Shown piece by piece: positions 1 to 64,000 of a stretch of 64,000 bases of DNA. The stretch covers positions 64,001 to 128,000 of the forward strand of contig OZ243956.1 in assembly GCA_965214405.1 (NCBI GenBank). The letters run 5' to 3'. How positions within the stretch are numbered: the first letter of the stretch is position 1; each line of letters opens with the position of its first letter. The stretch is from Trueperaceae bacterium (GTDB lineage: Bacteria > Deinococcota > Deinococci > Deinococcales > Trueperaceae). The position numbers and the translations under genes are program-made. The notes under the pieces are model-generated. The model ran no database searches. It had not been told where the DNA came from and worked only from the letters and a program-made list of their open reading frames with translations.

Positions 1-118
1 GCGTCCTCGAGCCACCTTTCTTTTAGCTTTTCAAATCCCACAGCTAAGCCTCGAATCTTCTGCAAAGTGTACAGCGTCCCGCTTCACAACGCTCCAGCAA
101 AAAGCGTAAACTTACGCC

Positions 119-364
119 ATGACCGTAGACGACTGGGTACTGGAGGCGGTGCGGGCGCTTTCGAGAGGCCGGGGCGCGACCCTGCGCGAGGTTCAGCGCT
201 TTATCGACGAGCGCCATTTTGAAGAACTGGCGGTGGACACGCTGCGAAGTTCACTTGACACTTTGGTTGCGAAGGGGCGGCTCGAGGAGTCGGACGACCA
301 CTGGACTTTAGTCAAAGGGACGAGCCGGGAGGACGCGGCGAAAAAGCTTTTTGGTGACGGGTAG
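119..364 (+). CDS. Small hypothetical protein, possible winged-helix
   Basis: 81-aa ORF; TAAACT -10 hexamer 6 nt before ATG (leaderless); helix-turn-helix-like pattern (ATLREVQRFIDE...DTLRSSLDTLVAKGRL). Confidence 0.6.
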   Translation: MTVDDWVLEAVRALSRGRGATLREVQRFIDERHFEELAVDTLRSSLDTLVAKGRLEESDDHWTLVKGTSREDAAKKLFGDG

Positions 365-378
365 CTCCAGGGACGGCC

Positions 379-1857
379 TTAAAGAGGCAGCACGGCCAAG
401 AGCCAAAGGAGGCCGAACTGGACGAGGAGCGCCAAACCCAGACCCAGCGGCGCGAGCAAAAGGGCGGGCGACAGGGCGAGCAGCGCGGCGACGAACCACA
501 TTTCGAAGCGTTCGGCGGGGAGGCCGGTCCAGCTCGAGAGCTTGGCGAGCAGCAGGAGGCCCAGCAGGGGCTGCGTCGCGGCCAACAGGAGCGCGCTACC
601 CGTGACCGCCACACCCGCTGTTAATCCGGCAACCGATGTCCCGACGCCCGACGCCCCGACAACTGAGATGATGCTGAGCACCAGCGTCACCACCCCGGCG
701 GCCACCAGACCGCCCGGCAAGGCGCGGCCCAGCGCCTCGTCGGCGGGGGCCAAGGGCAGGGGCAGCGCGGGGGCGGCGGGGCCGATAAGGCGGATGAGAC
801 TCTGACCCAAAGCGAGCGCGGCAAAGAGGACGCCCACCAGGCCCACCGCGCGGCTCAGCACGCCGAAGCTCGAGGCCGCCAGCAGCAGGAACAAAAACAC
901 GTGCGAGAGCCCGGGCCGCCGGAGGAGCGAGAGCGAGCTCCGCCAGCTCGTCGCGCCGAGCGCGCCCCAGGCCGCGGGCGGCGCTCGGAGACGCCGGTTG
1001 GTAGCCCGCGTCGGCTTGTCGCGCAGTTGCGCCAGCAACTCTCCCCGCCGCGCGGGGTCCGCCGCGCCCGCCCCCAAAAAAGCGAGCGTCGACATCGCGC
1101 GGAGTTCGCTCAGCACGAGGCACTGCGCGGGAAACGCGGGCGGGAACGCCTCACGCAGCGACGCCCGCACTCCCCAAAGGACGAGCGAGAGGAGCGCGGC
1201 AGGTTGGAGCAGGGTGAGGGGGTTGGGGCTGTGGAGCGCCGCCGCCAAACCCCAGCCGGGGCTAAGAGCGCCCAGCGTACACAGGGCGAGGATGAGGCCG
1301 ACTAAGAACGCAAGGTAACGCCGGGACACTTTGGATTCGGTTGTGCCCCCCGCATAAGCGAGCCAGGCGAGGCCAAGTTGCGCGGGCGCTAAGAGCGCGA
1401 GCAGCGGCCCCGCGAGGGGCGCGCGCGTCGCCAACCAGGTAGCGGCCAGAAGTGTCCAGCACGCACCTAGCACGAGACCGGAGAAAGCGTAGAGCAGGCT
1501 TTTCAGCGTATAGGCCCAGCGTAAACTCAATCCGGGCGGCGCGGGCGCGAGCGCCAAGCGGTAGAGGTCGGCGCGGCTGAGAATCACGGGCGGCGCGTGG
1601 GCGCGGAAGAGTGGAAAGAGGAGAAACGTGGCGAGGAGCGCGTTGGCGGCGAGCGGGAGATGGCGGGTGGACAGGGGGTCGGTAAGCGGCGCGAGCAGTT
1701 GGATGCCCGAGACGAGAAAAATCACGAACCAGACGATGAGGTAAACGACCGACGCCCAGCCGACCGCCTTGCCGATCCAGTCGAGGTAACCCCGAACCGC
1801 GCGCCCCAGGGTGCGGCGGCGCAGGTAGGAGACGGCGCTAGCGGACATCAGCCTCAC
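379..1857 (-). CDS. Multi-pass membrane protein, probable ABC exporter permease
   Basis: Many hydrophobic segments; overlaps and follows an ABC ATPase gene. Confidence 0.65.
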   Translation of the reverse strand: MRLMSASAVSYLRRRTLGRAVRGYLDWIGKAVGWASVVYLIVWFVIFLVSGIQLLAPLTDPLSTRHLPLAANALLATFLLFPLFRAHAPPVILSRADLYRLALAPAPPGLSLRWAYTLKSLLYAFSGLVLGACWTLLAATWLATRAPLAGPLLALLAPAQLGLAWLAYAGGTTESKVSRRYLAFLVGLILALCTLGALSPGWGLAAALHSPNPLTLLQPAALLSLVLWGVRASLREAFPPAFPAQCLVLSELRAMSTLAFLGAGAADPARRGELLAQLRDKPTRATNRRLRAPPAAWGALGATSWRSSLSLLRRPGLSHVFLFLLLAASSFGVLSRAVGLVGVLFAALALGQSLIRLIGPAAPALPLPLAPADEALGRALPGGLVAAGVVTLVLSIISVVGASGVGTSVAGLTAGVAVTGSALLLAATQPLLGLLLLAKLSSWTGLPAERFEMWFVAALLALSPALLLAPLGLGLALLVQFGLLWLLAVLPL

Positions 1858-2587
1858 GGGGAGGTGAGTGGGCGTGAGGGGCTGTCTGAGAGGACGTCAA
1901 TTTTCCCCCCTCGAGCCGCAACTCCCGCGCCCCCGACAGGGTGGTCTGGTGCGCGGTCAAAAGCACCGCACCGCCCGCCGCCGCGCGCGCGCCCAGCGCG
2001 TCTTGCAGCACTCCTTGCGCCTCCACGTCGAGCGCGTTAAAGGGCTCGTCGAGCATCAGGAGCGGGGTCTCGAGGCCCAGCGCGAGCGCCAGGGCGAGTT
2101 TTTGGCGCATCCCCCTCGAGTGGCGGCTCGGGCTCTCGCCCAAAAAGCGGGTGAGGGAGAAGGCGTCCAGCCACCCCAGCGCCCGCGCCTCCGCCCCTGG
2201 TTGCGCGTAAACGCGCGCGGTGAAGACCGCGTGCTCGCGGAGCGTGAGGTCTTCGTAAAGCGCCGCCACGTCGGGCGCGTAGACAAAGCTCGCCTTGGCC
2301 GCTAAGCTCTGCGGCCTGTGCCCGCGAATCAAGATGTCGCCGTTATGGGGCAAAAGGCCCGCGACCGCGCGCAACAGCGTGCTTTTGCCCGCGCCGTTGG
2401 CCCCCGCGAGCCAGGCTAAGTCGCCCACCTGGAGGGTGAAACTCACCGACTCGAGGATGACCGCGCCGCTCAGGCGGACGCTCACGTCTTCTAAAGTGAG
2501 AACGGGCGTGTCGGGCGTGGGTGCGTTAGGGGCGGGACCGTCTTGCGCAGGACCATCTTGCGTAGGACCATCTAGGGGCTGACTCAC
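1838..2587 (-). CDS. ABC transporter ATP-binding protein
   Basis: Walker A GANGAGKST, signature HSRGMRQK, Walker B LLMLDEP; start set at GTG 2587 overlapping the upstream stop. Confidence 0.85.
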   Translation of the reverse strand: MSQPLDGPTQDGPAQDGPAPNAPTPDTPVLTLEDVSVRLSGAVILESVSFTLQVGDLAWLAGANGAGKSTLLRAVAGLLPHNGDILIRGHRPQSLAAKASFVYAPDVAALYEDLTLREHAVFTARVYAQPGAEARALGWLDAFSLTRFLGESPSRHSRGMRQKLALALALGLETPLLMLDEPFNALDVEAQGVLQDALGARAAAGGAVLLTAHQTTLSGARELRLEGGKLTSSQTAPHAHSPPREADVR

Positions 2588-2901
2588 CCGAGCACCCAGT
2601 CGGTCAGCAAGTAAAAAGCGAGCGAGGCGGCCACGCGGATGATGTGTTCGCGCGGCGCGGCGGTGCCGAACACCACGCGCGCGTTGACGAACGAGGCGAG
2701 CGCGGCGAGGGCGAGACCCGCCGCCAAAAAGCCGCGGGTAAAGGGGATGGCGGACACGAACGCCGCCGCGGCGATCATCAGCACCGCCGCCGCGAGCAAA
2801 AAGAGCCCCGCGACCCACGCTTTGCGGCGCACCACCGCCCACGCCCCAAAGGCGTTGACGAGCGCGTAACCGGTGGTCACAAAGGCCAGCAGAATGAACA
2901 T
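2584..2901 (-). CDS. Small integral membrane protein
   Basis: 105 aa with about four hydrophobic helices; operonic position. Confidence 0.65.
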   Translation of the reverse strand: MFILLAFVTTGYALVNAFGAWAVVRRKAWVAGLFLLAAAVLMIAAAAFVSAIPFTRGFLAAGLALAALASFVNARVVFGTAAPREHIIRVAASLAFYLLTDWVLG

Positions 2902-2912
2902 AGGCGCACGCC

Positions 2913-3758
2913 TTACAGCGCCCCCGTCAACGCGGTGAGGTCGTCGGGGCTCAGCAGGTCGTGAAGATAAACGACCGTAAGGGGTTTATGGACCGCGCGC
3001 GCCACCTGGGTGGCGAGCCACGCGTCGGTTCCCGTCTGGTCGGCGACCATGACGAGTTCGTCCACGCTCCCCTTGCGGCTTAGGTAACGCGCCGCGCCCA
3101 GCACCTCGCGGTCGGTCGGGAGAAGGCGCGCGTCCAGCCGCGCCCCCTCGTCGCGGAGCATGGCGGGCTCGAGCCTTCCCTGCGACACGAGGTGTTGCCC
3201 CGGCGCGCCGAGTTTGCCCACCACCACGTCAGTCAAAAGCCAGGGTTGCGCCAAGACGCCCACGACCCGTTCGTTCGACAAGCCCCGCCAGCGCGGCTCC
3301 GGGTAGCGCGGCGGCTTCGCCAGGCTCCGGTTTCTCTCCCACACGCGCCGCACCAACGCGGGGTCGCGCGAGAGCGCGTGGAGCGTGTTGACGGCCAGCG
3401 TTTGGGGGGGGTTCTCGAGCCCCGCGGGCACCCCCACCAGCGGCGGCAGACCGCCCAGCGTGGCGGCCAACGCCTCGGGAAAAGAGGCCACCCACGGGTC
3501 TTGCCCCCCGCCCCGCGCGCTCTCAAAGGCGGGGTTTAAGTCGGGCACGATTAACATGTCTACGTCTAATGAAAGCGCCTGCGCCGCGGCCATCTTAAAG
3601 GCCACGCCGGGAACTTTTGCCAAGCGCGCGTCGGTGAGCGCGCGCTCCACGAGCGGCGGCTCGGGAAAAAGCGCGTCCGCCCCCACACCCGTAACGAGCT
3701 TGTGCCAAAGGGGACCGTAACGCTCCCAAAGTAAAGACGTGAGAAAGCCAACACGCAT
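2913..3758 (-). CDS. Hypothetical protein
   Basis: 281-aa ORF at the head of the operon; TAGACT hexamer shortly upstream of ATG. Confidence 0.65.
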   Translation of the reverse strand: MRVGFLTSLLWERYGPLWHKLVTGVGADALFPEPPLVERALTDARLAKVPGVAFKMAAAQALSLDVDMLIVPDLNPAFESARGGGQDPWVASFPEALAATLGGLPPLVGVPAGLENPPQTLAVNTLHALSRDPALVRRVWERNRSLAKPPRYPEPRWRGLSNERVVGVLAQPWLLTDVVVGKLGAPGQHLVSQGRLEPAMLRDEGARLDARLLPTDREVLGAARYLSRKGSVDELVMVADQTGTDAWLATQVARAVHKPLTVVYLHDLLSPDDLTALTGAL

Positions 3759-3955
3759 AGCGGCCTAGTCTAGCACAAGACGTTTGGGGGGTCTGGCGCG
3801 CGGACGTGACCGCAAACAGGCTTTTTCATGAGTACCCTAGAGGAAGCTGTAGAACGCGCTTTTGCTTCCCTAAAGACGAACGTGATGCGTACCTGGTCTA
3901 AAGGCTTCTCAGGCCTCGGTACTCGCTTATGCGAACAGACCCGGTCGAATCTGCG

Positions 3956-5443
3956 TTAGCCCAATCCCGTTTCAAAAGGTCGTCCCCCAAACCTTGCTAA
4001 GTTGTCCGCATGATGAGCGCGCCCTGTGGCTCTCAAACGGGCCAGATAAGCTTGCCAGTTCTGGCTCTTTTCGTTGGCGTGCAGAGGGCCACCCTCGGCG
4101 ATTACGCCCCAAAATGGGTCACCCCTCAACGCTTTGGGCATCTGCGCGGCGAGCCAGGCGTCCAGCTTCTGCAAGCCCTGATTTAAGACATCATTGTGGG
4201 TAGAAGCAAGATTGGTGGTTTCGTGCGAGTCGTCTCTAAGGTTAAAAAGCATGTACGCAGGAAAGTCTTTTAGACCCGTGTGGTAGGTGCGAATCATCAG
4301 CCAATCGTCCCAGCGCACCGAACGCTGACAGCTCCACGCGCCTTGGCTCAGCACCAGGTAATCGCGCCCTTCGTCTTGCGGTGAGGATAACGTGGAGGCG
4401 AAGGACGAGCCGTCCCAACTCTCGGGTTGTTCGCCGCCCATAAGTTCGGCGAGGGTTGCCGTAAGGTCGATATGGTAGTAAAGGCCGTTCTTGACCGCGC
4501 CAGCTTGCTCATCCGTAACGCCGGGCCAGCGCACAAGGAGAGGGAGACGATTGGTTTTGTCGTCCGCCGTTTGGTGGTCGCCCCAGACGTTGAGTTCACC
4601 GTGATTTTCGCCGTGGTCGGCGCAAAGCACAATGGCGGTGTCGTCGTAAACGCCCATATCTTTCAAGTCTTGGATGAGTTTGCCGACGTAAAAGTCCGCG
4701 TAGTGAATGCCCGTGTCGTAGCCGTCTATATGCGCTTTCACGTCTTCAAGCGTTTTGATGTGCCCCACCCCCATGCGCCAGACAGGGGGCAAAACGTCGT
4801 TATAGCCCGGCACGTCGTGCGCCCCGTGGGGGCCGAAGGAGGCGTTTTGGGCGTCGAGCAAGCTTTGCGTGTACCAGTCCTCGATGGGTTCGTCTTCAAA
4901 AGGATTCCCGTAACTTTCAGGGTGGTCGTAGGGGGTATGCGGGTCCCAGAAGTTGATATGCAAAAACCAGTCGTCTTTTTTACCGTTTCGCTCGAGCCAA
5001 CCCTTGGCCGGTGGATACATCTCGTCCGCGTTTTCGTAGCCGCCTTTGCCCGTGTCGTAGGTTTCGGAAAAGCCGTACCAGGCTTGATAGGCCGTGTGCC
5101 GATTCGGAAAAGGGCTGATGCTCGCGGTGTGGTAGCCCGCGCGCCTTAACACGCTGGCGAGCGCGTCTTCGGCAAAGCGGGTGCGAAAGCCGCGGCTCGC
5201 GCCTTGCAAGGGCAGGTCGGCGTAAGCCCCGCCGTGGTTCACCACGCCCGTGTTGACGCCGAAACGCCCGCCAAAAAAAGCCGTCCGGCTGGGTAAACAG
5301 GGTGTATCGGTGGCGTAAAGGTTGGTAAAGCGAACGCCTTCGGCGGCGAGCGCGTCGATATTGGGAGAAGTTTGGCGGTGGTAGCCGTAGCAAGAAAGGT
5401 GGTCGGGGCGTAAGGAGTCGATGTCGATGTACAAAATTCGCAT
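3956..5443 (-). CDS. Sulfatase (Cys-type, formylglycine-dependent family)
   Basis: N-terminal IDIDSLRPD, CLPSR motif, DPH and ADHG metal motifs. Confidence 0.9.
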   Translation of the reverse strand: MRILYIDIDSLRPDHLSCYGYHRQTSPNIDALAAEGVRFTNLYATDTPCLPSRTAFFGGRFGVNTGVVNHGGAYADLPLQGASRGFRTRFAEDALASVLRRAGYHTASISPFPNRHTAYQAWYGFSETYDTGKGGYENADEMYPPAKGWLERNGKKDDWFLHINFWDPHTPYDHPESYGNPFEDEPIEDWYTQSLLDAQNASFGPHGAHDVPGYNDVLPPVWRMGVGHIKTLEDVKAHIDGYDTGIHYADFYVGKLIQDLKDMGVYDDTAIVLCADHGENHGELNVWGDHQTADDKTNRLPLLVRWPGVTDEQAGAVKNGLYYHIDLTATLAELMGGEQPESWDGSSFASTLSSPQDEGRDYLVLSQGAWSCQRSVRWDDWLMIRTYHTGLKDFPAYMLFNLRDDSHETTNLASTHNDVLNQGLQKLDAWLAAQMPKALRGDPFWGVIAEGGPLHANEKSQNWQAYLARLRATGRAHHADNLARFGGRPFETGLG

Positions 5444-5467
5444 GGTGTTCTCCTGTGTCCTCCGCTG

Positions 5468-7015
5468 TCAAGCGCCCGCAATGCGCGGCATCCGGGTGGG
5501 TTCGTTCTGCAAGGTTGCTTGCAAGAACTCGTGCATCAGCCCCAACTTAAGCCCTCTACTCTCCGGCTCGTCCCAAAGGTTGTTGAGTTCATCCGGATCT
5601 TCTTGCAAATCGAAAAGCTCACCGAAATCCTCTTCACGGTACAGGGTCAGTTTGTAGCGCTCGTTCACGTAGGTTCTTAAGTGCGGCATGACCGGGTTGT
5701 GGCGGTTCTCGCAGATGACGTGGTCTCGAGCCTCCGCCTGTTTACCCTCCCAAACGTCAAGTTGACTCACCCCCTGCACCTCACCCGGAACGCCTTGACC
5801 GCTCGCCGTTAAAAAAGTCGGGGCCAAATCGACCAGGCTTTGCAACGCGTCACTGGTTCTATTCTCAGGAACGTGCCCGGGCCAACGAACGACAAAAGGA
5901 AGCTTGAGCATGTCTTCATAGTGAAACGGTCCCTTGGCAATCAGCCCGTGCTGGCCGAGAAAGTGGCCGTGGTCGGTGGTGAAGACGACGATGGTGTTGT
6001 CGGCAAGACCCAGCGCCTCGAGCTTGTCCAACATACGCCCGATTTGCGCGTCCATAAAGCTAATCATCCCGTAGTAAACCGCCATGTCCTTTTTAAGTTC
6101 GGCTTCGGGGTAGAGGTGCGAGGAGCAGCCGTGCGCCTGAAAGGGTTCGTGCCAATTTCCAAAGTCGGGATTTTCTTTTTGCGTTTCCCCGAAGTGCCAG
6201 GGGTTCTTATCGTGTTCGCCCGCAACCAGTTTGCCGGGCGCCATGTCTTCGGGGTTGTACATCGACGCCCAGGGTTCGGGCACGGTGTAGGGCGGGTGCG
6301 GGTCGTGAAAGCTCGACCAGAGGAAAAAGGGGGCGTCCTCTTGCGCCGCGCGCTCGAGAAACTCTATACTACGTTCGCCCGTCCAGGCCGTGTAATGCAA
6401 ATCTTCGGGTAACGCCCAGGCGCGGTCTTCGCGCACCCAATAGCCGACGTCTTTGTTTATCTTGGGCGCTTTCGTAGAGCTGTCTCCCGGCAGCGGCTGA
6501 AAGTAGTCGCGCCAGTCCTTTAGTCCTTTTTCCTCCAACCAAATTGCGTAGTGTTGCCCCACATGGCTCTCGTCCGCGTGGTTTCTAGCCAGCTCGACGT
6601 GGTCGAAACCGTACCAGGGGTCTTTGAAATCCCGCCAGAAATCTAAGTCGCGCAATGTCGGTTGCGCCTCGATAGACTCCGAACCTTTTTGAGAAGCGAG
6701 CGGCTGAAAGTGCGCCTTGCCGATGAGCGCTGTTTTGTAGCCGACATCTTTCAAATGCTCACCCACCGTGGGCACGTCCTCGGGCAGTTTCACCCCAATC
6801 GTCCAGGCCCCGTGCTGCGAGGGGTACATGCCGGTGATGAGGCTCGAGCGCGACGGCGTACACACCGGGTTGGGGCAATACGCCCTCGTAAACCGCGTCC
6901 CCTCCCGGCACAGCCTGTCGAGCGCAGGCGTTTTGATACGCGGATTCGTCACCCCCAGCGTACTGAAGTGTTGCTGGTCGGAGGTGATCAAAAGGATATT
7001 GGGCTTCTTGGGCAT
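5468..7015 (-). CDS. Sulfatase (Cys-type)
   Basis: KPNILLITSDQ, CTPSRSSLITG, GKAH, DPH, TDHG. Confidence 0.92.
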   Translation of the reverse strand: MPKKPNILLITSDQQHFSTLGVTNPRIKTPALDRLCREGTRFTRAYCPNPVCTPSRSSLITGMYPSQHGAWTIGVKLPEDVPTVGEHLKDVGYKTALIGKAHFQPLASQKGSESIEAQPTLRDLDFWRDFKDPWYGFDHVELARNHADESHVGQHYAIWLEEKGLKDWRDYFQPLPGDSSTKAPKINKDVGYWVREDRAWALPEDLHYTAWTGERSIEFLERAAQEDAPFFLWSSFHDPHPPYTVPEPWASMYNPEDMAPGKLVAGEHDKNPWHFGETQKENPDFGNWHEPFQAHGCSSHLYPEAELKKDMAVYYGMISFMDAQIGRMLDKLEALGLADNTIVVFTTDHGHFLGQHGLIAKGPFHYEDMLKLPFVVRWPGHVPENRTSDALQSLVDLAPTFLTASGQGVPGEVQGVSQLDVWEGKQAEARDHVICENRHNPVMPHLRTYVNERYKLTLYREEDFGELFDLQEDPDELNNLWDEPESRGLKLGLMHEFLQATLQNEPTRMPRIAGA

Positions 7016-7140
7016 AGTAGGTCCTTCCAGAAGATACAGAAAGGGGAATACGGAATACAGAATGTCTGGTTCATTCTCCCTTCTGTATTCCCATCACCAG
7101 GAAACGAACTGACGCGAGTCACCCCCTACGCCTCTTTCTC

Positions 7141-8025
7141 CTACTGCTTCACCGCCCCCGCGATCCCCTCCACAAAGTACCTCTGCATAAACAAAAACAG
7201 TACGATAATGGGCAAGATGCTGATGGTCGCCGCCGCCGCCATGCCGCCCCAATCGACGAAGAACTCGCCTCTAAACGCGTAAATCCCGACCGCGAGGGTG
7301 CGTAAGTCGGGGCGGGCCAGCGTCAGCACGAGGGGCAGCAAAAAGTCGTTCCAGGCGTGCAGCGTTTGCATGATGGCGACGGTGGCGATGATGGGTTTGG
7401 CTAAAGGCAGCATGACCTGCCAGAACACCCTGAAAAAGCCCGCGCCGTCGATGATGGCGGCCTCTTCCAACTCGCCCGGCAAGCGGCTGAAATAGCCTGT
7501 AAAAAGCAAGATGAAAATGATCGGCGAGCCCCCGCTGGTGCCCAAAATCACGCCCAGCAACGACCCGCTGAGGCCGAGGCCGTTGATGAGTTCGAACACG
7601 GGGATGATGGTGTAGCCCTGCGGCAAAAAGACGGTCGCCACCAAAATGCCCACCACGATGCGCTTGCCCGGAAACCGGTAGCGCCCCAACACGTAGCCCA
7701 TCATGGACGTTGTCACCACCACGATGAGCACGGAGGACGCCGTGATGATGACGGTGTTGATGAAGTACCTGCCGATATTGGCCTGCGTCCAGGCCCTGGG
7801 GAAGTTCGACCACTCGAGCGACTTCGGAATGAGCCCCAGCCCCGCAAAGATTTCGCCGTTACTCTTGAGCGCGGCGGACACCGTCCAGAGAAACGGGTAG
7901 ATCCAAACGAAGCAGATGGGCAAGAGAACGAGCGTGGTGATGATGAGCCGGGGGCGGTTGCCGCTAAACCACCAGCGCGCTTCCGTCCACTCGAGCTTGG
8001 GACGCGGCTTGAAGTCGGAGGTCAC
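7141..8025 (-). CDS. Carbohydrate ABC transporter permease (MalG-like)
   Basis: EAA loop EEAAIIDGA; C-terminal QRYFVEGIAGAVK. Confidence 0.9.
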   Translation of the reverse strand: MTSDFKPRPKLEWTEARWWFSGNRPRLIITTLVLLPICFVWIYPFLWTVSAALKSNGEIFAGLGLIPKSLEWSNFPRAWTQANIGRYFINTVIITASSVLIVVVTTSMMGYVLGRYRFPGKRIVVGILVATVFLPQGYTIIPVFELINGLGLSGSLLGVILGTSGGSPIIFILLFTGYFSRLPGELEEAAIIDGAGFFRVFWQVMLPLAKPIIATVAIMQTLHAWNDFLLPLVLTLARPDLRTLAVGIYAFRGEFFVDWGGMAAAATISILPIIVLFLFMQRYFVEGIAGAVKQ

Positions 8026-8984
8026 GACAAGCGCCTCGAGCGCATCCCGCGCACCGCCAGACCCTGCAACAGCGTCACGACCATCACGGCCAGCCCGAAA
8101 AACACGCCCGCCGCCGACGCGTAACCCAAACGCGGCACGCTGCCGCCGCCACTCGTGCCAAAGGCGGTGCGGTAGATATACACTTCCATCACCTCACTGC
8201 TGTAAAAAGGCCCGCCGCCCGTCATGGTTTGGACGAGCGCGAACACGTTGAGCGAACCCACCGCGGTAATGAGCAAAATGACGATGGCAAAAGGCGTCAG
8301 CAACGGAACAATAATATACCTGAAAAGTTCCCAACGCCCCGCGCCGTCGAGCTTGGCGGCCTCGTACAGGTCGGCGGGCACGGTTTGCAAGGACGCCAGC
8401 CAGTAAATCATGGTGATGCCGAACCACTTCCAGACGAACACGCCGATAACCGTCCAGAGGGAGGTGGCGGCGCTACCCAGAAAGTCGATGGGCCTCGAGA
8501 CGAGGCCAAAATCCACCAAAATACGGTTCACGGGGCCGTTAAAGGGGCTGAAAATAAAACTCATGACGATGCCCACAATGGCCGTTGTCGTCACCACGGG
8601 GATAAAGAACAGGGTGCGAAACACGGGCGCGAGTTTGAGCGCTCTGTCGTTTAGGACGATGGCGACGACGAGCGACAACATCATCTGGAGGGGCACGCTC
8701 ACGAGCATAAAGACAAAAGAGCGGCGAAACGCGCCCCAAAAGAGCGCGTCGCCTATGACCTCTCTAAAGTTGGCGATACCGACGAACGCTTTGTTGGCGG
8801 TAAACCCCGACCAGTCCAGAAAGGCAAACTGCCAGGACGCAAAAATGGGATAAAAGGTAAACATCCCCATCAGGACAAGCGAGGGGAGCATGAACAAGTA
8901 GCACCAGCGGTACTTCCAGATTTCTCGCCGCAGGGTTTGGGGGCGTTTGGTGTAGGGCGCGGAGGTACGCAGTCGGGTCGCCAT
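8022..8984 (-). CDS. Carbohydrate ABC transporter permease (MalF-like)
   Basis: EAA loop YEAAKLDGA; FVGIANF; GYASA. Confidence 0.9.
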   Translation of the reverse strand: MATRLRTSAPYTKRPQTLRREIWKYRWCYLFMLPSLVLMGMFTFYPIFASWQFAFLDWSGFTANKAFVGIANFREVIGDALFWGAFRRSFVFMLVSVPLQMMLSLVVAIVLNDRALKLAPVFRTLFFIPVVTTTAIVGIVMSFIFSPFNGPVNRILVDFGLVSRPIDFLGSAATSLWTVIGVFVWKWFGITMIYWLASLQTVPADLYEAAKLDGAGRWELFRYIIVPLLTPFAIVILLITAVGSLNVFALVQTMTGGGPFYSSEVMEVYIYRTAFGTSGGGSVPRLGYASAAGVFFGLAVMVVTLLQGLAVRGMRSRRLS

Positions 8985-9190
8985 AGGGTTCCTTATCTAG
9001 CTTGCGCGGGGTGCTCGAGCGTCTCGTCTATACGTGAATAAAAAGAAGGCAGAATGTTTGATTAATTCTCCCTTCTGTGTTCGCCATTCACCGGCTTTTT
9101 TGCAAAACCAGTCACAAGAAACAAAAAGTGAACGAGCAAAGGAGTAGAGGAAAACCTTTTCTCCTCTACTCCTCTTCTCACGTCCTACGC

Positions 9191-10738
9191 TTAAAGGTCT
9201 TCGTAATCCTCCGCGCCGTAGTCTTCGCGCGGGTTCCAGTTGGGGAAGACCCAGTCGTCGCGGGACACGTCGGCACCCTTGGCCTGGGCGGCGGCGATGG
9301 CGCGCTCGAGTTCCGCCGTGTAGCGCTCTTGCAGGTCGTTCATCTGCGCCCTCACGTCCGTGAGTTCGCCTGCGTAGAGTCCCTGCACCACCTGCGCGAA
9401 ACTCGGCTCGGGGGTGCGAAGTTCTAAGGTAACCTGAACAACATCGGGGTTTCTGACCACGGGGTTGGGACCCACTTTGATCTGCTCATTAAACATATTG
9501 AGCGCCTGCTTGGCCCTGGGGCTAAGCGTGGCGTTGGCAACCGCATCGGGCAAGATGGGCGCGTCGGCCGCCCCGACGATGCTGGCCCACTCCGTTTGGC
9601 CTTCGACGCTGCCCAGATAAGCAAAGATGTCGCCCGCGACGGCGGCGTTGTCGGGGGGGCTGCCGTTAAATACCCAGAGAGCGTTCGCCCCACCTTCACT
9701 GATGGTGAGCGGCCAGACGTCGCCGTCGTCGGGTAGCGGTTGGGTGGAAATGCCAAAGTCGAAGTCGGGGTTTTCGCGTTCCCACTGCGGGATGTTCCAG
9801 GGACCTTGCAAAATCATCCCCGCGGTACCCTGCGGCATAAAGGCCCTCGCCTGCGGCGCGTTGATGCTCAGAACGCCCGGAAACACGCTGCCGTCGTCAC
9901 GGAGTTGCAACAGCAGTTCGACCGCGCCGATGTACTCCTCGGTGTTGTAGTTGTATTCACCCGTTAAGAAGTTCATGTCGGCGGTGATTTGAGCACCGAG
10001 ACCGCCTACAGCGCCCGCCATCTTGGCAAAGCCCGCGACAATGTCGCCCCAGCGGTTGAGTTGGTTGCCGCCCAAAATAAAGCCGTAGTAGGCCCCGTTG
10101 CCCTGCTCGGTAATTTTCTTGGCGGCGTCTCGAAACGTCGTCCAGGTTAGGGGCTCGTTTTCGGGGTCGTAACCCGCCGCGGCGAGCATATCTTTATTGT
10201 ACAAGAGGTGCGTGCCGTAGCTTTTGTTGGAGGTAAAGGGGAAGCTGTAGGTTTTGCCATCAAAATCTGTGACGCCCGGCAAGAAGACCCCTGCCGGAAA
10301 CCGGGCTTTCACTTCCTCAAAGTTGGGGATAAGGTCGTTCAAGGGTTGAACCCACCCCTCGCTCACGGCCTGCGCGCCGCTGACACTAAGGGGCAACTGG
10401 AAAACGTCGTGCGCCGTGCCGTTGCGAATGCCCAGCGGCACGACCTGGGCAATTTCGTTCCAGGGCAGGGGGTCGTAGGCGACTCTGATGTTGGGGTGAG
10501 CAGCCTGGTAAGCAGCGAAGAATTCGTTGAAAAAGACGGCCTTTTGGTCACCGCTGTCGACCCAGCGCAGGGTGACGTTGTCAGTAGGCAAGGTCGCGCC
10601 GGTATTGGGAATCGTGATGTCTTGCGCCCAAACCCGCTGCGTCCCTTGGGCCATCAAAAAAGCCCCGGCACCCGTTGCGCCCATGAGCTTGATGAGTTGT
10701 CGTCTGGACAGTTTGCCTTCTTTGTCAAACCAGTTCAT
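9191..10738 (-). CDS. Tat-exported sugar ABC substrate-binding protein
   Basis: Twin-arginine signal SRRQLIK; family-1 SBP motifs (LLYNKDML, GMILQGPW). Confidence 0.88.
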   Translation of the reverse strand: MNWFDKEGKLSRRQLIKLMGATGAGAFLMAQGTQRVWAQDITIPNTGATLPTDNVTLRWVDSGDQKAVFFNEFFAAYQAAHPNIRVAYDPLPWNEIAQVVPLGIRNGTAHDVFQLPLSVSGAQAVSEGWVQPLNDLIPNFEEVKARFPAGVFLPGVTDFDGKTYSFPFTSNKSYGTHLLYNKDMLAAAGYDPENEPLTWTTFRDAAKKITEQGNGAYYGFILGGNQLNRWGDIVAGFAKMAGAVGGLGAQITADMNFLTGEYNYNTEEYIGAVELLLQLRDDGSVFPGVLSINAPQARAFMPQGTAGMILQGPWNIPQWERENPDFDFGISTQPLPDDGDVWPLTISEGGANALWVFNGSPPDNAAVAGDIFAYLGSVEGQTEWASIVGAADAPILPDAVANATLSPRAKQALNMFNEQIKVGPNPVVRNPDVVQVTLELRTPEPSFAQVVQGLYAGELTDVRAQMNDLQERYTAELERAIAAAQAKGADVSRDDWVFPNWNPREDYGAEDYEDL

Positions 10739-10841
10739 AAGCTTCGCTCTTTTCTTTTGAATAGACTCTAGTATTTGGCAAACGGTTTAGAGCGCACTAC
10801 CGCACCCTTTTTGAAGTGACACCCCTTTTTGTCCTGGAACC

Positions 10842-11728
10842 AGTCTAAGAACTCCCATTAGGTGCATAAGCTACCAATGCAGTAGTACCCGCAAGCAGAT
10901 GAGGATAGCCGAGACGGTGGCGTAAGCAAGGTAATGTTCCGCTTTCCGTTCGTAGCGGACTACTAGCCCTCGGAAGTTGTCCTGCCAAGCATTGACCCGT
11001 TCCACTTGCCAACGCCTTTTGCTGGCCGGGTACAGCTTCGGCTTCGGCCCCTTCTGACGACGCTTGCCTCTTCTCTTTCTTTCGGGTACGGAAGCGCGGA
11101 TGCCCCGAGCCCGCAGAGACTGCCGGAGGTCACGACTGTCGTAGGCTCTGTCCATAGCAACTTCTAAAAGTCGGGTTTTGGGACGCCCTCGCCCCGCTTT
11201 AGGAACACGTACCTTCGCAAGAACATCAAGAGCCACACTTGATTCGGCGGTGCTGGCGCTTGCCAGAGACAAAGCGACCGGAATGCCGTGGGCTTCGTTG
11301 GCGACCATTAAAGTAGAGCCTTTCCCTTTGTAGCCGTAGTCGATGCGGTTGCCCCCCTTTTTGCAGGGACAAAGCTCCCATCTAGCGCGCCTTCTCCGAG
11401 GTTGAGCTTTCCTTCTTTATCAAGCAGCCCCAGAAGCTCCTGGAAAAGCTCATCCCACACCCCTTCTTCCGTCCAGCGCCTCAGCCAGTAGTAGACGGTA
11501 CTACGTGCAGCATACGCCTCTGTTCTCGGGAGGTCTTTGTACCTTACCCCCGTCTTGAGCCGGTAGATGACGCTGTTCAGCACCTCTCTATCGTGTTCCC
11601 GGCGGCGTCCGGTAGAGGGTTGTGGAGGAAGCAGCGGTTCGAGAATCTCCCACTGCTCATTGGTGAGCTTAGTATCGTTCATGGCTCTACACTATTCACC
11701 TACTCAAACTTTTATGCGTTCTTGGACT
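10842..11728 (-). mobile_element. IS5-family insertion sequence (two ORFs, -1 frameshift)
   Basis: Imperfect terminal IRs AGTCTAAGAAC / AGTCCAAGAAC; orfA 11682-11308 (LTNEQWEILEPLLP, DUF4096-like) and orfB to 10871 (DRAYDS, RWQVER, RYER); slippery AAAAAGGGGGG at 11362-11352; no clear target duplication, so ends are approximate. Confidence 0.85.
10871..11682 (-). CDS. IS5-family transposase (programmed frameshift)
   Basis: The -1 frame continues AKKGGNRIDYGYKGKGSTLMV into the DDE domain. Confidence 0.85.
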
Positions 11729-12122
11729 ACTTCTGGGGAAAGGGCGATTTCCGCTGGCGTTCAAATTGAAAACTGCTTCGTAATCTATCACCCTACCCCA
11801 ACGCCGTCAAGTCTCAGTAAGGGATAGCAGCCGTTCCAAATTCAACCAAATTCACTTCCAAAGATGTGCTGAATAGCATTTTTAGGAGGAATACGAAACA
11901 TCAACTAAGGGGCTATGGCAGAAAAGAACCGCTCAGTTTCTGACAAAACAGCTTCCTTGGCGACCTCGATGAGGGGCCTTGTTAGACTTTTAGCTTTCTT
12001 CCGGGCAAGGTCTTAGGAGGTTGGCCGCTGTGCTAACAAGATTTTGCCTATTCACCACCGTCTGAGAGAGGTTTTACTAAAATTAGGAACGGCTGGCTTC
12101 ATCGCTCCATCTCCGCAAAGGC

Positions 12123-13481
12123 GGGTGCAGCCCGCTAGTGTCGGATTAAGCCGGGGCAGGGTAAGCGAGGTGCCTGAGCTGCCCAAAGTCAATGAGGGAA
12201 TGTTTGGCACAGGTCTGGGCACGCAAAGAGGCCATACTGGCAGCACCTTGTTTGGACCAGTGCATCCCGCTTCTTTTCATACGGTTTCCGATAACGGCTT
12301 TGTTCATCCCTTCGATTTGCCCTGAACCGATGGGATAGCCTTTTTCTGTGAACCGAGCATAATCCATACTGTCAAGCCGGGTTTCAAGATACTTTAGAGC
12401 AGTTTGCGCTTTGTCATCCCAGGTGAGCCAGACCTCGGGTTTAGGAAGGTGGTGAGCGAGCCAGTCACGGGCGTTGAGCTGACCCCGATACCAGTCACAG
12501 CGGTGGCGCGTTCTTAGGTCTTCATCCCAAGCCAGTGCTTGCATGATGGTGTCGAGGTACTGAGTGGCGTGGTAGACGTCGGTGATTCTTACGGCGTCGA
12601 GATGACAAAAGATGTTGTCAATCCAAACGGCTCCATCACCCAAACCGAGCAGCGTATCCGCGGGGGTGACTCCGGCTTCGTTGAGTAAACCCGCCACGAG
12701 CGTGACAAAGTCTTCGGCACAGCAGCGTTCGGCCAACATCCAGCGCTGACTCGGAGCGGCTTGCGGATAAAGTACGGCTGTTTTGAGTTCCAGGCCAGGA
12801 CATAGCCCCTGTTCAGGTTGCCCTAAGACGTAGACGCCGTCCATTTGCAACACCATGACGCGTCCTTGTCGGCGTGCCGCTTCAGGCTCTGAACAAGACA
12901 ACAGTCTGTCTGCCACCTCGGCTCGACACGCCTCAGCGTAGGGGCGTTGCAAGCGGTCTAATTCTGACGAGCTAATCCTCAGGCCGAAGTTGCGCGCGAT
13001 GTAAGCGCCTTCTTCTAAGGGCACGCGCGCTGCTAAGTCGGTCAGGCAAGCTAAGGCTTTGGGCGTCCAGCCCGAATGGTCTAAGCGTCTATCGAGGATA
13101 GCTTGTTTGGCTCGACCCTCTCTATCAACCAGCCTTTGTACCTCGACATAGACCCGGCCCCACAAGTGCTTAACCGCGCAGCGACGTTTGCCGTTACCCC
13201 AATAGCCTTCAGGTACTTCTCTTTTGTGCTCGGGGGGAAAAGCTCCGGCTATCTGCCAGAGCTTGCATAGTCTCACTCATCATCGCTTGATAATGCGCCA
13301 GCATCGCCGTCTCAACCTCGGCTACACCCGCATCTTCGGGTAGGTCTCGTTCCAAAGCTTCTAAGTACCTGCCAAACGCTTCCTTCGCCCGTTCTTTCCA
13401 ATCACCTGTCTGGCTCGTTTTCATCCGCCATTCTACCGCTGCTACGCCCCTTTTTCTATCCGCCTATTTGGGGTTGCACCC
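12123..13481 (-). mobile_element. ISKra4/ISLre2-type (Mutator-like DDE) insertion sequence
   Basis: Terminal IRs GGGTGCAGCCC / GGGTGCAACCC; direct target repeat CGCAAAGGC at 12114-12122 and 13482-13490; transposase motifs QMDG, LGDGAVWI, DVYH, PIGSGQIEG. Confidence 0.85.
12146..13424 (-). CDS. Transposase, split into 13424-13209 and a downstream frame joined by a -1 frameshift
   Basis: Slippery TTTTCCCCCC at 13241-13232 on the minus strand; leaderless TAGAAT-N5-ATG start. Confidence 0.75.
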
Positions 13482-13497
13482 CGCAAAGGCGCAAAGA

Positions 13498-13526
13498 TTG
13501 ACGGTGCGCCTTGAGCGCTGTAAACT
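13498..13526 (+). promoter_or_regulatory. Sigma70-type promoter of tRNA-Val
   Basis: TTGACG-N17-TAAACT, 16 nt before the tRNA. Confidence 0.7.
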
Positions 13527-13542
13527 ACTTAGCACGAGGCGC

Positions 13543-13617
13543 GGGCGGTTAGCTCAGCGGGAGAGCACTCGCTTCACACGCGAGGGGTCGTAGGTTCAAA
13601 TCCTATACCGCCCACCA
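13543..13617 (+). tRNA. tRNA-Val (CAC)
   Basis: Acceptor stem GGGCGGT/ACCGCCC, D arm AGCTCAGCGGGAGAGC, anticodon arm CTCGC-TTCACAC-GCGAG, T loop GGTTCAAATCC, encoded CCA. Confidence 0.97.
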
Positions 13618-13735
13618 GAAGAAACAGCGTATAGCACGCAGTAAACCAGAATGCTTGAATGGCGTTCTGGTTATCTTTTTGACTATCGGCACCTATTGGA
13701 CCTTTTTCAGCCTGGTTGTGTGGAGGTCCGAAGTT

Positions 13736-14167
13736 ATGAGGACCGCCACCAATCAGGACCAAGAAACAAGCAACGGCGGCAAGGCTAGGTGCGACAGGAC
13801 CACCCCGCCCCTATCCACTAAGAGGGGGGCGGCGCTGACAGACCGGACGCAGGGTGAGCAGGAGCTAACCGCTAGCATTCACTGGTTAGCGGCCACAACC
13901 ACGGGGAAGGAAGCGGACGTGCTGGGATTCGTCTCAGCTACCCTCGGCGGTGCCGACTTTGAAACGTCTGAGCGGGGCGTGAGCGGCTATACCCGCACCT
14001 ACAGAACCATCTACGGGCTCAGGCTCTTCGTCAACGACGAACGCCCGGAAATGGGCTTACACATGATTGCTGATGGTCATGCGTGTGAGTCCATCGGCTA
14101 CGACGCTCTCAGGATGATTTACAACACCCTCGAGCTCTCGTCATCCACTAAACCCAAGCCCCTGTAG
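13736..14167 (+). pseudogene. Truncated Rep_trans-family (rolling-circle initiator / MOBT relaxase) N-terminal fragment
   Basis: GGAGG SD; motifs TPPLSTKRG, SIHWLAAT, GVSGYTRTY, GLHMIADGHAC; ends before the R-D motif and catalytic Tyr region. Confidence 0.6.
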
Positions 14168-14187
14168 CAACCGGTACCATAGACGCT

Positions 14188-15543
14188 ATGCTCCCCCCAC
14201 CCAACGACACCATTACCGCCATCGCCACCGCGCCCGGCGTGGGCGCGGTCGGCATCGTGCGGCTCTCGGGTCCGGCGTGTTACGAGATTGCCGACCGGAT
14301 GTTTCGCCCCAAGGCGGGCGGGCCTATGAGCGAGGTGCCCGCAGGCCGCGTGGTCTACGGCAGCGTGCGTGACGGCGACGAACTCGTGGACGAGGCGCTG
14401 GGGCTGACCTTTCGCGCGCCGCGTTCCTACACGGGGCAGGACGTGGTGGAATTTCAAACGCACGGCGGCCCGGCGGTGCTGCGGCGGGTGCTGGAACTCT
14501 GCACCCTGCACGGCGCGCGTTTAGCCAAACCGGGCGAGTTCACGCTGCGCGCTTTTCTCAACGGGCGGCTCGACTTGGTGCAGGCCGAGGCGGTGTTGGA
14601 CCTTGTTAACGCGCAGTCCGACAGCGCGCGGCGCGGCGCGGCGCTGGGGCTCAGCCGGGCGCTGAGTGAGCAGTTGGGGCTCGTCCAGAACGACGTGACG
14701 GAAGTCTACGGCAACATCCAGGCGGTGTTCGACTACCCTGACGAGGGGGTGCCGGAGGCGGAGTTTTCAGGACCCCTGACGCGCGCGGTTACGCGCATCG
14801 ACGCGCTGCTCGCCACCGCCAAAGCCGGGGCCATCGCCAAACGCGGCGCGCGTTTGGCGCTCGTCGGGCGGCCCAACGTCGGCAAGTCGAGCCTGCTCAA
14901 CGCGCTTCTGGGCTACGAGCGCTCGATTGTGTCCAACATGCCCGGCACGACGCGCGACTATTTAGAAGCGCCCTTAGACATTTTGGGCGTGCCCGTGACC
15001 GCCATCGACACCGCCGGGATTCGGCAGACCAGCGACGCGGTCGAGGCGTCCGGGGTGGTGGTCGCAAAAAACATCGCGGCCAACGCCGACTTGAGCCTCG
15101 TGCTGCTCGACTCGAGCCGCCCCCTGTCCGAAGAGGACGTGGCACTCATAACGAACACCGACGCGGCGCGTAGTCTCGTCATTGCCAATAAAGCCGACCT
15201 CGAGCCCGCCTGGCACGCCGACATCGGCACCTTAGACGTTTCGAGACACGTCTACAGAGTCTCGGCGCGGACCGGGGCGGGATTAGAACCCCTCAAAGAG
15301 GCGGTGCGCGACGCGCTCATCGGCGACGCGGGTGGGGGCGAACTGTGGCTCACCAACGAACGCCACGCCGAGGCGCTCTCGCGCACCAAAGCCCTTTTAG
15401 AACGCGCGCTTGACGCTCCCGACGACCTCGCCGCGCTCGACCTAGAAGAGGCGCTACGCACCCTCGCCGACATCACGGGGCGGGGCGAGATTGCCGAGGA
15501 GACGCTGGAGCATATTTTTAGCCACTTTTGTGTGGGGAAATAG
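14188..15543 (+). CDS. mnmE: tRNA modification GTPase MnmE
   Basis: DTITAIAT, GIVRLSG, PGEFTLRAFLNG, GRPNVGKSSL, GTTRD, DTAG, NKAD, C-terminal FCVGK. Confidence 0.97.
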   Translation: MLPPPNDTITAIATAPGVGAVGIVRLSGPACYEIADRMFRPKAGGPMSEVPAGRVVYGSVRDGDELVDEALGLTFRAPRSYTGQDVVEFQTHGGPAVLRRVLELCTLHGARLAKPGEFTLRAFLNGRLDLVQAEAVLDLVNAQSDSARRGAALGLSRALSEQLGLVQNDVTEVYGNIQAVFDYPDEGVPEAEFSGPLTRAVTRIDALLATAKAGAIAKRGARLALVGRPNVGKSSLLNALLGYERSIVSNMPGTTRDYLEAPLDILGVPVTAIDTAGIRQTSDAVEASGVVVAKNIAANADLSLVLLDSSRPLSEEDVALITNTDAARSLVIANKADLEPAWHADIGTLDVSRHVYRVSARTGAGLEPLKEAVRDALIGDAGGGELWLTNERHAEALSRTKALLERALDAPDDLAALDLEEALRTLADITGRGEIAEETLEHIFSHFCVGK

Positions 15544-15545
15544 CA

Positions 15546-15581
15546 GTGAGTAGTGGTTGGAAAAGTCCAACCACTACTCAC
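15546..15581. terminator. Perfect 16-bp hairpin between convergent genes
   Basis: GTGAGTAGTGGTTGGA-AAAG-TCCAACCACTACTCAC directly after the mnmE stop; no U-tract. Confidence 0.5.
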
Positions 15582-15636
15582 CAACCATTAGCCACTTCTC
15601 AGTCTCGTCTTGAACCCAGGCCAAATTAGGTTTGGG

Positions 15637-16317
15637 CTAGAGCGCAACAAGCGCTTGCGCCTCACCTGTGGGTTGGGGGGAGCCGCCGGGGGGCTCGAGC
15701 GTCACCGCCAGGGTGCCTCCCGGCGTCAGGGCTTCGGCCAAAAAGGTGTGGCCCTCCCAGACGCCAAGGGGGCGCGCTTCGCCTTCGCTTAAGCACCAAG
15801 CTTGGTAGACGCGTCCCTCGGGGGGCGCTGTGTCGAGGGCGAGAAACATTTGCTGGTTGGGCAGCGTGACGCGCGTGCCGACGGGGCGTCCCTCCGGGTC
15901 CAGCAGCGGGGACTCGGTCGCGCCGGGTTTTGCATTGTAAAAGCGCAGGCGCTCGCGCACCTCGGGGGGGTGAACGGGTCGTGACAGCCAGAGACCCGCG
16001 GCGACCTTGGCGGCCATCCCGGCCCCCAGCCACCAGCGCCAGCCAGGAACGTTTTCCCCTTCCCCATTCTCTCCAGGCTTTTCCCGGCGAACGCGCTTTA
16101 GGAGCGCTCCTTCAGCGCCCGCCGGGACGGGTTCGGGCGGCAGCGTCATGACGAGCTCGCTCAACACGGTGAGGTAGTCGCGCACCGTACGCGCCGCCTC
16201 CGGGTGCGTTTCCAAGTAGGCTTCGACCTCCGCCTCTTCCCGAGGGGAAAGGGTGCCCAATGCGTAGGCGACCAGACTGTCCTCGAGCCTGTTTTCCAAG
16301 CTTTCTTCGCCCATCAC
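15637..16317 (-). CDS. Anti-sigma factor (RskA-like)
   Basis: AYALGTLS...E...VEAYL N-terminus, TM segment, YQAW and LAVTLEPPGGSPQPTG C-terminal motifs. Confidence 0.8.
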   Translation of the reverse strand: MMGEESLENRLEDSLVAYALGTLSPREEAEVEAYLETHPEAARTVRDYLTVLSELVMTLPPEPVPAGAEGALLKRVRREKPGENGEGENVPGWRWWLGAGMAAKVAAGLWLSRPVHPPEVRERLRFYNAKPGATESPLLDPEGRPVGTRVTLPNQQMFLALDTAPPEGRVYQAWCLSEGEARPLGVWEGHTFLAEALTPGGTLAVTLEPPGGSPQPTGEAQALVAL

Positions 16318-16946
16318 GCGTCATCCCCCCTTTCGGCGTTCTGTGCGGTTTCTTGTGTGTTTGCGTCCGCTCGAGCCTGGCCGCGCCTCTGTGTTTGGGC
16401 GAGTTTGTCGAGCGCCGCGCGTAACGCCGCGCCGACGGCGGCGGGCGACATGCCCGTAGCGGCGGCGAGTTCGCCCACGCTGCACCCTTCATAAAACGCC
16501 CTGTCGAGCAGCTCGAGCTCGTTCGCTGCGTCACCCCTACCACCCGCTACCTCATGCCCGTCTTCTACGCCGGAGTTAGCGCTGGCGTTAACATTAAAGT
16601 TTGCGCCTGACCGTACGCCTCCGGAAGCAAACGACACAGGCGCGACCGAGCTGTTTCGCTTCTCCAGAGCCACGCGGTGAGCGGTCATGACCAGCCACGC
16701 CCTGGCGCTCTCCCGAGTCGGCTCAAACGTATGGGCGGTTTCCCACGCTCTCTCGAACGCCTCCTCGACGCCCTCGGAGGCGTTACCCCCCACCATGCGG
16801 CGCATCAGCGCCATGAGGTGAGGGGCGTAACGCGCGTGAAGCTCCAGAAGCGCCGCGTCGTCGCCCGCGGCCATCCGCGCCACCAGGCGCTCGTCGGAAT
16901 CATTGGACCGTCTCACGTTTATAAACCGCGCACCCTCGAGCCGCAC
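16314..16946 (-). CDS. ECF sigma factor (SigK-like), divergent
   Basis: SDERLVARMAAGDDAAL, SARAWLVMTAHR; coupled to the anti-sigma gene. Confidence 0.7.
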   Translation of the reverse strand: MRLEGARFINVRRSNDSDERLVARMAAGDDAALLELHARYAPHLMALMRRMVGGNASEGVEEAFERAWETAHTFEPTRESARAWLVMTAHRVALEKRNSSVAPVSFASGGVRSGANFNVNASANSGVEDGHEVAGGRGDAANELELLDRAFYEGCSVGELAAATGMSPAAVGAALRAALDKLAQTQRRGQARADANTQETAQNAERGDDA

Positions 16947-17156
16947 CGCGCCACCCCGAGGGCCTTCCCCTTCTCCACAGCTCGCCGCGTCCCACCGCGT
17001 TTGGTCATCCTTCTACCCCCGCGCCATTATTGTGTCGTTGTCGCGCCATCGTCATGTCACTGTCGTACGGTTCTCTAAATCTCTACAAAATATTGACGAG
17101 CATACCCGCGCTTCCGGTTTGAAACCACCCCACATGATACCCAACGCGTCACCCTC

Positions 17157-17762
17157 TCACACCTGATAAGACGCCTCGACCTCGCGCGCGGCGGCCTGAA
17201 CCGCGCCCGGGAACTCGGCGGTGATGGATTCCAACACGCGCTCGGCGGTGAAGTGAATCATTTTGAGGAGCGCCCGCCCGCCCCAACGCTCGGGTTCGGG
17301 CAGGTGCAGGTGAATGGCGATGTCGAAGCGGTAACTCACGTGACTGCCGCCGGGATGGGGGCGCACCTCGGCCTCGCCCGCGACCTCCGCCCAGCCGGGG
17401 CGCAGATGCTCCAGCGGCACGCTGCGGAGCACCGCGCCGCGCGGCGTGGGGAGCAGACGGCTCTCAAAGGCGAGCTCTTGTTGACCAAAGAGCGCCGCGT
17501 TGACCGGGATGCGCGCGCGCACTGTGGTTTCATCTGTGGTCTCATCTGTGGTTCCATTTACTGTGGTTTTATTTGTGGTCTCGCCCGCCTCACGGACGCC
17601 CTCGACAGGCCCTGCGAGCGTCGCCACGCTGGGGAGGGTTTCCAGATGCTGGATAAACGTCACCTTAGAGAGGCTCGCCTCGGCGTCACGCACGAAGTCG
17701 ACGGCGGCTCCCTTGCTGAGCGAGAGCGCGAAATCGAACCCTACCGAGTGCGTAATCTTCAC
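17157..17762 (-). CDS. Deinococcus-Thermus conserved protein (DUF3809-like, START/SRPBCC-like)
   Basis: LHLPEPERWGGRALLKM motif; adjacent to a DUF3248-like gene. Confidence 0.55.
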   Translation of the reverse strand: MKITHSVGFDFALSLSKGAAVDFVRDAEASLSKVTFIQHLETLPSVATLAGPVEGVREAGETTNKTTVNGTTDETTDETTVRARIPVNAALFGQQELAFESRLLPTPRGAVLRSVPLEHLRPGWAEVAGEAEVRPHPGGSHVSYRFDIAIHLHLPEPERWGGRALLKMIHFTAERVLESITAEFPGAVQAAAREVEASYQV

Positions 17763-17837
17763 GTGCGACCTTTCTCCCTGGCGTGTTCCTCCTGCGACTG
17801 TACCCCCGCCCCCTCGCCTCTACCGTCTTGACCCCTA

Positions 17838-18164
17838 CTATACGCTCCCCCTACCCTCCGGCGCGTGACCTATCCACTCGACTCTCAGTTCGCCCTCGCG
17901 GCCCGCGACCTCCAGCTCGGCGTCCGTGACCGTTTTGAGGCGGGGCAGCTCGGCAAAAAGCGCGGCGGCGCTCGCCAATCCCACCCGCACCGTGACGGGG
18001 CCGTCGTCGGTCGTCCGGCCGATGCGCCACACCAGCAGGGGGGCCAGCGCCTCGAGCGCGGGCGAGAGGTCGCGGGTTTCCTTTACCTCCTCGGCGGCAT
18101 CCTCACCGTCGGCACGGGTGTTGTCAGCGTTGTTGTCGGCGTCAATAGGGTCAGCGTCAGGCAT
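17838..18164 (-). CDS. DUF3248-like protein
   Basis: LVWRIGR...VTVRVGLASA...FAELPRL...LRVEWI pattern. Confidence 0.6.
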   Translation of the reverse strand: MPDADPIDADNNADNTRADGEDAAEEVKETRDLSPALEALAPLLVWRIGRTTDDGPVTVRVGLASAAALFAELPRLKTVTDAELEVAGREGELRVEWIGHAPEGRGSV

Positions 18165-18167
18165 GGC

Positions 18168-19370
18168 TTACTCCTCGAGTTCCAGGGCGGCGAACGTCAG
18201 GTAGCGCGTTTCGGGCACGCCCAAACGTTCGGGGTGACAAGAGGCCGCGCCCCGCCGCTCGAGCACCCGCATCCGAACCCCCGCGTCCGCGGCGGCCTCG
18301 GTCAGCATGGCGTAAAAGTCGGGTTCGCTCACGTGATGGCTACAGCTTGCGGTGAAAAGCCGACCCCCCGGCCCCAGGAGCGTCATCGCCCGCAGGTTGA
18401 TTTCTTTGTAACCGGTGAGGGCGCGCGCCACGTTACTGCGCCCTTTGGCAAAGGCGGGCGGGTCTAAAACGATGGTGTCGAAGCGCTCCCCCGCTTCTGA
18501 GAGAGACCGCAGCACCTCGAAAGCGTCCCCCTTGTGCGTACGCAGCCCCAGCCCGTTGCGCGCCGCGCCCGCCTCGACTTGCGCTAAAGCCGCGGCGCTC
18601 GAGTCCACCGCCAGCACCTCGGTTTGGGCGGTCTCAGCCGCGCTCGCAAGTTGCAGGGCGAAACCGCCGTGGTACGAAAAAACGTCCAAACATCTCCCGC
18701 GCGCCAAGCTCCCCGCATACACATGATTCTCGCGCTGGTCCAAAAATGCGCCGGTCTTCTGACCCGTGTAAGGCGCGGCGAAGAGCGTGACCGACCCCTC
18801 GCGGTAAGGAACCCTCTCGGGCACCTCGCCGTAAAGCGCCGAGACCTCTTGGGGCAAGCCCTCGAGCGCCCTCACGGGCGAATCGTTGCGGGCGAGCACG
18901 CCTTTGGGTCCGTAGTGGGTGCGTAACGTCTCGAGGATGGCGGGCACGAAGGGTGCCAAACCCGCGGCGTGAACTTGCATGACCAGAACGTCGGCGTACT
19001 TGTCTACGGTCAGGCCGGGTAAGCCGTCTCCCTCGCTATGCACCACCCGAAAGGCCTCGTATCCGTCGGTCACGCGGTCGCGGTAGGCGCACGCCCGCGC
19101 CACGCGGGAGGCGAAAAAGCTTTCGTCGACGGGCTCGGTTTGGGTGGTCAAGAACCGAAAGGCGAGTTTTGAGCGGGGGTTGTAGAGCCCCTGGCCCACC
19201 GGACGGCCGCGCGCGTCCACGGCGAGCGCGAGTCCCGGCGCGCTTGGTGCGTGGGAGGGTTGAAGGTCGCTGGCAAACACCCACGGGTGGCCCCCCTCGA
19301 GCCGCCGCAGGCCTTTCGGTTTGAGTTTTATCGTCTCGAGCCCAATCTTACGCTCCAGCGTTTCTCTCAT
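18168..19370 (-). CDS. RlmI/RlmK-family SAM-dependent rRNA methyltransferase
   Basis: PUA-like GHPWVF, SEGDGLPGL, QKTGAFLDQREN, LDVFSYHGGF, LDPPAF, ASCSHH. Confidence 0.9.
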   Translation of the reverse strand: MRETLERKIGLETIKLKPKGLRRLEGGHPWVFASDLQPSHAPSAPGLALAVDARGRPVGQGLYNPRSKLAFRFLTTQTEPVDESFFASRVARACAYRDRVTDGYEAFRVVHSEGDGLPGLTVDKYADVLVMQVHAAGLAPFVPAILETLRTHYGPKGVLARNDSPVRALEGLPQEVSALYGEVPERVPYREGSVTLFAAPYTGQKTGAFLDQRENHVYAGSLARGRCLDVFSYHGGFALQLASAAETAQTEVLAVDSSAAALAQVEAGAARNGLGLRTHKGDAFEVLRSLSEAGERFDTIVLDPPAFAKGRSNVARALTGYKEINLRAMTLLGPGGRLFTASCSHHVSEPDFYAMLTEAAADAGVRMRVLERRGAASCHPERLGVPETRYLTFAALELEE

Positions 19371-19592
19371 ACGTTCTCAACCTTTGATTCCCGCCTCACG
19401 AATCCACGGTATCATGAACGGCTCTCCCCGCCGCCTTTTGTAGAAACCCACAGGGACGAAAAGATGAGAAACCTTTTTCTTAGCAACTTTTTTAGCGAGA
19501 TGTGAAAATCGTCGGTTGCGAAATGCTTTCACGGGGTAAGCTGGGGAGAGTTAAGCAGCCTCTGCAAGGGCAGGGGCTCAGGGCGAGGTCTT

Positions 19593-20654
19593 ATGTCATA
19601 CGAGCGCGAGCAACGCAACCCCGATTCATTCCAAAAACCCCAGCAGCAGACCCTCCCGAGCGAACCTCGAGAGGCTGGCGCTCCCCCCGCGTGGCGGCGT
19701 CGGGACTACGGCACGCTCCTTTTGAAGGGTGTGGCGATGGGCGCTGCCGACGTGGTGCCGGGCGTATCGGGCGGGACGATGGCGCTCATCTTGGGCATCT
19801 ACGAGGAGCTGATTACGAGCCTGCGCGCGCTCGGGCGGCCTCCCTTTTGGCGCGCGCTGCTAAGTGGGCGGCTAGGCAAGGCTTTTGGGGAGGCGCACGG
19901 GCGTTTTCTCGTCACGCTCGTCTGCGGGATCGCCCTAGCGGTCCTCAGTTTGTCGCGGGGGCTCGAGTGGCTCATCCTGAATCAGCCCGTGCCCGTCTGG
20001 AGCTTTTTCTTCGGCCTCATCGCCGCCTCGGTGCTGGTGGTGGGCGCGCGCGTGAGGCGGTGGGGCGTTACCACCGTGTTGGGGTTTATCGGGGGCGCTG
20101 TCGCGGCTTTCGTCCTGGTGGGCCTCACCCCGGCCGTAACGCCCGAGAGCGCCCTCTTCTTGTTCTTGAGCGGAGCGCTCGCCATTTGCGCGCTTATCCT
20201 GCCCGGCATTTCGGGGGCCTTTATCCTCGTGCTGCTCGGTAAATACGAGTTTATCCTCGGCGCGCTCAACCGGGGCGACGTGGTGCCCCTCATTTTCGTG
20301 GCGCTCGGCGCGGGGGTCGGGATTCTCTCGTTCGCGCAGGTGCTGGGCTGGCTTTTTCGGCACTACCACAACATTACGCTCGCGGTCCTGGGCGGCTTTA
20401 TGCTGGGGAGCCTGCGTAAGGTGTGGCCGTGGAAAGAGATAACGGGTGGAGACCTTGACGCAGACATTGACGCAGCGGCCAACACCCTGCCCGCGCTTAC
20501 CCAAGGGGGCGCGTTCAACACCGCCGTTTTGGTGGCGCTCCTCCTCGCGGCGCTTGGGTTCATTTTGGTGCTGGTCGTTGACCGGCAGGGGCGTCGTCAT
20601 GAGGCGAGAGAGCGTGCGCGGGTAGAAGACGAGGCGGCGCAGCCCGTGTCTTGA
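19593..20654 (+). CDS. DUF368 family membrane protein (undecaprenyl-phosphate translocase family)
   Basis: MGAADVVPGVSGGTMALILGIYE and ALILPGISG repeats. Confidence 0.88.
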   Translation: MSYEREQRNPDSFQKPQQQTLPSEPREAGAPPAWRRRDYGTLLLKGVAMGAADVVPGVSGGTMALILGIYEELITSLRALGRPPFWRALLSGRLGKAFGEAHGRFLVTLVCGIALAVLSLSRGLEWLILNQPVPVWSFFFGLIAASVLVVGARVRRWGVTTVLGFIGGAVAAFVLVGLTPAVTPESALFLFLSGALAICALILPGISGAFILVLLGKYEFILGALNRGDVVPLIFVALGAGVGILSFAQVLGWLFRHYHNITLAVLGGFMLGSLRKVWPWKEITGGDLDADIDAAANTLPALTQGGAFNTAVLVALLLAALGFILVLVVDRQGRRHEARERARVEDEAAQPVS

Positions 20655-20788
20655 CCCCCGGAGCGACTTCGGAACATAGTGGGCTTACCTACCGCAACTC
20701 AGCGCAACATCATTCTGACAGAGTGTCATGACGCAGCATCACGACGGAGCACCAAGGCGGAAAAGGCGAGCGTAAAGGAGGCGGCACC

Positions 20789-21853
20789 ATCCCGGTCATC
20801 CCACCGTTAGAGGGGCTTACGCTTCTCCACCTTGACGACGATCCCGCGGTGCGGACGCTCGTCAGGGCGTTTTTAGAGCGTCACAATGTTCGGGTAAAAA
20901 GCGCAGCGGACGCAGCTACCGCACGTTCTATTCTAGAAGAAAGTTTACCCGACGTGATTTTATGTGACGTGCTCATGCCCGGCGTGGACGGGCACGCGTT
21001 TCACGAGGCGGTGCGTTCGGTTCCGGCCTGGCGCGGCCTCCCCTTTATCTACGTGACGGCGCTGGGCGGGCACGGGGACTACCGCCGCGGCATGAACAAG
21101 GGCGCGGACGGCTACTTGAGCAAACCCTTTAGCGAGGCCAAACTCTTGAGAGAGATTGGATTTGTGTTGGAGCGCCACCACGCCATCCTGGAGCAACCGG
21201 CGTCCATCACCCTGCTGGGTGGGCAGAGCGTGAGAAAGGGCGCGGCGCTTCTTTCGGCCCCCGACCGGGGTGCGGAAGGGCTGGTGTTCTACCTGCTGAC
21301 GCACCCGGACGGCGCGGCGGGGGTTGCGGTGGACCGCGATACGGTCCTGAGCGAGGTCTGGGGCGGGTTGTCAAAAAGCGGCTTTCGCAGCGTGCTGTCG
21401 CGCGCGCGGCGCTGGAGCGAGCCCTGGGCGGACTGGTCGGTAAACGGCGGCGCGCTCCGGCTTATACCCAAGGCGAGCGTTCGCTGCGACCTTTATGAGC
21501 TCGAGGCCGCCCTCCACGCGCCTAATAGCAGGGACGACGGCAGGGAAAGGGGCACCCTTGGCTCGAGCCGCTTGGCCGCCCTCTACCCCGGCCCGCTGCT
21601 TCCCGCTTATCACGACGCCTGGGCCGAAGAGCGCCGTCACGCGCTTCAAAACCGCGTCAAAGGGGTTTTTCTGGCTCTCGCGGGGGAAGACGTGACGAGC
21701 GCAGCTTACCGTGAGGGCTTGCGGCGCGCGCTCGAGCTTGACCCGTTCGACTTCGCGCTTTGGGAAAGTTATATAAACGCCCTGGAAGCCGCCAATCTCC
21801 AGGAGGAAGCCGCGCGGGCCAGGGGAAAGCGGGAACGGGAACAGTTCGGCTAA
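20789..21853 (+). CDS. Response regulator (REC + winged helix + BTAD/SARP-like)
   Basis: LLHLDDD (upstream of the listed GTG at 20849), PDVILCDVLMPGVDG, GADGYLSKPF, ALELDPF; start placed at the in-frame ATC behind a perfect SD. Confidence 0.8.
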   Translation: MPVIPPLEGLTLLHLDDDPAVRTLVRAFLERHNVRVKSAADAATARSILEESLPDVILCDVLMPGVDGHAFHEAVRSVPAWRGLPFIYVTALGGHGDYRRGMNKGADGYLSKPFSEAKLLREIGFVLERHHAILEQPASITLLGGQSVRKGAALLSAPDRGAEGLVFYLLTHPDGAAGVAVDRDTVLSEVWGGLSKSGFRSVLSRARRWSEPWADWSVNGGALRLIPKASVRCDLYELEAALHAPNSRDDGRERGTLGSSRLAALYPGPLLPAYHDAWAEERRHALQNRVKGVFLALAGEDVTSAAYREGLRRALELDPFDFALWESYINALEAANLQEEAARARGKREREQFG

Positions 21854-22266
21854 AACGTTTCAACCGCCGAATTGACTCAGCTCATATCCCCATATTCACC
21901 GAGCGCCTAAACAACCCTTTGAACCGAAAAGGCAGCGCAGCTTGCCCGCGGCAAGAAGGAGGGTGCGGGCGCAGGATTCACATTTTTCCAGCCGCAAGAA
22001 ACGCTGGGTTAGGAAGCGCAAAGAGGAGACTAAACGCCTAGCGCCCGCTCCCACCCGCGGGCGCTACCTTTTCGGCGGTTTATGCGGTTAAATGGAAACC
22101 ATGAGCACAGTTGCCGAGAGGGGTAAAGCGGTTTTCGGAGGTGAGTTTGCCAAGGTAGGCATTACTTTCTAAACTGCGTACCCGTGACGCCGTCCGCTAC
22201 CCGGCGACGGCGACGTATGAGCTAAACCTCGCTCAAAAGGGACGAGACCTGCTATAAAGGAGGAGT

Positions 22267-22593
22267 GTGAACCAGTCAGCGCGCACCAAAACCAGCGTGA
22301 ACGTTTATAAGCATCCGCACGTCGAAGAACTCGAGACCCTCTCGCACAAGGTCCACCTGCTCATGGGGCGCATCGAGCACGACCCCCTCTTGCCCCTCTT
22401 GAAACGGCGCAACCCGTCGATTACCGGGGTGCTCGAGCGGGCGGCGGGGCGCTTAGAGGGAACCACCGAACTCTGCAGCCTTGACGAGGTGAAAGTGGCC
22501 GTTGCCGGATACGAGGGCGTGTTGAGAGAGCTCGAGCGCGTCCGGGCCATCCTCAACGATCTGGGCGTGCGAGGGTCGGCCAAAGGAGCCTAG
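22267..22593 (+). CDS. Hypothetical alpha-helical protein
   Basis: Strong SD AAGGAGGAG before GTG; resembles the next ORF. Confidence 0.7.
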   Translation: MNQSARTKTSVNVYKHPHVEELETLSHKVHLLMGRIEHDPLLPLLKRRNPSITGVLERAAGRLEGTTELCSLDEVKVAVAGYEGVLRELERVRAILNDLGVRGSAKGA

Positions 22594-22594
22594 C

Positions 22595-22852
22595 ATGAAA
22601 CGCAGCAGCGAGTTTGAAACGCTCCTAAAAAGCGTTCACGAACACATAAAAACGATAGAAAACAATCCCGACTGGCCCGAACTCAAAAGGCGCGAGCCCG
22701 CGCTTACGGCGGTGATGACTCGGGCGGAGGAATTCAAGGCGAGCGCGGACCCCCGCAACGAGGAGGAGCTAGACGCGTGTACCGAGGAAGCCCGTACGCT
22801 CGTTGAGGCTTTAGAGGGTTTGCGCGGGCAACTCGCCCAAATGGGCAGCTAG
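22595..22852 (+). CDS. Hypothetical alpha-helical protein (paralog of the preceding ORF)
   Basis: AAGGAG SD; 1 nt after the previous stop; shared motif. Confidence 0.7.
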   Translation: MKRSSEFETLLKSVHEHIKTIENNPDWPELKRREPALTAVMTRAEEFKASADPRNEEELDACTEEARTLVEALEGLRGQLAQMGS

Positions 22853-22985
22853 CGTTGCAACGTTAGTGTGAACGTCACCGCGATCACCACGCCGAACGTC
22901 ACAGTAAAGGTCACAGTATAACGTCGGTCGTGCGGGCGCGTTTAGCGGCGAGGGAGCTCTCTACAGCCCTTGACCACGTCATCTG

Positions 22986-23582
22986 TTAGTTGAGCTGCGT
23001 CTCGAGCGTGCGCGGTCCCGCCCTCTGTTTATCGACTGGGGGTCGCGCTTCGTCGGGGGTAATGATGGGAGCGAGAAGTGCGTGGACGGTCCTGAGCGCG
23101 TAGCTTTGCCTCTCGGGCAGCCATAAGAGGGGCAGGTCGGCCCCGCGAAAGGCGGCCTCGAGGCGCGCGCGCCGCTTTTCACTCGCTTGTTTATGTATCC
23201 CGGACGGGTGTTCGGACTCCAAATTGATGGCGCAAAGCACGGACAAGTCGCTCGCCCGGCAGACGACGTAGTCCACCTGACCCTGTAGAAGCCGCCGCGC
23301 ACGCCTCCCAAAGAGGCCGGGTCCGAGCTCTAAAACCTCGGCCACGCGCACCTTGCCGAAAATACGGTAGTTGCTCCCCAGGGCTTTGTCGAGCGCACCC
23401 AAAAGAGCACGTTCGGTGGGCGAAAAAAAGATCGTCCTCTGGACGCGTAGTCCCTTTGGCACCTTGGACGCTCTTGACAAGAGCGCCACAATACCGACGA
23501 CCAGAAGCAGGGCCACGACGAGCGCGGTGAGGAGCGCGGCGGGCAGAAAAAAGGAGGATTCGGCAAAGCGTGTAACGTCCAC
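22986..23582 (-). CDS. DUF2726 domain membrane-anchored protein
   Basis: N-terminal TM helix; FSPTERAL, IFGKVRVAEV, VDYVVC, AGLPLL-like motifs. Confidence 0.7.
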   Translation of the reverse strand: MDVTRFAESSFFLPAALLTALVVALLLVVGIVALLSRASKVPKGLRVQRTIFFSPTERALLGALDKALGSNYRIFGKVRVAEVLELGPGLFGRRARRLLQGQVDYVVCRASDLSVLCAINLESEHPSGIHKQASEKRRARLEAAFRGADLPLLWLPERQSYALRTVHALLAPIITPDEARPPVDKQRAGPRTLETQLN

Positions 23583-23866
23583 GGGAGTCCTTTCACGAAG
23601 AGAACGGAGCTGGCGTTAAGATGAAAGTTCTCTTAGAAAGAGTGTGCAACAGTCTCACGGTTTTGTCTGTGAGGAGTTAGCTGAGGCCTCCGTTCACGGC
23701 TTCACAAGCATGACTCACGCCTTGACCGTGCTAAGGTAGACGCCTACAAAAACTTGGAAGCTCCGTTACGGCTGGTTAACATGCTCGAGACCCCCTCACT
23801 ACCCTCTAATGCTCACACCACACCTGAGCAGAGCCTTCTTTGTGGCTCGTTTAAGTTGGCGGCCGC

Positions 23867-26800
23867 GTGAGCCGTACTCTTGGCAAGGCGCAACGGCTCA
23901 CCGAACTGCTCGAGCTTCTCAAGCTCAAAGCCTGGACGAGCCGCGAACTCGCGGAACGCTTCGGGGTGCCCATCCGCACGGTTCAGCGCGACCTAGACAC
24001 GTTACGCGAGAGCGGGCATGGGGTCGCAACCTCAGAGGATTTCCGCCACCGCCTCACGCCGACGGGTTCGTCGCTTAACGCCGTCGAAGGACTCGCAGTT
24101 CACGCGGCGGTAAGGCTCTTGTACCACCACTCACCTACCCAGAACCGGTATTACCGCTCGGCTTTGGAGAAGCTGGCGGCGCTGCTGCCCGAACCTGCCA
24201 GGGGAATCGCGGCGGCGAGTGCGCAAGACCTGAAAGTGCGCCCCGGTGACGACCGGACTTTGGAGTTGGTCGCGCGGGCCTGGTTCGAGGGCAAAGTTCT
24301 GCGGTTCAAGTACCTCGCCCCGGATAGTTTTGAACCTGCCTGGCGCGAGTTGGAAACATATCTGCTCGAGGTCAGCCGCACTAACTTGGCCCTTTACGCC
24401 ATCGGTCAGGAGCGCACGTTCAACCAGGTGCTCACCTTCAAATTGTCCCGTATGAGCGATGTTCGTGTTTCGGACGATGCCTACGCCATCCCTGAAAGCT
24501 TTGCGCCGAGCGAATACTTGAGCGCTGCTTGGGGCGTGATGGGTGGGCAAGGGGACAAGGTGGCTAAAGTGCGCTTGCGCTTTGAGCCCGAAGCCGCCTC
24601 CCGCATCAAAGAGGGCGGCTATCCCAATTTGAGGGTAGAGAGGGAACTAGCGGACGGCTCGCTCGAGGTCGAAATCAAAGCAGGCACCGACAACACGGGC
24701 TTTCCAAAAGAACTCCTCCCCTGGGTACAGAGCTGGGGGCCACGGGTCGATGTTCTTGCGCCCAAGGCGCTGCGCGAACGCTGGCTGAGCGAGGCCGGTG
24801 CCGTCGCGTTGAGGCACCCTCACTTAAAAACGAGGCTCGCGTCACTAGATGACGCACCCAAAGGACAGACTGAACCTATGACGAATCTTTCAGCGAAGGC
24901 GGCGGCCCTGTGGGCCAAGAGTGGTGAAGACGAGCAGGGCTATAGCCTCGTGGGACACTTGTTGGACGTGGCGGCGGTGGCGCACGCCCTGCTCGAGCGC
25001 GAACCCCCGCAGACCCTGCGGCTTTACGCGGAGGATGTGGGGCTCGAGCCCGGCGACGCTAAGAAATGGATAGCGGCACTGGCGGGCTTACACGACATCG
25101 GCAAGGCGACCCCGGCCTTTCAGCGGCAGTGGGAACCGGGACGGCTGGTGGTCGAGGCAGCGGGGCTTACGTTTAGCAAGGGCGACAAGGGCACCGCACA
25201 CGGAAAACTCTCGCAGAAAATCTTGCAAGACGAGCTCAAAATCTACGGTTTAGGTAAGAGGCTCGCCGCTCAAGTTGCCGACGCCGTAGGCGCACATCAC
25301 GGTCTGCGAACCGCGAAGGGCGACTTGTCAGACAACGTCGTTCCGCAACAAGACATGGGCAACAATGCGTGGCAAGAAACCCGGCAAGAGCTGCTAACCG
25401 AGTTTCTAAAGGCCGTAGAAGTCGTTCAAATCTCACCCCCGATCACCGCCGCACTCACGGGCCAGGGCTTTATCCGATTAGCAGGCTTGACCAGCTTTGC
25501 CGATTGGATTGGCTCGACAGTTGACTTTTTTCCTACCGACCGCAAAGTAGAGAATTTGAGAGAGCACTTTCTCGACTCGTTGCTAAGGGCGCGCAAGGCC
25601 CTGAACGCGATAGGCTGGGAGCGCCGCGAGCCTTTAGCGGCGGAACCTCGAGCCTTCAACACCATCTTTCCTTTTGAGCCCAACGGTCTTCAAAAGCAAA
25701 TCGTCAACCTTGTCGAGCAAACGCGTGAACCCTCTCTTCTCATCGTCGAAGCGCCGATGGGGGAAGGAAAAACGGAGGCTGCCTTCTACGCCCACGTCAC
25801 TTTGCAACGGCAGTTGGGGCACCGAGGCTTGTACGTGGCGCTGCCCACGCAGGCAACGGGTAACGCCATGTTTGAGCGCACCAAAAACCTTCTCAGCACC
25901 TTCGAGCGCGACACGCCACCCGACTTGCAGCTTTTACACGGCTCGAGCCTGCTCAACGACGCTTACGCCACCATCCAAATCAAGGATGTAGATGGAGTGG
26001 ACAACACAGAGAGCGAGGTGTGGGCCAGAACCTGGTTCACCAGCAAAAAGCGGGCGCTGCTTTCGGAAAACGGGGTGGGCACGGTTGACCAGGCGCTCCT
26101 CAGCGTTCTAAACATCAAACATCAATTTGTGCGCCTGTGGGGATTGGGTAACCGCACGGTTGTTTTGGATGAAGTCCACGCGTATGAGCTTTACACGAGC
26201 AAGCTCATTGAGCGCCTAGTCTGCTGGCTGCACGCGCTCGGCTCGTCGGTCATCATCATGAGCGCGACGCTGCCCACCGCCAAACGACTAGATTTAGTCA
26301 AAGCCTTTGGCGGCGGCGCGGCCGAGGAGCCCGTCTCTTACCCACGCATCACGCAGGTGCTGGGCGGAGAGACCAAGGAGGTTTCGTTCTCGGTGAGAGA
26401 GCAGAAGCCTATGAGCTTGAAAAGGGTCAGCCTAGATCTCGAGACGGTAGCAAACCTTCTCACAGGCTTGATGACGGACGGCGGTTGCTCGGTGGCTATT
26501 CTAAACACGGTGCAGCGGGCGCAAACTCTTTACAGCCTGTTTGGGGAGGGTGAAGGTCTTGAGGCCGGAAAGCGTTTACCCGACGGCACCGAGGTCTATC
26601 TGTTCCACGCCCGTTATCCGGCGGAGGAGCGGAAAAAGCGGGAGGAGGCGGTGCTGGGGAAGTTCGGCAAGGGCGGAGAGCGCCCAGCCAAGGCCATTCT
26701 CATCGCCACGCAGGTGGTTGAGCAGAGTTTAGACCTTGATTTTGACGTGATGGTGAGCGACTTAGCGCCCGTCGATTTGCTCTTGCAGCGTGCCGGACGG

Positions 26801-27556
26801 ATGCACCGCCACGAGCGCGAACGTCCCGCCGCCCACGCGTCGCCCGTCCTTTACGTGGCAGGGCTGACCGACGCCGAGACGCTACCGGATGTCAGCAGCG
26901 AATACTTCGATTGGGTTTACGAAGCGTTCACGCTTTACATGACGTGGTGGACCTTGGCTGATAAGGAAGTTATTGCGTTACCTGAAGACTTTGAGCCGCT
27001 TATCAAAGCCGTATACGGCGAAACCGATTTTACGGCGCTGCCGGATTTCGCCCGTGAGGTGGTTGAGCAAAGCCGCGCGGACCAGGAAGGAGAAGCCGAC
27101 ACCCACAAGCGAAAAGCTGTCAGCTCAGCTAACGTGATACCTCTGCCAAACATCTACCCGACCACCGACGGCGTCAGTTCGGTTGTCAAGAGCGAGGACG
27201 ACGAAGACCCCAGCCTTCACGAGCACTACCGGCCCGCGACGCGTCTGGGCGATCCCAGCGTCACGGTCATCCCCTTACATAAAAAGGATGACAAGCTTTA
27301 CCTCGAGCCCTCCTACGAAACCGAAATCGTGTTGAACAAGGAACCCTCATGGCAAGCGGCGAGAACCCTCTATCTGCAACACCTCAAGCTGAGCCGTAAA
27401 GGTCTTGTGTTCGAGCTTGTTAAATATCCAGTACCCGCTTGGCAGAAGCAACCGCTGCTGCGTTACTGCTTCCCGCTCACTTTTGAGGAGAGGGTGGCAG
27501 TGGTTGGGAAATTGACCCTTCGCTATGACGATGCGCTAGGGATTGTGTATGGGTAG
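23867..27556 (+). CDS. cas3: HTH-WYL-WCX regulator fused in frame to type I-E Cas3 (HD nuclease + SF2 helicase)
   Basis: aa 1-~320: ELAERFGVPIRTVQRDLDTL HTH, WYL core (LYAIG..TFKLSRM), WCX (VRLRF..WVQSWGPRVDVLAPKALRE). From M338: WAKS, HLLDV, LHDIGK, AHHG, ADWIGS, APMGEGKT, DEVH, SAT, QRAGRMHRH. Confidence 0.92.
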   Translation: MSRTLGKAQRLTELLELLKLKAWTSRELAERFGVPIRTVQRDLDTLRESGHGVATSEDFRHRLTPTGSSLNAVEGLAVHAAVRLLYHHSPTQNRYYRSALEKLAALLPEPARGIAAASAQDLKVRPGDDRTLELVARAWFEGKVLRFKYLAPDSFEPAWRELETYLLEVSRTNLALYAIGQERTFNQVLTFKLSRMSDVRVSDDAYAIPESFAPSEYLSAAWGVMGGQGDKVAKVRLRFEPEAASRIKEGGYPNLRVERELADGSLEVEIKAGTDNTGFPKELLPWVQSWGPRVDVLAPKALRERWLSEAGAVALRHPHLKTRLASLDDAPKGQTEPMTNLSAKAAALWAKSGEDEQGYSLVGHLLDVAAVAHALLEREPPQTLRLYAEDVGLEPGDAKKWIAALAGLHDIGKATPAFQRQWEPGRLVVEAAGLTFSKGDKGTAHGKLSQKILQDELKIYGLGKRLAAQVADAVGAHHGLRTAKGDLSDNVVPQQDMGNNAWQETRQELLTEFLKAVEVVQISPPITAALTGQGFIRLAGLTSFADWIGSTVDFFPTDRKVENLREHFLDSLLRARKALNAIGWERREPLAAEPRAFNTIFPFEPNGLQKQIVNLVEQTREPSLLIVEAPMGEGKTEAAFYAHVTLQRQLGHRGLYVALPTQATGNAMFERTKNLLSTFERDTPPDLQLLHGSSLLNDAYATIQIKDVDGVDNTESEVWARTWFTSKKRALLSENGVGTVDQALLSVLNIKHQFVRLWGLGNRTVVLDEVHAYELYTSKLIERLVCWLHALGSSVIIMSATLPTAKRLDLVKAFGGGAAEEPVSYPRITQVLGGETKEVSFSVREQKPMSLKRVSLDLETVANLLTGLMTDGGCSVAILNTVQRAQTLYSLFGEGEGLEAGKRLPDGTEVYLFHARYPAEERKKREEAVLGKFGKGGERPAKAILIATQVVEQSLDLDFDVMVSDLAPVDLLLQRAGRMHRHERERPAAHASPVLYVAGLTDAETLPDVSSEYFDWVYEAFTLYMTWWTLADKEVIALPEDFEPLIKAVYGETDFTALPDFAREVVEQSRADQEGEADTHKRKAVSSANVIPLPNIYPTTDGVSSVVKSEDDEDPSLHEHYRPATRLGDPSVTVIPLHKKDDKLYLEPSYETEIVLNKEPSWQAARTLYLQHLKLSRKGLVFELVKYPVPAWQKQPLLRYCFPLTFEERVAVVGKLTLRYDDALGIVYG
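24839..24871 (+). promoter_or_regulatory. Putative WYL-regulator site and internal promoter for cas3, inside the fusion linker
   Basis: Perfect palindrome GCGTCA-CTAGA-TGACGC, N10, CAGACT, then N6 and the in-frame ATG at 24878; near-identical copy upstream of cas8e. Confidence 0.6.
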
Positions 27557-27606
27557 CTTTACCCAGAAGCCTTGTTATGGTTGCTGTGCAAGCGCGGAAG
27601 TTAGCC

Positions 27607-27635
27607 TTGACTAACCTCCCTATTTCGACTACTAT
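27607..27635 (+). promoter_or_regulatory. Sigma70 promoter of the TA operon
   Basis: TTGACT-N17-TACTAT; SD GAGGA before GTG 27651. Confidence 0.65.
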
Positions 27636-27650
27636 GCTATCGAGGACGTA

Positions 27651-28010
27651 GTGAGCTCTACGCCGTACATCGTTTACGAGTACGAGGACGAAAATGGTTA
27701 CTCCGAGTTTCGGGAGTGGCGCAAGGCGCTTAGACGCTCCAATCCTAGAGCTTCTGCGAAAGTCGATTGGCTCATCGCGCTGCTCGAGGACAAAGGTACA
27801 ACACTGTCGTTTCCCTACGTCAGTCATATAGACGGGCCGATTTATGAACTGCGCGGTAAAACCGGACGTAACACCGTACGCATTTATTACTGGCAACAGG
27901 ACAAAGAGGTATTCATCGCCGCCGCGGGCGAGGTGAAGCAGCAGAACCAAGCTGACCGCAAGCTTATTAGGAAAGCTTTGGCAGCTTACGAGGAATATAA
28001 CAAGGAGTAA
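27651..28010 (+). CDS. RelE/HigB-like (Gp49-type) toxin
   Basis: GPIYELR...NTVRIYY motifs; toxin-first order before an XRE gene. Confidence 0.8.
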   Translation: MSSTPYIVYEYEDENGYSEFREWRKALRRSNPRASAKVDWLIALLEDKGTTLSFPYVSHIDGPIYELRGKTGRNTVRIYYWQQDKEVFIAAAGEVKQQNQADRKLIRKALAAYEEYNKE

Positions 28011-28014
28011 CGCC

Positions 28015-28410
28015 ATGCCAAAACGTCCCTTGAAACGAGCGAGCGACCTAAGCCAAGAGTTTTTGCAAGACCCCGGTTACGCTGCTCTATACCGTGAGGT
28101 CGCTAACGAAGAGATTGGAGCGGCGCTGCGCACAGTGCGCGAGGCTAAGGGGTTAAGCCAGCGTGAGGTTGCCGAGCGCATGGGCGTGACGCGTCCACGT
28201 GTGTCGCAGATTGAAAGTGTCGAGGGTACGGCGTTGGCGCTCGAGGTGCTCAGCCGCTACGCCCGCGCGGTAGGGTGCCGCCTCGACATCACTTTGAAAG
28301 ACGCCGAGACCAACCATGAGGTTGCTGCGCTGTTTGTACCAACGCTCGAGGCTACCGCGCCAAAACCGCCCGGCGCGGAGCCTTATGAAAAAGCAGAGGG
28401 GGTAGCCTGA
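28015..28410 (+). CDS. XRE-family HTH antitoxin (HigA-like)
   Basis: LRTVREAKGLSQREVAERMGVTRPRVSQIES HTH; 4 nt after the toxin stop. Confidence 0.85.
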   Translation: MPKRPLKRASDLSQEFLQDPGYAALYREVANEEIGAALRTVREAKGLSQREVAERMGVTRPRVSQIESVEGTALALEVLSRYARAVGCRLDITLKDAETNHEVAALFVPTLEATAPKPPGAEPYEKAEGVA

Positions 28411-28465
28411 AAGATAGTTCCGCACCACGTAGGCACAACGGTTATGGGTAGAATGAGTTTGAAAC

Positions 28466-28555
28466 ATTTTCCCTACACGCGTGGGGATGAACCTTAGTAA
28501 TTCCACCTGTGGACGTAATAGTGAATATCCTCCCCACACCAGTGGGGCTGCGGTT
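28466..28555 (+). ncRNA. CRISPR mini-array / crRNA-like regulatory RNA (two degenerate repeats + 32-nt spacer)
   Basis: psiR1 ATTTTCCCTACACGCGTGGGGATGAACCT (28466-28494), spacer TAGTAATTCCACCTGTGGACGTAATAGTGAAT (28495-28526), psiR2 ATCCTCCCCACACCAGTGGGGCTGCGGTT (28527-28555); same 29+32 period and hairpin as the main array. Confidence 0.88.
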
Positions 28556-28562
28556 GGTGGGT

Positions 28563-28623
28563 AAGTAGTAATTCCACCTGTGGATGTAAAGCCTTGACTC
28601 CGATACTGTCCCGTGTGTATAGT
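28563..28623 (+). promoter_or_regulatory. AAG PAM + partial protospacer overlapping a sigma70 promoter
   Basis: AAG 28563-28565; TAGTAATTCCACCTGTGGATGTAA (28566-28589) matches 23/24 of the spacer 5' part; TTGACT 28594-28599, N18, TATAGT 28618-28623. Confidence 0.82.
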
Positions 28624-28776
28624 GAAAAAGCGTGGCTGGGGCCTACCGCGAAATAGTCACCCCACCACGCCTCAAGGGACATGCCCTCTGAATCCGATTT
28701 TACCTTAGCTTTGGCACAAATTCAAAGGGCGTCCACTTTAACGTAGGGAGGTTTCCACCTCTCGGACGGGAGTAAC

Positions 28777-28962
28777 GTGTTAGACCTCGAGGACACCACC
28801 TACCAAGCGTTTAGGGACAGCCTGTATCAGGTTGACGAGCGAGACCGCGCCGTGCTGTGGGAGTTCTGGCCCCACTTTCAATCGGCTTTGAACTCTCGAC
28901 ATGGAGAGTGGCAGAAGCTGACGTTAACGGGCTCGCTCGATGACGACGATGTAGACCGTTAA
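28777..28962 (+). CDS. 61-aa acidic small protein, candidate CRISPR-repressed toxin
   Basis: GGGAG SD-like sequence before GTG; lies between the targeted promoter and a terminator; no family recognised. Confidence 0.5.
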   Translation: MLDLEDTTYQAFRDSLYQVDERDRAVLWEFWPHFQSALNSRHGEWQKLTLTGSLDDDDVDR

Positions 28963-28967
28963 CCGTG

Positions 28968-29001
28968 GTGAGGCGCATCCCGCGCCTCACTTCTTTATTT
29001 T
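28968..29001 (+). terminator. Rho-independent terminator
   Basis: GTGAGGCGC-ATCCC-GCGCCTCAC followed by TTCTTTATTTT. Confidence 0.85.
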
Positions 29002-29005
29002 GGCG

Positions 29006-29038
29006 ACGTCACTACATGACGCACCCCCCTCTTACACT
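29006..29038 (+). promoter_or_regulatory. Putative WYL-dependent promoter of the Cascade operon
   Basis: ACGTCA-CTACA-TGACGC, N10, TACACT; no canonical -35; SD AAAGGAGG before the cas8e ATG. Confidence 0.65.
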
Positions 29039-29058
29039 GCTTTTGAAAGGAGGCCGAG

Positions 29059-30555
29059 ATGTTTAACCTCATCCATGAACCTTGGCTGCGGGTCGAAAAC
29101 CCAGACGGCTCGCTAGGCCAGGACTCGCTAAAGGGGGTTTTATTAAACGCCCACCGCTACGCGCGGCTGGCCCACCCCTCCCCCGCCGTGCTCCCGGCGC
29201 TGCACCGCTTTCTACTGGCGGTGCTGTACCGGGTACTGGACGAACCACGCAGTACCGATGAAGGGGTTGATTTGTTCAAACAGGGTCGGTTTCCGGCGGA
29301 GCGCGTCGGTGCTTATCTCGAGCACTGGCAAGACCGCTTCGACCTGTTCCACCCTGAAAGGCCCTTTTACCAGGTGCCGGACTCGGAAGATAAGGTGTCA
29401 GGGGTCGCCCGGCTCGCAGCCGAACTCGCCAGCGGCACGAACAAACTCCTCTTCGACCACACCGCGGAGGCCGACCCGCCGGAGTTGACGCACGCCGAAA
29501 TCGCGCAACTGCTCGTGACCCGGCAGATGACCGCCATCCCCGAAGGCGCGGGCTACAGCCCCAGCCCGGCGGGCGGCGCGGCGTTCGTGCTGCCGCAGGG
29601 TCGCAACCTGTTCGAGACGCTGGTGCTCAACCTCGTTCCTTATTCTGAGGAGGAGAACGAGGACGACGCGCCCATTTGGGAAGGGGCTACGCCGAAGAGC
29701 GCGGCGGTAAAAGCCGCCAAGCCGCGCGGCTCGAGAGGGCTTACCGAACGTTACACCTGGCTAACGCGCATCGTTAAGTTGCAAGAACCCGAGGGTGACG
29801 CGCCTGTGTCGGCGCTGCATTATGCGGCAGGCATCAAGTTCGATGGCGGCGACAGCCCCGACCCCATGTTGGCTTACCGCAAAGATGAAAAGCGCGGGCT
29901 CCTCCCGGTATCTTTCAACAAGTACAAGGCGTTCTGGCGGGACTTTCAGGCCCTAATACCCAATCCCGACAGCGGAAGCTACTTAGCGCCCCAGACGGTA
30001 AAACACGCTCGCAACATATATGAAGAATTAGAGCGCACCGACCCCCTCACCTTACTGGTTTCCGGCCTGAGCAATGACAAGGCCAAGGTCGTGCTGTGGC
30101 GTACCGAACAGTTCAACGTGCCGCAGGTCCTCCTTCAAAATCCGGGGGCTTACGCCGAGTTGACGCGGCTGCTCGAGTACGCCGACAACGGCGGGCGCAC
30201 CCTCTACGGCGCGACGCAGCGCTTGGCGGAAAAGTTGCTGAGCATTGGCGAACGTAAACCCGACCCCGCCGACGTTCGCAACCTGGCCGCGAGTTTTCCC
30301 GCCAGTATGCACTACTGGAGCAGGCTCGAGACCCGCTTTCCCGAACTGCTGGAGCGCTTTGAGACTCAGACCTTTGATGAGCGGTTCAGTTGGTGGTTAG
30401 GGCAAATCACCCTTGTAACGCGCGAAGCCTGGGAGCTTGCCTTAAAGAGCGCCGGGGAAAACGAGCGCGCCTGGCGGGCCGGGGCCGAGGCGAGCAAGGT
30501 CATCAACACCCACCTCAAACGCCTGCGCGAACAGACAGCCGAGCCAGCCCCATAG
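29059..30555 (+). CDS. cas8e: Type I-E Cascade large subunit Cas8e (CasA/Cse1)
   Basis: FNLIHEPWL, LHRFLLAVL, DRFDLFHPERPFYQ, GRNLFETLVLN, DPM, AFWRDF. Confidence 0.93.
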   Translation: MFNLIHEPWLRVENPDGSLGQDSLKGVLLNAHRYARLAHPSPAVLPALHRFLLAVLYRVLDEPRSTDEGVDLFKQGRFPAERVGAYLEHWQDRFDLFHPERPFYQVPDSEDKVSGVARLAAELASGTNKLLFDHTAEADPPELTHAEIAQLLVTRQMTAIPEGAGYSPSPAGGAAFVLPQGRNLFETLVLNLVPYSEEENEDDAPIWEGATPKSAAVKAAKPRGSRGLTERYTWLTRIVKLQEPEGDAPVSALHYAAGIKFDGGDSPDPMLAYRKDEKRGLLPVSFNKYKAFWRDFQALIPNPDSGSYLAPQTVKHARNIYEELERTDPLTLLVSGLSNDKAKVVLWRTEQFNVPQVLLQNPGAYAELTRLLEYADNGGRTLYGATQRLAEKLLSIGERKPDPADVRNLAASFPASMHYWSRLETRFPELLERFETQTFDERFSWWLGQITLVTREAWELALKSAGENERAWRAGAEASKVINTHLKRLREQTAEPAP

Positions 30556-30563
30556 GAGGCATC

Positions 30564-31154
30564 ATGACAGAAACCGTGACAAACAGCACGACAAACACGC
30601 CCTCGAGCAAACAAGCAGATGTAGCCGAACGCTTCATCAGTCACCTGGACAAACTCAATCCAGCCAAAACGCCGGGAGCCAAGCGGCAACACTTAGCCGA
30701 GCTTAGAAAAAGTCTCAGCTTCGACTTAGGCACGCACGTTCCGGCCTTTCCTTATGTTGAGCCATTTGTAGCAACGCTGGACGAGAGGACAGGCTACTGG
30801 CGACGCGCTATGTTCTACCTCGTCGCGGGGCTCTACGCCTCTCATCCAGAGTCCGCCTCTCAGGGGGGTTTCGGCAAGGCGATGGCGGTTCTTAGTCACA
30901 GACGCGAGAGCGGGAGCCTGGAGAAACGTTTTCTCGCGCTCTTGGCTGCGGAAGAAGCAGGGCAGCTCGTCTACCACTTGCGCCAACTCGTCAGCCTGCT
31001 CAAGGCCGAGGGTGTCGGCCTAAACTACGCAACGCTGCTCCGCGACCTGTTCGGGTGGCAACACCAAGACCGCTATATTCAGCGCCGCTGGGCGGGGCAG
31101 TATTACGGCTTTACCTCCGATGCTCCCGACACCTCCGCCACAAAAGAAACCTAG
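30564..31154 (+). CDS. cse2: Type I-E small subunit Cas11 (CasB/Cse2)
   Basis: [52 protein letters not shown]. Confidence 0.92.
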
Positions 31155-31165
31155 AAAGGATTCCT

Positions 31166-32323
31166 ATGAAAGCACTTTTAGAAATTCACGCCCTACAAAA
31201 CTTCGCCCCCAGCAACTTGAACCGCGACGACACCGGCAGCCCCAAAGATTGCGAGTTCGGCGGCTACCGCCGCGCCCGCATCAGTTCGCAAAGCCTAAAG
31301 CGGGCCATGCGGACCTACGTTCGCGCCGAGAAGCTTCTTGAGGATGACGCGTTGGCTGTGCGTACCAAGCGCGTAACCGCCGAACTGGTTGGGCAACTTA
31401 AAAAGAAGGGTCGGGACGAGGCCGAAGCTGGCAAGGTGGTCGAACTCGCGTTGGCGGGCCTGTCGCTCAGCGTAGACGAGGGCAAGACGCAGTACCTTCT
31501 CTACCTTGGCAAGAGCGAAATTCGGGACATGGCGAACAGCATTGACGCGTATTGGGACGAACTACTCGAAGCTGTCCCCGCAGAGGATGACAAGAAAAAA
31601 TCAAAAAAGGACGCAAAGGGCAACGTTCCAAAAGACCTCGTTGCCGCTTTGGAAAAAAGCTTAGACGGCGGCAAAGCCGTGGACTTAGCCCTCTTCGGGC
31701 GGATGCTCGCCGACCTGCCCGAGAAAAATCGGGACGCCGCCTGTCAGGTGGCCCACGCCATCAGCACCAACGCGGTGCAACGCGAGTTCGACTTCTATAC
31801 CGCCGTCGACGACCTCAAGCCGGAGGACAACGCGGGCGCGGACATGCTCGGCACGGTTGAATTTAACAGCGCCTGCTATTACCGCTACATTGCGCTCGAC
31901 TTAGAGAAGCTAGCCGCCAACTTGCAGGGCGACGGTGAGCTTTTAGAAAAAGGTCTTAGGGCTTTTCTCGAGGCGAGCTACTTCGCCGCGCCCTCGGGCA
32001 AACAGAACAGCTTTGCGGCCCACAACCCGCCGGGTTTTTTTGCCGTGAGCGTGCGCGCTAATGCCGCGCCGCGCAACCTCGCCAACGCCTTTGAGAAGCC
32101 GGTGCACCCGGACCGGGAGCGGTCCCTTACCGAGGCCTCGGTAGCGCGTTTAGACGAGCAGTGGGCTGCTTTTGACAAGGCGCTCGGCACGAGCGACGCA
32201 AACGAGATTGCGGTGCTCAAGCTTACGGGAAACGTGGCGCACTTGGCGACGAACGTACGTGAGAGCCTAAAGGACGTCGTCACCTCGAGCGTCGCGGCAG
32301 CCCAACGTGCTGTGGGTGCGTAA
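31166..32323 (+). CDS. cas7: Type I-E backbone Cas7 (CasC/Cse4)
   Basis: [59 protein letters not shown]. Confidence 0.95.
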
Positions 32324-32988
32324 TGCCGACGCTTTTATTACGTCTCGCCGGACCCATGCAAGCCTGGGGCACGAGCAGCCGGTTCGAGCAGCGGGACACG
32401 CACCTAGAGCCCAGTAAAAGCGGGGTGGTAGGGCTCTTGGCCGCCGCTTTGGGGCGCGACCGCAGCGAGGACGTGAGCGACTTGGCGGCCCTCAAAATGG
32501 GTGTGCGGGTGGACAAAGAAGGCGTCTTAAAACGCGATTACCACACCGCGCAAGAGATTGTTCAGGCGGACGGTAAGCTGAACAGCAACCGGAACATGCG
32601 CAACTCGGTGAGCGAGCGCTTTTATTTGGCGGACGCGGTTTTTTTGGTCGGGCTCGAGCATCCTGATAAAGCCTTTCTGACCGCTACCCACCAAGCCCTC
32701 AAAACCCCCCGCTGGCCGCTCTTCTTGGGTCGTAAGTCTTTCGTGCCCAGCCCCGGCGTCTATCTGCCTGGTGGACTGAGGGACGAACACCTCGAGACGG
32801 CACTCACGACCTTTCCACCCCTTCATCCCGCAGCGTCGGAGCGCGCGACCCTACGCTTCGCCACTGAGGACTCGCAGGGCGCGCAACTCCGCGCCGACCA
32901 GCCGCTCGGCTCGTTTTCAGCGCGCAGTTTTGGACAGCGCCGCGTGCGCGTTGAAAGCCGCTCCAACCCCTTCAAGGACGCCACATGA
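32323..32988 (+). CDS. cas5: Type I-E Cas5 (CasD)
   Basis: LLLRLAGPMQAWG, PSKSGVVGLLAAALG, DYHT, YLADA, LFLGRKS. Confidence 0.95.
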   Translation: MPTLLLRLAGPMQAWGTSSRFEQRDTHLEPSKSGVVGLLAAALGRDRSEDVSDLAALKMGVRVDKEGVLKRDYHTAQEIVQADGKLNSNRNMRNSVSERFYLADAVFLVGLEHPDKAFLTATHQALKTPRWPLFLGRKSFVPSPGVYLPGGLRDEHLETALTTFPPLHPAASERATLRFATEDSQGAQLRADQPLGSFSARSFGQRRVRVESRSNPFKDAT

Positions 32989-33593
32989 GCCTCCACCTCT
33001 CCAAACTCACGCCGAACCTGCGCAGCGCCAAAGCCCGCCGCGACCTGCAAAACCCTTACGACCTGCACCGCACCCTGAGCCGGGGCGTGGCGCGGGAGGA
33101 TGAGCGGCTGTTGTGGCGGGTTGACGGAACGAACCAGCCCAGCATTTTGGTACAAACCCTTCACCAACCCGACTGGTCTTACCTCGTCGAGGATGTGCCC
33201 CCCGGTTACCTGAAGGAATCTCCGGCGTCCAAATCCGTAGACCTCGCTTTTGTAAAAGGTCAGACCCTGACGTTTCGCTTGAGGGCAAATCCTACGGTAA
33301 AACGGACGCTCTCGGGCAAGAAAAAGCGTCTGGCTCTTTACGAGGTGGAGGAGCAGCTTGGCTGGCTCCGGCGTAAGGCGGCGGGGGGCGGCTTTAACGT
33401 CTTGTCCGCCACCTCACTGGGTCAGGAAACGCTCGAGGCTAAGAGAAACGCTCAAACCGTGACGCTTCACGCCGTCACCTTTGAAGGGCGGTTGATTGTG
33501 GTGGACCCGCCAACGTTTTTGGCAACGCTCAAAACGGGCCTCGGCTCCGCCAAGGGCCTCGGCATGGGCTTACTTTCCATTGCGAGGGCCTGA
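32985..33593 (+). CDS. cas6e: Type I-E Cas6e (CasE/Cse3) crRNA processing nuclease
   Basis: YDLHRTL, FRLRANPT, Gly-rich loop GLGSAKGLGMGLL. Confidence 0.93.
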   Translation: MSLHLSKLTPNLRSAKARRDLQNPYDLHRTLSRGVAREDERLLWRVDGTNQPSILVQTLHQPDWSYLVEDVPPGYLKESPASKSVDLAFVKGQTLTFRLRANPTVKRTLSGKKKRLALYEVEEQLGWLRRKAAGGGFNVLSATSLGQETLEAKRNAQTVTLHAVTFEGRLIVVDPPTFLATLKTGLGSAKGLGMGLLSIARA

Positions 33594-33594
33594 C

Positions 33595-34578
33595 ATGGCA
33601 AGTCTACGCAACCTCCGCGAACTCCCCAAATTCCGCGACGGCCTTTCCTACCTCTACATCGAGCGCGGGCGCGTCGAACAGGACGCCAAGGCCATCGCCT
33701 GGTACGGCGAAGAAGGCAAGGTGAGCGTGCCCGCCGCCGCTTTGGGCGTGCTCATGCTCGGCCCCGGCACAAGCATCACCCACGAGGCGGTCAAGGCTCT
33801 GGCCGACAACGGCTGCTTAATCAACTGGGTGGGCGAGGCGGGCGTGCGCTTTTACGCGGGCGGCGCGGGCGAAACGAGGAGCAGCGCCAACCTCATGCGC
33901 CAAGCGGCGTGGTGGGCGGACCCCGGTAAACACCTTCAGGTGGTGCGGCGCATGTACACCATGCGCTTCGATGAGCGCTTGTCGCCCACGCTGACCCTCG
34001 AGCAAATCCGCGGCAAAGAGGGCGTGCGGGTGCGCACCGTCTACGCCCAGGCAAGCCGGGAGTGGGGTGTGCCCTGGCGCGGGCGCTCCTACCGCCGCGG
34101 GCGCTGGGGCGACGCCGACCCCGTCAACCGCGCGCTCTCCGCCGGGGCGGCTTGCCTTTACGGCGTCTGCCACACCGCCATCCTCTCGGCGGGCTACTCC
34201 CCCGCGCTCGGCTTCGTCCACACCGGCAAGCAGCTCTCGTTCGTTTACGATATTGCCGACCTCTACAAAACCGAGGTGCTCGTCCCCGCCGCCTTTAGGC
34301 TCGTGGCCGAATCCGAAGAAGGAATTGACAGCCGCGTCAGACATCATCTTAGAGACACAATGCGAGAGTCGAGGCTGCTCGAGCGCGTGGTCGACGACCT
34401 CCACAGCCTCTTCAGCAACGACGCCGGGAAGGGCGAACGCTTCGCCGCGGACGGCGCGGCGCCCGGTGAACTGTGGGACCCGGAGGGCAACGTGGCCGGG
34501 GGGGTGAGTTATGGTCGTGATGACGCTGGAGAAGGTGCCGACGAGTCTGCGTGGGGAGCTGAGCCGCTGGATGATTGA
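33595..34578 (+). CDS. cas1: Type I-E Cas1
   Basis: LMLGPGTSITHEA, WVGEAGVRFY, IRGKEG, SPALGFVH, SFVYDIADLYK. Confidence 0.95.
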   Translation: MASLRNLRELPKFRDGLSYLYIERGRVEQDAKAIAWYGEEGKVSVPAAALGVLMLGPGTSITHEAVKALADNGCLINWVGEAGVRFYAGGAGETRSSANLMRQAAWWADPGKHLQVVRRMYTMRFDERLSPTLTLEQIRGKEGVRVRTVYAQASREWGVPWRGRSYRRGRWGDADPVNRALSAGAACLYGVCHTAILSAGYSPALGFVHTGKQLSFVYDIADLYKTEVLVPAAFRLVAESEEGIDSRVRHHLRDTMRESRLLERVVDDLHSLFSNDAGKGERFAADGAAPGELWDPEGNVAGGVSYGRDDAGEGADESAWGAEPLDD

Positions 34579-34864
34579 GGTTTCTACGGGCGTGTTCGTC
34601 GGCAAACTGAGCGCCCTGGTGCGCGACCTGCTGTGGGAAAAGGTGAGCGAGAACAAACGCGCGGGGCGCTGCTGTCAGGTCTACCGCACCAACAATGAAC
34701 AGGGCTTCGCTATTCGGATGGTGGGCGATTCGGAAAGGAGCGTGATCGACTTAGACGGTGTACAATTGGTCGCGGTGAAAAACGCGACCTGGGAACGGAT
34801 GTTTGTCGAGTCTGCGGAGGACCATGACAACCCAACAGGAGACATAGAGGCCCCTGAAGCTTAG
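34511..34864 (+). CDS. cas2: Type I-E Cas2
   Basis: MVVMTLEKVPTSLRGELSRWMIEVSTGVFVG, NNEQGF, DLDGVQL. Confidence 0.93.
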   Translation: MVVMTLEKVPTSLRGELSRWMIEVSTGVFVGKLSALVRDLLWEKVSENKRAGRCCQVYRTNNEQGFAIRMVGDSERSVIDLDGVQLVAVKNATWERMFVESAEDHDNPTGDIEAPEA

Positions 34865-34884
34865 TTTTTGCGTCTGGGTCTAGT

Positions 34885-37800
34885 CTATTCCCCACGCAGG
34901 TGGGGATGAACCGGGCAGGTTCTGGGTAGCCTCCACCCAGCCCGCCTATTCCCCACGCAGGTGGGGATGAACCGGAGAAGCGCCCCCTTCCACCCGCCTC
35001 TTGAGCCTATTCCCCACGCAGGTGGGGATGAACCGTGCGTGCGCAGCGCCTCGATCTGGGGACGCTCCTATTCCCCACGCAGGTGGGGATGAACCGCGAC
35101 CCCGGCGAGCGCTCGAGCGCGCACATCACTATTCCCCACGCAGGTGGGGATGAACCGACGCCCGGATTTTCTCCCCTCTCCAGCGAGCCCTATTCCCCAC
35201 GCAGGTGGGGATGAACCGGAGCCTCTACACACGTGCATCGCCCGCTGCACTATTCCCCACGCAGGTGGGGATGAACCAGCGCCCGTCTTCACTTTTTTGC
35301 TTGAGGTCCCCTATTCCCCACGCAGGTGGGGATGAACCGGCGGTGCTTTTCGAGGGCTCGGACGTGGAGTGCTATTCCCCACGCAGGTGGGGATGAACCG
35401 TCCACGTCGCAGGCGCTGAGGGGCTGGCCGTCCTATTCCCCACGCAGGTGGGGATGAACCGGTGCCGGGGGAGACCTTGACGCGCTTGTCTCCCTATTCC
35501 CCACGCAGGTGGGGATGAACCGGGAGCGCTGGCACATCCCGCAAGCGGGCGTGGCTATTCCCCACGCAGGTGGGGATGAACCGCCATCAGCAAGTTCGGC
35601 GCGGGGGTGGGGGACCTATTCCCCACGCAGGTGGGGATGAACCGGTGTCGCGCTGCAAGCGGTAGCGTACGGTCACTATTCCCCACGCAGGTGGGGATGA
35701 ACCGTCATAAACAAACAAGTCATAGTTGACGATCAACTATTCCCCACGCAGGTGGGGATGAACCGTTCCTGCCCGACGAGTGGTTCCCTTACGCGGACTA
35801 TTCCCCACGCAGGTGGGGATGAACCGCCTCGAGCAGCCCCAACCACCAGAACTCCCCCTATTCCCCACGCAGGTGGGGATGAACCGCCGGGCGAGGCGGT
35901 CACGCTTAAATCAGGAGACTATTCCCCACGCAGGTGGGGATGAACCGGTAAACGCACCCAAATTGATGCCGACGACGCCCTATTCCCCACGCAGGTGGGG
36001 ATGAACCGTCGGCCTTGAAAAAGTCGATGACGCCCCCGCCTATTCCCCACGCAGGTGGGGATGAACCCACCTCGGCCAGTGCGTTTTGACTAGCTGAGGC
36101 CTATTCCCCACGCAGGTGGGGATGAACCGCCAACCGCTTCACCATCCACGTGATGGCCGCGCTATTCCCCACGCAGGTGGGGATGAACCGCCGTCCGCGT
36201 AGTCCCAGCTCTCCACCACCCCCTATTCCCCACGCAGGTGGGGATGAACCGGGCACCCGCTTTTCCTCCCCCGCGAAGACCGCCTATTCCCCACGCAGGT
36301 GGGGATGAACCGGGGTCGCCCGAACTGGACGACCCCTCCGCGATCTATTCCCCACGCAGGTGGGGATGAACCGGGGCAACCATGAAAAAGCGCGTCATCG
36401 GCGCGCTATTCCCCACGCAGGTGGGGATGAACCGGGTTTGGCTGAACTTTCTGGGGTGCGTGAGGACTATTCCCCACGCAGGTGGGGATGAACCGCAAGC
36501 CATCCTTATGCGGAATGTGAACAACCCCTATTCCCCACGCAGGTGGGGATGAACCGTCCACACTCACATGTACATCCCCCTGCCAACCCTATTCCCCACG
36601 CAGGTGGGGATGAACCGTGAGGGCGCGGCTTTCCAGCACGCCCGCCATACTATTCCCCACGCAGGTGGGGATGAACCGCCGCCACTTCCGCCTCTTGCCT
36701 CTTGAGGGCTCTATTCCCCACGCAGGTGGGGATGAACCGCGTCACGCCGCCCTCTCTCGTCACCAAGGTCACTATTCCCCACGCAGGTGGGGATGAACCG
36801 AACTTTGTCTCGCAAAGAACACAGTGATAACCTATTCCCCACGCAGGTGGGGATGAACCGCATGGACAACATTGACACGCAAGTACAGACTTCTATTCCC
36901 CACGCAGGTGGGGATGAACCGGCCATGCTAGACAAGGGTGCAACCGAGATACCTATTCCCCACGCAGGTGGGGATGAACCGAGCCGCCGCCGCCCGCGAA
37001 AGTGCTAATGACCCTATTCCCCACGCAGGTGGGGATGAACCGTCTCTTTAAGGCCTAGCGCGAAGAGGTCCGGCCTATTCCCCACGCAGGTGGGGATGAA
37101 CCGTAACCGTCGCTTGCTTGATAGTACGGGATACCCTATTCCCCACGCAGGTGGGGATGAACCGGTCACGGCGCTTTCGTATGAGTCTATTAACGCCTAT
37201 TCCCCACGCAGGTGGGGATGAACCGGTACTCCTCGACGCCCTAGCCCACGCTGGGGCCTATTCCCCACGCAGGTGGGGATGAACCGGCCCCTCCATCGCC
37301 GCCGCTAAGCGGTTCCCACTATTCCCCACGCAGGTGGGGATGAACCGTATCAGGCGCTCACTGGGTCCATAGAAGAACCTATTCCCCACGCAGGTGGGGA
37401 TGAACCGCTGTCGCACTGACATAAACTTTAGTAGTAGCCTATTCCCCACGCAGGTGGGGATGAACCGTTCAAACAGACTCTCGGTGTTTCTCTGTGACGC
37501 TATTCCCCACGCAGGTGGGGATGAACCGTTTTCGGGCGGGGTAGACAATGGCCATCCCGACTATTCCCCACGCAGGTGGGGATGAACCGGAGCGTTAAAT
37601 ACGACGAAACGGGAGAACCCCCTATTCCCCACGCAGGTGGGGATGAACCGCGATAAGTGAAGTGATAAGTGACCCAAAAAGACTATTCCCCACGCAGGTG
37701 GGGATGAACCGATACTACGCCCGGAAATTGAACGTGACGACCTCTATTCCCCACGCAGGTGGGGATGAACCGTAGAGGCCCTGAAGATTTCCTGTCAGCT

Positions 37801-39908
37801 TGTTCTATTCCCCACGCAGGTGGGGATGAACCGGAGGGCTCTTCGATGAGTGACGCGACGACTGACTATTCCCCACGCAGGTGGGGATGAACCGTGCTAA
37901 CAGTAGGGTGTCGTTCTGAGTCGGAACTATTCCCCACGCAGGTGGGGATGAACCAGGGTGCCGCCCGCGTCCGGCTCGCCGTCCCGCCTATTCCCCACGC
38001 AGGTGGGGATGAACCGCTCCTGGTAGTGCTCCTGGCTCTGCTGGGAGCCTATTCCCCACGCAGGTGGGGATGAACCGACGAGCCCTTGAAAGTTGATCAG
38101 GTTGTCCTCCTATTCCCCACGCAGGTGGGGATGAACCGGATGACGTACCACTCATCCACTTCACGCTTCCTATTCCCCACGCAGGTGGGGATGAACCGGT
38201 TACGAATGAGGCCGAGGTAGCCAGCGTGCTCTATTCCCCACGCAGGTGGGGATGAACCGCCCATGAACCGGGCGACGAGCTGCACGACTGGCTATTCCCC
38301 ACGCAGGTGGGGATGAACCGAACCGAGAAAAGAGCGGAGCCGCGCCTCAACCCTATTCCCCACGCAGGTGGGGATGAACCGGTGGACATTGTCGCCGCTG
38401 AACGGCGTCTGGTCTATTCCCCACGCAGGTGGGGATGAACCTAGCCCTGAGCGGCTTGCACTGCGCCGATGAGCTATTCCCCACGCAGGTGGGGATGAAC
38501 CGGCGCAGGAGATGCTGGCGAAACTTCCGCTCACTATTCCCCACGCAGGTGGGGATGAACCCATTACCAAAAAGCGCGCGTTGCCACCCAACCACTATTC
38601 CCCACGCAGGTGGGGATGAACCGCAGATGGGCGTCTCCGAAGAGCAGTTCGCCAACTATTCCCCACGCAGGTGGGGATGAACCGCCTGACAACACTTACC
38701 CACTGAGTCGGGTTCCTATTCCCCACGCAGGTGGGGATGAACCGTCCCTTAACGTTCAATCAGCAGCTTCACCCGCTATTCCCCACGCAGGTGGGGATGA
38801 ACCGCTTAGGCGTACGCACAATAGTGGCTATCTCTGCTATTCCCCACGCAGGTGGGGATGAACCGATTCTGGGTTCCGAGCTCGAAGACTGGCCTGCCTA
38901 TTCCCCACGCAGGTGGGGATGAACCGCATAAGACGGTGCTTGACGCTGTGAACATCACTATTCCCCACGCAGGTGGGGATGAACCGAGTAAAGCGGCGGC
39001 GTAGCGGGGGCGGTAGGCCTATTCCCCACGCAGGTGGGGATGAACCGCATGACAGGAGGGTGGGAAGACATCGCCCTGCCTATTCCCCACGCAGGTGGGG
39101 ATGAACCGCCTCCAAGGCAACTATGAAGCCATTGACCCCCTATTCCCCACGCAGGTGGGGATGAACCGCACCAATCCACAGGTGTGTTTAGCAAAAAACC
39201 TATTCCCCACGCAGGTGGGGATGAACCGATGGTGGGCGAGGAGTGGTCTCTGTAGATGCTCTATTCCCCACGCAGGTGGGGATGAACCGAGGTCGGCGCT
39301 GTAGGCCCTCGCGTACAGGTCCTATTCCCCACGCAGGTGGGGATGAACCGGTGGCCGCCGAGAGCCCGTCCGCCTCGAGCGCCTATTCCCCACGCAGGTG
39401 GGGATGAACCGCTGAAGTCGATCCCGAGAACTCCGGCAAGCTCCTATTCCCCACGCAGGTGGGGATGAACCGTTCGCCACCGACCAGGCGGGCGGCTCTA
39501 TGGCCTATTCCCCACGCAGGTGGGGATGAACCGTTCACCGTATGAGCCGCTACGATGCTTCCCGCCTATTCCCCACGCAGGTGGGGATGAACCGCGGGAC
39601 TCGGTGAAGATCGCTTCGTGATTCGCTATTCCCCACGCAGGTGGGGATGAACCGTGTGGGTTTTCGCTTTCTAAGAGTGGGTTTCCTATTCCCCACGCAG
39701 GTGGGGATGAACCGGATACCCTCGTCAAAGCGCCCCAGCTCATCCCCCACGCTCGACCTATTCCCCACGCAGGTGGGGATGAACCGGACGCTGTGGGGCT
39801 GTGGGGGATGTGCGAATCCTATTCCCCACGCAGGTGGGGATGAACCGCGTCACCTCGTCGTCGGTCGAAAAGATGAGCGCTATTCCCCACGCAGGTGGGG
39901 ATGAACCG
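34885..39908 (+). CRISPR. Type I-E CRISPR array, 83 repeats / 82 spacers
   Basis: 29-nt repeat CTATTCCCCACGCAGGTGGGGATGAACCG; counted by hand: 63 spacers of 32 nt, 18 of 31 nt, one of 43 nt; orientation from similarity to the I-E 3' handle ATGAACCG. Confidence 0.98.
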
Positions 39909-40111
39909 GCTCGAGCCATTTCGTGGATATCGGCTAAGTTTTGGTTTCTTTCGGGGGTCGTGATAGCTTTTATGTGAAACCTCTTAAACGGGTTTTCTAA
40001 AGGGCGTCAATTCCTAGGCCATTGGCCTTTTAGTATCTTTATGTTATTATGTGTGATAATTATAGGTCAGGAGGTGATGACATAAATAATAAGATGTGAT
40101 AACATTGTGCT

Positions 40112-40516
40112 ATGACTACTACGCATCTCACCTGGAAGTTTCCGCAGCTCCTCGAGAGGGAGCGCATCACGGTGGCCGCACTCCTGCGGGAGTTAGAAGG
40201 CCAGGTAGGCCGCGCCACGCTCTACCGCTGGAGCACCGAAGAACCCCGCTACATCGACCGTGAGGTGCTCGAGAAAGTTTTGGGCGCGCTCTCGCACATG
40301 ACGGGTAAGTCTTTGAGCGTAAGCGACCTTTTAGAAGTCGAGCCGTCACCCAGGGGCCTCAGCGCCTCGGGCCTGCCTTATACCGGCGACCCCGACACCG
40401 ACGAGGTCTTAGACGACGTTGAGCTTGTGAAACGCATTCGCAGCTTAGAGCGCGGTGAGGCCGCGCTCGTTCCCTGGGAAGAGGTTAAGAGGGAGCAACG
40501 GTCCAGGCGCGGGTGA
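40112..40516 (+). CDS. Cro/C1-type HTH protein, probable antitoxin
   Basis: LLERERITVAAL...VGRATLYRW HTH, SVSDLLE; C-terminal VPWEEVKRE typical of antitoxins; upstream of a RelE-like gene. Confidence 0.7.
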   Translation: MTTTHLTWKFPQLLERERITVAALLRELEGQVGRATLYRWSTEEPRYIDREVLEKVLGALSHMTGKSLSVSDLLEVEPSPRGLSASGLPYTGDPDTDEVLDDVELVKRIRSLERGEAALVPWEEVKREQRSRRG

Positions 40517-40568
40517 GGATGTAAGGGCCAAAGGGCCTGACCCCAGGGTCAATCTACACTCTTGGTCA

Positions 40569-40867
40569 TGACCCATAAGATTTCACTTACCGACGAGGCT
40601 CGAGCCGACCTAGACGGCATCAAAGACAACCACACCTACAGCGCCACCGAGCGCAAAATAGACGAGCTGGCAACCGAGCCGGGGCAACGCGGGGAGCCCC
40701 TGCGCGGCGACCTCAAGGACTACCGGAAGCTCAAGGCTGCTAAGCGTTGTCGCGTCATCTATAGAGTCACCGTAGAAGAAGGGCGGGTAACGGTTGTGGT
40801 GATGGGTATTCGCAAAGAGGGTGACAAAAGAGACGCCTGTGAGATCGCCAGAAAGAGGTTGACGTGA
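40569..40867 (+). CDS. RelE/ParE-family toxin
   Basis: The ORF track lists 40562-40867; ATG placed near 40569 after TACACT (approximate); ISLTDEARADL, GEPLRGDLKDYRKLK, RVIYRV, VMGIRK. Confidence 0.75.
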
Positions 40868-40964
40868 AGCGAACCTTTGCAATGAAGCTCGAGACCCTTG
40901 TTCACGACCTCTCTCTCTTCGCTAGTGGGTAAAACGCGTGCTACACTCGCTACGGAGGAACACG

Positions 40965-41189
40965 ATGAGGCTCACCGGCAGGCTCGCTGTAGCGATGTGG
41001 TTCACGGGGTGGTTGACAGTTCCGCTCGCCTTTGCCCAGATAGATCCGCAAGCACAAGTTGTTTTGGACCGCTACGAGCAGCGCGTCGAGGAAGCGCTGG
41101 CCGCACGCGGTGAATCCTTGGCGACCCCCATCGACACCCTCAAAACGGTCACGGTTATGCACCTTGACAGCATGAAACACCTTTTGTGA
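40965..41189 (+). pseudogene. Short or truncated secreted protein
   Basis: GGAGG SD; signal peptide ending AFA-Q; only 74 aa with an abrupt end. Confidence 0.4.
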
Positions 41190-41199
41190 AGCACGAACC

Positions 41200-42129
41200 A
41201 TGAAACACGTCGTCAGCGTGTCAACCGGAGCCTCGAGCCGCGACACGGATCAAACGATAGACCTCTTGGGCGAACGCGTCCACATCGAGCGGCGCGGGAC
41301 TGATGGGGACCTAAAAAGAGCCGCCGAAATTATCCGCGCGCTCGACGGCAAGGTGGGCGCGTTTGGGCTCGGGGGCATGGACCTTTACGTTTATGCGGGC
41401 GGCAAGCGCTATCCTATCCGCGACGCGCAGCGTTTGGCAAAGCACGCAAAAGTAACGCCCATCGTTTGTGGGGCGGGGCTCAAGAACACGCTCGAGCGCA
41501 TCGTCGTCGAAAACCTTGACGAAAGAATCCGCTGGCGCGGCAAGCGGGTGCTGATGGTCTCGGCGGTGGACCGCTTCGGCATGGCTGAGGCTCTGGACGC
41601 CGCGGGCGCGGACGCGCTTTATGGCGACGCGATTTTCGCGCTTGGGTTGCCCTGGCCTATCCGCAACTTAGGCGCGTTGCGCCGCGCCGCGCGTCTTTTA
41701 CTGCCGGGGGTGCTGGCGCTGCCCATCGGCTGGATTTATCCGCAGGGGGAGCAGCAGGAGCGTTCAGCCTCACAGAGCCACAGCCGCTACTTTAGGTGGG
41801 CCGAGGTCGTCGCGGGCGACTGGCACTACATCAGGCGCTACGCGGCTAGTCTGACGGGCAAAACGGTGCTGACCAATACCACCACGCCTGACAATGTCGA
41901 GTGGGCGAGGGCACGGGGGGCAACTAGACTTATCACCACCACCCCGCGTTTCGGAGGCCGCAGCTTGCCGACGAATCTGCTCGAGGCCGCCTTTGTGGCT
42001 CTCGCAGGTTATCCGCTCACCCCGGACGATTACCGAACGCTTATAGCAAGGGCGGGGCTGGGGCCGAATGTGGTAGACCTCGCCTCATCCGCACCTGACT
42101 CGCTTGAGCTCGCCCAAACCCCCGTCTAA
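41200..42129 (+). CDS. Conserved hypothetical protein (family often auto-annotated quinate 5-dehydrogenase)
   Basis: VVSVS.G.S.RD, ERRGTDGD, GLKNTLE, SAVDRFGMAE, LTNTTT, GRSLPTN. Confidence 0.65.
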   Translation: MKHVVSVSTGASSRDTDQTIDLLGERVHIERRGTDGDLKRAAEIIRALDGKVGAFGLGGMDLYVYAGGKRYPIRDAQRLAKHAKVTPIVCGAGLKNTLERIVVENLDERIRWRGKRVLMVSAVDRFGMAEALDAAGADALYGDAIFALGLPWPIRNLGALRRAARLLLPGVLALPIGWIYPQGEQQERSASQSHSRYFRWAEVVAGDWHYIRRYAASLTGKTVLTNTTTPDNVEWARARGATRLITTTPRFGGRSLPTNLLEAAFVALAGYPLTPDDYRTLIARAGLGPNVVDLASSAPDSLELAQTPV

Positions 42130-42137
42130 ACCTCAGT

Positions 42138-43227
42138 TCAAGCGGCGACGCCTTCGCGCGCACCCCACTCGAGGCCCGACCAGATAAGCCCCTCGATATC
42201 GCCGTCTAGCACGTTATCGGGATCGTGGCGCATCTCGCCGCTGCGGTGGTCCTTGATGTACTGCTTGTCGAGGACGTAAGAGCGGATTTGCGAGCCCCAC
42301 TCGATGGCCTTTTGCTCGCCGCGGGCTTCGCGCTGCTCGTCCAAGCGCCGCCGCTCTTCTCGCTCCCAGAGCCTGCTGCGAAGGACCGTCATCGCCTTCT
42401 CGCGGTTTTTGATTTGCGACTTGCCGTCCTGGCAGGTCACCATGATTTCGTCACTCGTGCCGCCTTTATAGACCACCCGCACCGCCGAGTCGGTCGTATT
42501 CACCGACTGACCGCCGGGTCCCGAGGAGCGGTAGACGTCCACCCGCACGTCGTTGGGGTCGATGGCAACCTCAATGGCGTCGTCTATCTCGGGCATCACC
42601 TCGGCGGAGGCGAAACTCGTGTGACGGCGCCCCTGCGCGTCAAAGGGGCTCACCCGCACCAAACGGTGAACGCCGCTCTCGACCCGGAGGAGGCCAAAGG
42701 CGCGCTCGCCGCGCACGATCATCTGCGCGTAGTCGACGCCGCCCGGTGCGGCGTCGCTTGGCACCAAGTCCAGCACCTCGACCTTGAAGCCCTGCCGCTC
42801 GGCGAAGCGGCGGTACATGCGAAAGAGCATCCCGGCCCAGTCCGACGACTCGGTGCCGCCCGCGCCGGGTTTGATGGTGAGAATCGCCGCGCGCTCGTCG
42901 TGCGCACCCGAAAAGAGCGTTTCGCGGTAGAGCTCGTCCAAAGTTTTCTGAATGCGCGCCCGCTCGTCCTCCAACTCCGCCTTTTCCTCGTCGGAAGCTA
43001 TCTCGAAGAGTTCGGACAAGCCTTCGACGTCATTTTCCAACCTCGCAAAGCTCTCTACCACCCGCCGCAACCGCGTCGCCTCCTGCGTGACCTCTTTGGC
43101 CTCGGTGGGGTCGTTCCACAGGCCCGGGTCGTTCAGTCGGGGTTCTAAAGCCTTTAGCCGGGCCTCTTTGTGAGCAACATCAAAGATACCCCCGAAGGGC
43201 CAGAAGTTGTTCTTTTTGTTCCTGCAT
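42138..43227 (-). CDS. prfB: Peptide chain release factor 2, programmed +1 frameshift
   Basis: SPF and GGQ motifs; short first frame from ATG 43227 ending CGGGGG TAT CTT TGA (CTT TGA at 43185-43180). Confidence 0.95.
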
Positions 43228-43606
43228 GATGCGTCTCCTTTTGGGCGCAGGGCGCGCCCTCGTTTACCGTCTCAGCCTATCGTAACGCATTCTCTCCAAC
43301 GTTCGCGTCTTTAGAGGTTAGGCGTCGGGCAATCCCGCTGCTCCGTCACCCCTTTACCGCCACCCTGTCACCACCCTGTCACCACACCGTCACCCCCTTC
43401 ACCGAAAGCTAATTCTTCAACGTTACCTTGGGTGGGCCTATGTTAGCATCGAAAAACGCCGTACGAACGGTTCTTTTACAACTTGGGTTGAGTTTTATCG
43501 TTTTGAACTTTTGGGGTGCCCCAAGCCTGACTCGGCCTGGCCCACCCGCTCGACGCTTTTTGAACGGTGCTTCGAGATAAGCACCGACCTTACCGGAGGG
43601 TTTTGT

Positions 43607-44341
43607 TTGTCCCAGTTCCGTCTCCTTCTCGACTTTTTGGACATCGTCGTCGTCGCCGTGCTTTTGTATCAGGTTTACAGGCTGCTCATGGGCTCGAGGG
43701 CCTGGAACGTGTTCCGCGGGCTCGCCGCGCTCGCGGGGTTGTGGTTTTTGGCGACCCAGCTCGGGCTGAACGCGACCGAATGGCTTTTTGACCGGGCGGC
43801 CCCGGTTGCGTTCTTGGCGGTCGTGATCGTGTTTCAGCCCGAGCTGCGGAGCGCCCTGGAGCATTTCGGGCGAGGCCGCGGGGGCCGCACCGTGGGCGGC
43901 GACCCCGTGCAGGAGATCATGTCGGCGGTGCGCGAACTCGCCACCCAGCGGCGGGGCGTGCTGATTGCGGTCGAGCAGGGGACGCCCCTAGACGAGTACG
44001 GCGCGGTGGGCACACGCCTCAACTCACCCGTGTCATCCGCGCTGCTCCAGACCATTTTCGGCTCCTACGGCCCGCTGCACGACGGCGGCGTGATTATCCG
44101 TGACGACGTGGTGACGCACGCGGGCGCGATTTTCCCCTTGTCGGACAAACACGAGGGCTGGTCGGTCAAGCACGGGACGCGGCACCGGGCGGCCTTGGGG
44201 CTGTCCGAAGCGACCGACGCGCTCGTCATCGTCGTGAGCGAGGAGCGCGGCTCGGTGAGCGTCGCGCAGGAGGGCGTGCTGAAGAGCGACATCGCTCCGG
44301 CGGACGTGCTCGAGGCCCTCCGGGAGATCTACCACTCGTGA
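43607..44341 (+). CDS. cdaA: Diadenylate cyclase CdaA (DacA)
   Basis: Three N-terminal TMs, VIVFQPELR, PLHDGG (DGA variant), GTRHRAA, VSEE; TTG start after GGAGG. Confidence 0.9.
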   Translation: MSQFRLLLDFLDIVVVAVLLYQVYRLLMGSRAWNVFRGLAALAGLWFLATQLGLNATEWLFDRAAPVAFLAVVIVFQPELRSALEHFGRGRGGRTVGGDPVQEIMSAVRELATQRRGVLIAVEQGTPLDEYGAVGTRLNSPVSSALLQTIFGSYGPLHDGGVIIRDDVVTHAGAIFPLSDKHEGWSVKHGTRHRAALGLSEATDALVIVVSEERGSVSVAQEGVLKSDIAPADVLEALREIYHS

Positions 44342-45390
44342 AGCCGGGCAAGCGAGGCGTGGGGCGGGTGAATGTGAGAGGGTGGCTCGAGCATTGGCCG
44401 CAAAAGCTGGCCGCGCTGGGGTTAGCCGTGCTCTTCTGGGTGTTCGTCTCCACCGACGAAACGGTGACGACGCAGCGCTCTTTGCTCGTGCCGCTTAACC
44501 TCCTGGGCCTGAATGCAAACCAAATCCCCGTCGGCGTGCCCGATACCGTCGAGGTCACCGTGTCGGGGCCGGGGCCGCGCATGGACGCGTTGCGGGGTGA
44601 GAATTTGGACGCCGTGCTCGACCTGCGTGGAACCGAAAACGAGTTTGAACGCAACGTCAACGTGTTCCCGCCCCAGGGCCTCACGCTGGTACGCGTCAAC
44701 CCGGGCGAGGTTATCGGCTTCGTTGAAACCCAGAGCAGTAAGCAGGTGCCGGTGAGGGTGGTCTATCTCGGTTCGGAGGGCGCGACGGGAGGTGCAGCGA
44801 CGGATGCGGCCACAAATCCGGCCACAGGCGCAGGAACAGCCCCAGGAACGGACCTCCTCGTCACGCCTATTGTGACGCCGGGCGAGGTGACCGTGCGGGG
44901 ACGTACCGACACGCTTCAGGAAGTCACCGCCGCGCTCGCCCTTGTTGACGGAAACGCTGACGGCGCAAGCGCGGCGGACGCGGGTGCGGGCGGGGTGAAC
45001 GCGGCACCCTACGCCGTGGACGCCTCGGGTCAACCCGTCGCGGGGGTGACGCTCGAGCCTGCCACCGTCGCCGTCACCCTCCGCCGGGAGCCCGTGCTCC
45101 ACCTGCGCACCCTGCCCCTCACGCTCAGCCTCCCCGATGTGTCGCCGCTGGTGGTCGAAAGCAGCGCCTTGAGCGCGGCGGAGGTCGAGCTTGCGGGGTC
45201 GGTCGAGGTACTAAACGAACTCACAGAGGTGACGGCCACCGTAGAACCCGCGACCCTGCCGGGCGCGCCGGGCAGGTATACTTTACCCTTGACGCTGTCG
45301 CTCCCCGAGGGAGTGACCGCCCTTGACACCCCGACCGTGACCTTGCGCCTAGCCGGACGCGCGAGCGAGTCGCCACCCGGCGGAGGTTGA
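44338..45390 (+). CDS. cdaR: CdaR/YbbR-like regulator
   Basis: KLAALGLAVLFWVFV anchor plus repeated beta-rich YbbR-like domains; directly after cdaA. Confidence 0.8.
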   Translation: MKPGKRGVGRVNVRGWLEHWPQKLAALGLAVLFWVFVSTDETVTTQRSLLVPLNLLGLNANQIPVGVPDTVEVTVSGPGPRMDALRGENLDAVLDLRGTENEFERNVNVFPPQGLTLVRVNPGEVIGFVETQSSKQVPVRVVYLGSEGATGGAATDAATNPATGAGTAPGTDLLVTPIVTPGEVTVRGRTDTLQEVTAALALVDGNADGASAADAGAGGVNAAPYAVDASGQPVAGVTLEPATVAVTLRREPVLHLRTLPLTLSLPDVSPLVVESSALSAAEVELAGSVEVLNELTEVTATVEPATLPGAPGRYTLPLTLSLPEGVTALDTPTVTLRLAGRASESPPGGG

Positions 45391-45394
45391 ACGC

Positions 45395-46066
45395 GTGATC
45401 TACCCCATTCGCTACTTCGGCGACCCGGTGCTGCGCCGCGCCGCGAGCCCCGTGACCGACTTTGACAAAAGCCTAGCGAAGTTGGCCGCCGACATGTTCG
45501 AAACCATGTACGACGCCAACGGCGTCGGCCTGGCCGCGCCCCAGATAGGGCTGCCGAAAAGGCTGTTCGTGGCGCTCGAGCTGGCCCCGCGAAACGAGGA
45601 CGAGATCACCGGCGAGGTTGAAGACGAGGACGCGGGCGTGGACGTCAACACCCTCACCCGCGCCGAAAAGCGCGCGCACTGGGGCGTGTTGGCCGAGCAC
45701 GTGATGGTCAACCCCGACATCATCCACCGCGAAAAGGTGCAGCGCGTGCAAGACGGCTGCCTGAGCCTGCCCGGTCTTTACGCCGAGGAGGTGGAACGCG
45801 ACCTTAAAGTGAGCGTGCGCTATCAAGACCTGACGGGAAGAGCGCTCGAGCGCGCCGCCGAGGGCCACTTCGCCCACGTCATCCAGCACGAACTCGACCA
45901 CTTAAACGGCGTGCTCTTTATCGACCGTTTGCCGGAGGAGGAGCGGCGCGCGTTTATGAACACGCACCGCCGCGAACTCGCGGGGATGCAGCGCGACGCC
46001 AAGGCGCTCCTCAAGAGGTTGCGCCACGAGCCGCTACTTACGCCTGTCGGAACCGCGTCAAGGTAG
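45395..46066 (+). CDS. def: Peptide deformylase
   Basis: GVGLAAPQIG, DGCLS, QHELDHLNG. Confidence 0.95.
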   Translation: MIYPIRYFGDPVLRRAASPVTDFDKSLAKLAADMFETMYDANGVGLAAPQIGLPKRLFVALELAPRNEDEITGEVEDEDAGVDVNTLTRAEKRAHWGVLAEHVMVNPDIIHREKVQRVQDGCLSLPGLYAEEVERDLKVSVRYQDLTGRALERAAEGHFAHVIQHELDHLNGVLFIDRLPEEERRAFMNTHRRELAGMQRDAKALLKRLRHEPLLTPVGTASR

Positions 46067-46996
46067 ATGCGCGTCGCTCTTTTCGGCTCCCCCACCTTTG
46101 CGCTGCCCGTGTTGGAGGCTTTGCGCGCCCACCATGAGGTCGCGCTGGTCATCACTCAACCCGACAAGGGCGCGGGCCGCGGGCTCAAACTCACCGCGCC
46201 GCCCGTGGCTAAGCGGGCCAGGGCGTTGGGGCTGAGGCTCGAGCAGCCTTCAAAGTTAAAGAAAAACGAGGGTTTTCATGCACTCGTGCGTGAGCTTGAC
46301 TTAGACGTCGCTATCACCGCCGCATACGGGAAAATTCTGCCGGGAAGTTTACTTGATACTCCCAAACACGGTTTTCTCAACGTTCACGCGAGTCTGCTGC
46401 CCAACTACCGCGGCGCGGCCCCCGTCCAGTGGGCCTTGATCAACGGCGAAAAGGAAACGGGCGTAAGCATCATGCAAACGGATGTGGGGCTTGATACCGG
46501 ATCCGTTCGCTTGCAAAAATCTTTAGATATTGCGCCCGAAGACGACGCGCTGACGCTTTTTGATAAGCTTTCGGCGCTTGGGGCGGAAACTCTTTTGGAG
46601 GCTTTGGGGGCGCTCGAGCGGGGCACCCTCCCCTGCCACCCGCAAGACGAGGGCGCGGCCACGCACGCGGGGCTGCTGAGCAAAGAGGACGGCGAAGTCC
46701 GCTGGGAAGACTCGGCGGAGGGTATTCGTAACCGCTTCCGGGGCGTTATCGCTTGGCCGGGGACGTGGACGACGCGGGGTAGGGGCGTGCTCAAAATTCA
46801 CGGGCTCGAGGCTCACCAAAAAACTAGGTCGGGTGAGGTGGGGCGGGTGCTTGATGTGAGCGACGCCGGAGTGCTCGTGGCTGCCGGGACGGGGGCGGTC
46901 CTGCTCAAGGCTGTGCAGCCCGCGGGCAAGCCCCGGATGGACGCGCGCGCCTGGGCCAACGGCTACGGCGCAAAGGTGGGAGATTCTTTTGTCTGA
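46067..46996 (+). CDS. fmt: Methionyl-tRNA formyltransferase
   Basis: FGSPTFA, TQPDK, NVHASLLPNYRGAAP. Confidence 0.95.
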   Translation: MRVALFGSPTFALPVLEALRAHHEVALVITQPDKGAGRGLKLTAPPVAKRARALGLRLEQPSKLKKNEGFHALVRELDLDVAITAAYGKILPGSLLDTPKHGFLNVHASLLPNYRGAAPVQWALINGEKETGVSIMQTDVGLDTGSVRLQKSLDIAPEDDALTLFDKLSALGAETLLEALGALERGTLPCHPQDEGAATHAGLLSKEDGEVRWEDSAEGIRNRFRGVIAWPGTWTTRGRGVLKIHGLEAHQKTRSGEVGRVLDVSDAGVLVAAGTGAVLLKAVQPAGKPRMDARAWANGYGAKVGDSFV

Positions 46997-48404
46997 CTTT
47001 AGCAATCCTGACGCAGATACGCCTAATTTAGAGGATTCCGATATAGATATACAGGACATAGAACCCTCTTTCTCAGCCCCTCCTTCGCGCACCGTCGCCA
47101 TCGTCGGGCGGCCCAACGTGGGTAAATCGAGCCTTTTTAACCGCCTCGTCGGGCGGCGCGAGGCCATCGTCGCGGACGTGCCGGGGGTCACGCGGGACGT
47201 GAAAGAAGGCCGTGTCGAGAGCGACTTGGGCGGCACCTTTACGCTCCTCGACACGGGCGGCCTCTGGTCGGGTGACGAGTGGCAGGAGAAAATCAAGCGG
47301 CGCACCGAGTTCGCCTTGCGCGGTACCAGCCTCGTGCTTTTCTGCGTGGACGGTCGCAGTGAGCTTTCCGCCGCCGACCGCGAGATTGCGAACTGGCTAC
47401 GGACCCTCAACAAAGAAACGCTCTTGTTAGCCACCAAAATGGACGACCCGCGCCACGAGGAAAATCCGGAGCTTTATGAACTCTACGCGCTGGGCTTTGG
47501 CGAGCCCCTATACATCTCCGCAGAGCACGCGCGCGGCACCTATGAGCTGGTGGATTTGATCCTCGAGAAGCTCCCCCCCGAAACCGACGAGGCCGAAGAG
47601 GAGCCCGTCCGCGTCGCCATCATTGGGCGGCCCAACGTTGGCAAATCGAGTCTGCTCAACGCTCTCGTAGGCGACGAACGCACCATCGTCGCCAACATGC
47701 CCGGCACGACGAGGGACGCCGTCGACATCAAATTCGACTTTGGCGGGCGGCCCTTTGTGCTGGTTGACACCGCGGGCATCCGCCGCAAACCCGACGAGGA
47801 CGTCGAGTTCTATTCCAAGCTGCGCTCCGAGCAGGCGCTGCTGAGTTCGGACGTGTCCATTTTGGTCGTCGACCCCTTTGAAATGGGCGACCACGAACTG
47901 CGCATCGCCAACTTGGCTCTGGAGGCGGGCAAGCCCGTCGTCGTCGCCATCAACAAATGGGACTTGGTGAGCGACGCGCAGCTCCCCGAGTTCGAGCGCG
48001 ACATCGCCGAGGCGCTCGCGCACCTTCACTTTGCGCCCAAGGTCTACACGAGCGCGCTCAACGCGTACGGTTTGCACGACCTGTTGGCGACCGTGATTCG
48101 GCTCTACGACACCGCGCGCTTTAGGGTGTCTACCGGCAACGTGAACCGCTGGTTGGAAGTCTGGACCCAGCGCCAGAGCCCGCCCAACTTCAAGGGCAAG
48201 CCCTTGAAACTCCTCTACGGCACCCAGGCCGATGTCGCGCCGCCCACCTTTGTCATTTCTGTCAACAACGAAAAATTTGTGACGCGCGCGTATGAACATT
48301 ACTTGCTAAACCGCATCCGCGAGGATTTGGGCTTTGCGGAGGTGCCCATCCGCATGGTGTTTAAGTCGCGGAGTAAGGACGGCGGCAAGCGGGTAAAGCT
48401 TTAA
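46989..48404 (+). CDS. der: Ribosome biogenesis GTPase Der (EngA)
   Basis: Two GTPase domains (GRPNVGKSS twice, DTGG/DTAG, NKWD) plus a KH-like C-terminus. Confidence 0.96.
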   Translation: MSDFSNPDADTPNLEDSDIDIQDIEPSFSAPPSRTVAIVGRPNVGKSSLFNRLVGRREAIVADVPGVTRDVKEGRVESDLGGTFTLLDTGGLWSGDEWQEKIKRRTEFALRGTSLVLFCVDGRSELSAADREIANWLRTLNKETLLLATKMDDPRHEENPELYELYALGFGEPLYISAEHARGTYELVDLILEKLPPETDEAEEEPVRVAIIGRPNVGKSSLLNALVGDERTIVANMPGTTRDAVDIKFDFGGRPFVLVDTAGIRRKPDEDVEFYSKLRSEQALLSSDVSILVVDPFEMGDHELRIANLALEAGKPVVVAINKWDLVSDAQLPEFERDIAEALAHLHFAPKVYTSALNAYGLHDLLATVIRLYDTARFRVSTGNVNRWLEVWTQRQSPPNFKGKPLKLLYGTQADVAPPTFVISVNNEKFVTRAYEHYLLNRIREDLGFAEVPIRMVFKSRSKDGGKRVKL

Positions 48405-48643
48405 CCTCTCGCTTGCGTAAAAAATAAAGAGCTCCGGGAATACGTAGAGAGGCGTGAGGCTCGAGCATCTTTCCCCTTTGTGAGCCTTTTCCAAGCCCTT
48501 TCCGCACCGGGGCTTAGCCAAACCAAGCTCCAGGGTTGTACAACTCGCTTTACAACACTAACTTTGCCTGACACCTCCTAGACGCCAAGGGTGTAGCATG
48601 ATGCACCACACGTTCTGATCCTTGGTTATGAGGAGGTAAACCC

Positions 48644-50491
48644 ATGCGCACTGTTTTGTTCCTACTGGCGCTCACCCTAAGCTTCTCTTTCGGCCAAAGC
48701 GAGCCCGCAGGGGCAGGTGCCGATATCGAAGCGCGCCTCAACCTAAGCTTCGAGCACTCAGACGGCGACCAGCCCGCGGATTGGGCGAGCAGCGGCTGGC
48801 AGAACGCGCCCTACAAGGTTTACCTCACGCACCAAGAGGCTTACCAGGGCGCAAAGAGCGTCATCTTCCGCTGTGCGGCCCAGACGTGCGGTTCGGGCGC
48901 GTTTGGCGTCGTGACCAAGCGCCTTGCGGCCCAAAGCTTGGTTGGCAAGGAGCTTAGATTACGCGGCTTTCTCAAAGCCGACGCGGTTGAAGGGGGCTAC
49001 GCAGGGCTTTGGATGCGAATTGACGGCGCATTTGTTGAGGGTCGCCCGGAGCAACTAGCTTTTGACAACATGAGCGACCGCGGCGTAACGGGGACTCAAG
49101 ACTGGACCCCTTATGAAATTGTGCTCGAGGTGCCCGAGGGCGCGCAAGACGTGTTCTTCGGCGCGCTCTTCACGGGTCGGGGGAGCGCCTGGGCGGACGC
49201 GTTGGAGTTCAGCGTGGGCGACCCGGTCACGGGAACCTATACGCCCGTCGCCGAGGTGCTGAGCGCCGCCGAGCTTGCCGAAGAGAGCTTCCGGCCGCCC
49301 GCCGAGCTGCTCACCTGGCTGCGAGAGAACGCCGTGCCCCTGGAGACGGTCCACCCGACTGCCGATGCCACCGACCTGACGCCCCTAAAAGAGGTTATCG
49401 GCAACGCCCGTATCGTCGGCTTGGGCGAGGCCACCCACGGCACGAGCGAGTTCTTCACGCTCAAGCACCGCCTGGTAAGGTTTTTGGCCGAAGAGATGGG
49501 CTTCACCGTCTTCTCTATTGAAGCTAATATGCCCGAGGCCTACCGGCTCAACGACTACGTGCTGACCGGCGAAGGAGACCCCAAGGAGTTACTCAGGGGC
49601 ATATACTTCTGGACCTGGGACACCCAGGAGGTCCTGGACATGATCCTGTGGATGCGCGACTATAACGCTTCGGGTGCCGGGGTCATACAGTTCACGGGCT
49701 TTGACATGCAGACCCCAACGGTGGCGATGGACGAGGTGCGCGCCTTTGTCGAGCGCTATGACTCTGCGTACTTAAACGACCTTGACGAGGCCTACGCGGC
49801 CGTCGCGGCGGCGTACGAGACGCGGCCGGGCCGCTACGAGCACTCGCCGCGGGTGGCCGAGTGGCGGGAGGCCGCGGCGGGGGTGCTCGAGCACCTCGCG
49901 CGCGACCCACAGGCCTACCCGAACGCCACACCCGCCGAACTCGCCTGGGCGCGGCAGAACGCCCGCGTCGTCTTACAAGGTGCCGAAGACTTAGGGAGCG
50001 AGGTGACGCGCGACGAGAGCATGGCCGAGAACGTCGCGTGGATTCTGGAAGAGAACCCCGGTGCCAAGATCGTCCTCTGGGCGCACAACGCGCACGTCGG
50101 CGAGTCCAAGCGTCACCTCTCGATGGGCCGCGTTCTCGCTGAACGCTACGGGGAGGGCTATCTCTCGCTCGGCTTCACCTTCTACGAGGGCGAGTACACC
50201 GCGCGAGAGCGGGAGACGAGCGCACTGGGGACGCACACCGCCGGGTCGGCCCCCGCGGAGAGCGTCGGCGGGACCTTCCACACGCTCGGTTTGCCCCTGT
50301 TCGCGCTCGACCTGCGAACCGCTACACAAGACCCGGCGGCGGCGTGGCTCACTGAACCCCAGGACCTGCGCATGATGGGTGCGTTCGCGGTGGCTGACGA
50401 GCAGGCCTTTTCCTCACCCACCGTGCTGACCGACGACTACGACGTCGTGGTGTTCGTCGATCGGATGACGGCGACCGAGCTGTTGCCGTAA
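48644..50491 (+). CDS. Secreted erythromycin esterase-family protein with an N-terminal beta-sandwich domain
   Basis: Signal peptide; AGLWMRIDG/FDNM domain; LGEATHGTSEF, RDESMAEN, WAHNAH. Confidence 0.85.
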   Translation: MRTVLFLLALTLSFSFGQSEPAGAGADIEARLNLSFEHSDGDQPADWASSGWQNAPYKVYLTHQEAYQGAKSVIFRCAAQTCGSGAFGVVTKRLAAQSLVGKELRLRGFLKADAVEGGYAGLWMRIDGAFVEGRPEQLAFDNMSDRGVTGTQDWTPYEIVLEVPEGAQDVFFGALFTGRGSAWADALEFSVGDPVTGTYTPVAEVLSAAELAEESFRPPAELLTWLRENAVPLETVHPTADATDLTPLKEVIGNARIVGLGEATHGTSEFFTLKHRLVRFLAEEMGFTVFSIEANMPEAYRLNDYVLTGEGDPKELLRGIYFWTWDTQEVLDMILWMRDYNASGAGVIQFTGFDMQTPTVAMDEVRAFVERYDSAYLNDLDEAYAAVAAAYETRPGRYEHSPRVAEWREAAAGVLEHLARDPQAYPNATPAELAWARQNARVVLQGAEDLGSEVTRDESMAENVAWILEENPGAKIVLWAHNAHVGESKRHLSMGRVLAERYGEGYLSLGFTFYEGEYTARERETSALGTHTAGSAPAESVGGTFHTLGLPLFALDLRTATQDPAAAWLTEPQDLRMMGAFAVADEQAFSSPTVLTDDYDVVVFVDRMTATELLP

Positions 50492-50546
50492 TGGACGCGG
50501 CGCACCCGTAGATATAAGCCTGAGAGGTGCTGATTCCCGAACCTGC

Positions 50547-51833
50547 TCAAAGGCGCAAGCCGATAAGCGGCACCAGCATTTCATCCGCCGTCAGCGAACC
50601 GTGAAGCCCGCGCAGGGGGTCCGGGCCGCGCTTCCACAAGAAATGCGAACCCTTTGCCAGCAACACCACGTCACCAATGCGCCGCGCGGCGTCCGGGTGC
50701 AGCCGCGTGGAGTCGCCGTACAGACCTGCGCGTAACGCCTGTTCCGCGTCTAAAACTACAAACTCGCTGGCGAGTTCGGCCTGAACGTAGGCCAGCAGCT
50801 CGGCCTTGTGCCCCGCTCGAGCGTACAAATAAACGTGCCGCGCCTCACCACCGGGGAGTAGGGCGCTGTGCTCGAGCAGCCCCGGATAATCCTCCCAAAA
50901 GCGCCCCGCTCGGGGCGGCGTCACAACGTGACCGTGGTCCGCGGTAAGTAAGAATAAAGTATTGCGCCGCTGGGGCGCGCTCAAGCCGTCAAGAAAGCGC
51001 ACTAGCTGGAAGCCGAAGTTTGTCCACAACGCCGCCACGACGGGCGCATCCCAGCCGTCGCGGTGGCTCAGCGTATCGAAGTCGGGGTAATAGGCGTAGG
51101 CGTAAGCTTTCGTTCCCGCCGTCTCGTCCAGCCACGCGCCGAGCTTGTAAAACATATCGGTCGCGTCAATATATCCGTCAATCTCCGCGCCGCGGGGCCG
51201 CATCCGTGACAGCGGGCTGTGGCTGTAGGCCTTGGGCATCACGACGCGCATCGGGATGTTCGCCTTGGCGAGCACTTCCGCCGACGAGGGCGTGGGCAAA
51301 AAGGTTTCAGGCTTTACGCCCCACGCCTCCAGCTCGCCCTGCGCCGGGTTACCTTTGCCCGCCGGGTGCCAGAAGAGCATATTGGCGACCACGCCCAACT
51401 CGGCTAAAAGAAAGCTAAAGCCGAGCATCCCCGTTTCGGCGGGCGCGGCCCCGTCACCGAGGACGACCGTCGTCGCCACGCTCGTCGTGGGGGGCGCGAC
51501 CGTGGTGAGCGGGGTGTTGAGGACGCCGTAACGGTCCAAAACGTTTTGAAACCTCGCCTCTTCTCCTGTCCCATCACGCGCCAAGTGGGCCTGTAACTGA
51601 TTCCAGCCGAGGCCGTCAACGAGCAGCAAGACGACGCGCTCTACACCCTCTCCCAAACGGTCCAGGAGGGGGGGCTCGAGCCCCTCGCCCGCCCAGCCCT
51701 CGGTGACACCGAGGAGCCCGCCGACCGTCGCGGGCAGATTCGCCAGGGAACGTCCGCCGTAACGCGGGATAACGAAAGACTCGGGCAACAGCGCGTTCAG
51801 GAGCCTGTTTTGCGCGGGAGGAAGGTCGGACAC
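50547..51833 (-). CDS. Alkaline phosphatase superfamily / nucleotide pyrophosphatase-phosphodiesterase
   Basis: LVDGLG, PPTTS, D..SH, TADHG, HGS. Confidence 0.82.
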   Translation of the reverse strand: MSDLPPAQNRLLNALLPESFVIPRYGGRSLANLPATVGGLLGVTEGWAGEGLEPPLLDRLGEGVERVVLLLVDGLGWNQLQAHLARDGTGEEARFQNVLDRYGVLNTPLTTVAPPTTSVATTVVLGDGAAPAETGMLGFSFLLAELGVVANMLFWHPAGKGNPAQGELEAWGVKPETFLPTPSSAEVLAKANIPMRVVMPKAYSHSPLSRMRPRGAEIDGYIDATDMFYKLGAWLDETAGTKAYAYAYYPDFDTLSHRDGWDAPVVAALWTNFGFQLVRFLDGLSAPQRRNTLFLLTADHGHVVTPPRAGRFWEDYPGLLEHSALLPGGEARHVYLYARAGHKAELLAYVQAELASEFVVLDAEQALRAGLYGDSTRLHPDAARRIGDVVLLAKGSHFLWKRGPDPLRGLHGSLTADEMLVPLIGLRL

Positions 51834-52005
51834 AGCGCAGTATAGCGTCCGGCTGTAAGAAGCGGCTAAGCAACGGGAGCACCCACAGGATCGTTGCTCC
51901 TTTTGTTTACCTTGTGCGCTTGAGGCTTACACCATCATACGCGCATGGCCCAAAACAAACTTCACCCGGTTCGGGTATAATGGGCGGGAACAAAAAGGAG
52001 CCCTC

Positions 52006-52566
52006 ATGTACCGGATTAGCCGCCTCGGACCCGTTCTCGCCCTCCTCTTAGGCGCGCTCCTCGGCGGGTGCAGTTCACCCCCCAACGAGGTCCGCGACAC
52101 GTCTTCTCCCGTGATAACGGATAAAACGCTCTACATTGCCAGGCCCGCGGTCGCAGACTGCACCGAGCCGGGCTGCTCTTACACGTTCACGGTCAAAGCG
52201 AGTTATACGAACCACACCGACCGTCCTCTGTACCTTGCCCGGTGTTACCCGGATAGCCCGACACCCATCTACGGCGTTCGGCTGATCGCCCCCAGAGGCG
52301 AAGGGGAGTCCGCGTACAACCCAATCTGGGCCTGCGTGGGGCATGACGAGGCCATAGAGGTGCTTCCCGGAGAAACGCGAAAGGATACGCTCACCATTTG
52401 GGGACTCAATGCTTTTGACGGTGAGACGGGCGAGCCCTATGGGGAGCTCGAGGGCGACTTTCAGCTCAACTACCAGGTGCAAATCTGCCCCGAAGAGGAT
52501 GTAACGTGCGGGCTCGTGTACGCGGCAGGAAGCTCTAACACCTTTGAGGTGCGGCTGGCGCGGTGA
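52006..52566 (+). CDS. Cys-containing lipoprotein of unknown function
   Basis: AAGGAG SD; lipobox LGGC. Confidence 0.7.
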   Translation: MYRISRLGPVLALLLGALLGGCSSPPNEVRDTSSPVITDKTLYIARPAVADCTEPGCSYTFTVKASYTNHTDRPLYLARCYPDSPTPIYGVRLIAPRGEGESAYNPIWACVGHDEAIEVLPGETRKDTLTIWGLNAFDGETGEPYGELEGDFQLNYQVQICPEEDVTCGLVYAAGSSNTFEVRLAR

Positions 52567-52583
52567 GGGAGGCTCGAGCCACT

Positions 52584-53561
52584 TCATCGCATCTTCAAGA
52601 TGATTTTCCCAATATTCTTGTTTTCCTGCATGTGCGCGTGCGCCGCCTCGACTTCATGAACGGGAAACGTCTTGTCAATCACGGGCTCTATTCGGCGGGC
52701 CTCGAGCGCCTCCCAAAACCTCCCCATAAACGCCTCTTTGAGGCGCACTTTCTCCTCTAGCGGGCGCGCGCGCAGCGTCGAGCCCTTGAGCGTGAGGCGC
52801 TTGCCCATCATCTGGCGGATGTCGATGCCCGCCTCTTTGCCGCTCAGGGTGGCGATAAAAACGAGCCGCCCGTTGAGCTTTAAGAGGTTTAGGTTACGCG
52901 CTAAATAGTCCGCGCCGACCATGTCGAGAATCACGTCCACGCCGCCCCCGTCGGTAAAGTCTTTGATGCGTTCGGCAAAATCTTCTTTGCGGTAGTTGAC
53001 AGCCAAGTCGGCACCGAGGTCTAAACAGCGCGCGGTCTTCTCGTCCGTTCCGGCGGTCACGAACACGCGGCAGCCCGCCTCGTGCGCGAGTTGAACCGCC
53101 GCCGTGCCGACGCCGCTCGCGCCGCCGTGGATGAGGACGCTTTCGCCCTCCCCCAAGTCGCCCTCGAGAAAAAGGTTCAAAAATGCTGTGAAGAAAACTT
53201 CGGGCATCCCGGCGGCCTCTTCCAGGCTCCAGCCCGCCGGAATCGGCATGAGCATCGCGGCGGGTACCACCACCTTTTCGGCGTAGCCGCCGCCGGTGAG
53301 GAGGGCGCAGGCACTGTCGCCCACCCCCCACCCGCTCACGTTCGCGCCGAGTTCTTTGATGGTACCCGCGGCCTCGAGCCCCAAAATGTCAGACGCCCCC
53401 GGCGGCGGCGGGTAGTGGCCCGCGCGCTGCGCCAAGTCGGCGCGGTTGAGAGCGGTTGCGGCGACTTCGAGCAAAACCTCGCCCTCACCCGGCAACGGGG
53501 TGGGTACATCCTGCCAATTCAGCGGATGACCTTCGCCCGTTCCGACAACAACCGCTTTCAC
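52584..53561 (-). CDS. NAD(P)H-quinone oxidoreductase, PIG3 family
   Basis: NRADLAQRAG.YPPP, GLE, HGGASGVG, GSTLR, GKIIL. Confidence 0.9.
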   Translation of the reverse strand: MKAVVVGTGEGHPLNWQDVPTPLPGEGEVLLEVAATALNRADLAQRAGHYPPPPGASDILGLEAAGTIKELGANVSGWGVGDSACALLTGGGYAEKVVVPAAMLMPIPAGWSLEEAAGMPEVFFTAFLNLFLEGDLGEGESVLIHGGASGVGTAAVQLAHEAGCRVFVTAGTDEKTARCLDLGADLAVNYRKEDFAERIKDFTDGGGVDVILDMVGADYLARNLNLLKLNGRLVFIATLSGKEAGIDIRQMMGKRLTLKGSTLRARPLEEKVRLKEAFMGRFWEALEARRIEPVIDKTFPVHEVEAAHAHMQENKNIGKIILKMR

Positions 53562-53761
53562 GCTTTAGACGCCCGTAGACGCTCGATACGTTCTTTGAGC
53601 GCGTCCCACTCGAGCACGACCTCGCCCGCATCGTCCTCAATAAACATCGGCTGCTCGACCACGCCCGCCTGCGCCTCGGCAGCCTGGACCGCTTCATCCA
53701 AACTCGCGTAGGATTCGTTAACCAGGTGATAGCTGCGCTGGATTTTGAGCTTATAAGCCAC
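53558..53761 (-). CDS. Small hypothetical protein
   Basis: TAGCGT-N5-GTG leaderless start; overlaps the next start. Confidence 0.55.
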   Translation of the reverse strand: MAYKLKIQRSYHLVNESYASLDEAVQAAEAQAGVVEQPMFIEDDAGEVVLEWDALKERIERLRASKA

Positions 53762-53794
53762 GCCTCACGCTACCCTTCTCCTGCTAAGCCCGAC

Positions 53795-54145
53795 TTAATT
53801 TTGAACCCACTGCCGCGCCTCGGCCATCTCGGGGGTGTCGAAAAACTTCACCTCGGCGCGCGTGAGGCTGCCGCTGAGCTTAGTGGCCCACTTTTGCCAC
53901 GCTTCGTCCCCGACGACGGCCACGCGTTCAAAGTCGTTTAAGTGTTCCGTGTCAAAGCGCAAGTCGCGCCAGACCGCGCCGGGATCGACGCCCTCCATGC
54001 GTTCGGTCACGAGGAGCAGCCTCAAGGGGCCGAAGGTGTTTATTTGTTCCTCGAGTTCCGGCACCATCTCCTGATAATCCTCGCGCTTCACCTCGCCGCC
54101 CAATGTGATGGTGACGAGTTTGCCCTCTGTGTTGATGCGGTGCAT
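53795..54145 (-). CDS. SpoIIAA-like (STAS/SEC14) protein
   Basis: AVWRDLRF, FERVAVVGD..W, EVKFF....A.QW. Confidence 0.85.
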   Translation of the reverse strand: MHRINTEGKLVTITLGGEVKREDYQEMVPELEEQINTFGPLRLLLVTERMEGVDPGAVWRDLRFDTEHLNDFERVAVVGDEAWQKWATKLSGSLTRAEVKFFDTPEMAEARQWVQN

Positions 54146-54238
54146 AAAAGCCTCCCTGGCTAAGAAGATAATCTTCCCTTGCGCTTCAGTTTGTGGGCTA
54201 GTCCAAAAGAAACCTTGTGGGACTCCAACTCGAAAAAC

Positions 54239-55888
54239 TCACAGCCCCGCCGCTCTGAAAGCCTCCGACACGAGCGCCTGCGCCTCCTCCTGGATTTGCG
54301 CCAGGTGCGCGTCTCCCTTGAAACTCTCCGCATAGATTTTATAAATATCCTCGGTGCCCGAGGGCCGCGCCGCGAACCAGCCGTTTTCGGTCACCACCTT
54401 GAGGCCGCCGATGGGCGCGTCGTTGCCGGGGGCGCGGGTGAGCGTTTGTAAGATAGGCTCGCCCGCGAGTTCGGTGGCCGTGACCGCGTCGGGCGTGAGG
54501 GTTTTGAGCGCGGCTTTTTGCGCGGCGTCGGCGGCCGCGTCGAGGCGCGCGTAGACGGGGGAGCCGAAGCGCTGCTCGAGCCCCGCATACTCCTCGCTGG
54601 GGTCGCGTCCTGTCTTGGCCGTCATCTCCGCCGCCAACAAATCCATGATGATGCCGTCTTTGTCGGTCGTCCACACCGTCCCGTCGCGCCGCAAAAAAGA
54701 CGCCCCCGCGCTCTCCTCGCCGCCGAAGCCGTAAGAGCCGTCCAAGAGCCCGTCCACAAACCACTTGAAGCCCACGGGCACCTCCGCCAGGGGCCGCCCC
54801 AAGTCTTTGGCAACGCGGTCAATCATCGAGCTCGAGACGAGCGTCTTCCCCACCGCCGCGTCCTCGAGCCAACCCAGACGGTTCTGGAAAAGGTAATGAA
54901 TTGCCACCGCGAGGTAGTGGTTGGGGTTCATAAGCCCCGCGCCCTTGGTGACGACGCCGTGCCGGTCGTAGTCGGGGTCGTTGCCGAAAGCGATATCAAA
55001 ACGGTCCTTGAGACCTATCAAACTCGCCATCGCCGCGGGCGAAGAGCAGTCCATGCGGATTTTGCCGTCTTTGTCGACGGTCATAAACGAAAAAGTCGGG
55101 TCGACGTTGGGGTTGACGACCTCTAAGTTGAGCCCGTAGCGCTCCGCGATGGGCTCCCAATACGCGACGCCCGCGCCGCCCATCGGGTCCACGCCGATTT
55201 TTAATCCCGCCCCCGCGACGGCGTCCATGTCCACGACGTTTTGCAAATCTTCCACATAAGGCGTCACAAAATCGTACAGGTGCGTCGTGTCGGCCTGAAG
55301 CGCGCGCTCGAAGGGGAGGCGTTTTACCCCCTTCAGACCCTCTTTCAGGATCTCGTTCGCGCGGTTCTGAATCCAGGTCGTCGTGGCCGTGTCCGCGGGG
55401 CCGCCGTTGGGCGGGTTGTACTTGAAACCGCCGTCTTCGGGCGGGTTATGCGATGGGGTGATGACCACGCCGTCGGCGAGGCCGTCCGTGCGCCCCCGGT
55501 TGTAGGTCAAAATCGCGTGCGACACCACGGGCGTCGGCGTGTAACCCAGACCCTCTTGCAGCATCACGGTGAGGCCGTTCGCGGCGAACACTTCGGCGGC
55601 GGTGGCGCGCGCCGCTTCGGAGAGCGCGTGCGTGTCCATACCGACAAAAAGCGGCCCCGTAATTCCTTCAGAGGTGCGGTATTCGCAGAGCGCGGCGCAC
55701 ACGGCTAAGATGTGGTCCTCATTAAAGGAGCGCTCTAAAGACGAGCCGCGGTGCCCGGAGGTGCCAAAGGACACGCGCTCTCCCTCGTTGTCGGGGTCGG
55801 GCTTAAAGGTGTAGTAGGCCGAGACGAGCCTCGGAACGTTGATGAGCAAATTTTGCGGTGCGGGTTTTCCCGCCAAGGGTGAAGTCAT
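54239..55888 (-). CDS. pgm: Phosphoglucomutase (alpha-D-glucose-1,6-bisphosphate dependent)
   Basis: [32 protein letters not shown]. Confidence 0.95.
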
Positions 55889-55912
55889 GGGTGCCTCCCG
55901 TGTAGCGTGGCG

Positions 55913-57724
55913 TTACGATACCACCCGCTCAGGGAAGGAGGACCCGAGCGCCGCGCAAAGCTCGCTCAGGGTGGAGGCGGAGAGGACGGTTTCTCTTGTG
56001 GAGGCGGGGAGGCTCGAGAAGGCCTCAACAAGCACCGCCCGCTCCTCTTGTGAGAGGGGTTCGTCTAAATGAAGCTCGAGCCCATAAAACCGCGCACTCG
56101 CCTCCTGAATAGCGCCCGCCAACACGAGCCGTTGCGCGGGAATAAAAAGAGGATGTTCAGGCGGCACGTCCACCGCCCAGGCCAGAGGCGCGCCGCCCTG
56201 TAAAAGCGCGTGCTGAAGCTCACCCGTCAAAGCCTTGCTCGCCCACACCTCGAGCGGCAGGCAGTCTTTTTGCAAACAGTACGCCGCGAGCGCCCCCGCC
56301 GCCTCACCTATCGCCCACTCGACCGGGTGAAGGCGCGTGGCCCCGTTACTTAAGTGCGTCGTGCCGATGTTTTTACACGCCGCTATCAGATTTGTGGTGC
56401 GCTCGGGGATGAGTGCGCCCAAAGGAATCTGAAAGGGCAGCGTCGGCGCGTACATGGTGACCGATGCGTTGCCGACGCTCGGGTGGAGGTCGAGCGGATA
56501 CCAGCCGATGGCAACCGCGTTCGGGAAGCATTTAGCCCTTGCGCCGCGTTCATTTTCATCTAAAGAACCGGCGAGGAGGTCGAGGTCGAGCACCCGCTCC
56601 AATCCTTTAATGCGCCGCGACTCGCGGATGTAAGGCGCTTTGGCGAGGCCGCCCTCAGTGCCCATCACGTCGGGGCGGAGCATGAGCTCGGGATAGCCGT
56701 AGCCGCCTTCATCGCGCGGGGCCTCGGTCTGGAGCCAGTAGAGTAGGCCCAGCGAGAGCCTTTTGGCTTCGTCCGAGATACGCGCCCGCTCTGAAAGGGA
56801 CTTGTCAAGAAAATTTGCAAAGCGGTAGTCATTGCCCGCCCAGTTGATGAGCGCGATGTCGTTGGGCTGAGCAGGGTCTTTTAATAGTCCCGCGTCGAAG
56901 ATGCGGCGGTAGGTCCAGAAGGGCAACTCACCGTCGGGACCGTGCGCGAACATCCGAAACCGTTTTTCGATAGGCGTGCCTTCGTGTAGGTGCAGCGCGT
57001 AAGGCTGGGTATCCCGAAACGCTTCGTATCCCTCCGGCTTGGGAATGGTGTGGTCCTCGCCGGGACGGTATTCGACGGCAAAAGGAAACGTGAAACTTTG
57101 CACCTCGTCGGGCTTGGGACCGCCCTTTGACGCGTGCGGCTCACCCGTATCCTCCTGCGCCTCCGCCCCGGTCACGTAAGGAGTGCCGGTGAGGGGCAAA
57201 AGCTCGCCGGTATTGGTGGCGTCGAGGAAAAAGGGCGCGGTCAGCCTCACCCTCTCCCCTGCCGGGTTCTCCAAAATCACCGCCGTCACCTCGTCACCCG
57301 CCATCTCTGCGGCGACGGGGGTGTGCTCGAGCAGCACCCGCAACGCCCCGGACTGTACGGAGGGCTCGAGCATCTCTTCTAACACCCTCACCCCCACCCG
57401 CGGCTCGAAACAGAGGCGGCTCACCCAGCCGTTGCCGGGGTTGAGGGGCGCGCCAGTGGGCATCGTTGCGGGTGCGCCGTAGCGCTCGCGGTAGTAGGCG
57501 CGAATCCGCTCGCGCATTTCGTTATAGCGGCGCGTGCCGCCAAAGGTCTCGATGTAGGCGTGCTCGTCCAAAGCAGAAACGCCCTGACTCGTCCCCTGCC
57601 CGCCGAGCCAGTCCGTCGCCTCGGTTAAAACCACCCGCCGCCCCGCCGAGAGCGCCGCCAAGGCTGCCGCCACCCCGCCCAACGACCCGCCGACGACGGC
57701 GACGTCGCACTCGAGCGTCCTCAC
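55913..57724 (-). CDS. FAD-dependent oxidoreductase
   Basis: DVAVVGGSLGG, LGGQGTSQG, PYIRESRRI, TRLHP.EW..GEAAG. Confidence 0.85.
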   Translation of the reverse strand: MRTLECDVAVVGGSLGGVAAALAALSAGRRVVLTEATDWLGGQGTSQGVSALDEHAYIETFGGTRRYNEMRERIRAYYRERYGAPATMPTGAPLNPGNGWVSRLCFEPRVGVRVLEEMLEPSVQSGALRVLLEHTPVAAEMAGDEVTAVILENPAGERVRLTAPFFLDATNTGELLPLTGTPYVTGAEAQEDTGEPHASKGGPKPDEVQSFTFPFAVEYRPGEDHTIPKPEGYEAFRDTQPYALHLHEGTPIEKRFRMFAHGPDGELPFWTYRRIFDAGLLKDPAQPNDIALINWAGNDYRFANFLDKSLSERARISDEAKRLSLGLLYWLQTEAPRDEGGYGYPELMLRPDVMGTEGGLAKAPYIRESRRIKGLERVLDLDLLAGSLDENERGARAKCFPNAVAIGWYPLDLHPSVGNASVTMYAPTLPFQIPLGALIPERTTNLIAACKNIGTTHLSNGATRLHPVEWAIGEAAGALAAYCLQKDCLPLEVWASKALTGELQHALLQGGAPLAWAVDVPPEHPLFIPAQRLVLAGAIQEASARFYGLELHLDEPLSQEERAVLVEAFSSLPASTRETVLSASTLSELCAALGSSFPERVVS

Positions 57725-57773
57725 CCTCGCCTCAAGCGCCGACTGCGGTCTAAGTACCGGGGTGTAAAGAGCA

Positions 57774-59279
57774 TTAACCTTCTCCTTCGTGAACGTGAAA
57801 GGGAAACACGCCGGTAAAGAGGCGCGGCCAGGCTAGATAGGGCGCGTCCCAGGTGAGGTTAAGACCTGTGTCCGCAAAGTGCTTGTCCCAAAGCTCGAGC
57901 GCCAAGGGTTTAATAAAAAGCCCCATCAGCCGCTCCGCCTTCTCCCGCTGCGGCCCTAAATCAAAGGGGCTGGGATTCGAAAGTTGCTTCCTCACGCTCT
58001 CGCGGACCCTGGCCTGATAAAGGTAGTCGTCAACGAAACGGTTGAAGAGCACCTCAACCCAGGCGGCGCGGTCCACCACGCGGCGCGACACGACGCCCAG
58101 CGCAATCGCGCCTCCCAAGGTATTGCCCGCCGTGTTCCAGGCGCTAAAGCCCGCGAGATTAGAGAGATTTGTCCGGCTATCCAAAAGTTTCACCAGCCTC
58201 TCCTCCGCGCCGTTGGCGTAGGCGATATCAGCGACGCTCACGGCTTTATCTTCATCTAAGCAGCGCGCGATGAAGTCCACGAACTCAGGCAGATGACGCG
58301 CGGCGGTGTCCACCGTGGCGTGGTCGGGCTGGCGGCCCGCCTGTTTTGACGCGGGTGTGTTGACGGCCAGCACAACATCGGCCTCTGAGAGCGCGTCCAC
58401 CCGCGTACAGCCTGCCGCGCGTAGATGCGCTTTTACAAGTTCTCCCGCGGGCCGGTCTTCATACAAGAGTTCGGCGGTTTCGCCCGAGAGGCTCGAGCAC
58501 CGCACATACACCCCTGTCGGTTCCTCTTGAAGAGCCCTCGCCAGCAGCGTCACGGGCACCTCGTCGGCACCGGGGTAGATGTCTACGTGAGGCCAAATAC
58601 CCAGCACGTCGGTGCGCGCCTCCAGGGCGCGGCGGTCGTGAGCGGCCAAGCCGTAGAGGCTGGTGTCGTCTAAAGTCAAACAGAGGTGGTCGATGACGCC
58701 CTCATGAACGAGTTCCAAGGCTTGTAAATGCATCTGGTGGTTGCGCTTGCGGGTCTTCAGCCAGTCCTCGAGCACCCCCTCCGGAGGCCCCGCCACCGCG
58801 CGCGCCAAGCGCCGCTCGTCGTCCGCCGTCCCGTAAAGCGTATAGCGGTCGAAAGCCTCGCTGTAAAACCGCAAGGCCGCGCCGTGCTCGCCGTAGTAGG
58901 GTTTTTCCTCCAGCGGGTCGTCGTCGTGCGCCACCCGCACAATCACGCCCCCGGCGAGGATGGTGAGCTTGGGGTTACGCTGTCTCAGCTCCCTTAGAAG
59001 CTCGAGCCGCTCCATCACACTCTCCAAAGCGTCGTCCACGCGCCGCGCCGGAATCATCCCGCCCAAGCAGAGGGTTTCTAAAGAGAGGATGAGGGTGTCG
59101 GCGGAACCCGCATTCTCTCTTAACCAGTCGGCTAGAACTTCGTGTTTGCCGGGTTGATTGAGTACCGGGAGCGCGTCTTCGGGCGGGGTCAGGGGCGTTA
59201 GACCTGCGGCCTTAGCCAGCGTGACCGGAAAGTCAAGCGTCGGCGGGCGGACGTCGGGGGGGACGAGGAGGAGCGTCAC
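57774..59279 (-). CDS. DUF4127 family protein
   Basis: P.D.RP, GGMIPAR, LDD, YPGADE, ADIAYANG, AWNTAGN, DDYLYQ. Confidence 0.8.
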   Translation of the reverse strand: MTLLLVPPDVRPPTLDFPVTLAKAAGLTPLTPPEDALPVLNQPGKHEVLADWLRENAGSADTLILSLETLCLGGMIPARRVDDALESVMERLELLRELRQRNPKLTILAGGVIVRVAHDDDPLEEKPYYGEHGAALRFYSEAFDRYTLYGTADDERRLARAVAGPPEGVLEDWLKTRKRNHQMHLQALELVHEGVIDHLCLTLDDTSLYGLAAHDRRALEARTDVLGIWPHVDIYPGADEVPVTLLARALQEEPTGVYVRCSSLSGETAELLYEDRPAGELVKAHLRAAGCTRVDALSEADVVLAVNTPASKQAGRQPDHATVDTAARHLPEFVDFIARCLDEDKAVSVADIAYANGAEERLVKLLDSRTNLSNLAGFSAWNTAGNTLGGAIALGVVSRRVVDRAAWVEVLFNRFVDDYLYQARVRESVRKQLSNPSPFDLGPQREKAERLMGLFIKPLALELWDKHFADTGLNLTWDAPYLAWPRLFTGVFPFHVHEGEG

Positions 59280-59284
59280 CTTTT

Positions 59285-60544
59285 TTACGGCTTTAACGTT
59301 TCAGGCTCATAAGCCCGCGCGACGATGCCGATGGGCAAACACGAAAAACCGGGCGGCGTGAAGTCGAAGCGAAACGTACCCGTCTCCCCCGCCTCAAGCG
59401 CAAGCTGACCGATAACGGTGCCGTGGTCGGTCACGTCGAGCGCGCCCAGCATGTCCTCGGGGAGTTTGAACACGGAACCGTCCTCGAGCCGCACCGCCCC
59501 CGAAATCACGCAGCCGATGTTGACCGCGTAAAAGCGCACGATTCTGTCTCCGCCGGTTTTGTTCACGACTTCTGTATCAACGTGGTACAGCATTCCGTAG
59601 TTGCCGCGGTTCTGCGCCTCCGCCTCGAGCACTTCATCCACACCAAAAACCCAGTCGGAGCCGGGGGACACGGTGAAGCCGGGTTCATCATCGCCCGCTA
59701 TTTCCAGCGTCACGTCCACCTGCCGCTCGGCACCGGGAAAGGTGCCGCGCCCTGCGCCGGTCCTATCGGCGGGGAGGTCCTCGAGCCCCATCACGTCCTC
59801 CGTACCCTCATTTAGCGACACCACACGCACCTCGACGGGGCCGCTCGTCTCAAAGTCGGCCTGTAAACTCACGCCGCCCTTGTAGTCCACCGGGGTGGTG
59901 GGTAGGGTGGGCTCGAGCCAGCGCCATTCACCCGGCGGAATCTCGAGGGTGCGCGGCTCTAAGGGCGAAAGAAACTCGTAGGCCACCTCCTGCCCGCCGT
60001 AGCGGTAGCCGTACTGGTCTTTGACCGCCATCCCGAGCGCCGTCAGCGTGACGGTTACGGGCGCGTCGCCGGGGTTGTGCAGCAGAGCGGCGAAACGGCG
60101 CGGCTCTAAGTCCGCGTTCACGTGATAAAAGTAGACGCCGCCGGATTTCTCCACCGTTCCCCTGTAGAGCACGCCCTCCCCCGACACATTTTCGGGCCGG
60201 TTGCTCATCACCTGGGTGCGGCCCAGCGGCGTGACGGTCGTGGGCACCGCCGCGGCCTCGAAATCCTTTTTGGTGTAGCGTTGCCCCATCGGGATGCTGG
60301 TGCCGAGTTCTAGGGGTGGGGTGTTGAAAACGGGGTCTTCCAAGGTGACCTCTTGAGCCGTTGCGAACGCGAACGAGGCGAACAGCAGCGTGATGAAGAG
60401 TTGATACCTTATCAGCGTGCGTAGATCCCCCCCAGCCCCCCTTGTTAAGGGTCCGAGCGAAGCGAGAACGGTAGCGGGTGCCGATAGGCGAGTGGATTGT
60501 TCGACTCTCTTTATGTTTAACAAATATTCACCTCTAACCATCAA
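59285..60544 (-). CDS. Hypothetical secreted protein (start uncertain)
   Basis: Signal-peptide-like segment near aa 44-63; SNRPE, RGTF, GNYG motifs. Confidence 0.6.
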   Translation of the reverse strand: MMVRGEYLLNIKRVEQSTRLSAPATVLASLGPLTRGAGGDLRTLIRYQLFITLLFASFAFATAQEVTLEDPVFNTPPLELGTSIPMGQRYTKKDFEAAAVPTTVTPLGRTQVMSNRPENVSGEGVLYRGTVEKSGGVYFYHVNADLEPRRFAALLHNPGDAPVTVTLTALGMAVKDQYGYRYGGQEVAYEFLSPLEPRTLEIPPGEWRWLEPTLPTTPVDYKGGVSLQADFETSGPVEVRVVSLNEGTEDVMGLEDLPADRTGAGRGTFPGAERQVDVTLEIAGDDEPGFTVSPGSDWVFGVDEVLEAEAQNRGNYGMLYHVDTEVVNKTGGDRIVRFYAVNIGCVISGAVRLEDGSVFKLPEDMLGALDVTDHGTVIGQLALEAGETGTFRFDFTPPGFSCLPIGIVARAYEPETLKP

Positions 60545-61407
60545 TAATTCCTATCCGTCACCGCCCGCGCGGTGACCGCGACCTGCGCCTCGGCGTCCGG
60601 GCGGCGGGTAAGAAGCGCGGCGAAAAGGGCGTCTAAAAGAAGGAGCTGGCCCATTTTGCTCGAGATGGACCCCCCCGTCAGCGGCGACTCGGGGTGCGCG
60701 GTGTAGAGCGCGTGCTTAGCGGCGTTTGCTGCGGGGCTTTTCGGCCGCTGCGTCACCACCACCGTGGTGGTGCCCGCCGCGTTGGCGAGGTCCAGGACAC
60801 GTACTGTGTCCAAGGTCGAACCCGAGCGGGTGATGCCGATGACGACTGCGTCTTTGGGCAGCGTCGCGGCGGTCATCGCCGCCAAGTGCGCGTCGGCGGG
60901 GGCCAACACGCGGTAGCCCAAGCGCAAAAACTTGTATGCAAAATCTTGCGCCGTCACGCCCGACGCGCCCGCGCCGAAAACGAGGAGTTGGTCGGTTTTT
61001 AAGAGGGCGGAGAGGATGGGCTCGAGCCCCGCCCCCCGCAGCATCGCCCGCGTCTCGCCGAGCGCCCCTTGAGCTTCGCGGGTCACGCGGTCGAGGACGC
61101 TTTCTAAGTCGGCATCGTCAGCGCTTCCGTTGCCGTTCTCTCCCTGGGGCCGCACCGCTAAGTCGGCGGCGAGCGCGAGTTTGAAGTCCTGAAAGCCCTT
61201 AAAGCCCAAGTCGCGGCAGAGCCTTATCACGCTCGCCTCGCCCACGCCCGCTCCCTCGGCGAGTTCGGTCACGGATTGATAGACGACTTCCTTGGGAGCC
61301 CCTAACACGGCTTCCCCGAGTCTTTTTAGGGCCGGGCTCAGATAAGGGAGACCCGCGCGCAGCCTCGAGAGCGCCCCCGCCCCCACCGCCCCCTCAGCAA
61401 CCGTCAT
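60541..61407 (-). CDS. MurR/RpiR-family transcriptional regulator
   Basis: HTH (SVTELAE..GVGEASVIRLC..LGFKGFQDFK) plus SIS domain (GAGAS, ITRSG). Confidence 0.92.
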   Translation of the reverse strand: MTVAEGAVGAGALSRLRAGLPYLSPALKRLGEAVLGAPKEVVYQSVTELAEGAGVGEASVIRLCRDLGFKGFQDFKLALAADLAVRPQGENGNGSADDADLESVLDRVTREAQGALGETRAMLRGAGLEPILSALLKTDQLLVFGAGASGVTAQDFAYKFLRLGYRVLAPADAHLAAMTAATLPKDAVVIGITRSGSTLDTVRVLDLANAAGTTTVVVTQRPKSPAANAAKHALYTAHPESPLTGGSISSKMGQLLLLDALFAALLTRRPDAEAQVAVTARAVTDRNY

Positions 61408-62087
61408 CCGTCAGCCTCAACTGGAACGGATAAAGCTTCCCTAAACCAACCCGTCACCACCTCCGGGCGGGTGATGGCGCTGCCCACGACCACCGCGTAA
61501 GCACCCCGCTCTAAAGCCTCTCTGGCCTCGGCGGGCGTGCGGATGCGGCCTTCGGCGAGGGGGCGGACGCCTCGAGCCGCGAGTTTTGAGATGAGCGCTA
61601 AGTCGGGACCGTCAAGTTTAGGTGTGTAAGCTGTGTAGCCGGACAACGTCGTGCTCACCATATCCGCGCCAGCCCCCAACGCCGCTTCCGCCTCCTCCAC
61701 CGTCGAGATATCCGCCAGCGCAACCCTTGAAAAGCGGTGAATCTCCTCCACAAGCGCCCCCACCGGCACGGGCCGCTCGCGCAGGGTCGCGTCAAAGGCG
61801 ATAACGTCCGCGCCCGCGTGGTGAACCGCCGCAACGTCGTCAAGCCCCGGCGTGATATACACCTCGCCCTCGCCCCGCCGCTTGACGAGGCCGATAATCG
61901 GCACCCGCTGCTCGGCCCGCACCGCGGCGATGTTGGGGGTGCCCTCGAGCCTCAACCCCGCCGCCCCGCCCCGCACCGCCGCCTCGGCAAACGCGCGGAT
62001 AAACGCGGGCGCGTCAAACGGGCTCCCCGCGTCCGCCTGACAGGACACGACGAGCGCGCCCTCGTCAATCCCCCCACGCGTCGTCAC
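61404..62087 (-). CDS. nanE: N-acetylmannosamine-6-phosphate 2-epimerase
   Basis: LVVSCQA, PIIGLVKR, VYITP, AFDAT.R.RP, TTLSGYT, EGRI, VVGSAITRP; start GTG 62087. Confidence 0.9.
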   Translation of the reverse strand: MTTRGGIDEGALVVSCQADAGSPFDAPAFIRAFAEAAVRGGAAGLRLEGTPNIAAVRAEQRVPIIGLVKRRGEGEVYITPGLDDVAAVHHAGADVIAFDATLRERPVPVGALVEEIHRFSRVALADISTVEEAEAALGAGADMVSTTLSGYTAYTPKLDGPDLALISKLAARGVRPLAEGRIRTPAEAREALERGAYAVVVGSAITRPEVVTGWFREALSVPVEADG

Positions 62088-62950
62088 CCTTTCACCGAAC
62101 CCGCTAAACCCTCGATAAAGTAGCGCTGCAAAATCAGGAAAATGAGAATCACCGGGATGATGGAAATCACCGTCGCCGCGGCGATGTTGCCATAATTCAA
62201 GGACAGCTCGCCCGTGGTGAGGCGGGCGATCGCCACGGACAAGGGGAACTTGTCGGGGTCGCTTAAGACGATTAAGGGCCACTGATAAATGTTCCAGAGC
62301 GCCACAAATTCAAGAATCGTCACGGTGACGAGCGCGGGCTTGACCAGAGGCAGCATGATGCGCCACCACAAGACGAACTCGTTGGCCCCGTCGATGCGCC
62401 CGGCGTCCTCCAACTCGCGCGGGATGGACAAGAACGCCTGCCGCAGCAAGAAAACGTTAAATACTGTGATCGCGTTGGGCAGGACCACGCCCGCGATGGT
62501 ATCCACCAAGCTCAACCGGACGAGCGTCAAAAAATTCACCACGATGTTGAGCGTGCTCGGCAACACGAGCGTCGAGACGATAAGGAAGAAAATCACGTCG
62601 CGCCCCGGAAAGCGGATGCGCGCCAGCGCGTAGCCCGCCGTCGACGACATCGCCAAATTCGCCAGCACCCCCCAAAAGGTGATGACCGAGGTGTTCCATA
62701 AAAAGCGCGGCATGTTCTGCGCGCGCCAAACTTCTATGTAGGAGCCAAAACTCACAGGTCTGGGGAGCAGTTCGGGGGGAAAGGTGAGCAGGTTTTGTCC
62801 GCTTTTTAGAGAGGTTGACAGCAACCACAAAAAGGGTCCTGTAGCGATGAGCGCGAACAAAATCAGCAGCGCGTAGAGCACGAGCATAAGCCCGAAGCGT
62901 TTGGGCTTAAAGCGCAGGCGGTTCTTAGGACGTGCGGCGGTCACAGCCAT
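62084..62950 (-). CDS. Carbohydrate ABC permease
   Basis: EDAGRIDGA; QRYFIEGL.GSVKG. Confidence 0.9.
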   Translation of the reverse strand: MAVTAARPKNRLRFKPKRFGLMLVLYALLILFALIATGPFLWLLSTSLKSGQNLLTFPPELLPRPVSFGSYIEVWRAQNMPRFLWNTSVITFWGVLANLAMSSTAGYALARIRFPGRDVIFFLIVSTLVLPSTLNIVVNFLTLVRLSLVDTIAGVVLPNAITVFNVFLLRQAFLSIPRELEDAGRIDGANEFVLWWRIMLPLVKPALVTVTILEFVALWNIYQWPLIVLSDPDKFPLSVAIARLTTGELSLNYGNIAAATVISIIPVILIFLILQRYFIEGLAGSVKG

Positions 62951-62967
62951 AAATCACGCTCTCCTAT

Positions 62968-63918
62968 CTAGTAGTAGTTGAGCCCGCCGTTGCGGTTGAA
63001 AATAAACACGCCCACCGAGGCCACCAGCACCACCGCCCCGAGGACGATGCCGACCGCCGCCGCGTAACCGAACTCGAACTGTCCGAAGCCCGTTTTGTAA
63101 AGGTACGCGTTGGCGACCATCGTCGAGTCGATGGGGCCGCCCCGCGTCATCACCCAGACCTCGTCAAAGACTCTCAAGGCGGCGATGGTCGACAGGAGGC
63201 TGCACAGCAGCACGTAGGGCTTAAGGAGCGGGATGGTGACAAACCAGAGGTTCTGAAACGCGTTGGCCCCGTCGATGCGCGCCGCCTCGCCGAGTTCGCG
63301 CGGCACGCCCTGCAAGCCTGCCAAGTAGATCACCATGTAGTAGCCCAAGCCCTTCCACATCGTCACGGCCATGACCGAATAGAGCGCGATGCTGGGATCC
63401 GTAAGAAAACCGACGGGGTCCAAGGGGTGAATCACGCCCAGCGAGACCAAAAAGCCGTTGAGTAGGCCCCGGCTCTGGTAGAGCCACTTCCAGGTAATCG
63501 CCACCGCCACCATCGAGGTGACCACGGGAATGTAGTACATGGTGCGGAAAATGCCGCGACCGGGAATCTTCTGGTTGAGCAAGACCGCCAAAATAATCGA
63601 CAAGATTTGCAGGGGCGGCACCACCGCAAGGTAGATAAGCGAGTTTTTCATCGCATTCCAGAAGTTGCCGTCATTCATAAGCCGCCGGAAGTGACTTAGG
63701 CCGACAAAGGTGGGCTCGAGCGTTAACGAAATATCAAAAAACGCCAGCGGGAGGCTCAAAAGAATCGGAAAAATAGTGAACACCAGGAAAATAATGAGCG
63801 TAGGCAGCACGAACAGCCAGCCAAAAACTGCCCGCTTACGCGCCATCTGGTTGCGCCGCGGACGAGATTTGCCCCGCCCACCCTGCTCCGCCTTGCTGGG
63901 TAAAGCTTCCATACCCAC
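62968..63918 (-). CDS. Carbohydrate ABC permease
   Basis: YLAGLQGVP, EAARIDGA, FGYAAA. Confidence 0.9.
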   Translation of the reverse strand: MGMEALPSKAEQGGRGKSRPRRNQMARKRAVFGWLFVLPTLIIFLVFTIFPILLSLPLAFFDISLTLEPTFVGLSHFRRLMNDGNFWNAMKNSLIYLAVVPPLQILSIILAVLLNQKIPGRGIFRTMYYIPVVTSMVAVAITWKWLYQSRGLLNGFLVSLGVIHPLDPVGFLTDPSIALYSVMAVTMWKGLGYYMVIYLAGLQGVPRELGEAARIDGANAFQNLWFVTIPLLKPYVLLCSLLSTIAALRVFDEVWVMTRGGPIDSTMVANAYLYKTGFGQFEFGYAAAVGIVLGAVVLVASVGVFIFNRNGGLNYY

Positions 63919-64000
63919 CTCCTACACCTTCCAAGCAACATGCAACCGGGTCACGCTTAACCGGACAATCCTCGACCAGACATTCAGCCAGCCTAAAAAA

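Follow-up and report, generated by a model that had tools for sequence, protein, structure and literature searches.

Regulators with WYL domains are common beside cas genes, and to our knowledge the control of type I systems by such regulators is largely untested. Fusion of a WYL domain to Cas3 in some type I systems was described by Makarova et al. in 2014 (Front Genet 5:102, PMC4012209). Supplement 7 of that work lists six entries with an HTH+WYL+HD+SF-II helicase architecture, from Meiothermus silvanus (Mesil_3385), Meiothermus timidus, Treponema caldaria, Meiothermus ruber, Anaerolinea thermophila and Roseiflexus sp. RS-1 (PMC4012209). A literature search returned no experimental study of a WYL-Cas3 fusion. 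The reviews checked do not mention such fusions, and the 2025 CRISPR classification paper mentions WYL solely for type VI.

The closest regulators that have been characterized, DriD and PafBC, are activated by ssDNA (PMC9186387; PMC11804915). The operator consensus of the DriD family is CGNC-N7-GNCG, in which R37 and R41 of DriD read the conserved G and C (PMC10853764). PafBC acts through a -26 motif, immediately upstream of the -10, to activate promoters without a functional -35 (PMC11804915; PMC9186387). BrxR and CapW, the WYL repressors of BREX and CBASS, are described as HTH-WYL-WCX dimers that act from a palindromic site to control the neighbouring defence operon (PMC9122601). Leaderless mRNAs are the rule in Deinococcus deserti; the start codon follows immediately on the -10 box, and a -35 is not conserved (PMC4007540).

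The locus described here was found in a window of 64,000 nucleotides, the whole stretch of DNA analysed (Table 1). A single open reading frame heads a full type I-E locus including its array, and runs from a GTG at 23867 through 1229 open codons to a stop at 27554-27556 with no internal stops. All of its Pfam domains exceed the curated cut-offs. Cas3_HD (residues 349-555) is matched over the whole profile (1-207 of 207, E 1.8e-46), as is Cas3_C (residues 1126-1226; 1-107 of 107), with DEAD at residues 609-806 and Cas3-like_C_2 at 872-984 between them. In an alignment of 32 Cas3 sequences, that of the window (G000) among them, the columns holding H/D, GxGKT, DEVH, SAT and QRAGR do not vary; we take these to be the HD, Walker A, DEVH, SAT and QRAGR motifs of Cas3. 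Judged by its HD domain, SF2 helicase core, C-terminal domain and I-E locus, the C-terminal moiety is a complete type I-E Cas3. The ORF and Pfam matches bear out the first-pass annotation, which had described one 1229-residue frame with an intact Cas3 of 892 residues starting at M338. Between cas3 and cse1 lie a Gp49/HigB-like gene and an HTH_3 gene, an inserted pair of toxin-antitoxin-like character; the pair occupies the same position in a relative (G156) and, frameshifted, in another (G171). For cse2, cas7 and cas1 the true starts probably lie downstream of those in the ORF list.

Table 1. Features of the fused gene and the surrounding locus, in window positions
Feature	Position	Strand	Basis
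Fused ORF, 1229 aa: HTH-WYL-WCX regulator, linker, type I-E Cas3	23867..27556	+	ORF, Pfam, unitigs
Winged HTH, residues 10-51	23894..24019	+	Pfam HTH_11
WYL domain, residues 131-201, presumed ssDNA-binding module	24257..24469	+	Pfam WYL, 36.2 bits (cut-off 21.8); PDB matches are DriD C-domain structures
WCX dimerisation domain, residues 234-313	24566..24805	+	Pfam WCX, 46.4 bits
Linker, residues 314-337 (24 aa)	24806..24877	+	Comparison with split relatives
Predicted operator O1, perfect palindrome GCGTCACTAGATGACGC (CGTC-N7-GACG), linker codons A-S-L-D-D-A	24839..24855		DriD-family consensus match
-10-like hexamer CAGACT (A at position 2, T at position 6), 10 nt past O1, 6 nt before ATG	24866..24871	+	Alignment with relatives
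ATG of M338, ancestral cas3 start	24878..24880	+	Comparison of fused sequences
Cas3 moiety, 892 aa from M338	24878..27556	+	Pfam, alignment
Cas3 HD	24911..25531	+	
Cas3 RecA1	25691..26284	+	
Cas3 RecA2	26480..26818	+	
Cas3 C-terminal domain	27242..27544	+	
Gp49/HigB-like gene	27651..28010	+	Pfam
HTH_3 gene	28015..28410	+	Pfam
Terminator-like hairpin, 10 pairs, then T-rich tail	28967..28991	+	Between upstream genes and putative cse1 promoter
Predicted operator O2, ACGTCACTACATGACGC, before cse1	29006..29022		Motif scan; identical copy in G156
-10-like hexamer TACACT, 10 nt past O2	29033..29038	+	Sequence
GGAGG, then cse1 ATG	29049..29053; 29059	+	Downstream of TACACT
cse1, cse2, cas7, cas5, cas6e, cas1, cas2 (type I-E)	29059..34864	+	Pfam
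CRISPR array, 29-nt repeats, 61-nt period, about 80 repeats	34884..39717	+	Repeat analysis

The N-terminal module carries HTH, WYL and WCX in the order of the DriD/PafBC family and is, to judge from this domain content, a complete regulator. The PafC/DriD-like character proposed for it earlier agrees with two comparisons. The best PDB match of the AlphaFold model in Foldseek is DriD (8tp8, E 7e-17), and a profile alignment with DriD extends along the whole protein (E 1e-13), placing R37, T38 and R41 on the same residues of DriD. A phmmer search of PDB with the HTH alone returned only designed repeat proteins and weak matches, and the matter was settled by the profile search against DriD. The regulator module is modelled at a pLDDT of 81.6, while residues 330-337 of the linker fall below 50. 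The recognition helix, which spans residues 36-48 in the model, carries R37, T38, Q40 and R41; R37 is invariant and R41 is present in at least 90% of 28 homologues. Recognition-helix arginines of this kind occur here together with matching palindromes, the predicted operators, at the putative cas promoters, as would be expected of a DriD/PafBC-family regulator. The equivalent of R204, a ligand-contacting arginine of DriD, is Leu in the fused ORF; its loss was rejected as a trait of the fused clade, since split relatives also have Leu or Gln. A complex prediction of Cas3 residues 1-655 with the regulator module scored 0.00 and is uninformative in either direction.

The first-pass annotation had proposed confirming the junction in reads and surveying relatives for WYL-Cas3 architectures, and both have now given a positive outcome. 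Logan unitigs from two runs (X1 record 3 and X2 record 11, both 24758-25120) span the join with no differing letters and no gaps, the runs being from one sample that may be the assembly's own source; none of the stretch was found in runs X3 and X4. The same fusion is present in other genomes, and the six fused rows (G000, P0003, G156, which is the same as P0004, P0005 and G171) form one clade with an SH-aLRT of 100 in a quick Cas3 tree, nested among split I-E Cas3 sequences. An assembly slip was rejected as the source of the join on the grounds of the unchanged unitigs and the fusion in other genomes. A homopolymer frameshift in the A5 run of the linker was also rejected, as the downstream frame is that of the relatives' tail and the unitigs concur. 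Comparison of G000 with G156 gives a dN/dS of 0.135 (regulator), 0.140 (linker) and 0.133 (Cas3), and values of about 0.13 indicate that both halves are under purifying selection. No second close copy of the regulator was found in G000, where the sole other match has an E value of 3.3e-6 and 27% identity. The fusion could be a neutral or decaying accident, or an artefact, with a non-functional regulator half; a single base change suffices to produce it, and the copy in G171 has two frameshifts. However, this reading is very unlikely in view of the dN/dS of the regulator half, the agreement of unitigs with assembly, the existence of intact fused proteins at 82%, 77% and 56% identity, and the retention in the fused ORF of all residues invariant among the 28 regulator homologues.

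The linker contains a conserved cassette in which a 17-bp palindrome is followed after 10 nt by a -10-like hexamer and, past a further 6 nt, by the cas3 ATG. Both O1 and O2 fit CGNC-N7-GNCG, and O2 with its 3' flank is identical to O1 at 19 of 21 positions. Of 33 loci, 23 have the core motif at most 130 nt from the start of cas3, compared with a background of 0.08 per 130-nt window, and the other 10 lack it. The full geometry is present in 15 of the 33 and nowhere else in the 384,686 nt scanned, and the cassette is conserved across several families of one order. Loci whose recognition helix reads RT[VIL][QE]RD have the operator in 13 of 14 cases, versus 4 of 12 for other helices. The operator, both spacings, the hexamer and the ATG are kept in all three fused genomes with DNA compared. 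In G000, P0003, G156/P0004 and P0005, the four fused sequences whose join is intact, a Met occupies the position of the cas3 start, and of two Mets nearby in G171 the cassette indicates the first. Between G000 and G156 the linker differs by L to V and D to N, yet both operator half-sites are intact, which suggests constraint at the DNA level. Genome-wide, motif plus geometry gave 24 matches versus 16 in a reversed-sequence control and is not enriched, and the exact 17-mer pattern occurs at two places, the same as in the control. No wider regulon was found across the genome, the two cas sites being the only extended palindromes before suitable genes. The case for the operator therefore rests on position and on conservation among related, non-independent loci.

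The palindrome could instead be read as an RNA hairpin, serving as an attenuator or processing site and not as a protein-binding DNA site, and a 6-bp stem with a 5-nt loop is possible in the window. However, the two arms vary between T and A independently, the combination of GCGACA with TGACGC in three loci (L003, L010 and L020) would break a pair, a U-tract is absent, and the conserved positions are exactly those that DriD reads on DNA. We consider a hairpin very unlikely. As for the hexamer, a consensus sigma-70 scan gave no match at either cassette, as expected where a -35 is absent, and the arrangement looks like a leaderless cas3 promoter. Relatives have TAGGGT, TAAGGT or TAGAAA at this position, each containing the regulator's stop, and G171 has GATAAT. 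The hexamer of the window lacks the usual first T, and given this the internal promoter may be weak or dead.

Most relatives conform to the earlier statement that WYL genes are normally separate ORFs beside cas genes. In relatives of the same order a separate regulator gene lies directly upstream of cas3, in many cases with a single in-frame stop between them. Among the 35 best-scoring loci surveyed, a selection that favours in-frame pairs, 28 have both genes on one strand; of these, 3 are fused, 13 are out of frame and 12 share a frame interrupted by one or two stops. The stop of the regulator is the first triplet of the -10-like hexamer in five loci (L003, L007, L008, L033 and L034) and lies inside the 6-nt spacer in two (L002 and L020). 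Because the stop is often in or beside the hexamer, in frame with the cas3 ATG, a single base change fuses the genes. In split relatives the stretch equivalent to the linker is the 3' end of the regulator gene together with the putative cas3 promoter, and the fusion appears to have arisen once, through loss of the regulator's stop codon. Programmed read-through as a cause of the in-frame pairs was rejected, since 12 in frame against 13 out of frame is no excess given the selection; promoter geometry accounts for such pairs.

Taken as a whole, the explanation that we favour, and hold to be somewhat probable, is an inherited stop-loss fusion that keeps an internal DriD-type cas3 promoter, yields two products and acts as a dimer on both operators. 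The ORF, domains, conservation, selection, motif and geometry are observed; operator binding, start sites, ligand and direction of regulation are inferred. An upstream promoter would give the regulator-Cas3 fusion of about 135 kDa, and the internal linker promoter would give free Cas3 of about 100 kDa from a leaderless mRNA. The fusion protein, the only close regulator copy in the genome, would bind O1 and O2 as a dimer, and binding of ssDNA by the WYL domain would raise expression of cas3 and Cascade. The regulator module very probably controls the cas genes, and the earlier proposal of such a role gains from the predicted operators before the cas3 ATG and before cse1. As operator, -10-like hexamer and ATG are all kept in the linker, free Cas3 is probably still made, which weakens tethering or autoinhibition of the nuclease as the main role suggested for the fusion.

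Cas3 might, on the other hand, be made solely as the 135-kDa fusion, the linker palindrome being just a binding site or a relic. The WYL domain would then, along the lines of the first-pass annotation, sense the ssDNA of the attached Cas3, with positive feedback on the cas promoters, or would tether or autoinhibit it. Retention of the fusion across the clade, purifying selection on both halves, the poor -10 that CAGACT makes and the ssDNA activation of DriD and PafBC (PMC9186387; PMC11804915) all agree with this, as does a type I-C family of about 1080 aa in which P0006, P0008 and P0009 have no Met at the join and which probably gives the fusion product only. The cassette, however, is intact in every fused genome compared, with an even better hexamer in G171, and the half-sites hold while linker residues change. 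Split relatives, moreover, have the same regulator-operator arrangement and no fusion, so that the regulation does not require one. We regard production of the fusion alone as rather unlikely.

The direction of regulation bears on a further alternative. With transcription starting at the ATG, the operator would span about -39 to -23, with its proximal half-site at about -27 to -24; this position differs from that at didA and would also suit a repressor. The module could then act as BrxR and CapW do and block the cas3 and cse1 promoters until released by a ligand. Provided that the hexamer is the -10, the operator overlaps the region that RNA polymerase would occupy. Promoters of Deinococcus can generally do without a -35 (PMC4007540), so that an activator is not obviously required, and the structural matches include BrxR and CapW (E 1e-9 to 1e-7). 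However, the two activators DriD and PafBC match more closely, the base-reading arginines and operator consensus are those of DriD, and PafBC activates from -26 without a -35, close to the proximal half-site here. Repression is a real possibility, if one we would put somewhat short of probable.

An extension of the favoured explanation, which we consider improbable, is a sensor-effector chimera in which the dimeric factor carries two Cas3 and ssDNA reeled out or set free by Cas3 during interference is passed in cis to the WYL pocket, switching on the cas promoters. If this were true, one interference event would activate the internal cas3 promoter and the Cascade promoter in a self-priming immunity burst, the operator-bound fusion protein would also block its own read-through transcript, and with the stop codon placed in the -10 box a one-base change would turn split genes into a fused one or back again. 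More generally, the locus offers a testable circuit, with a DriD-type operator at fixed spacing to a -10-like box before both cas3 and Cascade. A stop codon inside a promoter is a route by which two genes can fuse in frame by one mutation, and a long fused ORF may still encode a free downstream protein through an internal leaderless promoter, a warning for annotation. As a natural experiment, the fused and split relatives bear on whether immunity is altered when an ssDNA sensor is physically joined to a nuclease that produces ssDNA.

Several known systems resemble parts of this arrangement. In the PIF1 helicase of Thermotoga elfii a WYL domain is joined to a helicase and is described as an accessory ssDNA-binding module. 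That WYL domain stands by itself on the C-terminal side of an SF1 helicase, lacks both HTH and WCX, and is not a transcription factor. BrxR and CapW are more distant (13-16% identity), and they are repressors that are not fused to an effector. PafBC of mycobacteria, a WYL activator that responds to ssDNA and operates through sigma adaptation, acts from a -26 motif, and the proximal half-site here lies at a similar distance from the hexamer, but PafBC is a heterodimer with a non-palindromic site and a weaker structural match (E 1e-12). The best match in both structure and profile is DriD of Caulobacter crescentus (PDB 8tp8, 9pfq), an ssDNA-activated WYL transcription activator of 327 residues, compared with about 337 for the module here. 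The operator fits the DriD consensus and has an AT-rich centre as in DriD's. Identity to DriD is only 22-24%, however, and DriD is free-standing and controls DNA-damage genes, whereas the predicted targets here are cas genes. Its didA site ends at -36 at a promoter with a -35, while the site here would extend to about -23.

The fusions of Makarova et al. have the same domain order, with HTH-WYL(-WCX) N-terminal to Cas3, and the architecture is not new but was catalogued in 2014. The homologue search recovered proteins of about 1080 aa in Meiothermus and Calidithermus. The one locus of such a fusion that was scanned is type I-C, with Cas5d, Csd1 and Cas7, whereas that of the window is type I-E, and no strict operator-like motif was found in 19 kb around two of these fusions. 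Where the I-E fusion has M338, the three sequences named above lack a Met. The Cas3 half of G035, the one representative with a listed Cas3 match, is matched weakly (E 1.1e-5, about 120 residues). The type I-C locus, this weak match and the nesting of the fused clade among split I-E Cas3 sequences argue against common descent with the catalogued proteins of about 1080 aa. On these comparisons, the present fusion is an independent type I-E case of a catalogued architecture, with an internal promoter-like cassette.

The regulator and Cas3 are encoded by one uninterrupted reading frame. The description of a 1229-residue fusion in the first-pass annotation proved right in every detail, including the intact Cas3 moiety of 892 residues counted from M338 (24878).

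Features of the fused gene, its predicted operators and the surrounding cas locus (window nucleotides, or residues of the fused protein)
Feature	Position	Strand	Description
Fused ORF	GTG 23867 to stop 27554–27556	+	1229 codons, no internal stops
HTH_11	residues 10–51		Pfam, above curated cut-off
WYL	residues 131–201		Pfam, above curated cut-off
WCX	residues 234–313		Pfam, above curated cut-off
Cas3_HD	residues 349–555		Pfam, entire profile covered, E 1.8e-46, above curated cut-off
DEAD	residues 609–806		Pfam, above curated cut-off
Cas3-like_C_2	residues 872–984		Pfam, above curated cut-off
Cas3_C	residues 1126–1226		Pfam, entire profile covered, above curated cut-off
Predicted tryptic peptide across the regulator/Cas3 join			GQTEPMTNLSAK
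O1, predicted operator in the linker	24839–24855		GCGTCACTAGATGACGC; window cassette
Hexamer CAGACT	24866–24871		10 nt after O1; then GAACCT and the cas3 ATG at 24878
Gp49/HigB-like gene and HTH_3 gene (toxin-antitoxin-like pair)	27651–28410	+	between cas3 and cse1
O2, second predicted operator	29006–29022		ACGTCACTACATGACGC; with 3' flank, 19 of 21 positions identical to O1
Order downstream of O2			10 nt, TACACT, GGAGG, cse1 ATG 29059
cse1, cse2, cas7, cas5, cas6e, cas1, cas2	29059–34864	+	downstream of the fused ORF
CRISPR array	34884–39717	+	29-nt repeats, period 61 nt

The locus is a complete type I-E system. The names of homologues (Meiothermus, Calidithermus, 'Deinococcota bacterium') assign the organism to the Deinococcus-Thermus group. 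The toxin-antitoxin-like insertion is common to the window, to G156 and, in frameshifted form, to G171 (two other genomes of the order), and thus accompanies the fused clade. Where split relatives lack the insertion, cse1 directly follows cas3. Between the toxin-antitoxin pair and cse1, the CRISPR repeat occurs in three degenerate copies (28415–28441, 28467–28493 and 28526–28550), apparently what is left of a small array, and a small open frame of ~61 codons (28778–28963) lies just 5' of a terminator-like hairpin (28967–28991). Upstream of the fused gene is a divergent gene for a DUF2726 protein (22986–23582, reverse strand), and the 284 nt between the two genes showed no operator-like site. 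The G+C content of the cas locus is 0.56–0.60, versus 0.63–0.68 in its flanks (window 22000–32000), and genomes of different families are interleaved in the Cas3 tree. Together these features suggest that the locus has moved horizontally.

The join is also present in read-derived data. In two sequencing runs of one sample, Logan unitigs match 24758–25120 with no differing letters and no gaps (word depths ~20 and ~123); as the sample is possibly the source of the assembly, this agreement tests the assembler and not the biology. A search with residues 1–335 against 5.8 billion proteins, confined to those of 675–2151 aa, returned 12 proteins. Four of them have the domains of an I-E Cas3: the protein of the window itself, P0003 (82% identical in the regulator part), P0004 (77%) and P0005 (56%). 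Across 301 genomes of the order, 187 contain a match at E <= 1e-30, and stop-free full-length matches occur only in the window's genome (G000) and in G156, the genome of P0004. The copy in G171 is fused at the join but frameshifted twice, first after the HTH and again ~40 codons from its end, which could reflect either a pseudogene or assembly errors. In a quick maximum-likelihood tree of Cas3 (36 rows) the six fused rows, among them the identical rows of G156 and P0004, form a single clade with an SH-aLRT of 100. The fusion is confirmed, and its recurrence in other genomes supports it independently. It is conserved and under purifying selection, with dN/dS between G000 and G156 of 0.135 in the regulator, 0.140 in the linker and 0.133 in Cas3. 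No second close copy of the regulator was found in G000. In G092, another genome of the order, a regulator match lies in a 1259-aa open frame immediately upstream of a cas3 match that is in a different frame (contig C4, 1260021–1262416), and this may be either a further fusion or merely a long GC-rich open frame.

As the first-pass annotation had held to be usual for WYL genes, most relatives have the regulator as its own gene of ~320–350 aa, on the same strand and directly upstream of cas3. Both genes lie on one strand in 28 of the 35 loci fetched (3 fused, 12 sharing a frame interrupted by one or two stops, 13 in different frames). The loci are best-scoring matches and so biased toward in-frame pairs, and the in-frame proportion supports no conclusion. 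The remaining seven comprise one divergent pair and six that lack one gene inside the locus.

A 17-bp palindrome, GCGWCA-N5-TGWCGC with the core CGNC-N7-GNCG, is kept upstream of the cas3 starts. After exactly 10 nt comes a hexamer whose second base is A and whose sixth is T (e.g. TAGGGT, TAAGGT, TAGCGT, GATAAT or CAGGAT), and a spacer of exactly 6 nt then leads to the cas3 ATG. Of 33 loci, 23 have the core motif no more than 130 nt from the Cas3 N-terminus, against a background of 0.08 per 130-nt window; one of the 23 (L018), a GC-rich sequence in a different position, is probably a chance match. Fifteen of the 33 show the full geometry, which is present nowhere else in the 384,686 nt of the same loci, both strands included. 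Without the unpublished genome G253 (locus L022), on which no conclusion depends by itself, the counts are 22/32 and 14/32, and the loci, which cover five families, are kin and not independent trials. The cassette is whole in the three fused genomes examined at the DNA level, the hexamer being CACACT in G156 and GATAAT in G171. The latter, in the frameshifted copy, is the best -10 hexamer among the fused genes. Between G000 and G156 the linker changes from ASLDDA to ASVNDA and both half-sites are unchanged. The palindrome was also considered as an RNA hairpin. Its arms vary between T and A independently (GCGACA occurs with TGACGC in L003, L010 and L020), which fits a protein site and not a hairpin.

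The position of this cassette also accounts for the fusion. In five split loci (L003, L007, L008, L033 and L034) the hexamer opens with the regulator stop, 12 nt upstream of the ATG and so in frame with cas3, and in two others (L002 and L020) the stop lies inside the 6-nt spacer. With stops in these positions, a single base change fuses both genes. The window has CAG where relatives have TAG, or GAA where they have TAA, so that either could be the lost stop; the Cas3 tree, in which the fused clade has an ambiguous sister group, does not decide between them. In the split locus L040 (G069, contig C1, 2432–9545), ~3.5 kb including an HTH_3 gene separate the regulator gene from cas3, and the operator (6840–6856) adjoins cas3 and not the regulator gene.

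The second copy of the operator, O2, lies just 3' of a strong terminator-like hairpin, in an arrangement that is identical in G156.

The regulator has a DriD-like HTH. An AlphaFold2 model of residues 1–337 (mean pLDDT 81.6, 28-row alignment) has as its best PDB match DriD with ssDNA and its DNA site (8tp8, E 7e-17), followed by PafBC, CapW and BrxR. A profile of 28 homologues aligns over the full length of DriD (E 1e-13), placing R37, T38, Q40 and R41 of the window on R37, T38, E40 and R41 of DriD; R37 is invariant in the 28 sequences, at least 90% of which also have R41. According to the paper on the DriD-DNA structure (PMC10853764), DriD sites have the form CGXC(X)7GXCG around an AT-rich centre, and the conserved G and C are read by Arg37 and Arg41. 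Both O1 and O2 fit this consensus exactly, and binding of the regulator to them is predicted. The operator is present in 13 of the 14 loci with an RT[VIL][QE]RD helix versus 4 of the 12 with other helices. A genome-wide scan found no enrichment of the motif with its geometry (24 matches versus 16 in a reversed control), and only O1 and O2, the cas sites, stand out, so the regulator looks local.

These features could be combined as follows. The hexamer would serve as a -10 box for a leaderless cas3 mRNA. In Deinococcus deserti, 60% of mRNAs lack a leader and have a -10-like box immediately 5' of the start, with no conserved -35 (PMC4007540). The regulator module would bind O1 and O2 as a dimer and, by likeness to DriD (PMC9186387) and PafBC (PMC11804915), whose ligand is ssDNA, its WYL domain may sense ssDNA, a signal that would raise expression of cas3 and Cascade. 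If the ATG is the start site, the proximal half-site of O1 lies at about -27 to -24, which recalls the -26 motif of PafBC promoters without a -35 (PMC9186387, PMC11804915). This position suits a repressor too, and an activator is therefore only slightly favoured. Two products would be expected, the fusion from a promoter upstream of 23867 and free Cas3 from the internal cassette. Beyond what the split relatives achieve, being fused may bring a further function, such as feedback by Cas3's own ssDNA, tethering or autoinhibition. The interpretation initially placed on the fusion is partly supported.

Fusions of this kind have been catalogued before. Makarova et al. (PMC4012209) state that some type I systems have Cas3 joined to a WYL domain, and their supplement 7 lists six proteins with the architecture 'HTH+WYL+HD+SF-IIHelicase', from Meiothermus silvanus, M. 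timidus, Treponema caldaria, M. ruber, Anaerolinea thermophila and Roseiflexus. Homologues of this group turned up here as proteins of 1069–1084 aa, and at least seven of the order's genomes have them. The one placed in a locus, a 1079-aa fusion in L036 (G175, contig C3, 8495–18066), belongs to type I-C, with Cas5d, Csd1 and Cas7, in contrast to the I-E fusion of the window. The I-C genes of L036 are followed by RAMP and Cas10/Cmr2-like genes, so that a type III module adjoins this fusion. The ~1080-aa proteins have no methionine at the join in the three sequences examined, and the Cas3 half of the one from G035, the sole representative with a listed Cas3 match, matches that of the window weakly. 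On these grounds the window fusion is a type I-E case, independent of those listed, of an architecture already catalogued, and the novelty of the fusion itself is modest. The portions of the literature covered by our search contained no experimental study of a WYL-Cas3 fusion and no account of the present operator. What the present case adds to the catalogued fusions is the conserved operator-promoter cassette, which explains how the fusion arose and leads one to expect two products.

Follow-up and report, generated by a model that had tools for sequence, protein, structure and literature searches.

In this Trueperaceae genome, a type I-E CRISPR-Cas locus carries almost the same palindrome twice, once inside a gene that fuses a WYL-domain regulator to Cas3 and once in front of cas8e, raising the question of whether these sites control transcription of the locus and which protein would read them. 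The locus lies on the forward strand of the 64,000-nucleotide stretch of DNA analyzed here (the window) and begins with a 1229-aa fusion ORF (23867-27556), of which residues 1-337 (23867-24877) form an HTH_11-WYL-WCX regulator module (Pfam HTH_11 10-51, WYL 131-201, WCX 234-313) and the remainder (24878-27556), beginning at Met338, contains the HD nuclease, SF2 helicase and C-terminal domains of Cas3 (Cas3_HD 349-555, DEAD, Cas3-like_C_2, Cas3_C). Further downstream, Pfam matches identify cas8e (29059-30555), cse2 (ORF 30390-31154), cas7 (31055-32323), cas5 (32323-32988), cas6e (32985-33593), cas1 (33496-34578) and cas2 (34511-34864), where coordinates are ORF bounds and the true starts of cse2, cas7 and cas1 may be further in. 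A CRISPR array (34885-39655; 29-nt repeat CTATTCCCCACGCAGGTGGGGATGAACCG, period 61) begins 20 nt past cas2. Inserted between the fusion and cas8e are a Gp49/HigB-like gene (27651-28010) and an HTH_3 (XRE) gene (28015-28410), both recognized by Pfam and preceded by a canonical promoter-like site (27607-27635). G032, a relative, also has this pair, most relatives in which the operators persist do not, and it is outside the conserved module described below.

The original prediction held that 24840-24859 (CGTCACTAGATGACGCACCC) and 29007-29026 (CGTCACTACATGACGCACCC) are near-identical inverted repeats, and on both counts we agree: the two 20-mers are identical at 19/20 positions and each contains CGTCA-N5-TGACG. 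Their core is a 15-bp inverted repeat, CGWCA-N5-TGWCG (half-site TGWCG), which reads CGTCA-CTAGA-TGACG at operator 1 (24840-24854, codons 325-330 of the fusion ORF) and CGTCA-CTACA-TGACG at operator 2 (29007-29021), with no strand assigned to either. With up to three mismatches allowed, the 20-mer matched twice in the window and not once in any of 100 shuffles, and exact copies of CGTCACTANATGACG are found in the whole 4,498,326-bp genome only at these two sites. The loose core (at most one mismatch) was not significantly enriched in the window (4 found, 2.17 expected), so that it is the 19/20 identity, together with the comparative data, that carries the argument. Both window sites also share an 8-mer, CCTCACTT, at the same upstream offset.

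The arrangement of the flanking promoter elements likewise conformed to what had been predicted. At each site TGACGC (24850-24855; 29017-29022) is followed, after exactly 10 nt, by a -10-like hexamer on the forward strand: CAGACT (24866-24871), 11 nt past the palindrome and 6 nt before the Cas3 ATG (24878), and TACACT (29033-29038), also 11 nt past its palindrome and with a predicted transcription start near 29045. A sigma-70 consensus scan of 23400-29200 returned no -35/-10 pair at either site, in line with the proposed lack of a canonical -35, and the position 17 nt upstream of TACACT, read by eye, matches TTGACA at 0/6 bases. Setting the start 7 nt after the hexamer places the palindrome at about -37 to -23 and its promoter-proximal half-site at -28 to -23. 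The PafBC promoter consensus that the prediction had invoked is in print as tGTCgg(N10)tA(N3)T, with a -26 element at -23 to -28 and no -35, and its spacing fits both window sites (PMC8635444).

The 6-nt gap between the -10 and the ATG predicts a leaderless cas3 mRNA in the window. Among 4,894 long ORFs of the genome, TAnnnT peaks 5-7 nt before the start (153/268/122 occurrences, vs about 25-75 elsewhere), and in Deinococcus deserti 60% of mRNAs are leaderless (PMC4007540). As the window's cas3 hexamer is CAGACT and not TAnnnT, the promoter inside the fusion may be weak or decaying. At the second promoter, a Shine-Dalgarno sequence AAGGAGG (29048-29054) lies between the predicted start and the cas8e ATG at 29059. 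Just before operator 2, a forward-strand hairpin (28967-29001) with a 10-bp stem, 7 G-C pairs and a T-rich tail (fold energy -22.1 kcal/mol, z = -4.18) resembles an intrinsic terminator, and could end upstream transcription at this point.

Comparison across Deinococcota showed that the module is widely retained. The palindrome-N11-TAnnnT arrangement precedes both cas3 and cas8e in WYL-linked I-E loci of Trueperaceae, Thermus (including T. thermophilus HB8) and other Thermaceae. Under stricter I-E criteria, a core with at most one mismatch was found in 24/36 cas3 promoters and 19/35 cas8e promoters, counts that overstate independence because the loci are akin to one another; the core was missing or diverged in the other 12/36 and 16/35, mostly in Meiothermus/Calidithermus, one f5 genome and Deinococcus. 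In 17 oriented I-E loci (304.7 kb), 18 of the 20 exact cores lie directly 5' of cas3 or cas8e. In a larger set, the best core within 140 nt before cas3 was exact in 18/41 cases and had one mismatch in 5/41, and within 200 nt before cas8e it was exact in 17/35 and had one mismatch in 2/35; outside these windows, 576,914 positions held 9 exact and 23 one-mismatch cores. As a negative control, the WYL genes of the same loci were examined over 310 nt upstream, where an exact core occurred in 0/29 cases and a one-mismatch core in 1/29. Although the core search imposed neither the hexamer bases nor the distance from hexamer to start codon, the hexamer position of 43 sites carried T in 36, A in 42 and the final T in 39 (TAnnnT in 31, nAnnnT in 7), and 19/24 cas3 sites had exactly 6 nt between hexamer and start codon, for which leaderless mRNAs are predicted. 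The composite pattern gave 50 matches in 61 related genomes, vs 5 for a reversed control.

Closer comparisons point the same way. Relative to G032, operator 1 differs at two palindrome positions, both in the N5 spacer, leaving the half-sites intact, and operator 2 with its -10 (29007-29038) is identical at 32/32 positions; the intergenic segment 28963-29058 is 96.9% identical, third codon positions of cas8e 79.5%, and the non-coding DNA neighboring the 29007-29038 footprint 44-57%. On pTT27 of T. thermophilus HB8, 10.9 kb contain only two cores, one before cas3 (CGACAGGAGGTGTCG-N11-TAAGGT-N6-ATG) and one before casA (CGTCAGCGGATGTCG-N11-TAGCCT). The palindromes are real, conserved control sites that precede the start signals of cas3 and the Cascade operon by a constant spacing.

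That operator 1 would lie within the regulator's own coding sequence had also been proposed, and it does: it falls in the fusion ORF at codons A-S-L-D-D-A-P, and the first 20-mer ends 18 nt before the Met338 ATG (24878), where the Cas3 HD domain begins. Among relatives this location is the rule and no oddity of the Trueperaceae genome. These relatives mostly encode the WYL module by itself (about 320-340 aa), and where Cas3 stands alone its start aligns with Met338. The cas3 operator and its -10 are, in the majority of relatives, part of the final codons of this WYL gene, which are in frame with cas3, such that one lost stop codon explains the fusion. The stop codon between WYL and cas3 has disappeared from the window genome and from those closest to it, and the operator sits in the fusion linker.

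We then considered where else the core occurs. Of ten exact cores in the genome, only those at cas3, at cas8e and at 3992931 have [TC]AnnnT at N11, and all three adjoin WYL-domain genes, which argues against a motif that is common and unlinked to such genes. The third site has a divergent HTH_11-WYL-WCX gene on one side and a DinB-family gene on the other, and its half-sites and N11 spacing, here to TACACT, are as at the cas sites; spacer and downstream flank read CTA[G/C]A...GCACCC at the cas sites and AGCCC...GGGAAT at the DinB site. Altogether the genome encodes six WYL-domain ORFs.

The WYL module of the locus itself is the candidate reader. Of 17 close I-E Cas3 homologues (at least 44% identity), the 16 for which the contig extends upstream all adjoin a WYL gene, and the 17th is on a truncated contig. 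The nearest solved sequences to the module are WYL proteins, among them 8tp8 (named DriD, E = 6.9e-6) and the chains of 7p5x and 9fnd, which we take to be PafBC. Modeled in two copies, the module scored 0.84, compared with 0.00 for the best of three controls, a mark reached by 20/30 proteins solved as same-chain pairs and 1/23 solved as single chains, a calibration that holds only roughly here because an alignment built for this analysis was used; runs agreed in at least 76% of contacts, with partner pLDDT at least 81. As similar dimers have already been solved, this pass may reflect likeness. The sites had been ascribed to the WYL domain of the locus; the regulator module stands as the candidate, with the qualification that the HTH domain, and not WYL itself, would contact DNA.

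Combining these results, we consider it reasonably probable that the two sites are operators of two WYL-regulator-dependent promoters of one type I-E locus, and the sequence data support the original interpretation in all its computable parts. Most likely, the palindromes are bound by the neighboring WYL regulator, which would switch CRISPR immunity on. A homodimer of the locus's own wHTH-WYL-WCX module would sit on the palindrome and, once ligand occupies its WYL domain (single-stranded DNA, if PafBC, DriD and CapW are a guide), recruit housekeeping RNA polymerase or adapt it to promoters that lack a -35. Promoter 1 would produce a leaderless cas3 mRNA with the A of ATG 24878 as its first base, a route by which the fusion could still yield free Cas3, and promoter 2 a cas8e-cse2-cas7-cas5-cas6e-cas1-cas2 transcript from about 29045, probably extending into the abutting CRISPR array.

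The same operator and protein could also act in the opposite direction, a dimer at -37 to -23 blocking polymerase until an ssDNA or infection signal arrives, a reading that we regard as unlikely. The site overlaps the core promoter, where bound protein could equally exclude polymerase, and the CRISPR-linked WYL protein sll7009 of Synechocystis is reportedly a negative regulator. WYL regulators beside CBASS and BREX (CapW, BrxR) are likewise described as repressors (PMC9122588, PMC11662680, PMC9122601). However, neither window site offers a canonical -35/-10 pair to occlude (0/6 matches to TTGACA 17 nt upstream of TACACT), the fixed spacing to the -10 is that described for the activator PafBC, and DriD (8tp8), an activator, is among the closest solved sequences, as are 7p5x and 9fnd. 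Moreover, repressors of this family usually autoregulate, whereas the operator is absent upstream of the WYL gene itself (0/29 exact).

It is quite improbable, in our estimate, that a real operator is read by some other protein, be it one of the five other WYL proteins (such as the DinB-linked, SiwR-like one) acting as a global damage regulator, or a CRP/FNR-type factor. The DinB/WYL paralogue locus has the same half-sites and the same N11 to TACACT, one of the paralogues among the six WYL ORFs might bind the cas sites, and TTHB186-194 of T. thermophilus HB8 are said to be CRP-dependent as well. Expression of TTHB186-194 is altered in a TTHB099 mutant (PMC7662524), and in Acinetobacter CRISPR-Cas and RM systems are activated by DdaA, a WYL protein with a global role (PMC12392091). 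Against such readers, a WYL gene stands beside 16/16 of the close Cas3 homologues with an upstream side on the contig, and cas sites of one genome are alike in spacer and flank bases and unlike the DinB site. The N5 spacer does not fit CRP sites, whose consensus is TGTGA-N6-TCACA, and most loci that retain the operators lack the XRE gene (28015). We give hardly any credence to the view that no protein is involved, the sites being a leftover of local duplication or an RNA/DNA hairpin: the 8-mer at equal offset upstream of both would suit a duplication, and the inverted repeat could form a 5-bp stem, but the module keeps its position across families while spacers and flanks diverge, half-site central bases vary independently (stem-breaking A/A or T/T in 18/43 sites), and the stretch upstream of site 1 folds no better than shuffles (z = -0.05).

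Activation by the locus's own WYL regulator finds a close parallel in mycobacterial PafBC, which works by sigma adaptation: TGTCGG there and TGWCG[G/C] here both precede TAnnnT by 10 nt, at -28 to -23 and with no -35 (PMC8635444, PMC11804915), and the HTH of PafB reads the -26 element where the window's promoter-proximal half-site falls, in nearly the same sequence. Both are wHTH-WYL-WCX proteins, PafBC being present beforehand and activated by ssDNA, a ligand that we assume here by analogy. PafBC is, however, a heterodimer with one HTH on DNA and the other on sigma domain 4, whereas here, where there is one regulator gene and the inverted repeat is complete, a homodimer that places both of its HTHs on DNA is implied, a difference that counts against our preferred explanation; it also acts on a DNA-damage regulon in Actinobacteria, in contrast to cas genes in Deinococcota. 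SiwR of Mycobacterium smegmatis is a homodimeric WYL activator of a neighboring operon, with an imperfect palindrome in the '-26 region' between -35 and -10 (PMC10693628), and the WYL and DinB-type gene pair at 3992931 repeats the SiwR arrangement (PMC10693628). Its palindrome spans 19 bp rather than 15 bp, and its targets are DinB-like genes, with no CRISPR link reported. DriD of Caulobacter crescentus is likewise a homodimeric, ssDNA-activated WYL activator (PMC9186387, PMC10853764, PMC12340889), binding a pseudo-palindrome that covers part of a poor -35 and keeps a constant spacing to the -10 (PMC12340889); its 20-bp site is centered on -35 rather than near -30, and it regulates SOS-independent damage genes.

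Among defense-linked relatives, DdaA of Moraxellaceae is a WYL-family activator whose motif occurs in CRISPR-Cas (I-F) and RM promoters and whose loss weakens CRISPR interference; its authors note that sigma adaptation of the PafBC type may not apply (PMC12392091). DdaA is a global regulator encoded elsewhere, unlike the present one, whose gene is part of the cas locus and, in this genome, continuous with cas3. CapW and BrxR, as wHTH-WYL-WCX dimers beside a defense system with a palindrome in its promoter, share the layout, but are described as repressors, while in the present locus the promoters have no -35 and the site does not occur in the promoter of the regulator itself. That WYL is fused to Cas3 in certain type I systems has been published before (Makarova et al. 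2014, PMC4012209); in the literature searched, we found no operator, promoter geometry or mode of action for TTHB186-194 or for WYL-Cas3 fusions. A further counterpart of the locus is that of T. thermophilus HB8, where TTHB186 ('putative transcriptional regulator') and TTHB187-194 follow the same WYL-cas3-cas8e order and share both operators.

The two sites under study, CGTCACTAGATGACGCACCC at 24840-24859 preceding cas3 (site 1) and CGTCACTACATGACGCACCC at 29007-29026 preceding cas8e (site 2), share 19 of 20 bases, and both contain the inverted repeat CGTCA-N5-TGACG. At each, TGACGC is separated by exactly 10 nt from a -10-like hexamer, CAGACT (24866-24871) at site 1 and TACACT (29033-29038) at site 2, and a scan with the sigma-70 consensus found no -35/-10 pair at either site. 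The near-identity, the symmetry, the N10 spacing and the lack of a canonical -35, all claimed in the original prediction, are thus borne out by the window sequence. Allowing up to three mismatches, the 20-mer gave two matches in the window and none in 100 shuffles, and across the genome, a single contig of 4,498,326 bp (60.6% G+C) of which the window covers 64001-128000, CGTCACTANATGACG occurs exactly at only these two sites. The bare 15-bp core, CGWCA-N5-TGWCG, is not rare in the window at up to one mismatch (4 found, 2.17 expected), so that it is the extended identity and the comparison across genomes that carry the case.

Site 1 lies, as claimed, inside the coding sequence of the regulator itself, where it falls within codons 325-331 (A-S-L-D-D-A-P) of a 1229-aa WYL-Cas3 fusion ORF (23867-27556). 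Residues 10-313 of the fusion match HTH_11 (E = 7e-7), WYL (6e-9) and WCX (5e-12) in Pfam, the expected wHTH-WYL-WCX architecture, and a complete Cas3 with an HD domain, a DEAD-type helicase and C-terminal domains follows from Met338 (ATG 24878). Between cas3 and cas8e lies a Gp49/HigB-like gene with an XRE-type HTH gene (27651-28410). A canonical promoter-like site (27607-27635) stands in front of the pair, and behind it come a stretch of poor conservation containing a 61-aa ORF and a strong terminator-like hairpin (28967-28991, -22.1 kcal/mol, z = -4.18) with a T-rich tail. Site 2 begins 6 nt past this tail and is followed by TACACT, a Shine-Dalgarno sequence and cas8e (29059), after which come cse2, cas7, cas5, cas6e, cas1 and cas2, so that with cas3 all eight type I-E genes are recognized by Pfam and are accompanied by a CRISPR array of 29-nt repeats (~34885-39655) starting 20 nt past cas2. 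The interval from the cas2 stop to the array (34864-34885) leaves no room for a separate leader, and the repeats are oriented like the cas genes; co-transcription of the array may begin at the cas8e promoter or at one lying within cas2.

Several further features of the locus were observed. The Gp49/HigB-like and XRE pair is shared with the related genome G032 at 95% and 89% protein identity, above that of the flanking cas genes, and in another locus (L040) an apparently different, unannotated small gene pair lies between the WYL gene and cas3. An 8-mer, CCTCACTT (24817-24824 and 28985-28992), stands at equal offset, 23 nt upstream of each operator. It forms the 3' arm of the terminator at site 2 and codes for H-P-H-L in the extended WYL tail at site 1, and it may reflect chance or the trace of a local duplication. 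When the stretch upstream of site 1 was tested as a degenerate terminator, its fold was no better than that of shuffles.

The genome-wide motif scan proposed in the original prediction returned 10 exact cores, only three of which are followed at N11 from the palindrome by [TC]AnnnT, and all three lie beside WYL-domain genes: the cas3 site, the cas8e site and a site outside the window (G000:C1:3992931-3992962, or L157:2146-2177 in the numbering of this genome's own DinB/WYL locus). The latter reads CGTCAAGCCCTGACG-N11-TACACT and has a divergent HTH_11-WYL-WCX gene on one side and a DinB-family gene (3993004-3993513) on the other. At the other seven cores (208258, 232580, 371306, 488586, 1224849, 2522912 and 4430756), neither strand has a -10-like hexamer at the N11 distance, and these were treated as chance occurrences. 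The same genome also holds a one-mismatch site at 4420930. Across 61 related genomes, the composite pattern of core, N11 and TAnnnT matched 50 times, compared with 5 for a reversed control, and many of the matches outside cas loci carry the DinB-type flank TGACGGGAAT. Together, these counts indicate that the palindrome class tracks WYL regulators in the order, with flanks and spacers that differ between targets. Binding of the sites by the HTH of the module is proposed from such co-occurrence and from position. Sites flanked by TGACGGGAAT recur in Deinococcus and other relatives.

The nearest relatives of the window's genome are Trueperaceae genomes from metagenomes, followed at greater distance by Thermus, Meiothermus, Calidithermus, other Thermaceae and Deinococcus. 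The WYL module was found in 32 of the 61 related genomes searched, mostly as a separate gene of ~320-340 aa, and the order WYL, cas3, cas8e ... cas2 recurs in 16 related loci. Of the close I-E Cas3 homologues (at least 44% identity), all 16 with their upstream side on the contig adjoin a WYL gene; a 17th lies on a truncated contig, so no I-E control devoid of WYL was obtained within the order. Within 17 oriented I-E loci including the window (304.7 kb), an exact CGWCANNNNNTGWCG was counted 20 times, and in 18 cases it stands directly before cas3 or cas8e. We then pooled oriented and named loci, taking the best core per promoter window. The 140 nt before cas3 held an exact core in 18 and a one-mismatch core in 5 of 41 loci, and the 200 nt before cas8e held 17 and 2, respectively, in 35 loci, against 9 and 23 in the remaining DNA of the loci (576,914 positions); the loci are kin, so the promoter counts are not independent trials. 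One cas3-operator row in these counts comes from G033, a genome flagged as unpublished, and nothing rests on it alone. Under stricter I-E Cas3 criteria, a core with at most one mismatch was present in 24 of 36 cas3 promoters and 19 of 35 cas8e promoters. Promoters lacking it belong mostly to Meiothermus and Calidithermus, the rest to one f5-family genome and to Deinococcus. Some Meiothermus and Calidithermus loci carry a diverged form, such as TGACA-N5-TGACA, followed by N11 and a -10-like hexamer, with the start codon 6-9 nt past the hexamer in 3 of 4 cases.

Among related loci, half-sites and distances were kept while spacers and flanks diverged freely. In G032, positions 29007-29038 are identical to the window at 32 of 32 bases and the intergenic region 28963-29058 at 96.9%, compared with 79.5% at third codon positions of cas8e, 57% across 28411-28776 and 44% upstream of the WYL gene. 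For site 1 together with its hexamer, identity is 87.5%, compared with 58.8% at third positions of the WYL part. The two differences within the G032 palindrome both fall in the N5 spacer (CTAGA to GTAAA, changing L-D to V-N) and leave the half-sites intact, which points to selection on DNA.

The same palindrome was also seen, with a CAnnCT-type hexamer, ~2-2.5 kb upstream of the WYL gene in Meiothermus, Calidithermus and some Deinococcales (L118:4477-4710, L141:4967, L091:4926, L088:4768, L138:4977 and L051:50), in L118 ~127 nt past a CRISPR array. There it precedes a short ORF of 44-90 aa, and four such ORFs have a glycine-rich tail, for example ...AGDDPGGGSGG.

Column counts over 43 sites (cores with at most one mismatch before cas3 or cas8e) revealed features that the search had not imposed. 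Counted from the first palindrome base, position 27 is T in 36/43, position 28 is A in 42/43 and position 32 is T in 39/43, so that the hexamer reads TAnnnT in 31 sites and nAnnnT in 7. The distance from the hexamer to the first ATG or GTG before cas3 is exactly 6 nt in 19 of 24 cases and 7 nt in 3. In the window's own genome, TAnnnT peaks 5, 6 and 7 nt before 4,894 long ORF starts (153, 268 and 122 occurrences, vs ~25-75 elsewhere), and Shine-Dalgarno-like words peak at 4-7 nt, indicating that a -10 at a distance of 6 nt from the start codon is the ordinary leaderless arrangement of this organism; in Deinococcus deserti, leaderless transcripts are reported to make up 60% of mRNAs (PMC4007540). 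With its CAGACT-N6-ATG, the window's cas3 has the hexamer within 5-7 nt of the start codon, and its promoter is thus predicted to yield a leaderless transcript whose 5' end is the A of ATG 24878. The cas8e promoter is predicted to start near 29045 and to give a short leader that carries a ribosome-binding site. Among sequencing runs, two of a single study matched this DNA and no RNA run did, which is uninformative as to expression. CAGACT is a weakened -10, and a C-first hexamer is also found in two unfused loci (L079 and L124), where it is evidently tolerated.

WYL genes are routinely annotated next to type I-E cas3 in Thermus. In T. thermophilus HB8, the gene annotated as 'transcriptional regulator' on plasmid pTT27 (TTHB186, among older tags) ends in an ATGA overlap with cas3, and the only cores in 10.9 kb of pTT27 are CGACAGGAGGTGTCG-N11-TAAGGT-N6-ATG at cas3 and CGTCAGCGGATGTCG-N11-TAGCCT, which ends 23 nt short of the start of casA. 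Transcripts are predicted to begin there at the A of the cas3 ATG (pTT27 position 192124) and ~7 nt past TAGCCT, ahead of casA (start 194936). Work on CRP and on phage induction of the cas operons in T. thermophilus could bear on these start sites. TTHB186-187 and TTHB188-194 are tabulated as two operons (PMC7662524), and several Thermus species are listed with the order WYL, cas3HD, cas8e (PMC5529391). Since HB8 is genetically tractable and has the same sites, the model can be tested there directly.

The arrangement of separate WYL genes in relatives suggests how the fusion could have arisen. Their last codons overlap the operator, and their tails are not conserved as protein. In four loci (L043, L046, L047 and L048), the -10 hexamer begins with the WYL stop, a TAG or TAA; in two (L042 and L051), the stop is a TGA within the proximal half-site, and in L079 (CAG GAT TAA ACC ATG) and L124 (CAG GAT TGA ACC ATG) it is the codon right after the hexamer. 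Hexamer and N6 together span 12 nt, placing the WYL frame in these loci in the frame of cas3, and the window's counterpart reads CAG ACT GAA CCT ATG. One substitution in the codon where L079 and L124 have their stop (TAA or TGA) would fuse the WYL gene to cas3. G032 has the fusion too, with 78% identity in the module and 88% in Cas3. In all, 15 proteins of 1029-1264 aa joining a WYL module to Cas3 were found, their named sources being Meiothermus, Calidithermus or Deinococcota/Deinococcales; such fusions had already been noted in 2014 (PMC4012209).

Further fusions were observed alongside these. In a second kind, proteins of 1069-1083 aa in Meiothermus and Calidithermus (L052, L053, L086, L089, L097, L116 and L117) join WYL to a helicase that is only ~28-30% identical to the window's Cas3 and is publicly annotated as Cas3''; no exact core was found in L086, L089, L097, L116 or L117. 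The genome G031 (L045/L080) carries a third Trueperaceae-family fusion, in which the HTH part is in another frame than the rest of the WYL module and one TAA lies inside the Cas3 match, which may signal decay. Both G031 operators carry a variant of their own, CCAAATTTGACGCAA.

The solved sequences nearest to the module are WYL proteins, among them 8tp8, which is DriD, and 7p5x and 9fnd, whose chains we take to be PafBC. Its tfKLSRMsdvrv aligns with sWRLDRMSDLKV of 9cu3_B, the best-matching solved WYL-domain chain. When the module was modelled in two copies from an alignment of our own, it scored 0.84, compared with 0.00 for the best of three controls. Of proteins solved as same-chain pairs, 20 of 30 attained this mark, as did 1 of 23 solved as single chains, and with our own alignment these counts hold only roughly; similar dimers have been solved, so the result is taken as likeness only. 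Contacts agreed between model runs by at least 76%, with a partner pLDDT of at least 81. A search for an autoregulatory operator in the 310 nt upstream of 29 WYL genes found the exact core in 0/29 and a one-mismatch core in 1/29, and in the region upstream of the window's own WYL gene (23400-23880) the best match had three mismatches.

The palindromes could instead act as RNA hairpins or bind another protein of the locus. A hairpin function was rejected on account of the unpaired central bases of the half-sites: the central base varies independently, pairing A with T in 25 sites and giving A-A or T-T in 18, which argues for a protein reading a degenerate half-site, TGWCG. The XRE/HigA-like protein (28015) was rejected as that protein, since most operator-bearing loci are devoid of its gene. 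The main rival concerns the direction of control, with a WYL protein acting at these sites as a repressor. CapW and BrxR, the WYL regulators found beside CBASS and BREX, are described as repressors (PMC9122588, PMC11662680, PMC9122601), which is why repression keeps this standing; the fixed spacing to the -10 is shared with activator-dependent promoters of the PafBC and DriD type, and by that analogy the module would probably work as an activator.

As far as computation goes, the finding is real and the original reading is supported: the sites are a conserved, locus-specific case of probable WYL-regulated promoters with PafBC-like spacing, which would control type I-E CRISPR-Cas, and one of them is embedded in the WYL-Cas3 fusion. 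The identity of the binding paralogue, its ligand, the direction of regulation and the presence of free, 892-aa Cas3 beside the fusion are points that we infer. WYL proteins were reportedly predicted in 2014 to regulate CRISPR-Cas; in the literature searched, outside which lies subscription-journal work on T. thermophilus cas genes, we found no operator or mode of action for CRISPR-linked WYL proteins. The analysis yields a base-precise, conserved and falsifiable model in which a single 15-bp operator serves two promoters, its distance to the -10 is fixed and equal to that of PafBC, and cas3 is leaderless. It also offers an explanation for the origin of the fusion, in that the last codons of the regulator are the cas3 promoter and lie in frame with cas3, and the fusion would be a case of a promoter kept within coding sequence. 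A broader joint reading, which we regard as possible but rather doubtful as a whole, is that PafBC-like reprogramming is not an actinobacterial speciality, and that in Deinococcota a homodimeric, cas-encoded WYL sensor switches on cas3, Cascade, the adaptation genes and a co-transcribed array. Here, a constitutive WYL-Cas3 isoform would sense ssDNA and drive both a leaderless mRNA for free Cas3, from the in-frame internal promoter, and the Cascade operon, which would make a feed-forward circuit of two isoforms that arose when one stop codon was lost.

Among the closest known systems is PafBC, whose promoters are reported to follow the consensus tGTCgg(N10)tA(N3)T with no -35 (PMC8635444), which agrees with the spacing that the original prediction had cited; PafB is described as reading -23 to -28 and PafC as contacting sigma domain 4 (PMC8635444, PMC11804915). 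The sites described here, TG[A/T]CG[G/C]-N10-TAnnnT, have equal spacing and likewise no -35 (in the window, TGACGC-N10-CAGACT and TGACGC-N10-TACACT), and in several Thermus and other Thermaceae genomes the upstream hexamer is literally TGTCGG, followed by N10-TAnnnT. However, PafBC is a heterodimer, whereas a single regulator gene and a two-fold symmetric site here imply a homodimer, and hence not a PafBC system. DriD is described as a homodimer at a 20-bp pseudo-palindrome that overlaps a poor -35 at fixed distance to the -10 (PMC12340889). SiwR of Mycobacterium smegmatis is described as a homodimeric WYL activator that requires the '-26 region' and binds an imperfect palindrome between the -35 and -10 of adjacent DinB-like genes (PMC10693628), and the layout of WYL gene, palindrome and DinB-family gene at 3992931 mirrors this mycobacterial pair. 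For CRISPR-Cas itself, DdaA of Acinetobacter provides a precedent as a WYL activator, but it is described as a global regulator whose gene lies elsewhere in the genome (PMC12392091).

Follow-up and report, generated by a model that had tools for sequence, protein, structure and literature searches.

A type I-E CRISPR-Cas locus of a Trueperaceae-like bacterium with a candidate CreTA-type guard and a separate, putative WYL regulatory layer

Among the described systems closest to the locus analyzed here, the type I-E CreTA of Citrobacter rodentium comprises a translated 96-bp ORF in the gap between cas3 and casA, for which toxicity and a dependence on Cascade, but not on cas3, have been shown (Nat Microbiol 2025, PMC12055562). 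In the type I-E system of Salmonella enterica, CreR has been proven (bioRxiv 10.1101/2023.03.10.532045). The type I-B CreTA of Haloarcula hispanica and a type I-F protein CreT guard against loss or inhibition of Cascade (bioRxiv 10.1101/2024.01.05.574328). According to Shmakov et al. (PMC10120712), mini-arrays accompany about 19% of the I-E loci of bacteria; their targets lie at the cas8 promoter, and TA genes are enriched in their vicinity. Thermus is not mentioned in the main text of that study, and we found no description of small acidic ORF families in the portion of the article consulted.

WYL regulators of both signs are known, including the activators DriD and PafBC and the defense-linked repressors BrxR and CapW (PMC10853764, PMC11804915, PMC9122601, PMC11662680). 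DriD recognizes the operator consensus CGxC(X)7GxCG with an AT-rich gap (PMC10853764), and PafBC binds a -26 motif that replaces the -35 element (PMC11804915). Fusions of WYL and Cas3 were noted in 2014 (Makarova et al. 2014, PMC4012209). A sequence-only reading of the DNA analyzed here knew of no described system with its combination of parts; this overstated the novelty, as descriptions of I-E CreTA, of I-E CreR and of WYL-Cas3 fusions have each been published.

The analyzed window, a stretch of 64,000 nucleotides, contains a chromosomal type I-E CRISPR-Cas locus of a Trueperaceae-like bacterium. All coordinates refer to this window, and all features lie on its + strand. The parts listed in the sequence-only reading were all recovered at their positions. 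The assignment to type I-E follows from the presence of cas3, cas8e, cse2, cas7, cas5, cas6e, cas1 and cas2 together with an array. The genes from cas8e to cas2 (29059..34864) matched one Pfam family each: cas8e (29059-30555), cse2 (~30564-31154), cas7 (~31166-32323), cas5 (32323-32988), cas6e (32985-33593), cas1 (~33595-34578) and cas2 (34511-34864), with likely starts given. The CRISPR array (34885..39908) consists of 83 repeats of 29 nt and 82 spacers of about 32 nt (63 of 32 nt, 18 of 31 nt and one of 43 nt). An orphan repeat is present elsewhere in the genome. We distinguish two separate cis-regulatory layers in this locus, each of a known kind. The explanation that we prefer, tentatively but with a reasonable chance of being correct, is a CreTA-type guard plus a separate WYL layer, with the type II TA pairs of the locus as independent cargo.

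Comparison with the array repeat and folding identified a degenerate mini-array (28466..28555) between cas3 and cas8e. It is composed of PsiR1 (28466-28494), which differs from the array repeat at 7 of 29 positions and folds into a hairpin of -10.5 kcal/mol, the spacer PsiS (28495-28526), and PsiR2 (28527-28555), in which the stem is kept (-10.6 kcal/mol) despite 12 of 29 mismatches. Like CreTA and CreR elements, the cas locus thus holds a degenerate repeat-spacer-repeat unit with hairpins and a 5' handle preserved (ATGAACCT compared to ATGAACCG, 7 of 8 positions matching). It also shares with them a spacer that is partly complementary to a PAM-flanked promoter site: sequence matching revealed an AAG PAM (28563-28565) followed by a 32-nt PsiS target (28566-28597; PAM and target together 28563..28597), which agrees with PsiS at 23 of the 24 PAM-proximal positions and at none of the 8 distal ones. 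This is the sole credible target in the genome, and the number of such matches expected by chance is 0.00. At its end, the target overlaps with the -35 element of a sigma-70-type promoter, TTGACT-18-TATAGT (28594..28623), matching 10 of 12 consensus positions.

The same layout of mini-array, AAG target abutting the -35 element, SD with small ORF, and cas8e was found in eight other Deinococcota genomes (G261, G356, G181, G191, G198, G263, G168 and G336). From one genome to the next, spacer and target change in sequence but keep matching each other, while PAM, register, hairpins and -35 placement are kept, and the promoter of the relatives is likewise placed relative to the target. The proposal of the sequence-only reading that a Cascade-guided RNA is aimed at a promoter is supported by this co-variation. 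Alternatively, the elements could be decayed remnants without function: the mini-array would be a fragment of a dead array, and local duplications would have left behind the 24-nt duplicate and the palindromes described below. The degenerate repeats and the orphan repeat elsewhere in the genome would fit such decay, but the conservation of PAM, register, hairpins and -35 placement while spacer and target co-change in the eight other genomes argues against it, as does the conservation of both 20-nt palindromic sites in the related locus L001, and we consider decay very improbable. Rather, these sequence features make the mini-array credible as a Cascade guide directed at the promoter of a small insulated transcription unit, which is probably silenced.

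The unit behind this promoter starts with a 5' leader hairpin (28630..28670; -20.5 kcal/mol, z -2.95). In L001 the stem of the hairpin differs and the loop (CCTAC..AATAGTCA) is kept. Downstream lies an acidic ORF of 61 aa (28777..28962), which we regard as a candidate Cascade-repressed effector or toxin. Compared to L001, its dN/dS was 0.12, whereas the shifted frames gave 0.49 and 3.4, and on this sequence comparison the ORF is under purifying selection. The L001 homologue carries CTG in place of the GTG in the window and may therefore be poorly translated. An AF2 model of the product shows three helices and an acidic tail (pLDDT 77.6), consistent with an acidic, helical and soluble-looking protein. 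Searches of Pfam, NCBIfam and PHROG and a fold search gave no family or fold match and no resemblance to known toxins. What points to a toxin-like product is its position, which in G336 is occupied by a RelE/ParE-like ORF, and the behavior of the unit as a cassette. The ORF is followed by an intrinsic terminator (28967..29001) with a 10-bp stem containing seven GC pairs (28967-28991) and the T-run TCTTTATTTT. The terminator folds at -19.9 kcal/mol (z -6.4), and its stem-loop and T-run are identical in L001.

In architecture, the locus resembles the I-E CreTA of C. rodentium (PMC12055562): in both, a long gap between cas3 and cas8e contains a mini-array and a small ORF preceded by a strong promoter and an RBS, and a PAM-flanked PsiS target is located at the promoter. 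In C. rodentium, however, the ORF measures 96 bp, CreA is encoded on the opposite strand and ATG serves as the PAM, whereas the candidate ORF of the window encodes 61 aa and is unrelated, with the mini-array on its own strand and a terminator behind it. With the H. hispanica I-B CreTA and the I-F CreT (bioRxiv 10.1101/2024.01.05.574328) the locus would share the scheme of Cascade and a crRNA-like RNA repressing a toxin promoter. Those systems belong to other subtypes, the I-B toxin is a tRNA-sequestering RNA, and no sequence similarity was found. The I-E mini-array, its target and the nearby TA genes are also similar to the mini-arrays with cargo genes of Shmakov et al. (PMC10120712).

The mini-array could also serve CreR-type autorepression only. 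Then the promoter at 28594 would be the promoter of the Cascade operon, transcribed by readthrough of the terminator, the mini-array would tune Cascade to crRNA load and anti-CRISPRs, and the 61-aa ORF would be a harmless leader or cargo. The proven I-E CreR of S. enterica (bioRxiv 10.1101/2023.03.10.532045) lends weight to this reading. There, too, a degenerate mini-array lies between cas3 and casA and partially matches an AAG-flanked site upstream of the casA promoter. In that system, the match comprises 15 consecutive nt, about 140 bp separate the target and casA, and an ORF is not reported, whereas here the match is 23/24 and the target lies at a distance of 493 nt to cas8e, with an ORF and a terminator in between. 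Autorepression is further favored by a simple scan of the + strand, which gave no consensus promoter between 28624 and 29200; the 5' region of cas8e has only a -10-like hexamer and no -35 element. In five family-B loci, moreover, the small ORF runs directly into the SD or start of cas8e, with a terminator-like hairpin in only one of them. Because ORF and cas8e are contiguous there, the family-B mini-array is explicable by Cascade autorepression alone.

In the window and in L001, by contrast, the strong terminator is followed by a duplicated operator and -10-like block before cas8e. The small ORF accompanies the mini-array in 9/9 genomes, and its purifying selection in the window counts against autorepression alone, as a pure RNA regulator needs none. 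Near-identical cas genes also work without the cassette: loci L041 and L043 (cas3 96.7% and cas8e 99.7% identical) differ by a clean indel of about 425 bp that corresponds to the cassette. Among 17 related loci, all seven long cas3-cas8e gaps hold a mini-array, and the remaining 10 gaps measure 21-79 nt. On balance, we see autorepression alone as possible but rather doubtful.

Under the preferred CreTA-type guard, the mini-array would be processed into a crRNA-like RNA of 61 nt, in which the 5' handle AUGAACCU is followed by a 32-nt guide and the PsiR2 hairpin. A search for sequencing runs turned up none of RNA. Within Cascade, this RNA would pair with the AAG-flanked stretch 28566-28589, and the eight PAM-distal mismatches should prevent Cas3 licensing. 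Cascade positioned on the -35 element of the 28594-28623 promoter would then repress the insulated unit of 5' hairpin, 61-aa protein and terminator. The candidate product would be made only if Cascade or the crRNA-like RNA fails, e.g. through an anti-CRISPR or a cas lesion, and would most likely be growth-inhibitory.

The second layer involves Cas3 itself. A single ORF of 1229 aa (23867..27556) encodes a wHTH-WYL-WCX::Cas3 fusion with Pfam matches to HTH_11 (10-51), WYL (131-201), WCX (234-313) and Cas3_HD (349-555), followed by DEAD/helicase and Cas3_C matches; NCBIfam matched the cas3 core and the cas3 HD part. The N-terminal HTH, WYL and WCX matches, in this order, place the regulator module (residues 1-335; 23867..24871) in the wHTH-WYL-WCX class. 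It shares this domain order with DriD, PafBC, BrxR and CapW, from which it differs by its fusion to Cas3. The closest identifiable solved sequences are those of DriD (8tp8, 7tzv; E ~4e-6 to 8e-6), the matches being weak and confined to the WYL-WCX part, and PafBC is a weaker solved relative by sequence. Membership in the CapW/BrxR repressor clade, in which an RWHVR motif is conserved in the WYL domain (PMC11662680), was considered and rejected, as neither RWHVR nor WHV occurs in the 335-aa module sequence, where the equivalent stretch reads LALYAIG by eye.

This in-frame fusion also occurs in L001 and in two further close database proteins. Of 16 related loci examined, 15 encode the regulator in a gene of its own, and in the 16th (L036) it is unfused as well, with a broken frame. 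Alignment to separate cas3 genes indicates that the Cas3 moiety (24878..27556) has retained its ancestral start (MTNLSAKAAALWAKS...): in L040, L041 and L052, the unfused cas3 gene begins at the position aligned to ATG 24878. The -10-like hexamer CAGACT (24866-24871) is located 6 nt before this ATG, and from these sequence features we infer that the internal Cas3 start is used. To the WYL-Cas3 fusions noted in 2014 (Makarova et al. 2014, PMC4012209), the locus adds that the fusion took place in a lineage in which the relatives still have a separate regulator gene upstream, and that the old cas3 start and its operator persist within the ORF.

The sequence-only reading had also described two cognate-looking sites for WYL-Cas3, which we took as 24840-24859 and 29007-29026, and both are indeed present. 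Site 1 (CGTCACTAGATGACGCACCC; 24840..24859), a CGTC-N7-GACG palindrome with CACCC, precedes the Cas3 moiety and ends 19 nt 5' of the internal ATG, and site 2 (CGTCACTACATGACGCACCC; 29007-29026) precedes cas8e and is followed by the -10-like hexamer TACACT (29033-29038). The two 20-nt sites are identical at 19 of 20 positions, and a search for the 20-nt site returned two matches with 0.00 expected from 100 shuffles. CGTCA-N5-TGACG palindromes occur only four times in the 4.5-Mb genome. About 70 nt around site 2 are paralogous to the region around site 1, and homologues of site 1 are found at the WYL/cas3 junction in L001, L037, L052 and L040. The shared core CGTC-N7-GACG fits the DriD consensus with its AT-rich gap, and the sites, like that of DriD (PMC10853764), lie near the start of a putatively regulated gene. 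Judged by these sequence comparisons, the two palindromic sites appear real, paralogous and of the DriD/WYL-operator type, and we consider them candidate operators. The wHTH-WYL-WCX module probably binds both, which would co-regulate the Cas3 moiety and the Cascade operon. This regulation is probably responsive to single-stranded DNA and could have either sign, since WYL regulators include activators as well as repressors.

This bears on the integrated circuit put forward in the sequence-only reading, in which WYL-Cas3 activates Cascade via site 2 and Cascade silences the toxin, so that loss of either Cas3 or Cascade kills the cell. In its favor, one of the two cognate sites lies before cas8e, and DriD and, with a weaker match, PafBC, the solved relatives identifiable from sequence, both act as activators. 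The sites are centered near -31 with respect to -10-like hexamers without a -35 element, and PafBC uses a -26 motif instead of the -35 (PMC11804915). However, the defense-linked WYL regulators BrxR and CapW are repressors, and with both signs represented in the family the claim that WYL-Cas3 sustains Cascade is not supported. The extension of surveillance to Cas3 is weak as well. Because the WYL module lies at the N terminus, it need not be lost when the Cas3 part is truncated or inhibited, and it would still be made after most lesions in that part. Inside the fused ORF, Cas3 still has its ancestral start, along with an operator and a -10-like element of its own; the fusion is absent from the 16 related loci mentioned above, and cas3 is dispensable in the tested I-E CreTA (PMC12055562). 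We judge the integrated circuit to be unlikely. A more elaborate version, a two-tier guard, appears slightly less likely still: here an ssDNA-sensing WYL module fused to Cas3 would activate the Cas3 moiety and Cascade via the duplicated DriD-type operators, Cascade would repress a new small acidic toxin, and either failing tier would release the toxin.

Two TA pairs, each with a toxin-family ORF beside a small DNA-binding ORF as assigned by sequence matches, resemble type II TA systems, the second with a weak HTH. The first is preceded by a promoter-like TTGACT-17-TACTAT (27607..27635; 9 of 12 consensus positions) and encodes a Gp49/HigB-like toxin of the RelE-ParE family (27651..28010; 119 aa; PF05973, 43.3 bits, a PHROG 'toxin' family match, and TIGR02683 scoring below its cutoff) and an HTH_3 antitoxin-like protein (28015..28410; 131 aa; PF01381, 47.1 bits); the L001 copies are 95% and 89% identical, respectively. 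The second pair (40112..40867) comprises the weak HTH ORF (40112-40516; HTH_26, 20.3 bits, below the cutoff of 22) and a RelE/ParE toxin ORF (40562-40867; PF05016, 29.2 bits; TIGR02385, 29.6 bits). In the preferred explanation, both pairs are independent cargo.

The locus illustrates how a regulator gene can fuse with Cas3 and leave the earlier cas3 start and operator in place within the ORF, and the duplicated DriD-type operators offer a concrete, testable route for control of a type I-E system by a WYL sensor. If the two-tier guard were true, CreTA-style addiction would cover the whole interference machinery and not Cascade alone. Should the 61-aa protein and the unrelated products of family B prove to be toxins repressed by Cascade, they would represent new protein CreT families and the first CreTA-type guards in Deinococcota, and the natural presence/absence pair of G181 and G201 would allow a direct test of what the cassette costs and what it gains.

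Domain and family searches together with a repeat scan recovered every part that the sequence-only reading had listed for this locus, which lies on a single contig of 4.5 Mb, in a window covering bases 64001-128000. In the WYL-Cas3 ORF (23867-27556), HTH_11, WYL and WCX domains precede a complete Cas3 with its HD, helicase and C-terminal parts. This ORF is followed by a first toxin-antitoxin (TA) pair with its own promoter-like site upstream (27651-28010, Gp49/RelE-ParE-like; 28015-28410, HTH_3), by cas8e, cse2, cas7, cas5, cas6e, cas1 and cas2 (29059-34864), by a CRISPR array of 83 repeats and 82 spacers, and by a second TA-like pair of a weak HTH ORF and a RelE/ParE ORF at the end of the region (40112-40867). 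Both TA pairs are treated here as putative cargo, because they have their own promoters and family matches and no guide target lies near them. The first array repeat begins just 20 nt past the cas2 stop (34864-34885), and therefore any array leader must overlap cas2. Near the far end of the array, one spacer (39715-39757) is 43 nt long, compared to 31-32 nt for the others. Rfam searches of 22000-42000 at gathering threshold gave no match.

Housekeeping genes flank the locus, among them those for RF-2, cdaA, def, fmt and der. Elsewhere in the window, ORF 48644-50491 matches the erythromycin esterase family over its full length (PF05139, E = 1.6e-75), and the G+C content falls to 0.55-0.59 between 4000 and 14000, compared to 0.62-0.68 in the surroundings. 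In the whole genome, CTCGAG is the commonest hexamer (10639 copies, 7.2 times expectation), GCTCGAGC reaches 25.7 times expectation, and GGATCC (67 copies) and CCCGGG (189 copies) are strongly avoided. The nearest public relative of the window is a Trueperaceae MAG (L001), with a Cas8e 89% identical.

A degenerate mini-array (28466-28555) is located between the first TA pair and cas8e. Its first repeat-like part, PsiR1, has 7 mismatches to the array repeat and is followed by a spacer, PsiS, of exactly 32 nt and by a second repeat-like 29-mer, PsiR2, with 12 mismatches; the repeat hairpin is kept in both. On the PsiS strand, 71 bases further downstream, lies a target with AAG on its 5' side; of its first 24 positions 23 match PsiS, and of the last 8 none does (0.00 such matches expected in shuffled sequence). 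PAM and seed together occur at six places in the whole genome, and only the target in the window exceeds 16 of 32 matches. The 32-nt target runs four bases into the -35 element of TTGACT-18-TATAGT, the best promoter-like site of the promoter scan. Downstream of this promoter follow a 5' hairpin, a 61-aa ORF (28777-28962) preceded by the Shine-Dalgarno sequence GGGAG, a strong terminator (-19.9 kcal/mol, z = -6.4) and, 58 nt past the T-run of the terminator, cas8e. The leader of the 61-aa ORF also contains a 21-codon upstream ORF (28682-28747) with an AAGGGA Shine-Dalgarno sequence; L001 has a 20-codon upstream ORF in the same leader position, with a sequence little conserved relative to that of the window.

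A search for phage-borne mimics of PsiS gave no exact match. Six matches to a handle-plus-seed motif from related loci (family B, see below) were judged to be chance, none of them having a repeat-like stem. The genome also has an orphan repeat-like 29-mer beyond the window (G000:C1:1047365-1047393). Its last 20 nt equal the array repeat exactly, and it adjoins an apparent IS transposase remnant, with a sugar-nucleotide gene downstream. No second repeat was found beside it, and no target could be called for its "spacer", the seed of which is a very common word in the genome.

Cas8e relatives were found in 100 of the 364 genomes of the phylum Deinococcota, and the 30 best loci as well as L001 were scanned for mini-arrays, defined as a repeat-like hairpin with handle followed by a spacer with a nearby PAM-flanked partial match. 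Credible matches were obtained in 7 of the 30 loci (the window, L007, which is the same place as L001, L012, L013, L017, L018 and L024). Two further candidates (L026 and L035) were rejected since they have GAG PAMs and no ATGAACC handle; their targets are also misplaced, 600 nt off or within cas8e. G336, which the scan had overlooked, and G168 were added from direct sequence reading. All nine genomes share the same order of mini-array, AAG, target, TTGAC(A/T) -35 element, leader, ORF and cas8e. Spacers and targets vary between genomes, yet they pair with each other within each, with guide-target mismatches at position 6 in several. This comparative evidence supports a functional mini-array.

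The gap between cas3 and cas8e spans 456-1543 nt in 7 of 17 measured related loci and 21-79 nt in the remaining 10. A mini-array is present in all seven long gaps. Two genomes, G181 and G201, are 96.7% identical in cas3 and 99.7% in cas8e and differ by one clean indel of about 425 bp, which corresponds precisely to the unit of mini-array, target, promoter, leader hairpin and small ORF. Therefore, the small ORF is dispensable for Cascade and moves together with its guide.

In G336, a HigA-like HTH gene, the mini-array, a TTGACT promoter and a RelE/ParE-like ORF follow each other from cas3 to cas8e. This ORF, which the promoter would drive, resembles an "addiction killer"; a homopolymer run interrupts its frame at one point, which may be an assembly error. 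The best guide match in this genome is weak, with the AAG on the opposite strand beside the -35 element.

The nine small ORFs comprise family A (the window and L001), family B (five loci), another small ORF in G263 and the frame-broken RelE/ParE-like ORF of G336. Between the window and L001, 19.0 changes at 38.3 synonymous sites and 13.0 at 141.7 nonsynonymous sites were counted (dN/dS = 0.12), compared to dN/dS values of 0.49 and 3.4 in the two shifted frames. Judged by this pattern of substitution, the 61-aa ORF is a real gene; its L001 homologue has CTG at the start position. Family-B ORFs occur in 5 of the 364 genomes, each directly upstream of cas8e, with dN/dS of 0.05-0.58 for pairs with unsaturated dS. 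All five family-B leaders (L040, L041, L045, L046 and L057) measure 104 nt from TTGACA to the start codon and contain a hairpin with co-varying stems and a conserved loop, GCCCGCCGCCAAG(C/T).., followed by GGTGAG and the Shine-Dalgarno sequence GGAGGTG. The window and L001 each have an analogous leader hairpin; its stems differ between these two, which share the loop CCTAC..AATAGTCA.

The AlphaFold2 model of family A has three helices and an acidic, disordered tail, and that of family B a helical hairpin, likewise with an acidic tail (pLDDT 77.6 for each). Searches of Pfam, PHROGs and NCBIfam assigned the small ORFs to no family, Foldseek found nothing in the PDB at E <= 0.001, and the ESM Atlas held no usable match for family A or B. 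Wide structure matches from VIA-align (best Z 6.0) were set aside as generic helical likeness. Family A has just 2 relatives among 5.8 billion clusters and one real relative among 1.84 billion representatives, four further rows being judged spurious (multi-stretch matches in long proteins); it was not found in JGI metagenome contigs, and neither family was found in viral contigs. Family B forms 14 clusters, some from Truepera, and all names given are "hypothetical protein". No homology between the two families was detectable (hhalign probability 1.5%).

About 19% of bacterial I-E loci are reported to have mini-arrays that lie between cas3 and cas8 and have PAM-flanked targets at the cas8 promoter, with TA cargo enriched close to them (PMC10120712). 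In the I-E system of S. enterica, a crRNA-like RNA, CreR, is described as autorepressing PcasA (bioRxiv 10.1101/2023.03.10.532045). For C. rodentium I-E, a Cascade-repressed toxin guard, CreTA, is reported within the 495-bp cas3/casA gap; its toxic ORF, 96 bp long and translated, has a strong promoter and an RBS ahead of it, and silencing needs the Cascade genes, not cas3 (PMC12055562). A protein CreT is reported in another system (bioRxiv 10.1101/2024.01.05.574328), and a 2026 preprint names I-B and I-F as CreTA subtypes. Given these precedents, the module of the window belongs to a described kind. Whether it would act as CreTA, as CreR or as both depends on the toxicity of the small protein and on where the cas8e transcript starts.

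Two operator-like palindromes, site 1 (24840-24859) and site 2 (29007-29026), differ at one base of 20 and share the core CGTC-N7-GACG with an A/T-rich gap. This core fits the consensus CGxC(X)7GxCG of DriD, the Caulobacter WYL activator, homologues of which have this site about 17 nt ahead of their own start codon (PMC10853764). In its loose form the core is frequent in the genome of the window (82 copies, compared to 135 expected from base composition). Therefore, we put weight on the identity at 19 of 20 positions, on the conservation of both sites in L001 and on homologous sites at the WYL/cas3 junction in G258, G263 and G356. The two sites lie in paralogous stretches of about 70 nt that share the order hairpin, 14 nt, palindrome, CACCC, 6 nt and a -10-like (C/T)A(G/C)ACT. 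Site 1 lies 19 nt ahead of ATG 24878, from which the peptide aligns with the start of Cas3 in relatives that encode it separately. Between the -10-like hexamer and this ATG lie 6 nt, and the mRNA would therefore be leaderless, as is common in Deinococcota. With every transcription start placed from such hexamers, the sites are centred about 31 nt ahead of the starts and no -35 element is seen, a placement that fits either an activator substituting for the -35 element or a repressor covering it. No motif common to all loci was found upstream of the WYL genes. Separate WYL genes of Thermus/Meiothermus type (L038, L041, L043, L045, L047, L049, L051 and L053) have TGGAC-like direct repeats about 6-7 nt apart, 30-40 nt ahead of the start codon, distinct from the palindrome of the clade of the window.

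Of 20 further loci, 17 have a regulator homologue ahead of cas3. The junction was read in 16 loci, and in 15 of these the homologue stands as a gene of its own (in L036, the G336 locus, its frame is broken); fusion to cas3 was seen only in the window, L001 and a few proteins from databases. The solved structures identifiable by sequence as relatives of the WYL module (residues 1-335) are those of DriD (8tp8 and 7tzv) and, with a weaker match, 7p5x, which we take to be PafBC. All have modest E-values and match over the WYL-WCX part only; four more PDB entries also matched (9cu3, 7u02, 9pfq and 9fnd). DriD and PafBC are described as activators triggered by single-stranded DNA, PafBC binding a -26 motif instead of a -35 element (PMC10853764, PMC11804915), whereas the defence-linked BrxR and CapW are described as repressors released by single-stranded DNA (PMC9122601, PMC11662680). 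The RWHVR motif of the latter two is absent from the WYL module of the window.

The sequence-only reading had joined these parts into one circuit, in which WYL-Cas3 sustains Cascade expression and Cascade silences a toxin, and knew of no described system with this combination. Taken singly, the guard module has published precedent, as does the WYL-Cas3 fusion, already noted in 2014 (PMC4012209). The integrated model requires that the WYL part activates cas8e and that loss of Cas3 abolishes this activity. However, the WYL module is N-terminal, so that it would survive inhibitors acting on the Cas3 part as well as stop codons, frameshifts or insertions there, an internal start could make Cas3 independently, and cas3 was reported as dispensable in the one tested I-E CreTA (PMC12055562). 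We therefore regard the full two-tier model as quite unlikely. From sequence, the small-gene circuit and the WYL circuit are each plausible on their own.

For the small-gene circuit, we propose that Cascade loaded with the mini-array RNA would occupy the -35 element of the 28594 promoter but would not recruit Cas3. This occupancy would silence the insulated gene for the small acidic protein, which would be released upon failure of Cascade. At the family-B loci, cas8e is fed by the corresponding promoter as well, so that the guide there probably controls the small gene and cas8e alike. In the lineage of the window, the presence of the terminator and of the duplicated operator block suggests that cas8e gained its own WYL-controlled start, and the guide would thereby have been left controlling the small gene alone.

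Follow-up and report, generated by a model that had tools for sequence, protein, structure and literature searches.

Why should a pair of degenerate CRISPR repeats with a lone spacer lie between cas3 and cas8e, and would the RNA made from it act upon the promoter beside it? This question is raised by the type I-E locus of a Trueperaceae bacterium, which is complete within the window (the whole 64-kb stretch of DNA that was analysed) and lies on the + strand, with the Cascade genes, cas6e and cas3 all intact as judged by Pfam (Table 1). The two-repeat degenerate mini-array is found at 28466-28555, in the same orientation as the main array, inside the 648 nt that separate the HTH_3 antitoxin-like ORF from cas8e. 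A preliminary description had read it as a guide of the CreA/CreR kind, and the positions that it reported for mini-array and target were confirmed throughout; sequence comparison supports the reading itself as well, with a handle kept in psiR1 and a hairpin in psiR2, a canonical PAM, an intact seed and covariation of guide with target. It is very probable that the element is a CreR-type regulatory mini-array of the type I-E system, in other words the gene of a crRNA-like RNA. The class of element is already published, including I-E loci with AAG-PAM mini-arrays between cas3 and cas8, and what is particular to this locus is that the predicted target promoter first drives an orphan 61-aa ORF closed by a terminator, and then cas8e.

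Table 1. Features of the type I-E locus and its mini-array, in positions of the window
Feature	Position	Strand	Description
cas3	23867..27556	+	1229 aa; Pfam Cas3_HD, Cas3-like_C_2, Cas3_C, WYL, WCX, HTH_11
TA-like pair	27651-28010, 28015-28410	+	Gp49/HigB-like ORF, then HTH_3 antitoxin-like ORF (Pfam)
Conserved block upstream of psiR1	28411..28465	+	-10-like TAGAAT at 28449-28454; near-identical to G032 up to 28454
psiR1, degenerate repeat	28466..28494	+	22/29 identical to array repeat; hairpin and 5'-handle kept
psiS, spacer-like guide	28495..28526	+	32 nt, by sequence match
psiR2, degenerate repeat	28527..28555	+	17/29 identical to array repeat; exact hairpin motif
Predicted mature crRNA-like RNA	28487..28547	+	61 nt: 8-nt handle, 32-nt guide, 21 nt of psiR2 to hairpin base
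AAG PAM	28563..28565	+	Read from sequence
Target site	28566..28597	+	Guide positions 1-24 (28566-28589) match 23/24; 25-32 unmatched
Sigma-70-like promoter, candidate repression target	28594..28623	+	TTGACT-N18-TATAGT, 10/12 to consensus
ORF61	28777..28962	+	61 aa; small acidic three-helix protein (predicted), first gene behind targeted promoter
Intrinsic-terminator-like hairpin	28967..29002	+	10 pairs (7 G-C), T-rich tail; between ORF61 and cas8e
cas8e (29059-30555), cse2, cas7, cas5, cas6e, cas1, cas2	29059..34864	+	Type I-E (Pfam)
Main CRISPR array	34885..39908	+	83 repeats, 82 spacers

The two repeats have decayed in different ways. The hairpin of psiR1 is intact with one G-U pair, and its handle is kept at 7 of 8 positions with the last base a T rather than a G, such that the earlier claim of a retained hairpin holds whilst that of a full 8-nt handle is one base too generous. 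Within psiR2 the hairpin alone is intact, as had been described, and the handle portion is lost. A search for the hairpin motif across the window, with up to one mismatch allowed, gives 85 occurrences, all on the + strand, which are the 83 array repeats plus psiR1 and psiR2, against a mean of 0.39 matches in shuffled sequence. The psi hairpins begin at 28471 and 28532, the 61 nt between them being exactly one array period, and so the description of two degenerate repeats flanking a 32-nt spacer is borne out. Both hairpins are present in the MFE and centroid structures of the predicted RNA fold of 28456-28562, the energy of that fold is not unusual when compared to shuffles (overall z-score 0.14). 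This is not a canonical array, the repeats being only 22/29 and 17/29 identical to those of the main array and the lone spacer finding its match within the same locus, 71 nt away.

The position at which Cas6e cleaves within I-E repeats is known, and from it a mature RNA of 61 nt may be deduced for the mini-array. A possible promoter for its transcription is the block at 28411-28454, which has a -10-like hexamer and no good -35, and the TAGAAT at 28449-28454 was not reported by the promoter scan. No Rfam family was matched in 27400-29300, and a search of a phage collection for mimics of the mini-array gave no match.

The target of the guide is found a short distance downstream and on the same strand. 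As first described, an AAG is followed by a match at guide positions 1-19 and 21-24, with positions 25-32 all mismatched; the seed is thus intact, position 20 is the lone mismatch within the first 24, and the longest possible R-loop, as read from the two sequences, is 24 bp. The guide begins exactly after the handle and the target begins exactly after the AAG, with 0.00 such guide-target matches expected from shuffles. The first 18 nt of the spacer occur at only these two sites in the whole 4.5-Mb genome when up to 2 mismatches are allowed, and the target is the only site with both AAG and seed in 23501-29200. Of the 82 spacers in the array, not one matches the same genome over more than 22 nt outside the array, against the 24-nt match of the psi spacer. 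The psi spacer itself is preceded by CCT, a flank that was correctly noted before. The match stops 4 nt short of the -35 hexamer (TTGACT, 28594-28599; the -10 is TATAGT, 28618-28623) and the 32-nt footprint overlaps it by 4 nt, which agrees with the original report of a footprint reaching the -35 of TTGACT-N18-TATAGT.

Transcription across psiR1, psiS and psiR2 would start from the 28411-28454 block, or would arrive by read-through from the TA pair upstream. Cas6e would cut at the base of each hairpin, and the resulting RNA of ~61 nt (28487-28547) would be loaded into Cascade. The complex would then recognise the AAG at 28563-28565 and pair with the template strand over up to 24 bp (28566-28589). 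As the eight PAM-distal positions would be left unpaired, the R-loop is predicted to stay below the length required for locking and Cas3 recruitment, with Cascade remaining bound without cutting and occluding the -35. ORF61 would thus be repressed and, most likely via read-through of the terminator (28967-29002), so would the cas8e-cas6e operon, the result of which would be that Cascade exerts negative feedback on its own synthesis. Repression might be relieved when crRNAs titrate Cascade or when anti-CRISPRs block it, in the manner demonstrated for CreR in other systems.

The expectation that binding occurs without cutting is borrowed from the I-E Cascade of Streptococcus thermophilus, for which the parts of PMC6859484 on R-loop formation report that at least 6 PAM-distal mismatches abolish R-loop locking, that locking and cleavage by Cas3 call for no less than 28 bp of R-loop, and that guides which have been shortened give neither locking nor Cas3 cleavage. 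If the threshold of S. thermophilus Cascade applies, the 24-bp R-loop should bind without cutting as it falls short of 28 bp, and the same should be true of the 20-nt guides found in relatives of this locus.

The closest described parallel in sequence organisation comes from Salmonella enterica, where the main account of the I-E CreR (10.1101/2023.03.10.532045) describes a mini-CRISPR of two degenerate repeats, placed upstream of the Cascade operon, that uses an AAG PAM and 15 nt of pairing to repress PcasA 8.6-fold. As in that account, psiR1 retains nucleotides of the 5'-handle and psiR2 retains the 3' hairpin, and an AAG is followed by a partial, seed-anchored match beside a predicted cas promoter, from which no cleavage would be expected. 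There are also differences. The pairing of 24 bp is longer than the 15 consecutive nt of Salmonella and than the cases set out in the published accounts drawn on here, and the host belongs to the Trueperaceae (Deinococcota) and not to the Enterobacteriaceae, with the element known in this host from sequence alone. Unlike in Salmonella, the 61-aa ORF and terminator stand between the targeted promoter and cas8e, and cas3 is followed by a TA pair before the mini-array begins.

Mini-arrays of this sort are also not rare. According to the main account of Shmakov et al. (10.1101/2023.03.03.530964) ~19% of the I-E loci of bacteria have them, for the most part in the interval from cas3 to cas8, with AAG-flanked targets at the cas8 promoter, an enrichment of TA genes and cargo genes that are under mini-array control. 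The locus described here resembles that description in its long cas3-cas8 intergenic region of an I-E system with TA genes nearby, in its AAG target downstream at the cas8 promoter and in the variable cargo genes that lie downstream. It departs from the cargo examples given there, which are mainly from I-D loci, in that an orphan small ORF is found in an I-E locus. The terms 'Deinococ' and 'Thermus' have 0 occurrences in the main texts of 10.1101/2023.03.10.532045 and 10.1101/2023.03.03.530964, the supplements of which may list some such loci. CreR, CreTA and CrePA are treated as established in the relevant parts of a preprint (10.1101/2024.10.29.618823) and a review (PMC12737573).

The only close homologue of the whole locus that was found is in G032, a Trueperaceae MAG from another genus of the same family; a scan of genome contigs with Cas8e returned only G032 and a 37%-identical locus from Caldilineaceae. 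The gene order in G032 is the same (cas3, TA pair, mini-array, ORF61, terminator, cas8e) and the genes are 81-95% identical at the nucleotide level. The intergenic DNA has changed a great deal, in a BLAST comparison ~290 nt from spacer to leader did not align, with alignment limited to 86 nt up to psiR1 and to ORF61 onward, and a global alignment also found the middle part to be poorly conserved. Despite this psiR1 is kept, with one stem pair changed from U-G to G-U and a loop that is 1 nt shorter, and the psiR2 hairpin, the AAG and the TTGACT directly after the target are all kept. The guide of G032 is ~25 nt long and differs in its letters from that of the window, and the target in G032 matches the G032 guide at positions 1-5, 7-10, 12-15, 18-20 and 23-25. 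As the guide and target of one genome resemble each other more closely than the two guides or the two targets do, the comparison indicates that the two have changed together. A check for such covariation, which the preliminary description had put forward, is therefore positive in G032, and it is also positive at the family level in 8 further Deinococcales loci.

The TA-like pair is kept in G032 as well, with 95% and 90% nucleotide identity, and is missing from the other Deinococcales loci of this comparison, where the mini-array begins directly after cas3. The last 9 bases of cas3 (27545-27556 region, including the stop codon) are repeated just before the -10-like hexamer (28440-28454). Because of this repeat, and because the mini-array follows cas3 directly in those other loci, the TA pair would seem to have been inserted there at a later time. 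In the window cas3 itself carries an N-terminal HTH_11-WYL-WCX module of ~320 aa (23867-24900) fused to the Cas3 HD-helicase body, which is a ligand-sensing, regulator-type domain carried by the nuclease itself.

Across the order cas8e was found in 105 of 363 genomes. The 30 best-scoring of these 105 cas8e loci, a choice that favours one family, were scanned for repeat-like hairpins in the 1.5 kb that precede cas8e, and among these best 30 there were 8 with clear pairs of psi-repeats; the remaining 22 had only G+C-rich, chance-like matches and were set aside by eye. Partner sites were then sought with no more than 1 mismatch over guide positions 1-5 and 7-11 and with no PAM condition. A seed-matched partner site is present in all ten loci (the 8, the window and G032) and an AAG precedes the site in ten of ten. 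Five of them (L029, L030, L031, L037 and L051) have the site 72-84 nt downstream, on the same strand, with its end at a consensus TTGACA-N17 promoter, and three Thermus-like loci (L045, L049 and L056) have it shortly after psiR2 and on the opposite strand. The first unit of the main array of another genome, G030, had appeared in BLAST to resemble the psi unit, this was put down to chance, its spacer having no AAG-flanked target and cas3 abutting cas8e in that genome.

Guide positions 6 and 12 are those which Cascade flips out and leaves unpaired. Mismatches between guide and target are found at position 6 in 7 of the 10 loci and at position 12 in 8 of the 10, compared to 13 of 50 at positions 13-17 (Fisher p = 3e-4), with these counts and the p-value overstating independence as these 10 loci are themselves related. 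Positions 1-5 and 7-11 are fixed by the rule of the seed search and say nothing of the mismatch pattern, hence an initial contrast of 15/20 against 20/150, which was biased by that rule, was replaced by the comparison with positions 13-17. As far as the sequences go, the mismatches at 6 and 12 fit the way in which Cascade pairs. The length of the guide varies as well, from 32 nt (the window and L030) to ~25-26 nt (G032) and 20 nt (L029, L031, L037 and L051), and these steps of ~6 nt match the loss of one Cas7 for every 6 nt, one Cas7 per 6 nt of guide being the arrangement given in the parts of PMC6859484 on complex architecture.

Behind the targeted promoter come a leader of ~150 nt, ORF61, a terminator-like hairpin and then cas8e. 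The existence of an adjacent promoter had been rightly recognised, what the first account had missed is that it is not directly before cas8e, with the 61-aa ORF and a strong terminator intervening. ORF61 starts with GTG, has a GGGAG Shine-Dalgarno 4 nt upstream and differs from its G032 orthologue by 17 synonymous and 11 non-synonymous codon changes in 60 codons, and on the strength of this ratio it has the look of a genuine gene. There are four known variants, in the alignment of which 37 columns are invariant, and an AlphaFold2 model consists of three helices with a mean pLDDT of 76.6. There is no Pfam family for it at E <= 10 and no NCBIfam family, no membrane segment, KilA-N or other toxin-like feature is seen in it, and Foldseek found no neighbour in PDB or BFVD at E <= 0.001. 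A DndF-like match from PADLOC was disregarded as weak (E = 0.003). Relatives are very scarce, with only 2 among 5.8 billion clusters, one true 50% cluster among 1.84 billion representatives in a profile search, and matches in only 2 of the order's 362 other genomes, one of them weak (E = 0.003); two scans of metagenomes, for which the alignments of Cas8e and of ORF61 served as queries, found no homologues.

Contigs from 4 sequencing runs contained the window sequence, a G032-like contig (with 366 other letters in place of 343 nt) and a third variant of ORF61, the upstream part of which is unlike that of the window. The start of the gene varies between these sequences: the G032 orthologue (L027:3222-3401) has CTG at the position of the GTG and no in-frame ATG, GTG or TTG after the preceding stop, and the third variant (run X1) has an ATG start behind an AAAGGAG Shine-Dalgarno. 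The ~150-nt leader is poorly conserved with respect to G032, it includes a 21-codon ORF in which nothing CreT-like was found.

The stretch from the terminator to cas8e is conserved in a quite different manner. The gene begins 57 nt past the terminator, and the promoter scan found no + strand promoter between the two and no other promoter before cas8e. Over 28963-29058 (the ~95 nt that begin with the terminator and run up to the ATG of cas8e) there are only 2 differences from G032, where in the same comparison ORF61 is 81% and cas8e 89% identical at the nucleotide level. This stretch is under tighter constraint than the coding sequences on either side, and it may hold an attenuator or other RNA element. 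Conservation of the junction suggests a shared ORF61-cas8e transcript with regulated read-through, and on this arrangement of the sequence any control of cas8e-cas6e by the guide depends on read-through of the strong terminator after ORF61.

CreR is told apart from CreA by the lack of a coupled toxin gene. The presence of a self-contained gene directly behind the targeted promoter allows for another explanation, in which the guide is the antitoxin half of a CRISPR-guarding module that follows the logic of CreTA and CrePA. Cascade and the guide would keep ORF61 off, ORF61 would be a harmful or abortive-infection protein that is freed when Cascade is lost or is blocked by an anti-CRISPR, and autoregulation of cas would be secondary or absent. 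The proposed arrangement at this locus is indeed like that of CreTA and CrePA as they are outlined in the published accounts, in that a crRNA-like guide acts with Cascade on a strong promoter inside a cas locus which drives a small self-contained gene. ORF61 forms a unit of its own: a near-consensus promoter and a separate Shine-Dalgarno precede it, a strong terminator follows its stop codon at once, it is an orphan in the databases and it is under purifying selection, as the codon changes above indicate. Cascade-repressed protein toxins do exist, CrePA being the example given in the part of PMC12737573 concerned with such modules.

The same explanation could also draw on the neighbouring genomes, as in five other loci this slot is filled by small ORFs of another family, in the manner of swappable mini-array cargo. 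These are the Truepera- or Meiothermus-like loci L029, L030, L031, L037 and L051, in which proteins of ~58-67 aa that are acidic and have an invariant W-D near the C-terminus are encoded directly upstream of cas8e (L029:1259-1432 and counterparts). The family has no Pfam or NCBIfam match and no detectable homology to ORF61 (hhalign probability 2%). Members occur in 5 of the 363 genomes of the order, and the family makes up 14 clusters overall, all of which are hypothetical or nameless, and one member has been named by NCBI from Truepera radiovictrix.

Several features count against a guarding module. ORF61 has none of the features of a toxin, being an acidic and helical protein with no Pfam or NCBIfam domain and no membrane segment; in the accounts of these modules the toxin is either an RNA (CreT) or a protein with a KilA-N domain (CreP), and ORF61 is like neither. 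Those accounts describe CreTA and CrePA for I-B and I-F systems and the locus of the window is I-E. No second promoter was found for cas8e, the almost invariant ~95 nt between the terminator and its ATG point to a transcript shared with ORF61, and the loci with the other small-ORF family mostly have no terminator before cas8e. A guarding module is therefore unlikely. When ORF61 is considered by itself, either as toxin-like cargo after the logic of CrePA or as the first cistron of the Cascade operon, the toxin-like option may be placed somewhere between unlikely and doubtful. It may be suggested, if doubtfully, that the slot between a guide-repressed promoter and cas8e in Deinococcales I-E loci holds interchangeable small, acidic, helical proteins that are new Cascade-controlled accessory factors, represented by ORF61 in the window and G032 and by the unrelated ~58-aa family in the Truepera- and Meiothermus-like loci. 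Such proteins could be released upon titration or inhibition of Cascade and could act as non-KilA-N toxins, as abortive-infection effectors or as modulators of Cascade or Cas3. If this were true the slot would be an I-E counterpart of CreTA and CrePA with new effector proteins.

It could also be argued that the element has no regulatory role at all and is a relic, made up of the decayed end of an old array and a chance local duplication of 24 bp. There are observations to this effect: an identity of 23/24 with an abrupt end resembles a recent duplication, and the fold energy is no better than that of shuffles. In addition, positions 6, 12 and 18 are all matched in the guide-target pair of the window, and as they match across a pairing as long as 24 bp this particular pair looks like the product of a recent duplication or conversion rather than one that has long been maintained. 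Yet the duplicated sequence starts exactly at the junction of handle and guide and exactly after an AAG, and the same architecture in different letters is found in G032 despite intergenic DNA that lies beyond BLAST alignment. The retention of AAG in ten of ten loci, of mismatches at positions 6 and 12 that fit Cascade pairing, and of a target placed beside the -35 make a relic highly improbable.

That the two 24-bp direct repeats are operators of a protein regulator, either the Cas3-fused HTH-WYL or the HTH antitoxin, with hairpins that are incidental, is hardly credible, for although two HTH proteins are encoded immediately upstream and direct repeats near a -35 are typical of operators, this leaves the 61-nt spacing of the hairpins, the kept 5' handle, the AAG and the mismatches at every sixth position in relatives unexplained, and relatives without the TA pair still keep both mini-array and target.

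With a CreR-type mini-array as the preferred reading, the locus adds a well-supported Deinococcota example of crRNA-guided self-regulation to a class demonstrated so far in enterobacterial I-E, haloarchaeal I-B and V-A systems, the general principle itself not being new. The comparison of 10 loci provides a signature of Cascade pairing, in which the AAG is always kept, positions 6 and 12 are free to vary and the guide changes in length by steps of ~6 nt, and this could help to recognise such elements elsewhere. The locus also draws attention to two uncharacterised families of small proteins under proposed guide control.

In the five relatives with the second small-ORF family a conserved leader hairpin with a near-invariant loop (L029:1190-1262, L030:3143-3220(-), L031:3149-3221(-), L037:3133-3205(-) and L051:3173-3245(-)) sits between the targeted promoter and the small ORF, with compensatory changes at 4 of its 18 predicted pairs, no clear counterpart of it was seen in the leader of the window. 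Within the main array of the window 5 of the 83 repeats differ solely in the last base, which is A in two, C in two and T in one where the others have G, and one spacer is 43 nt long.
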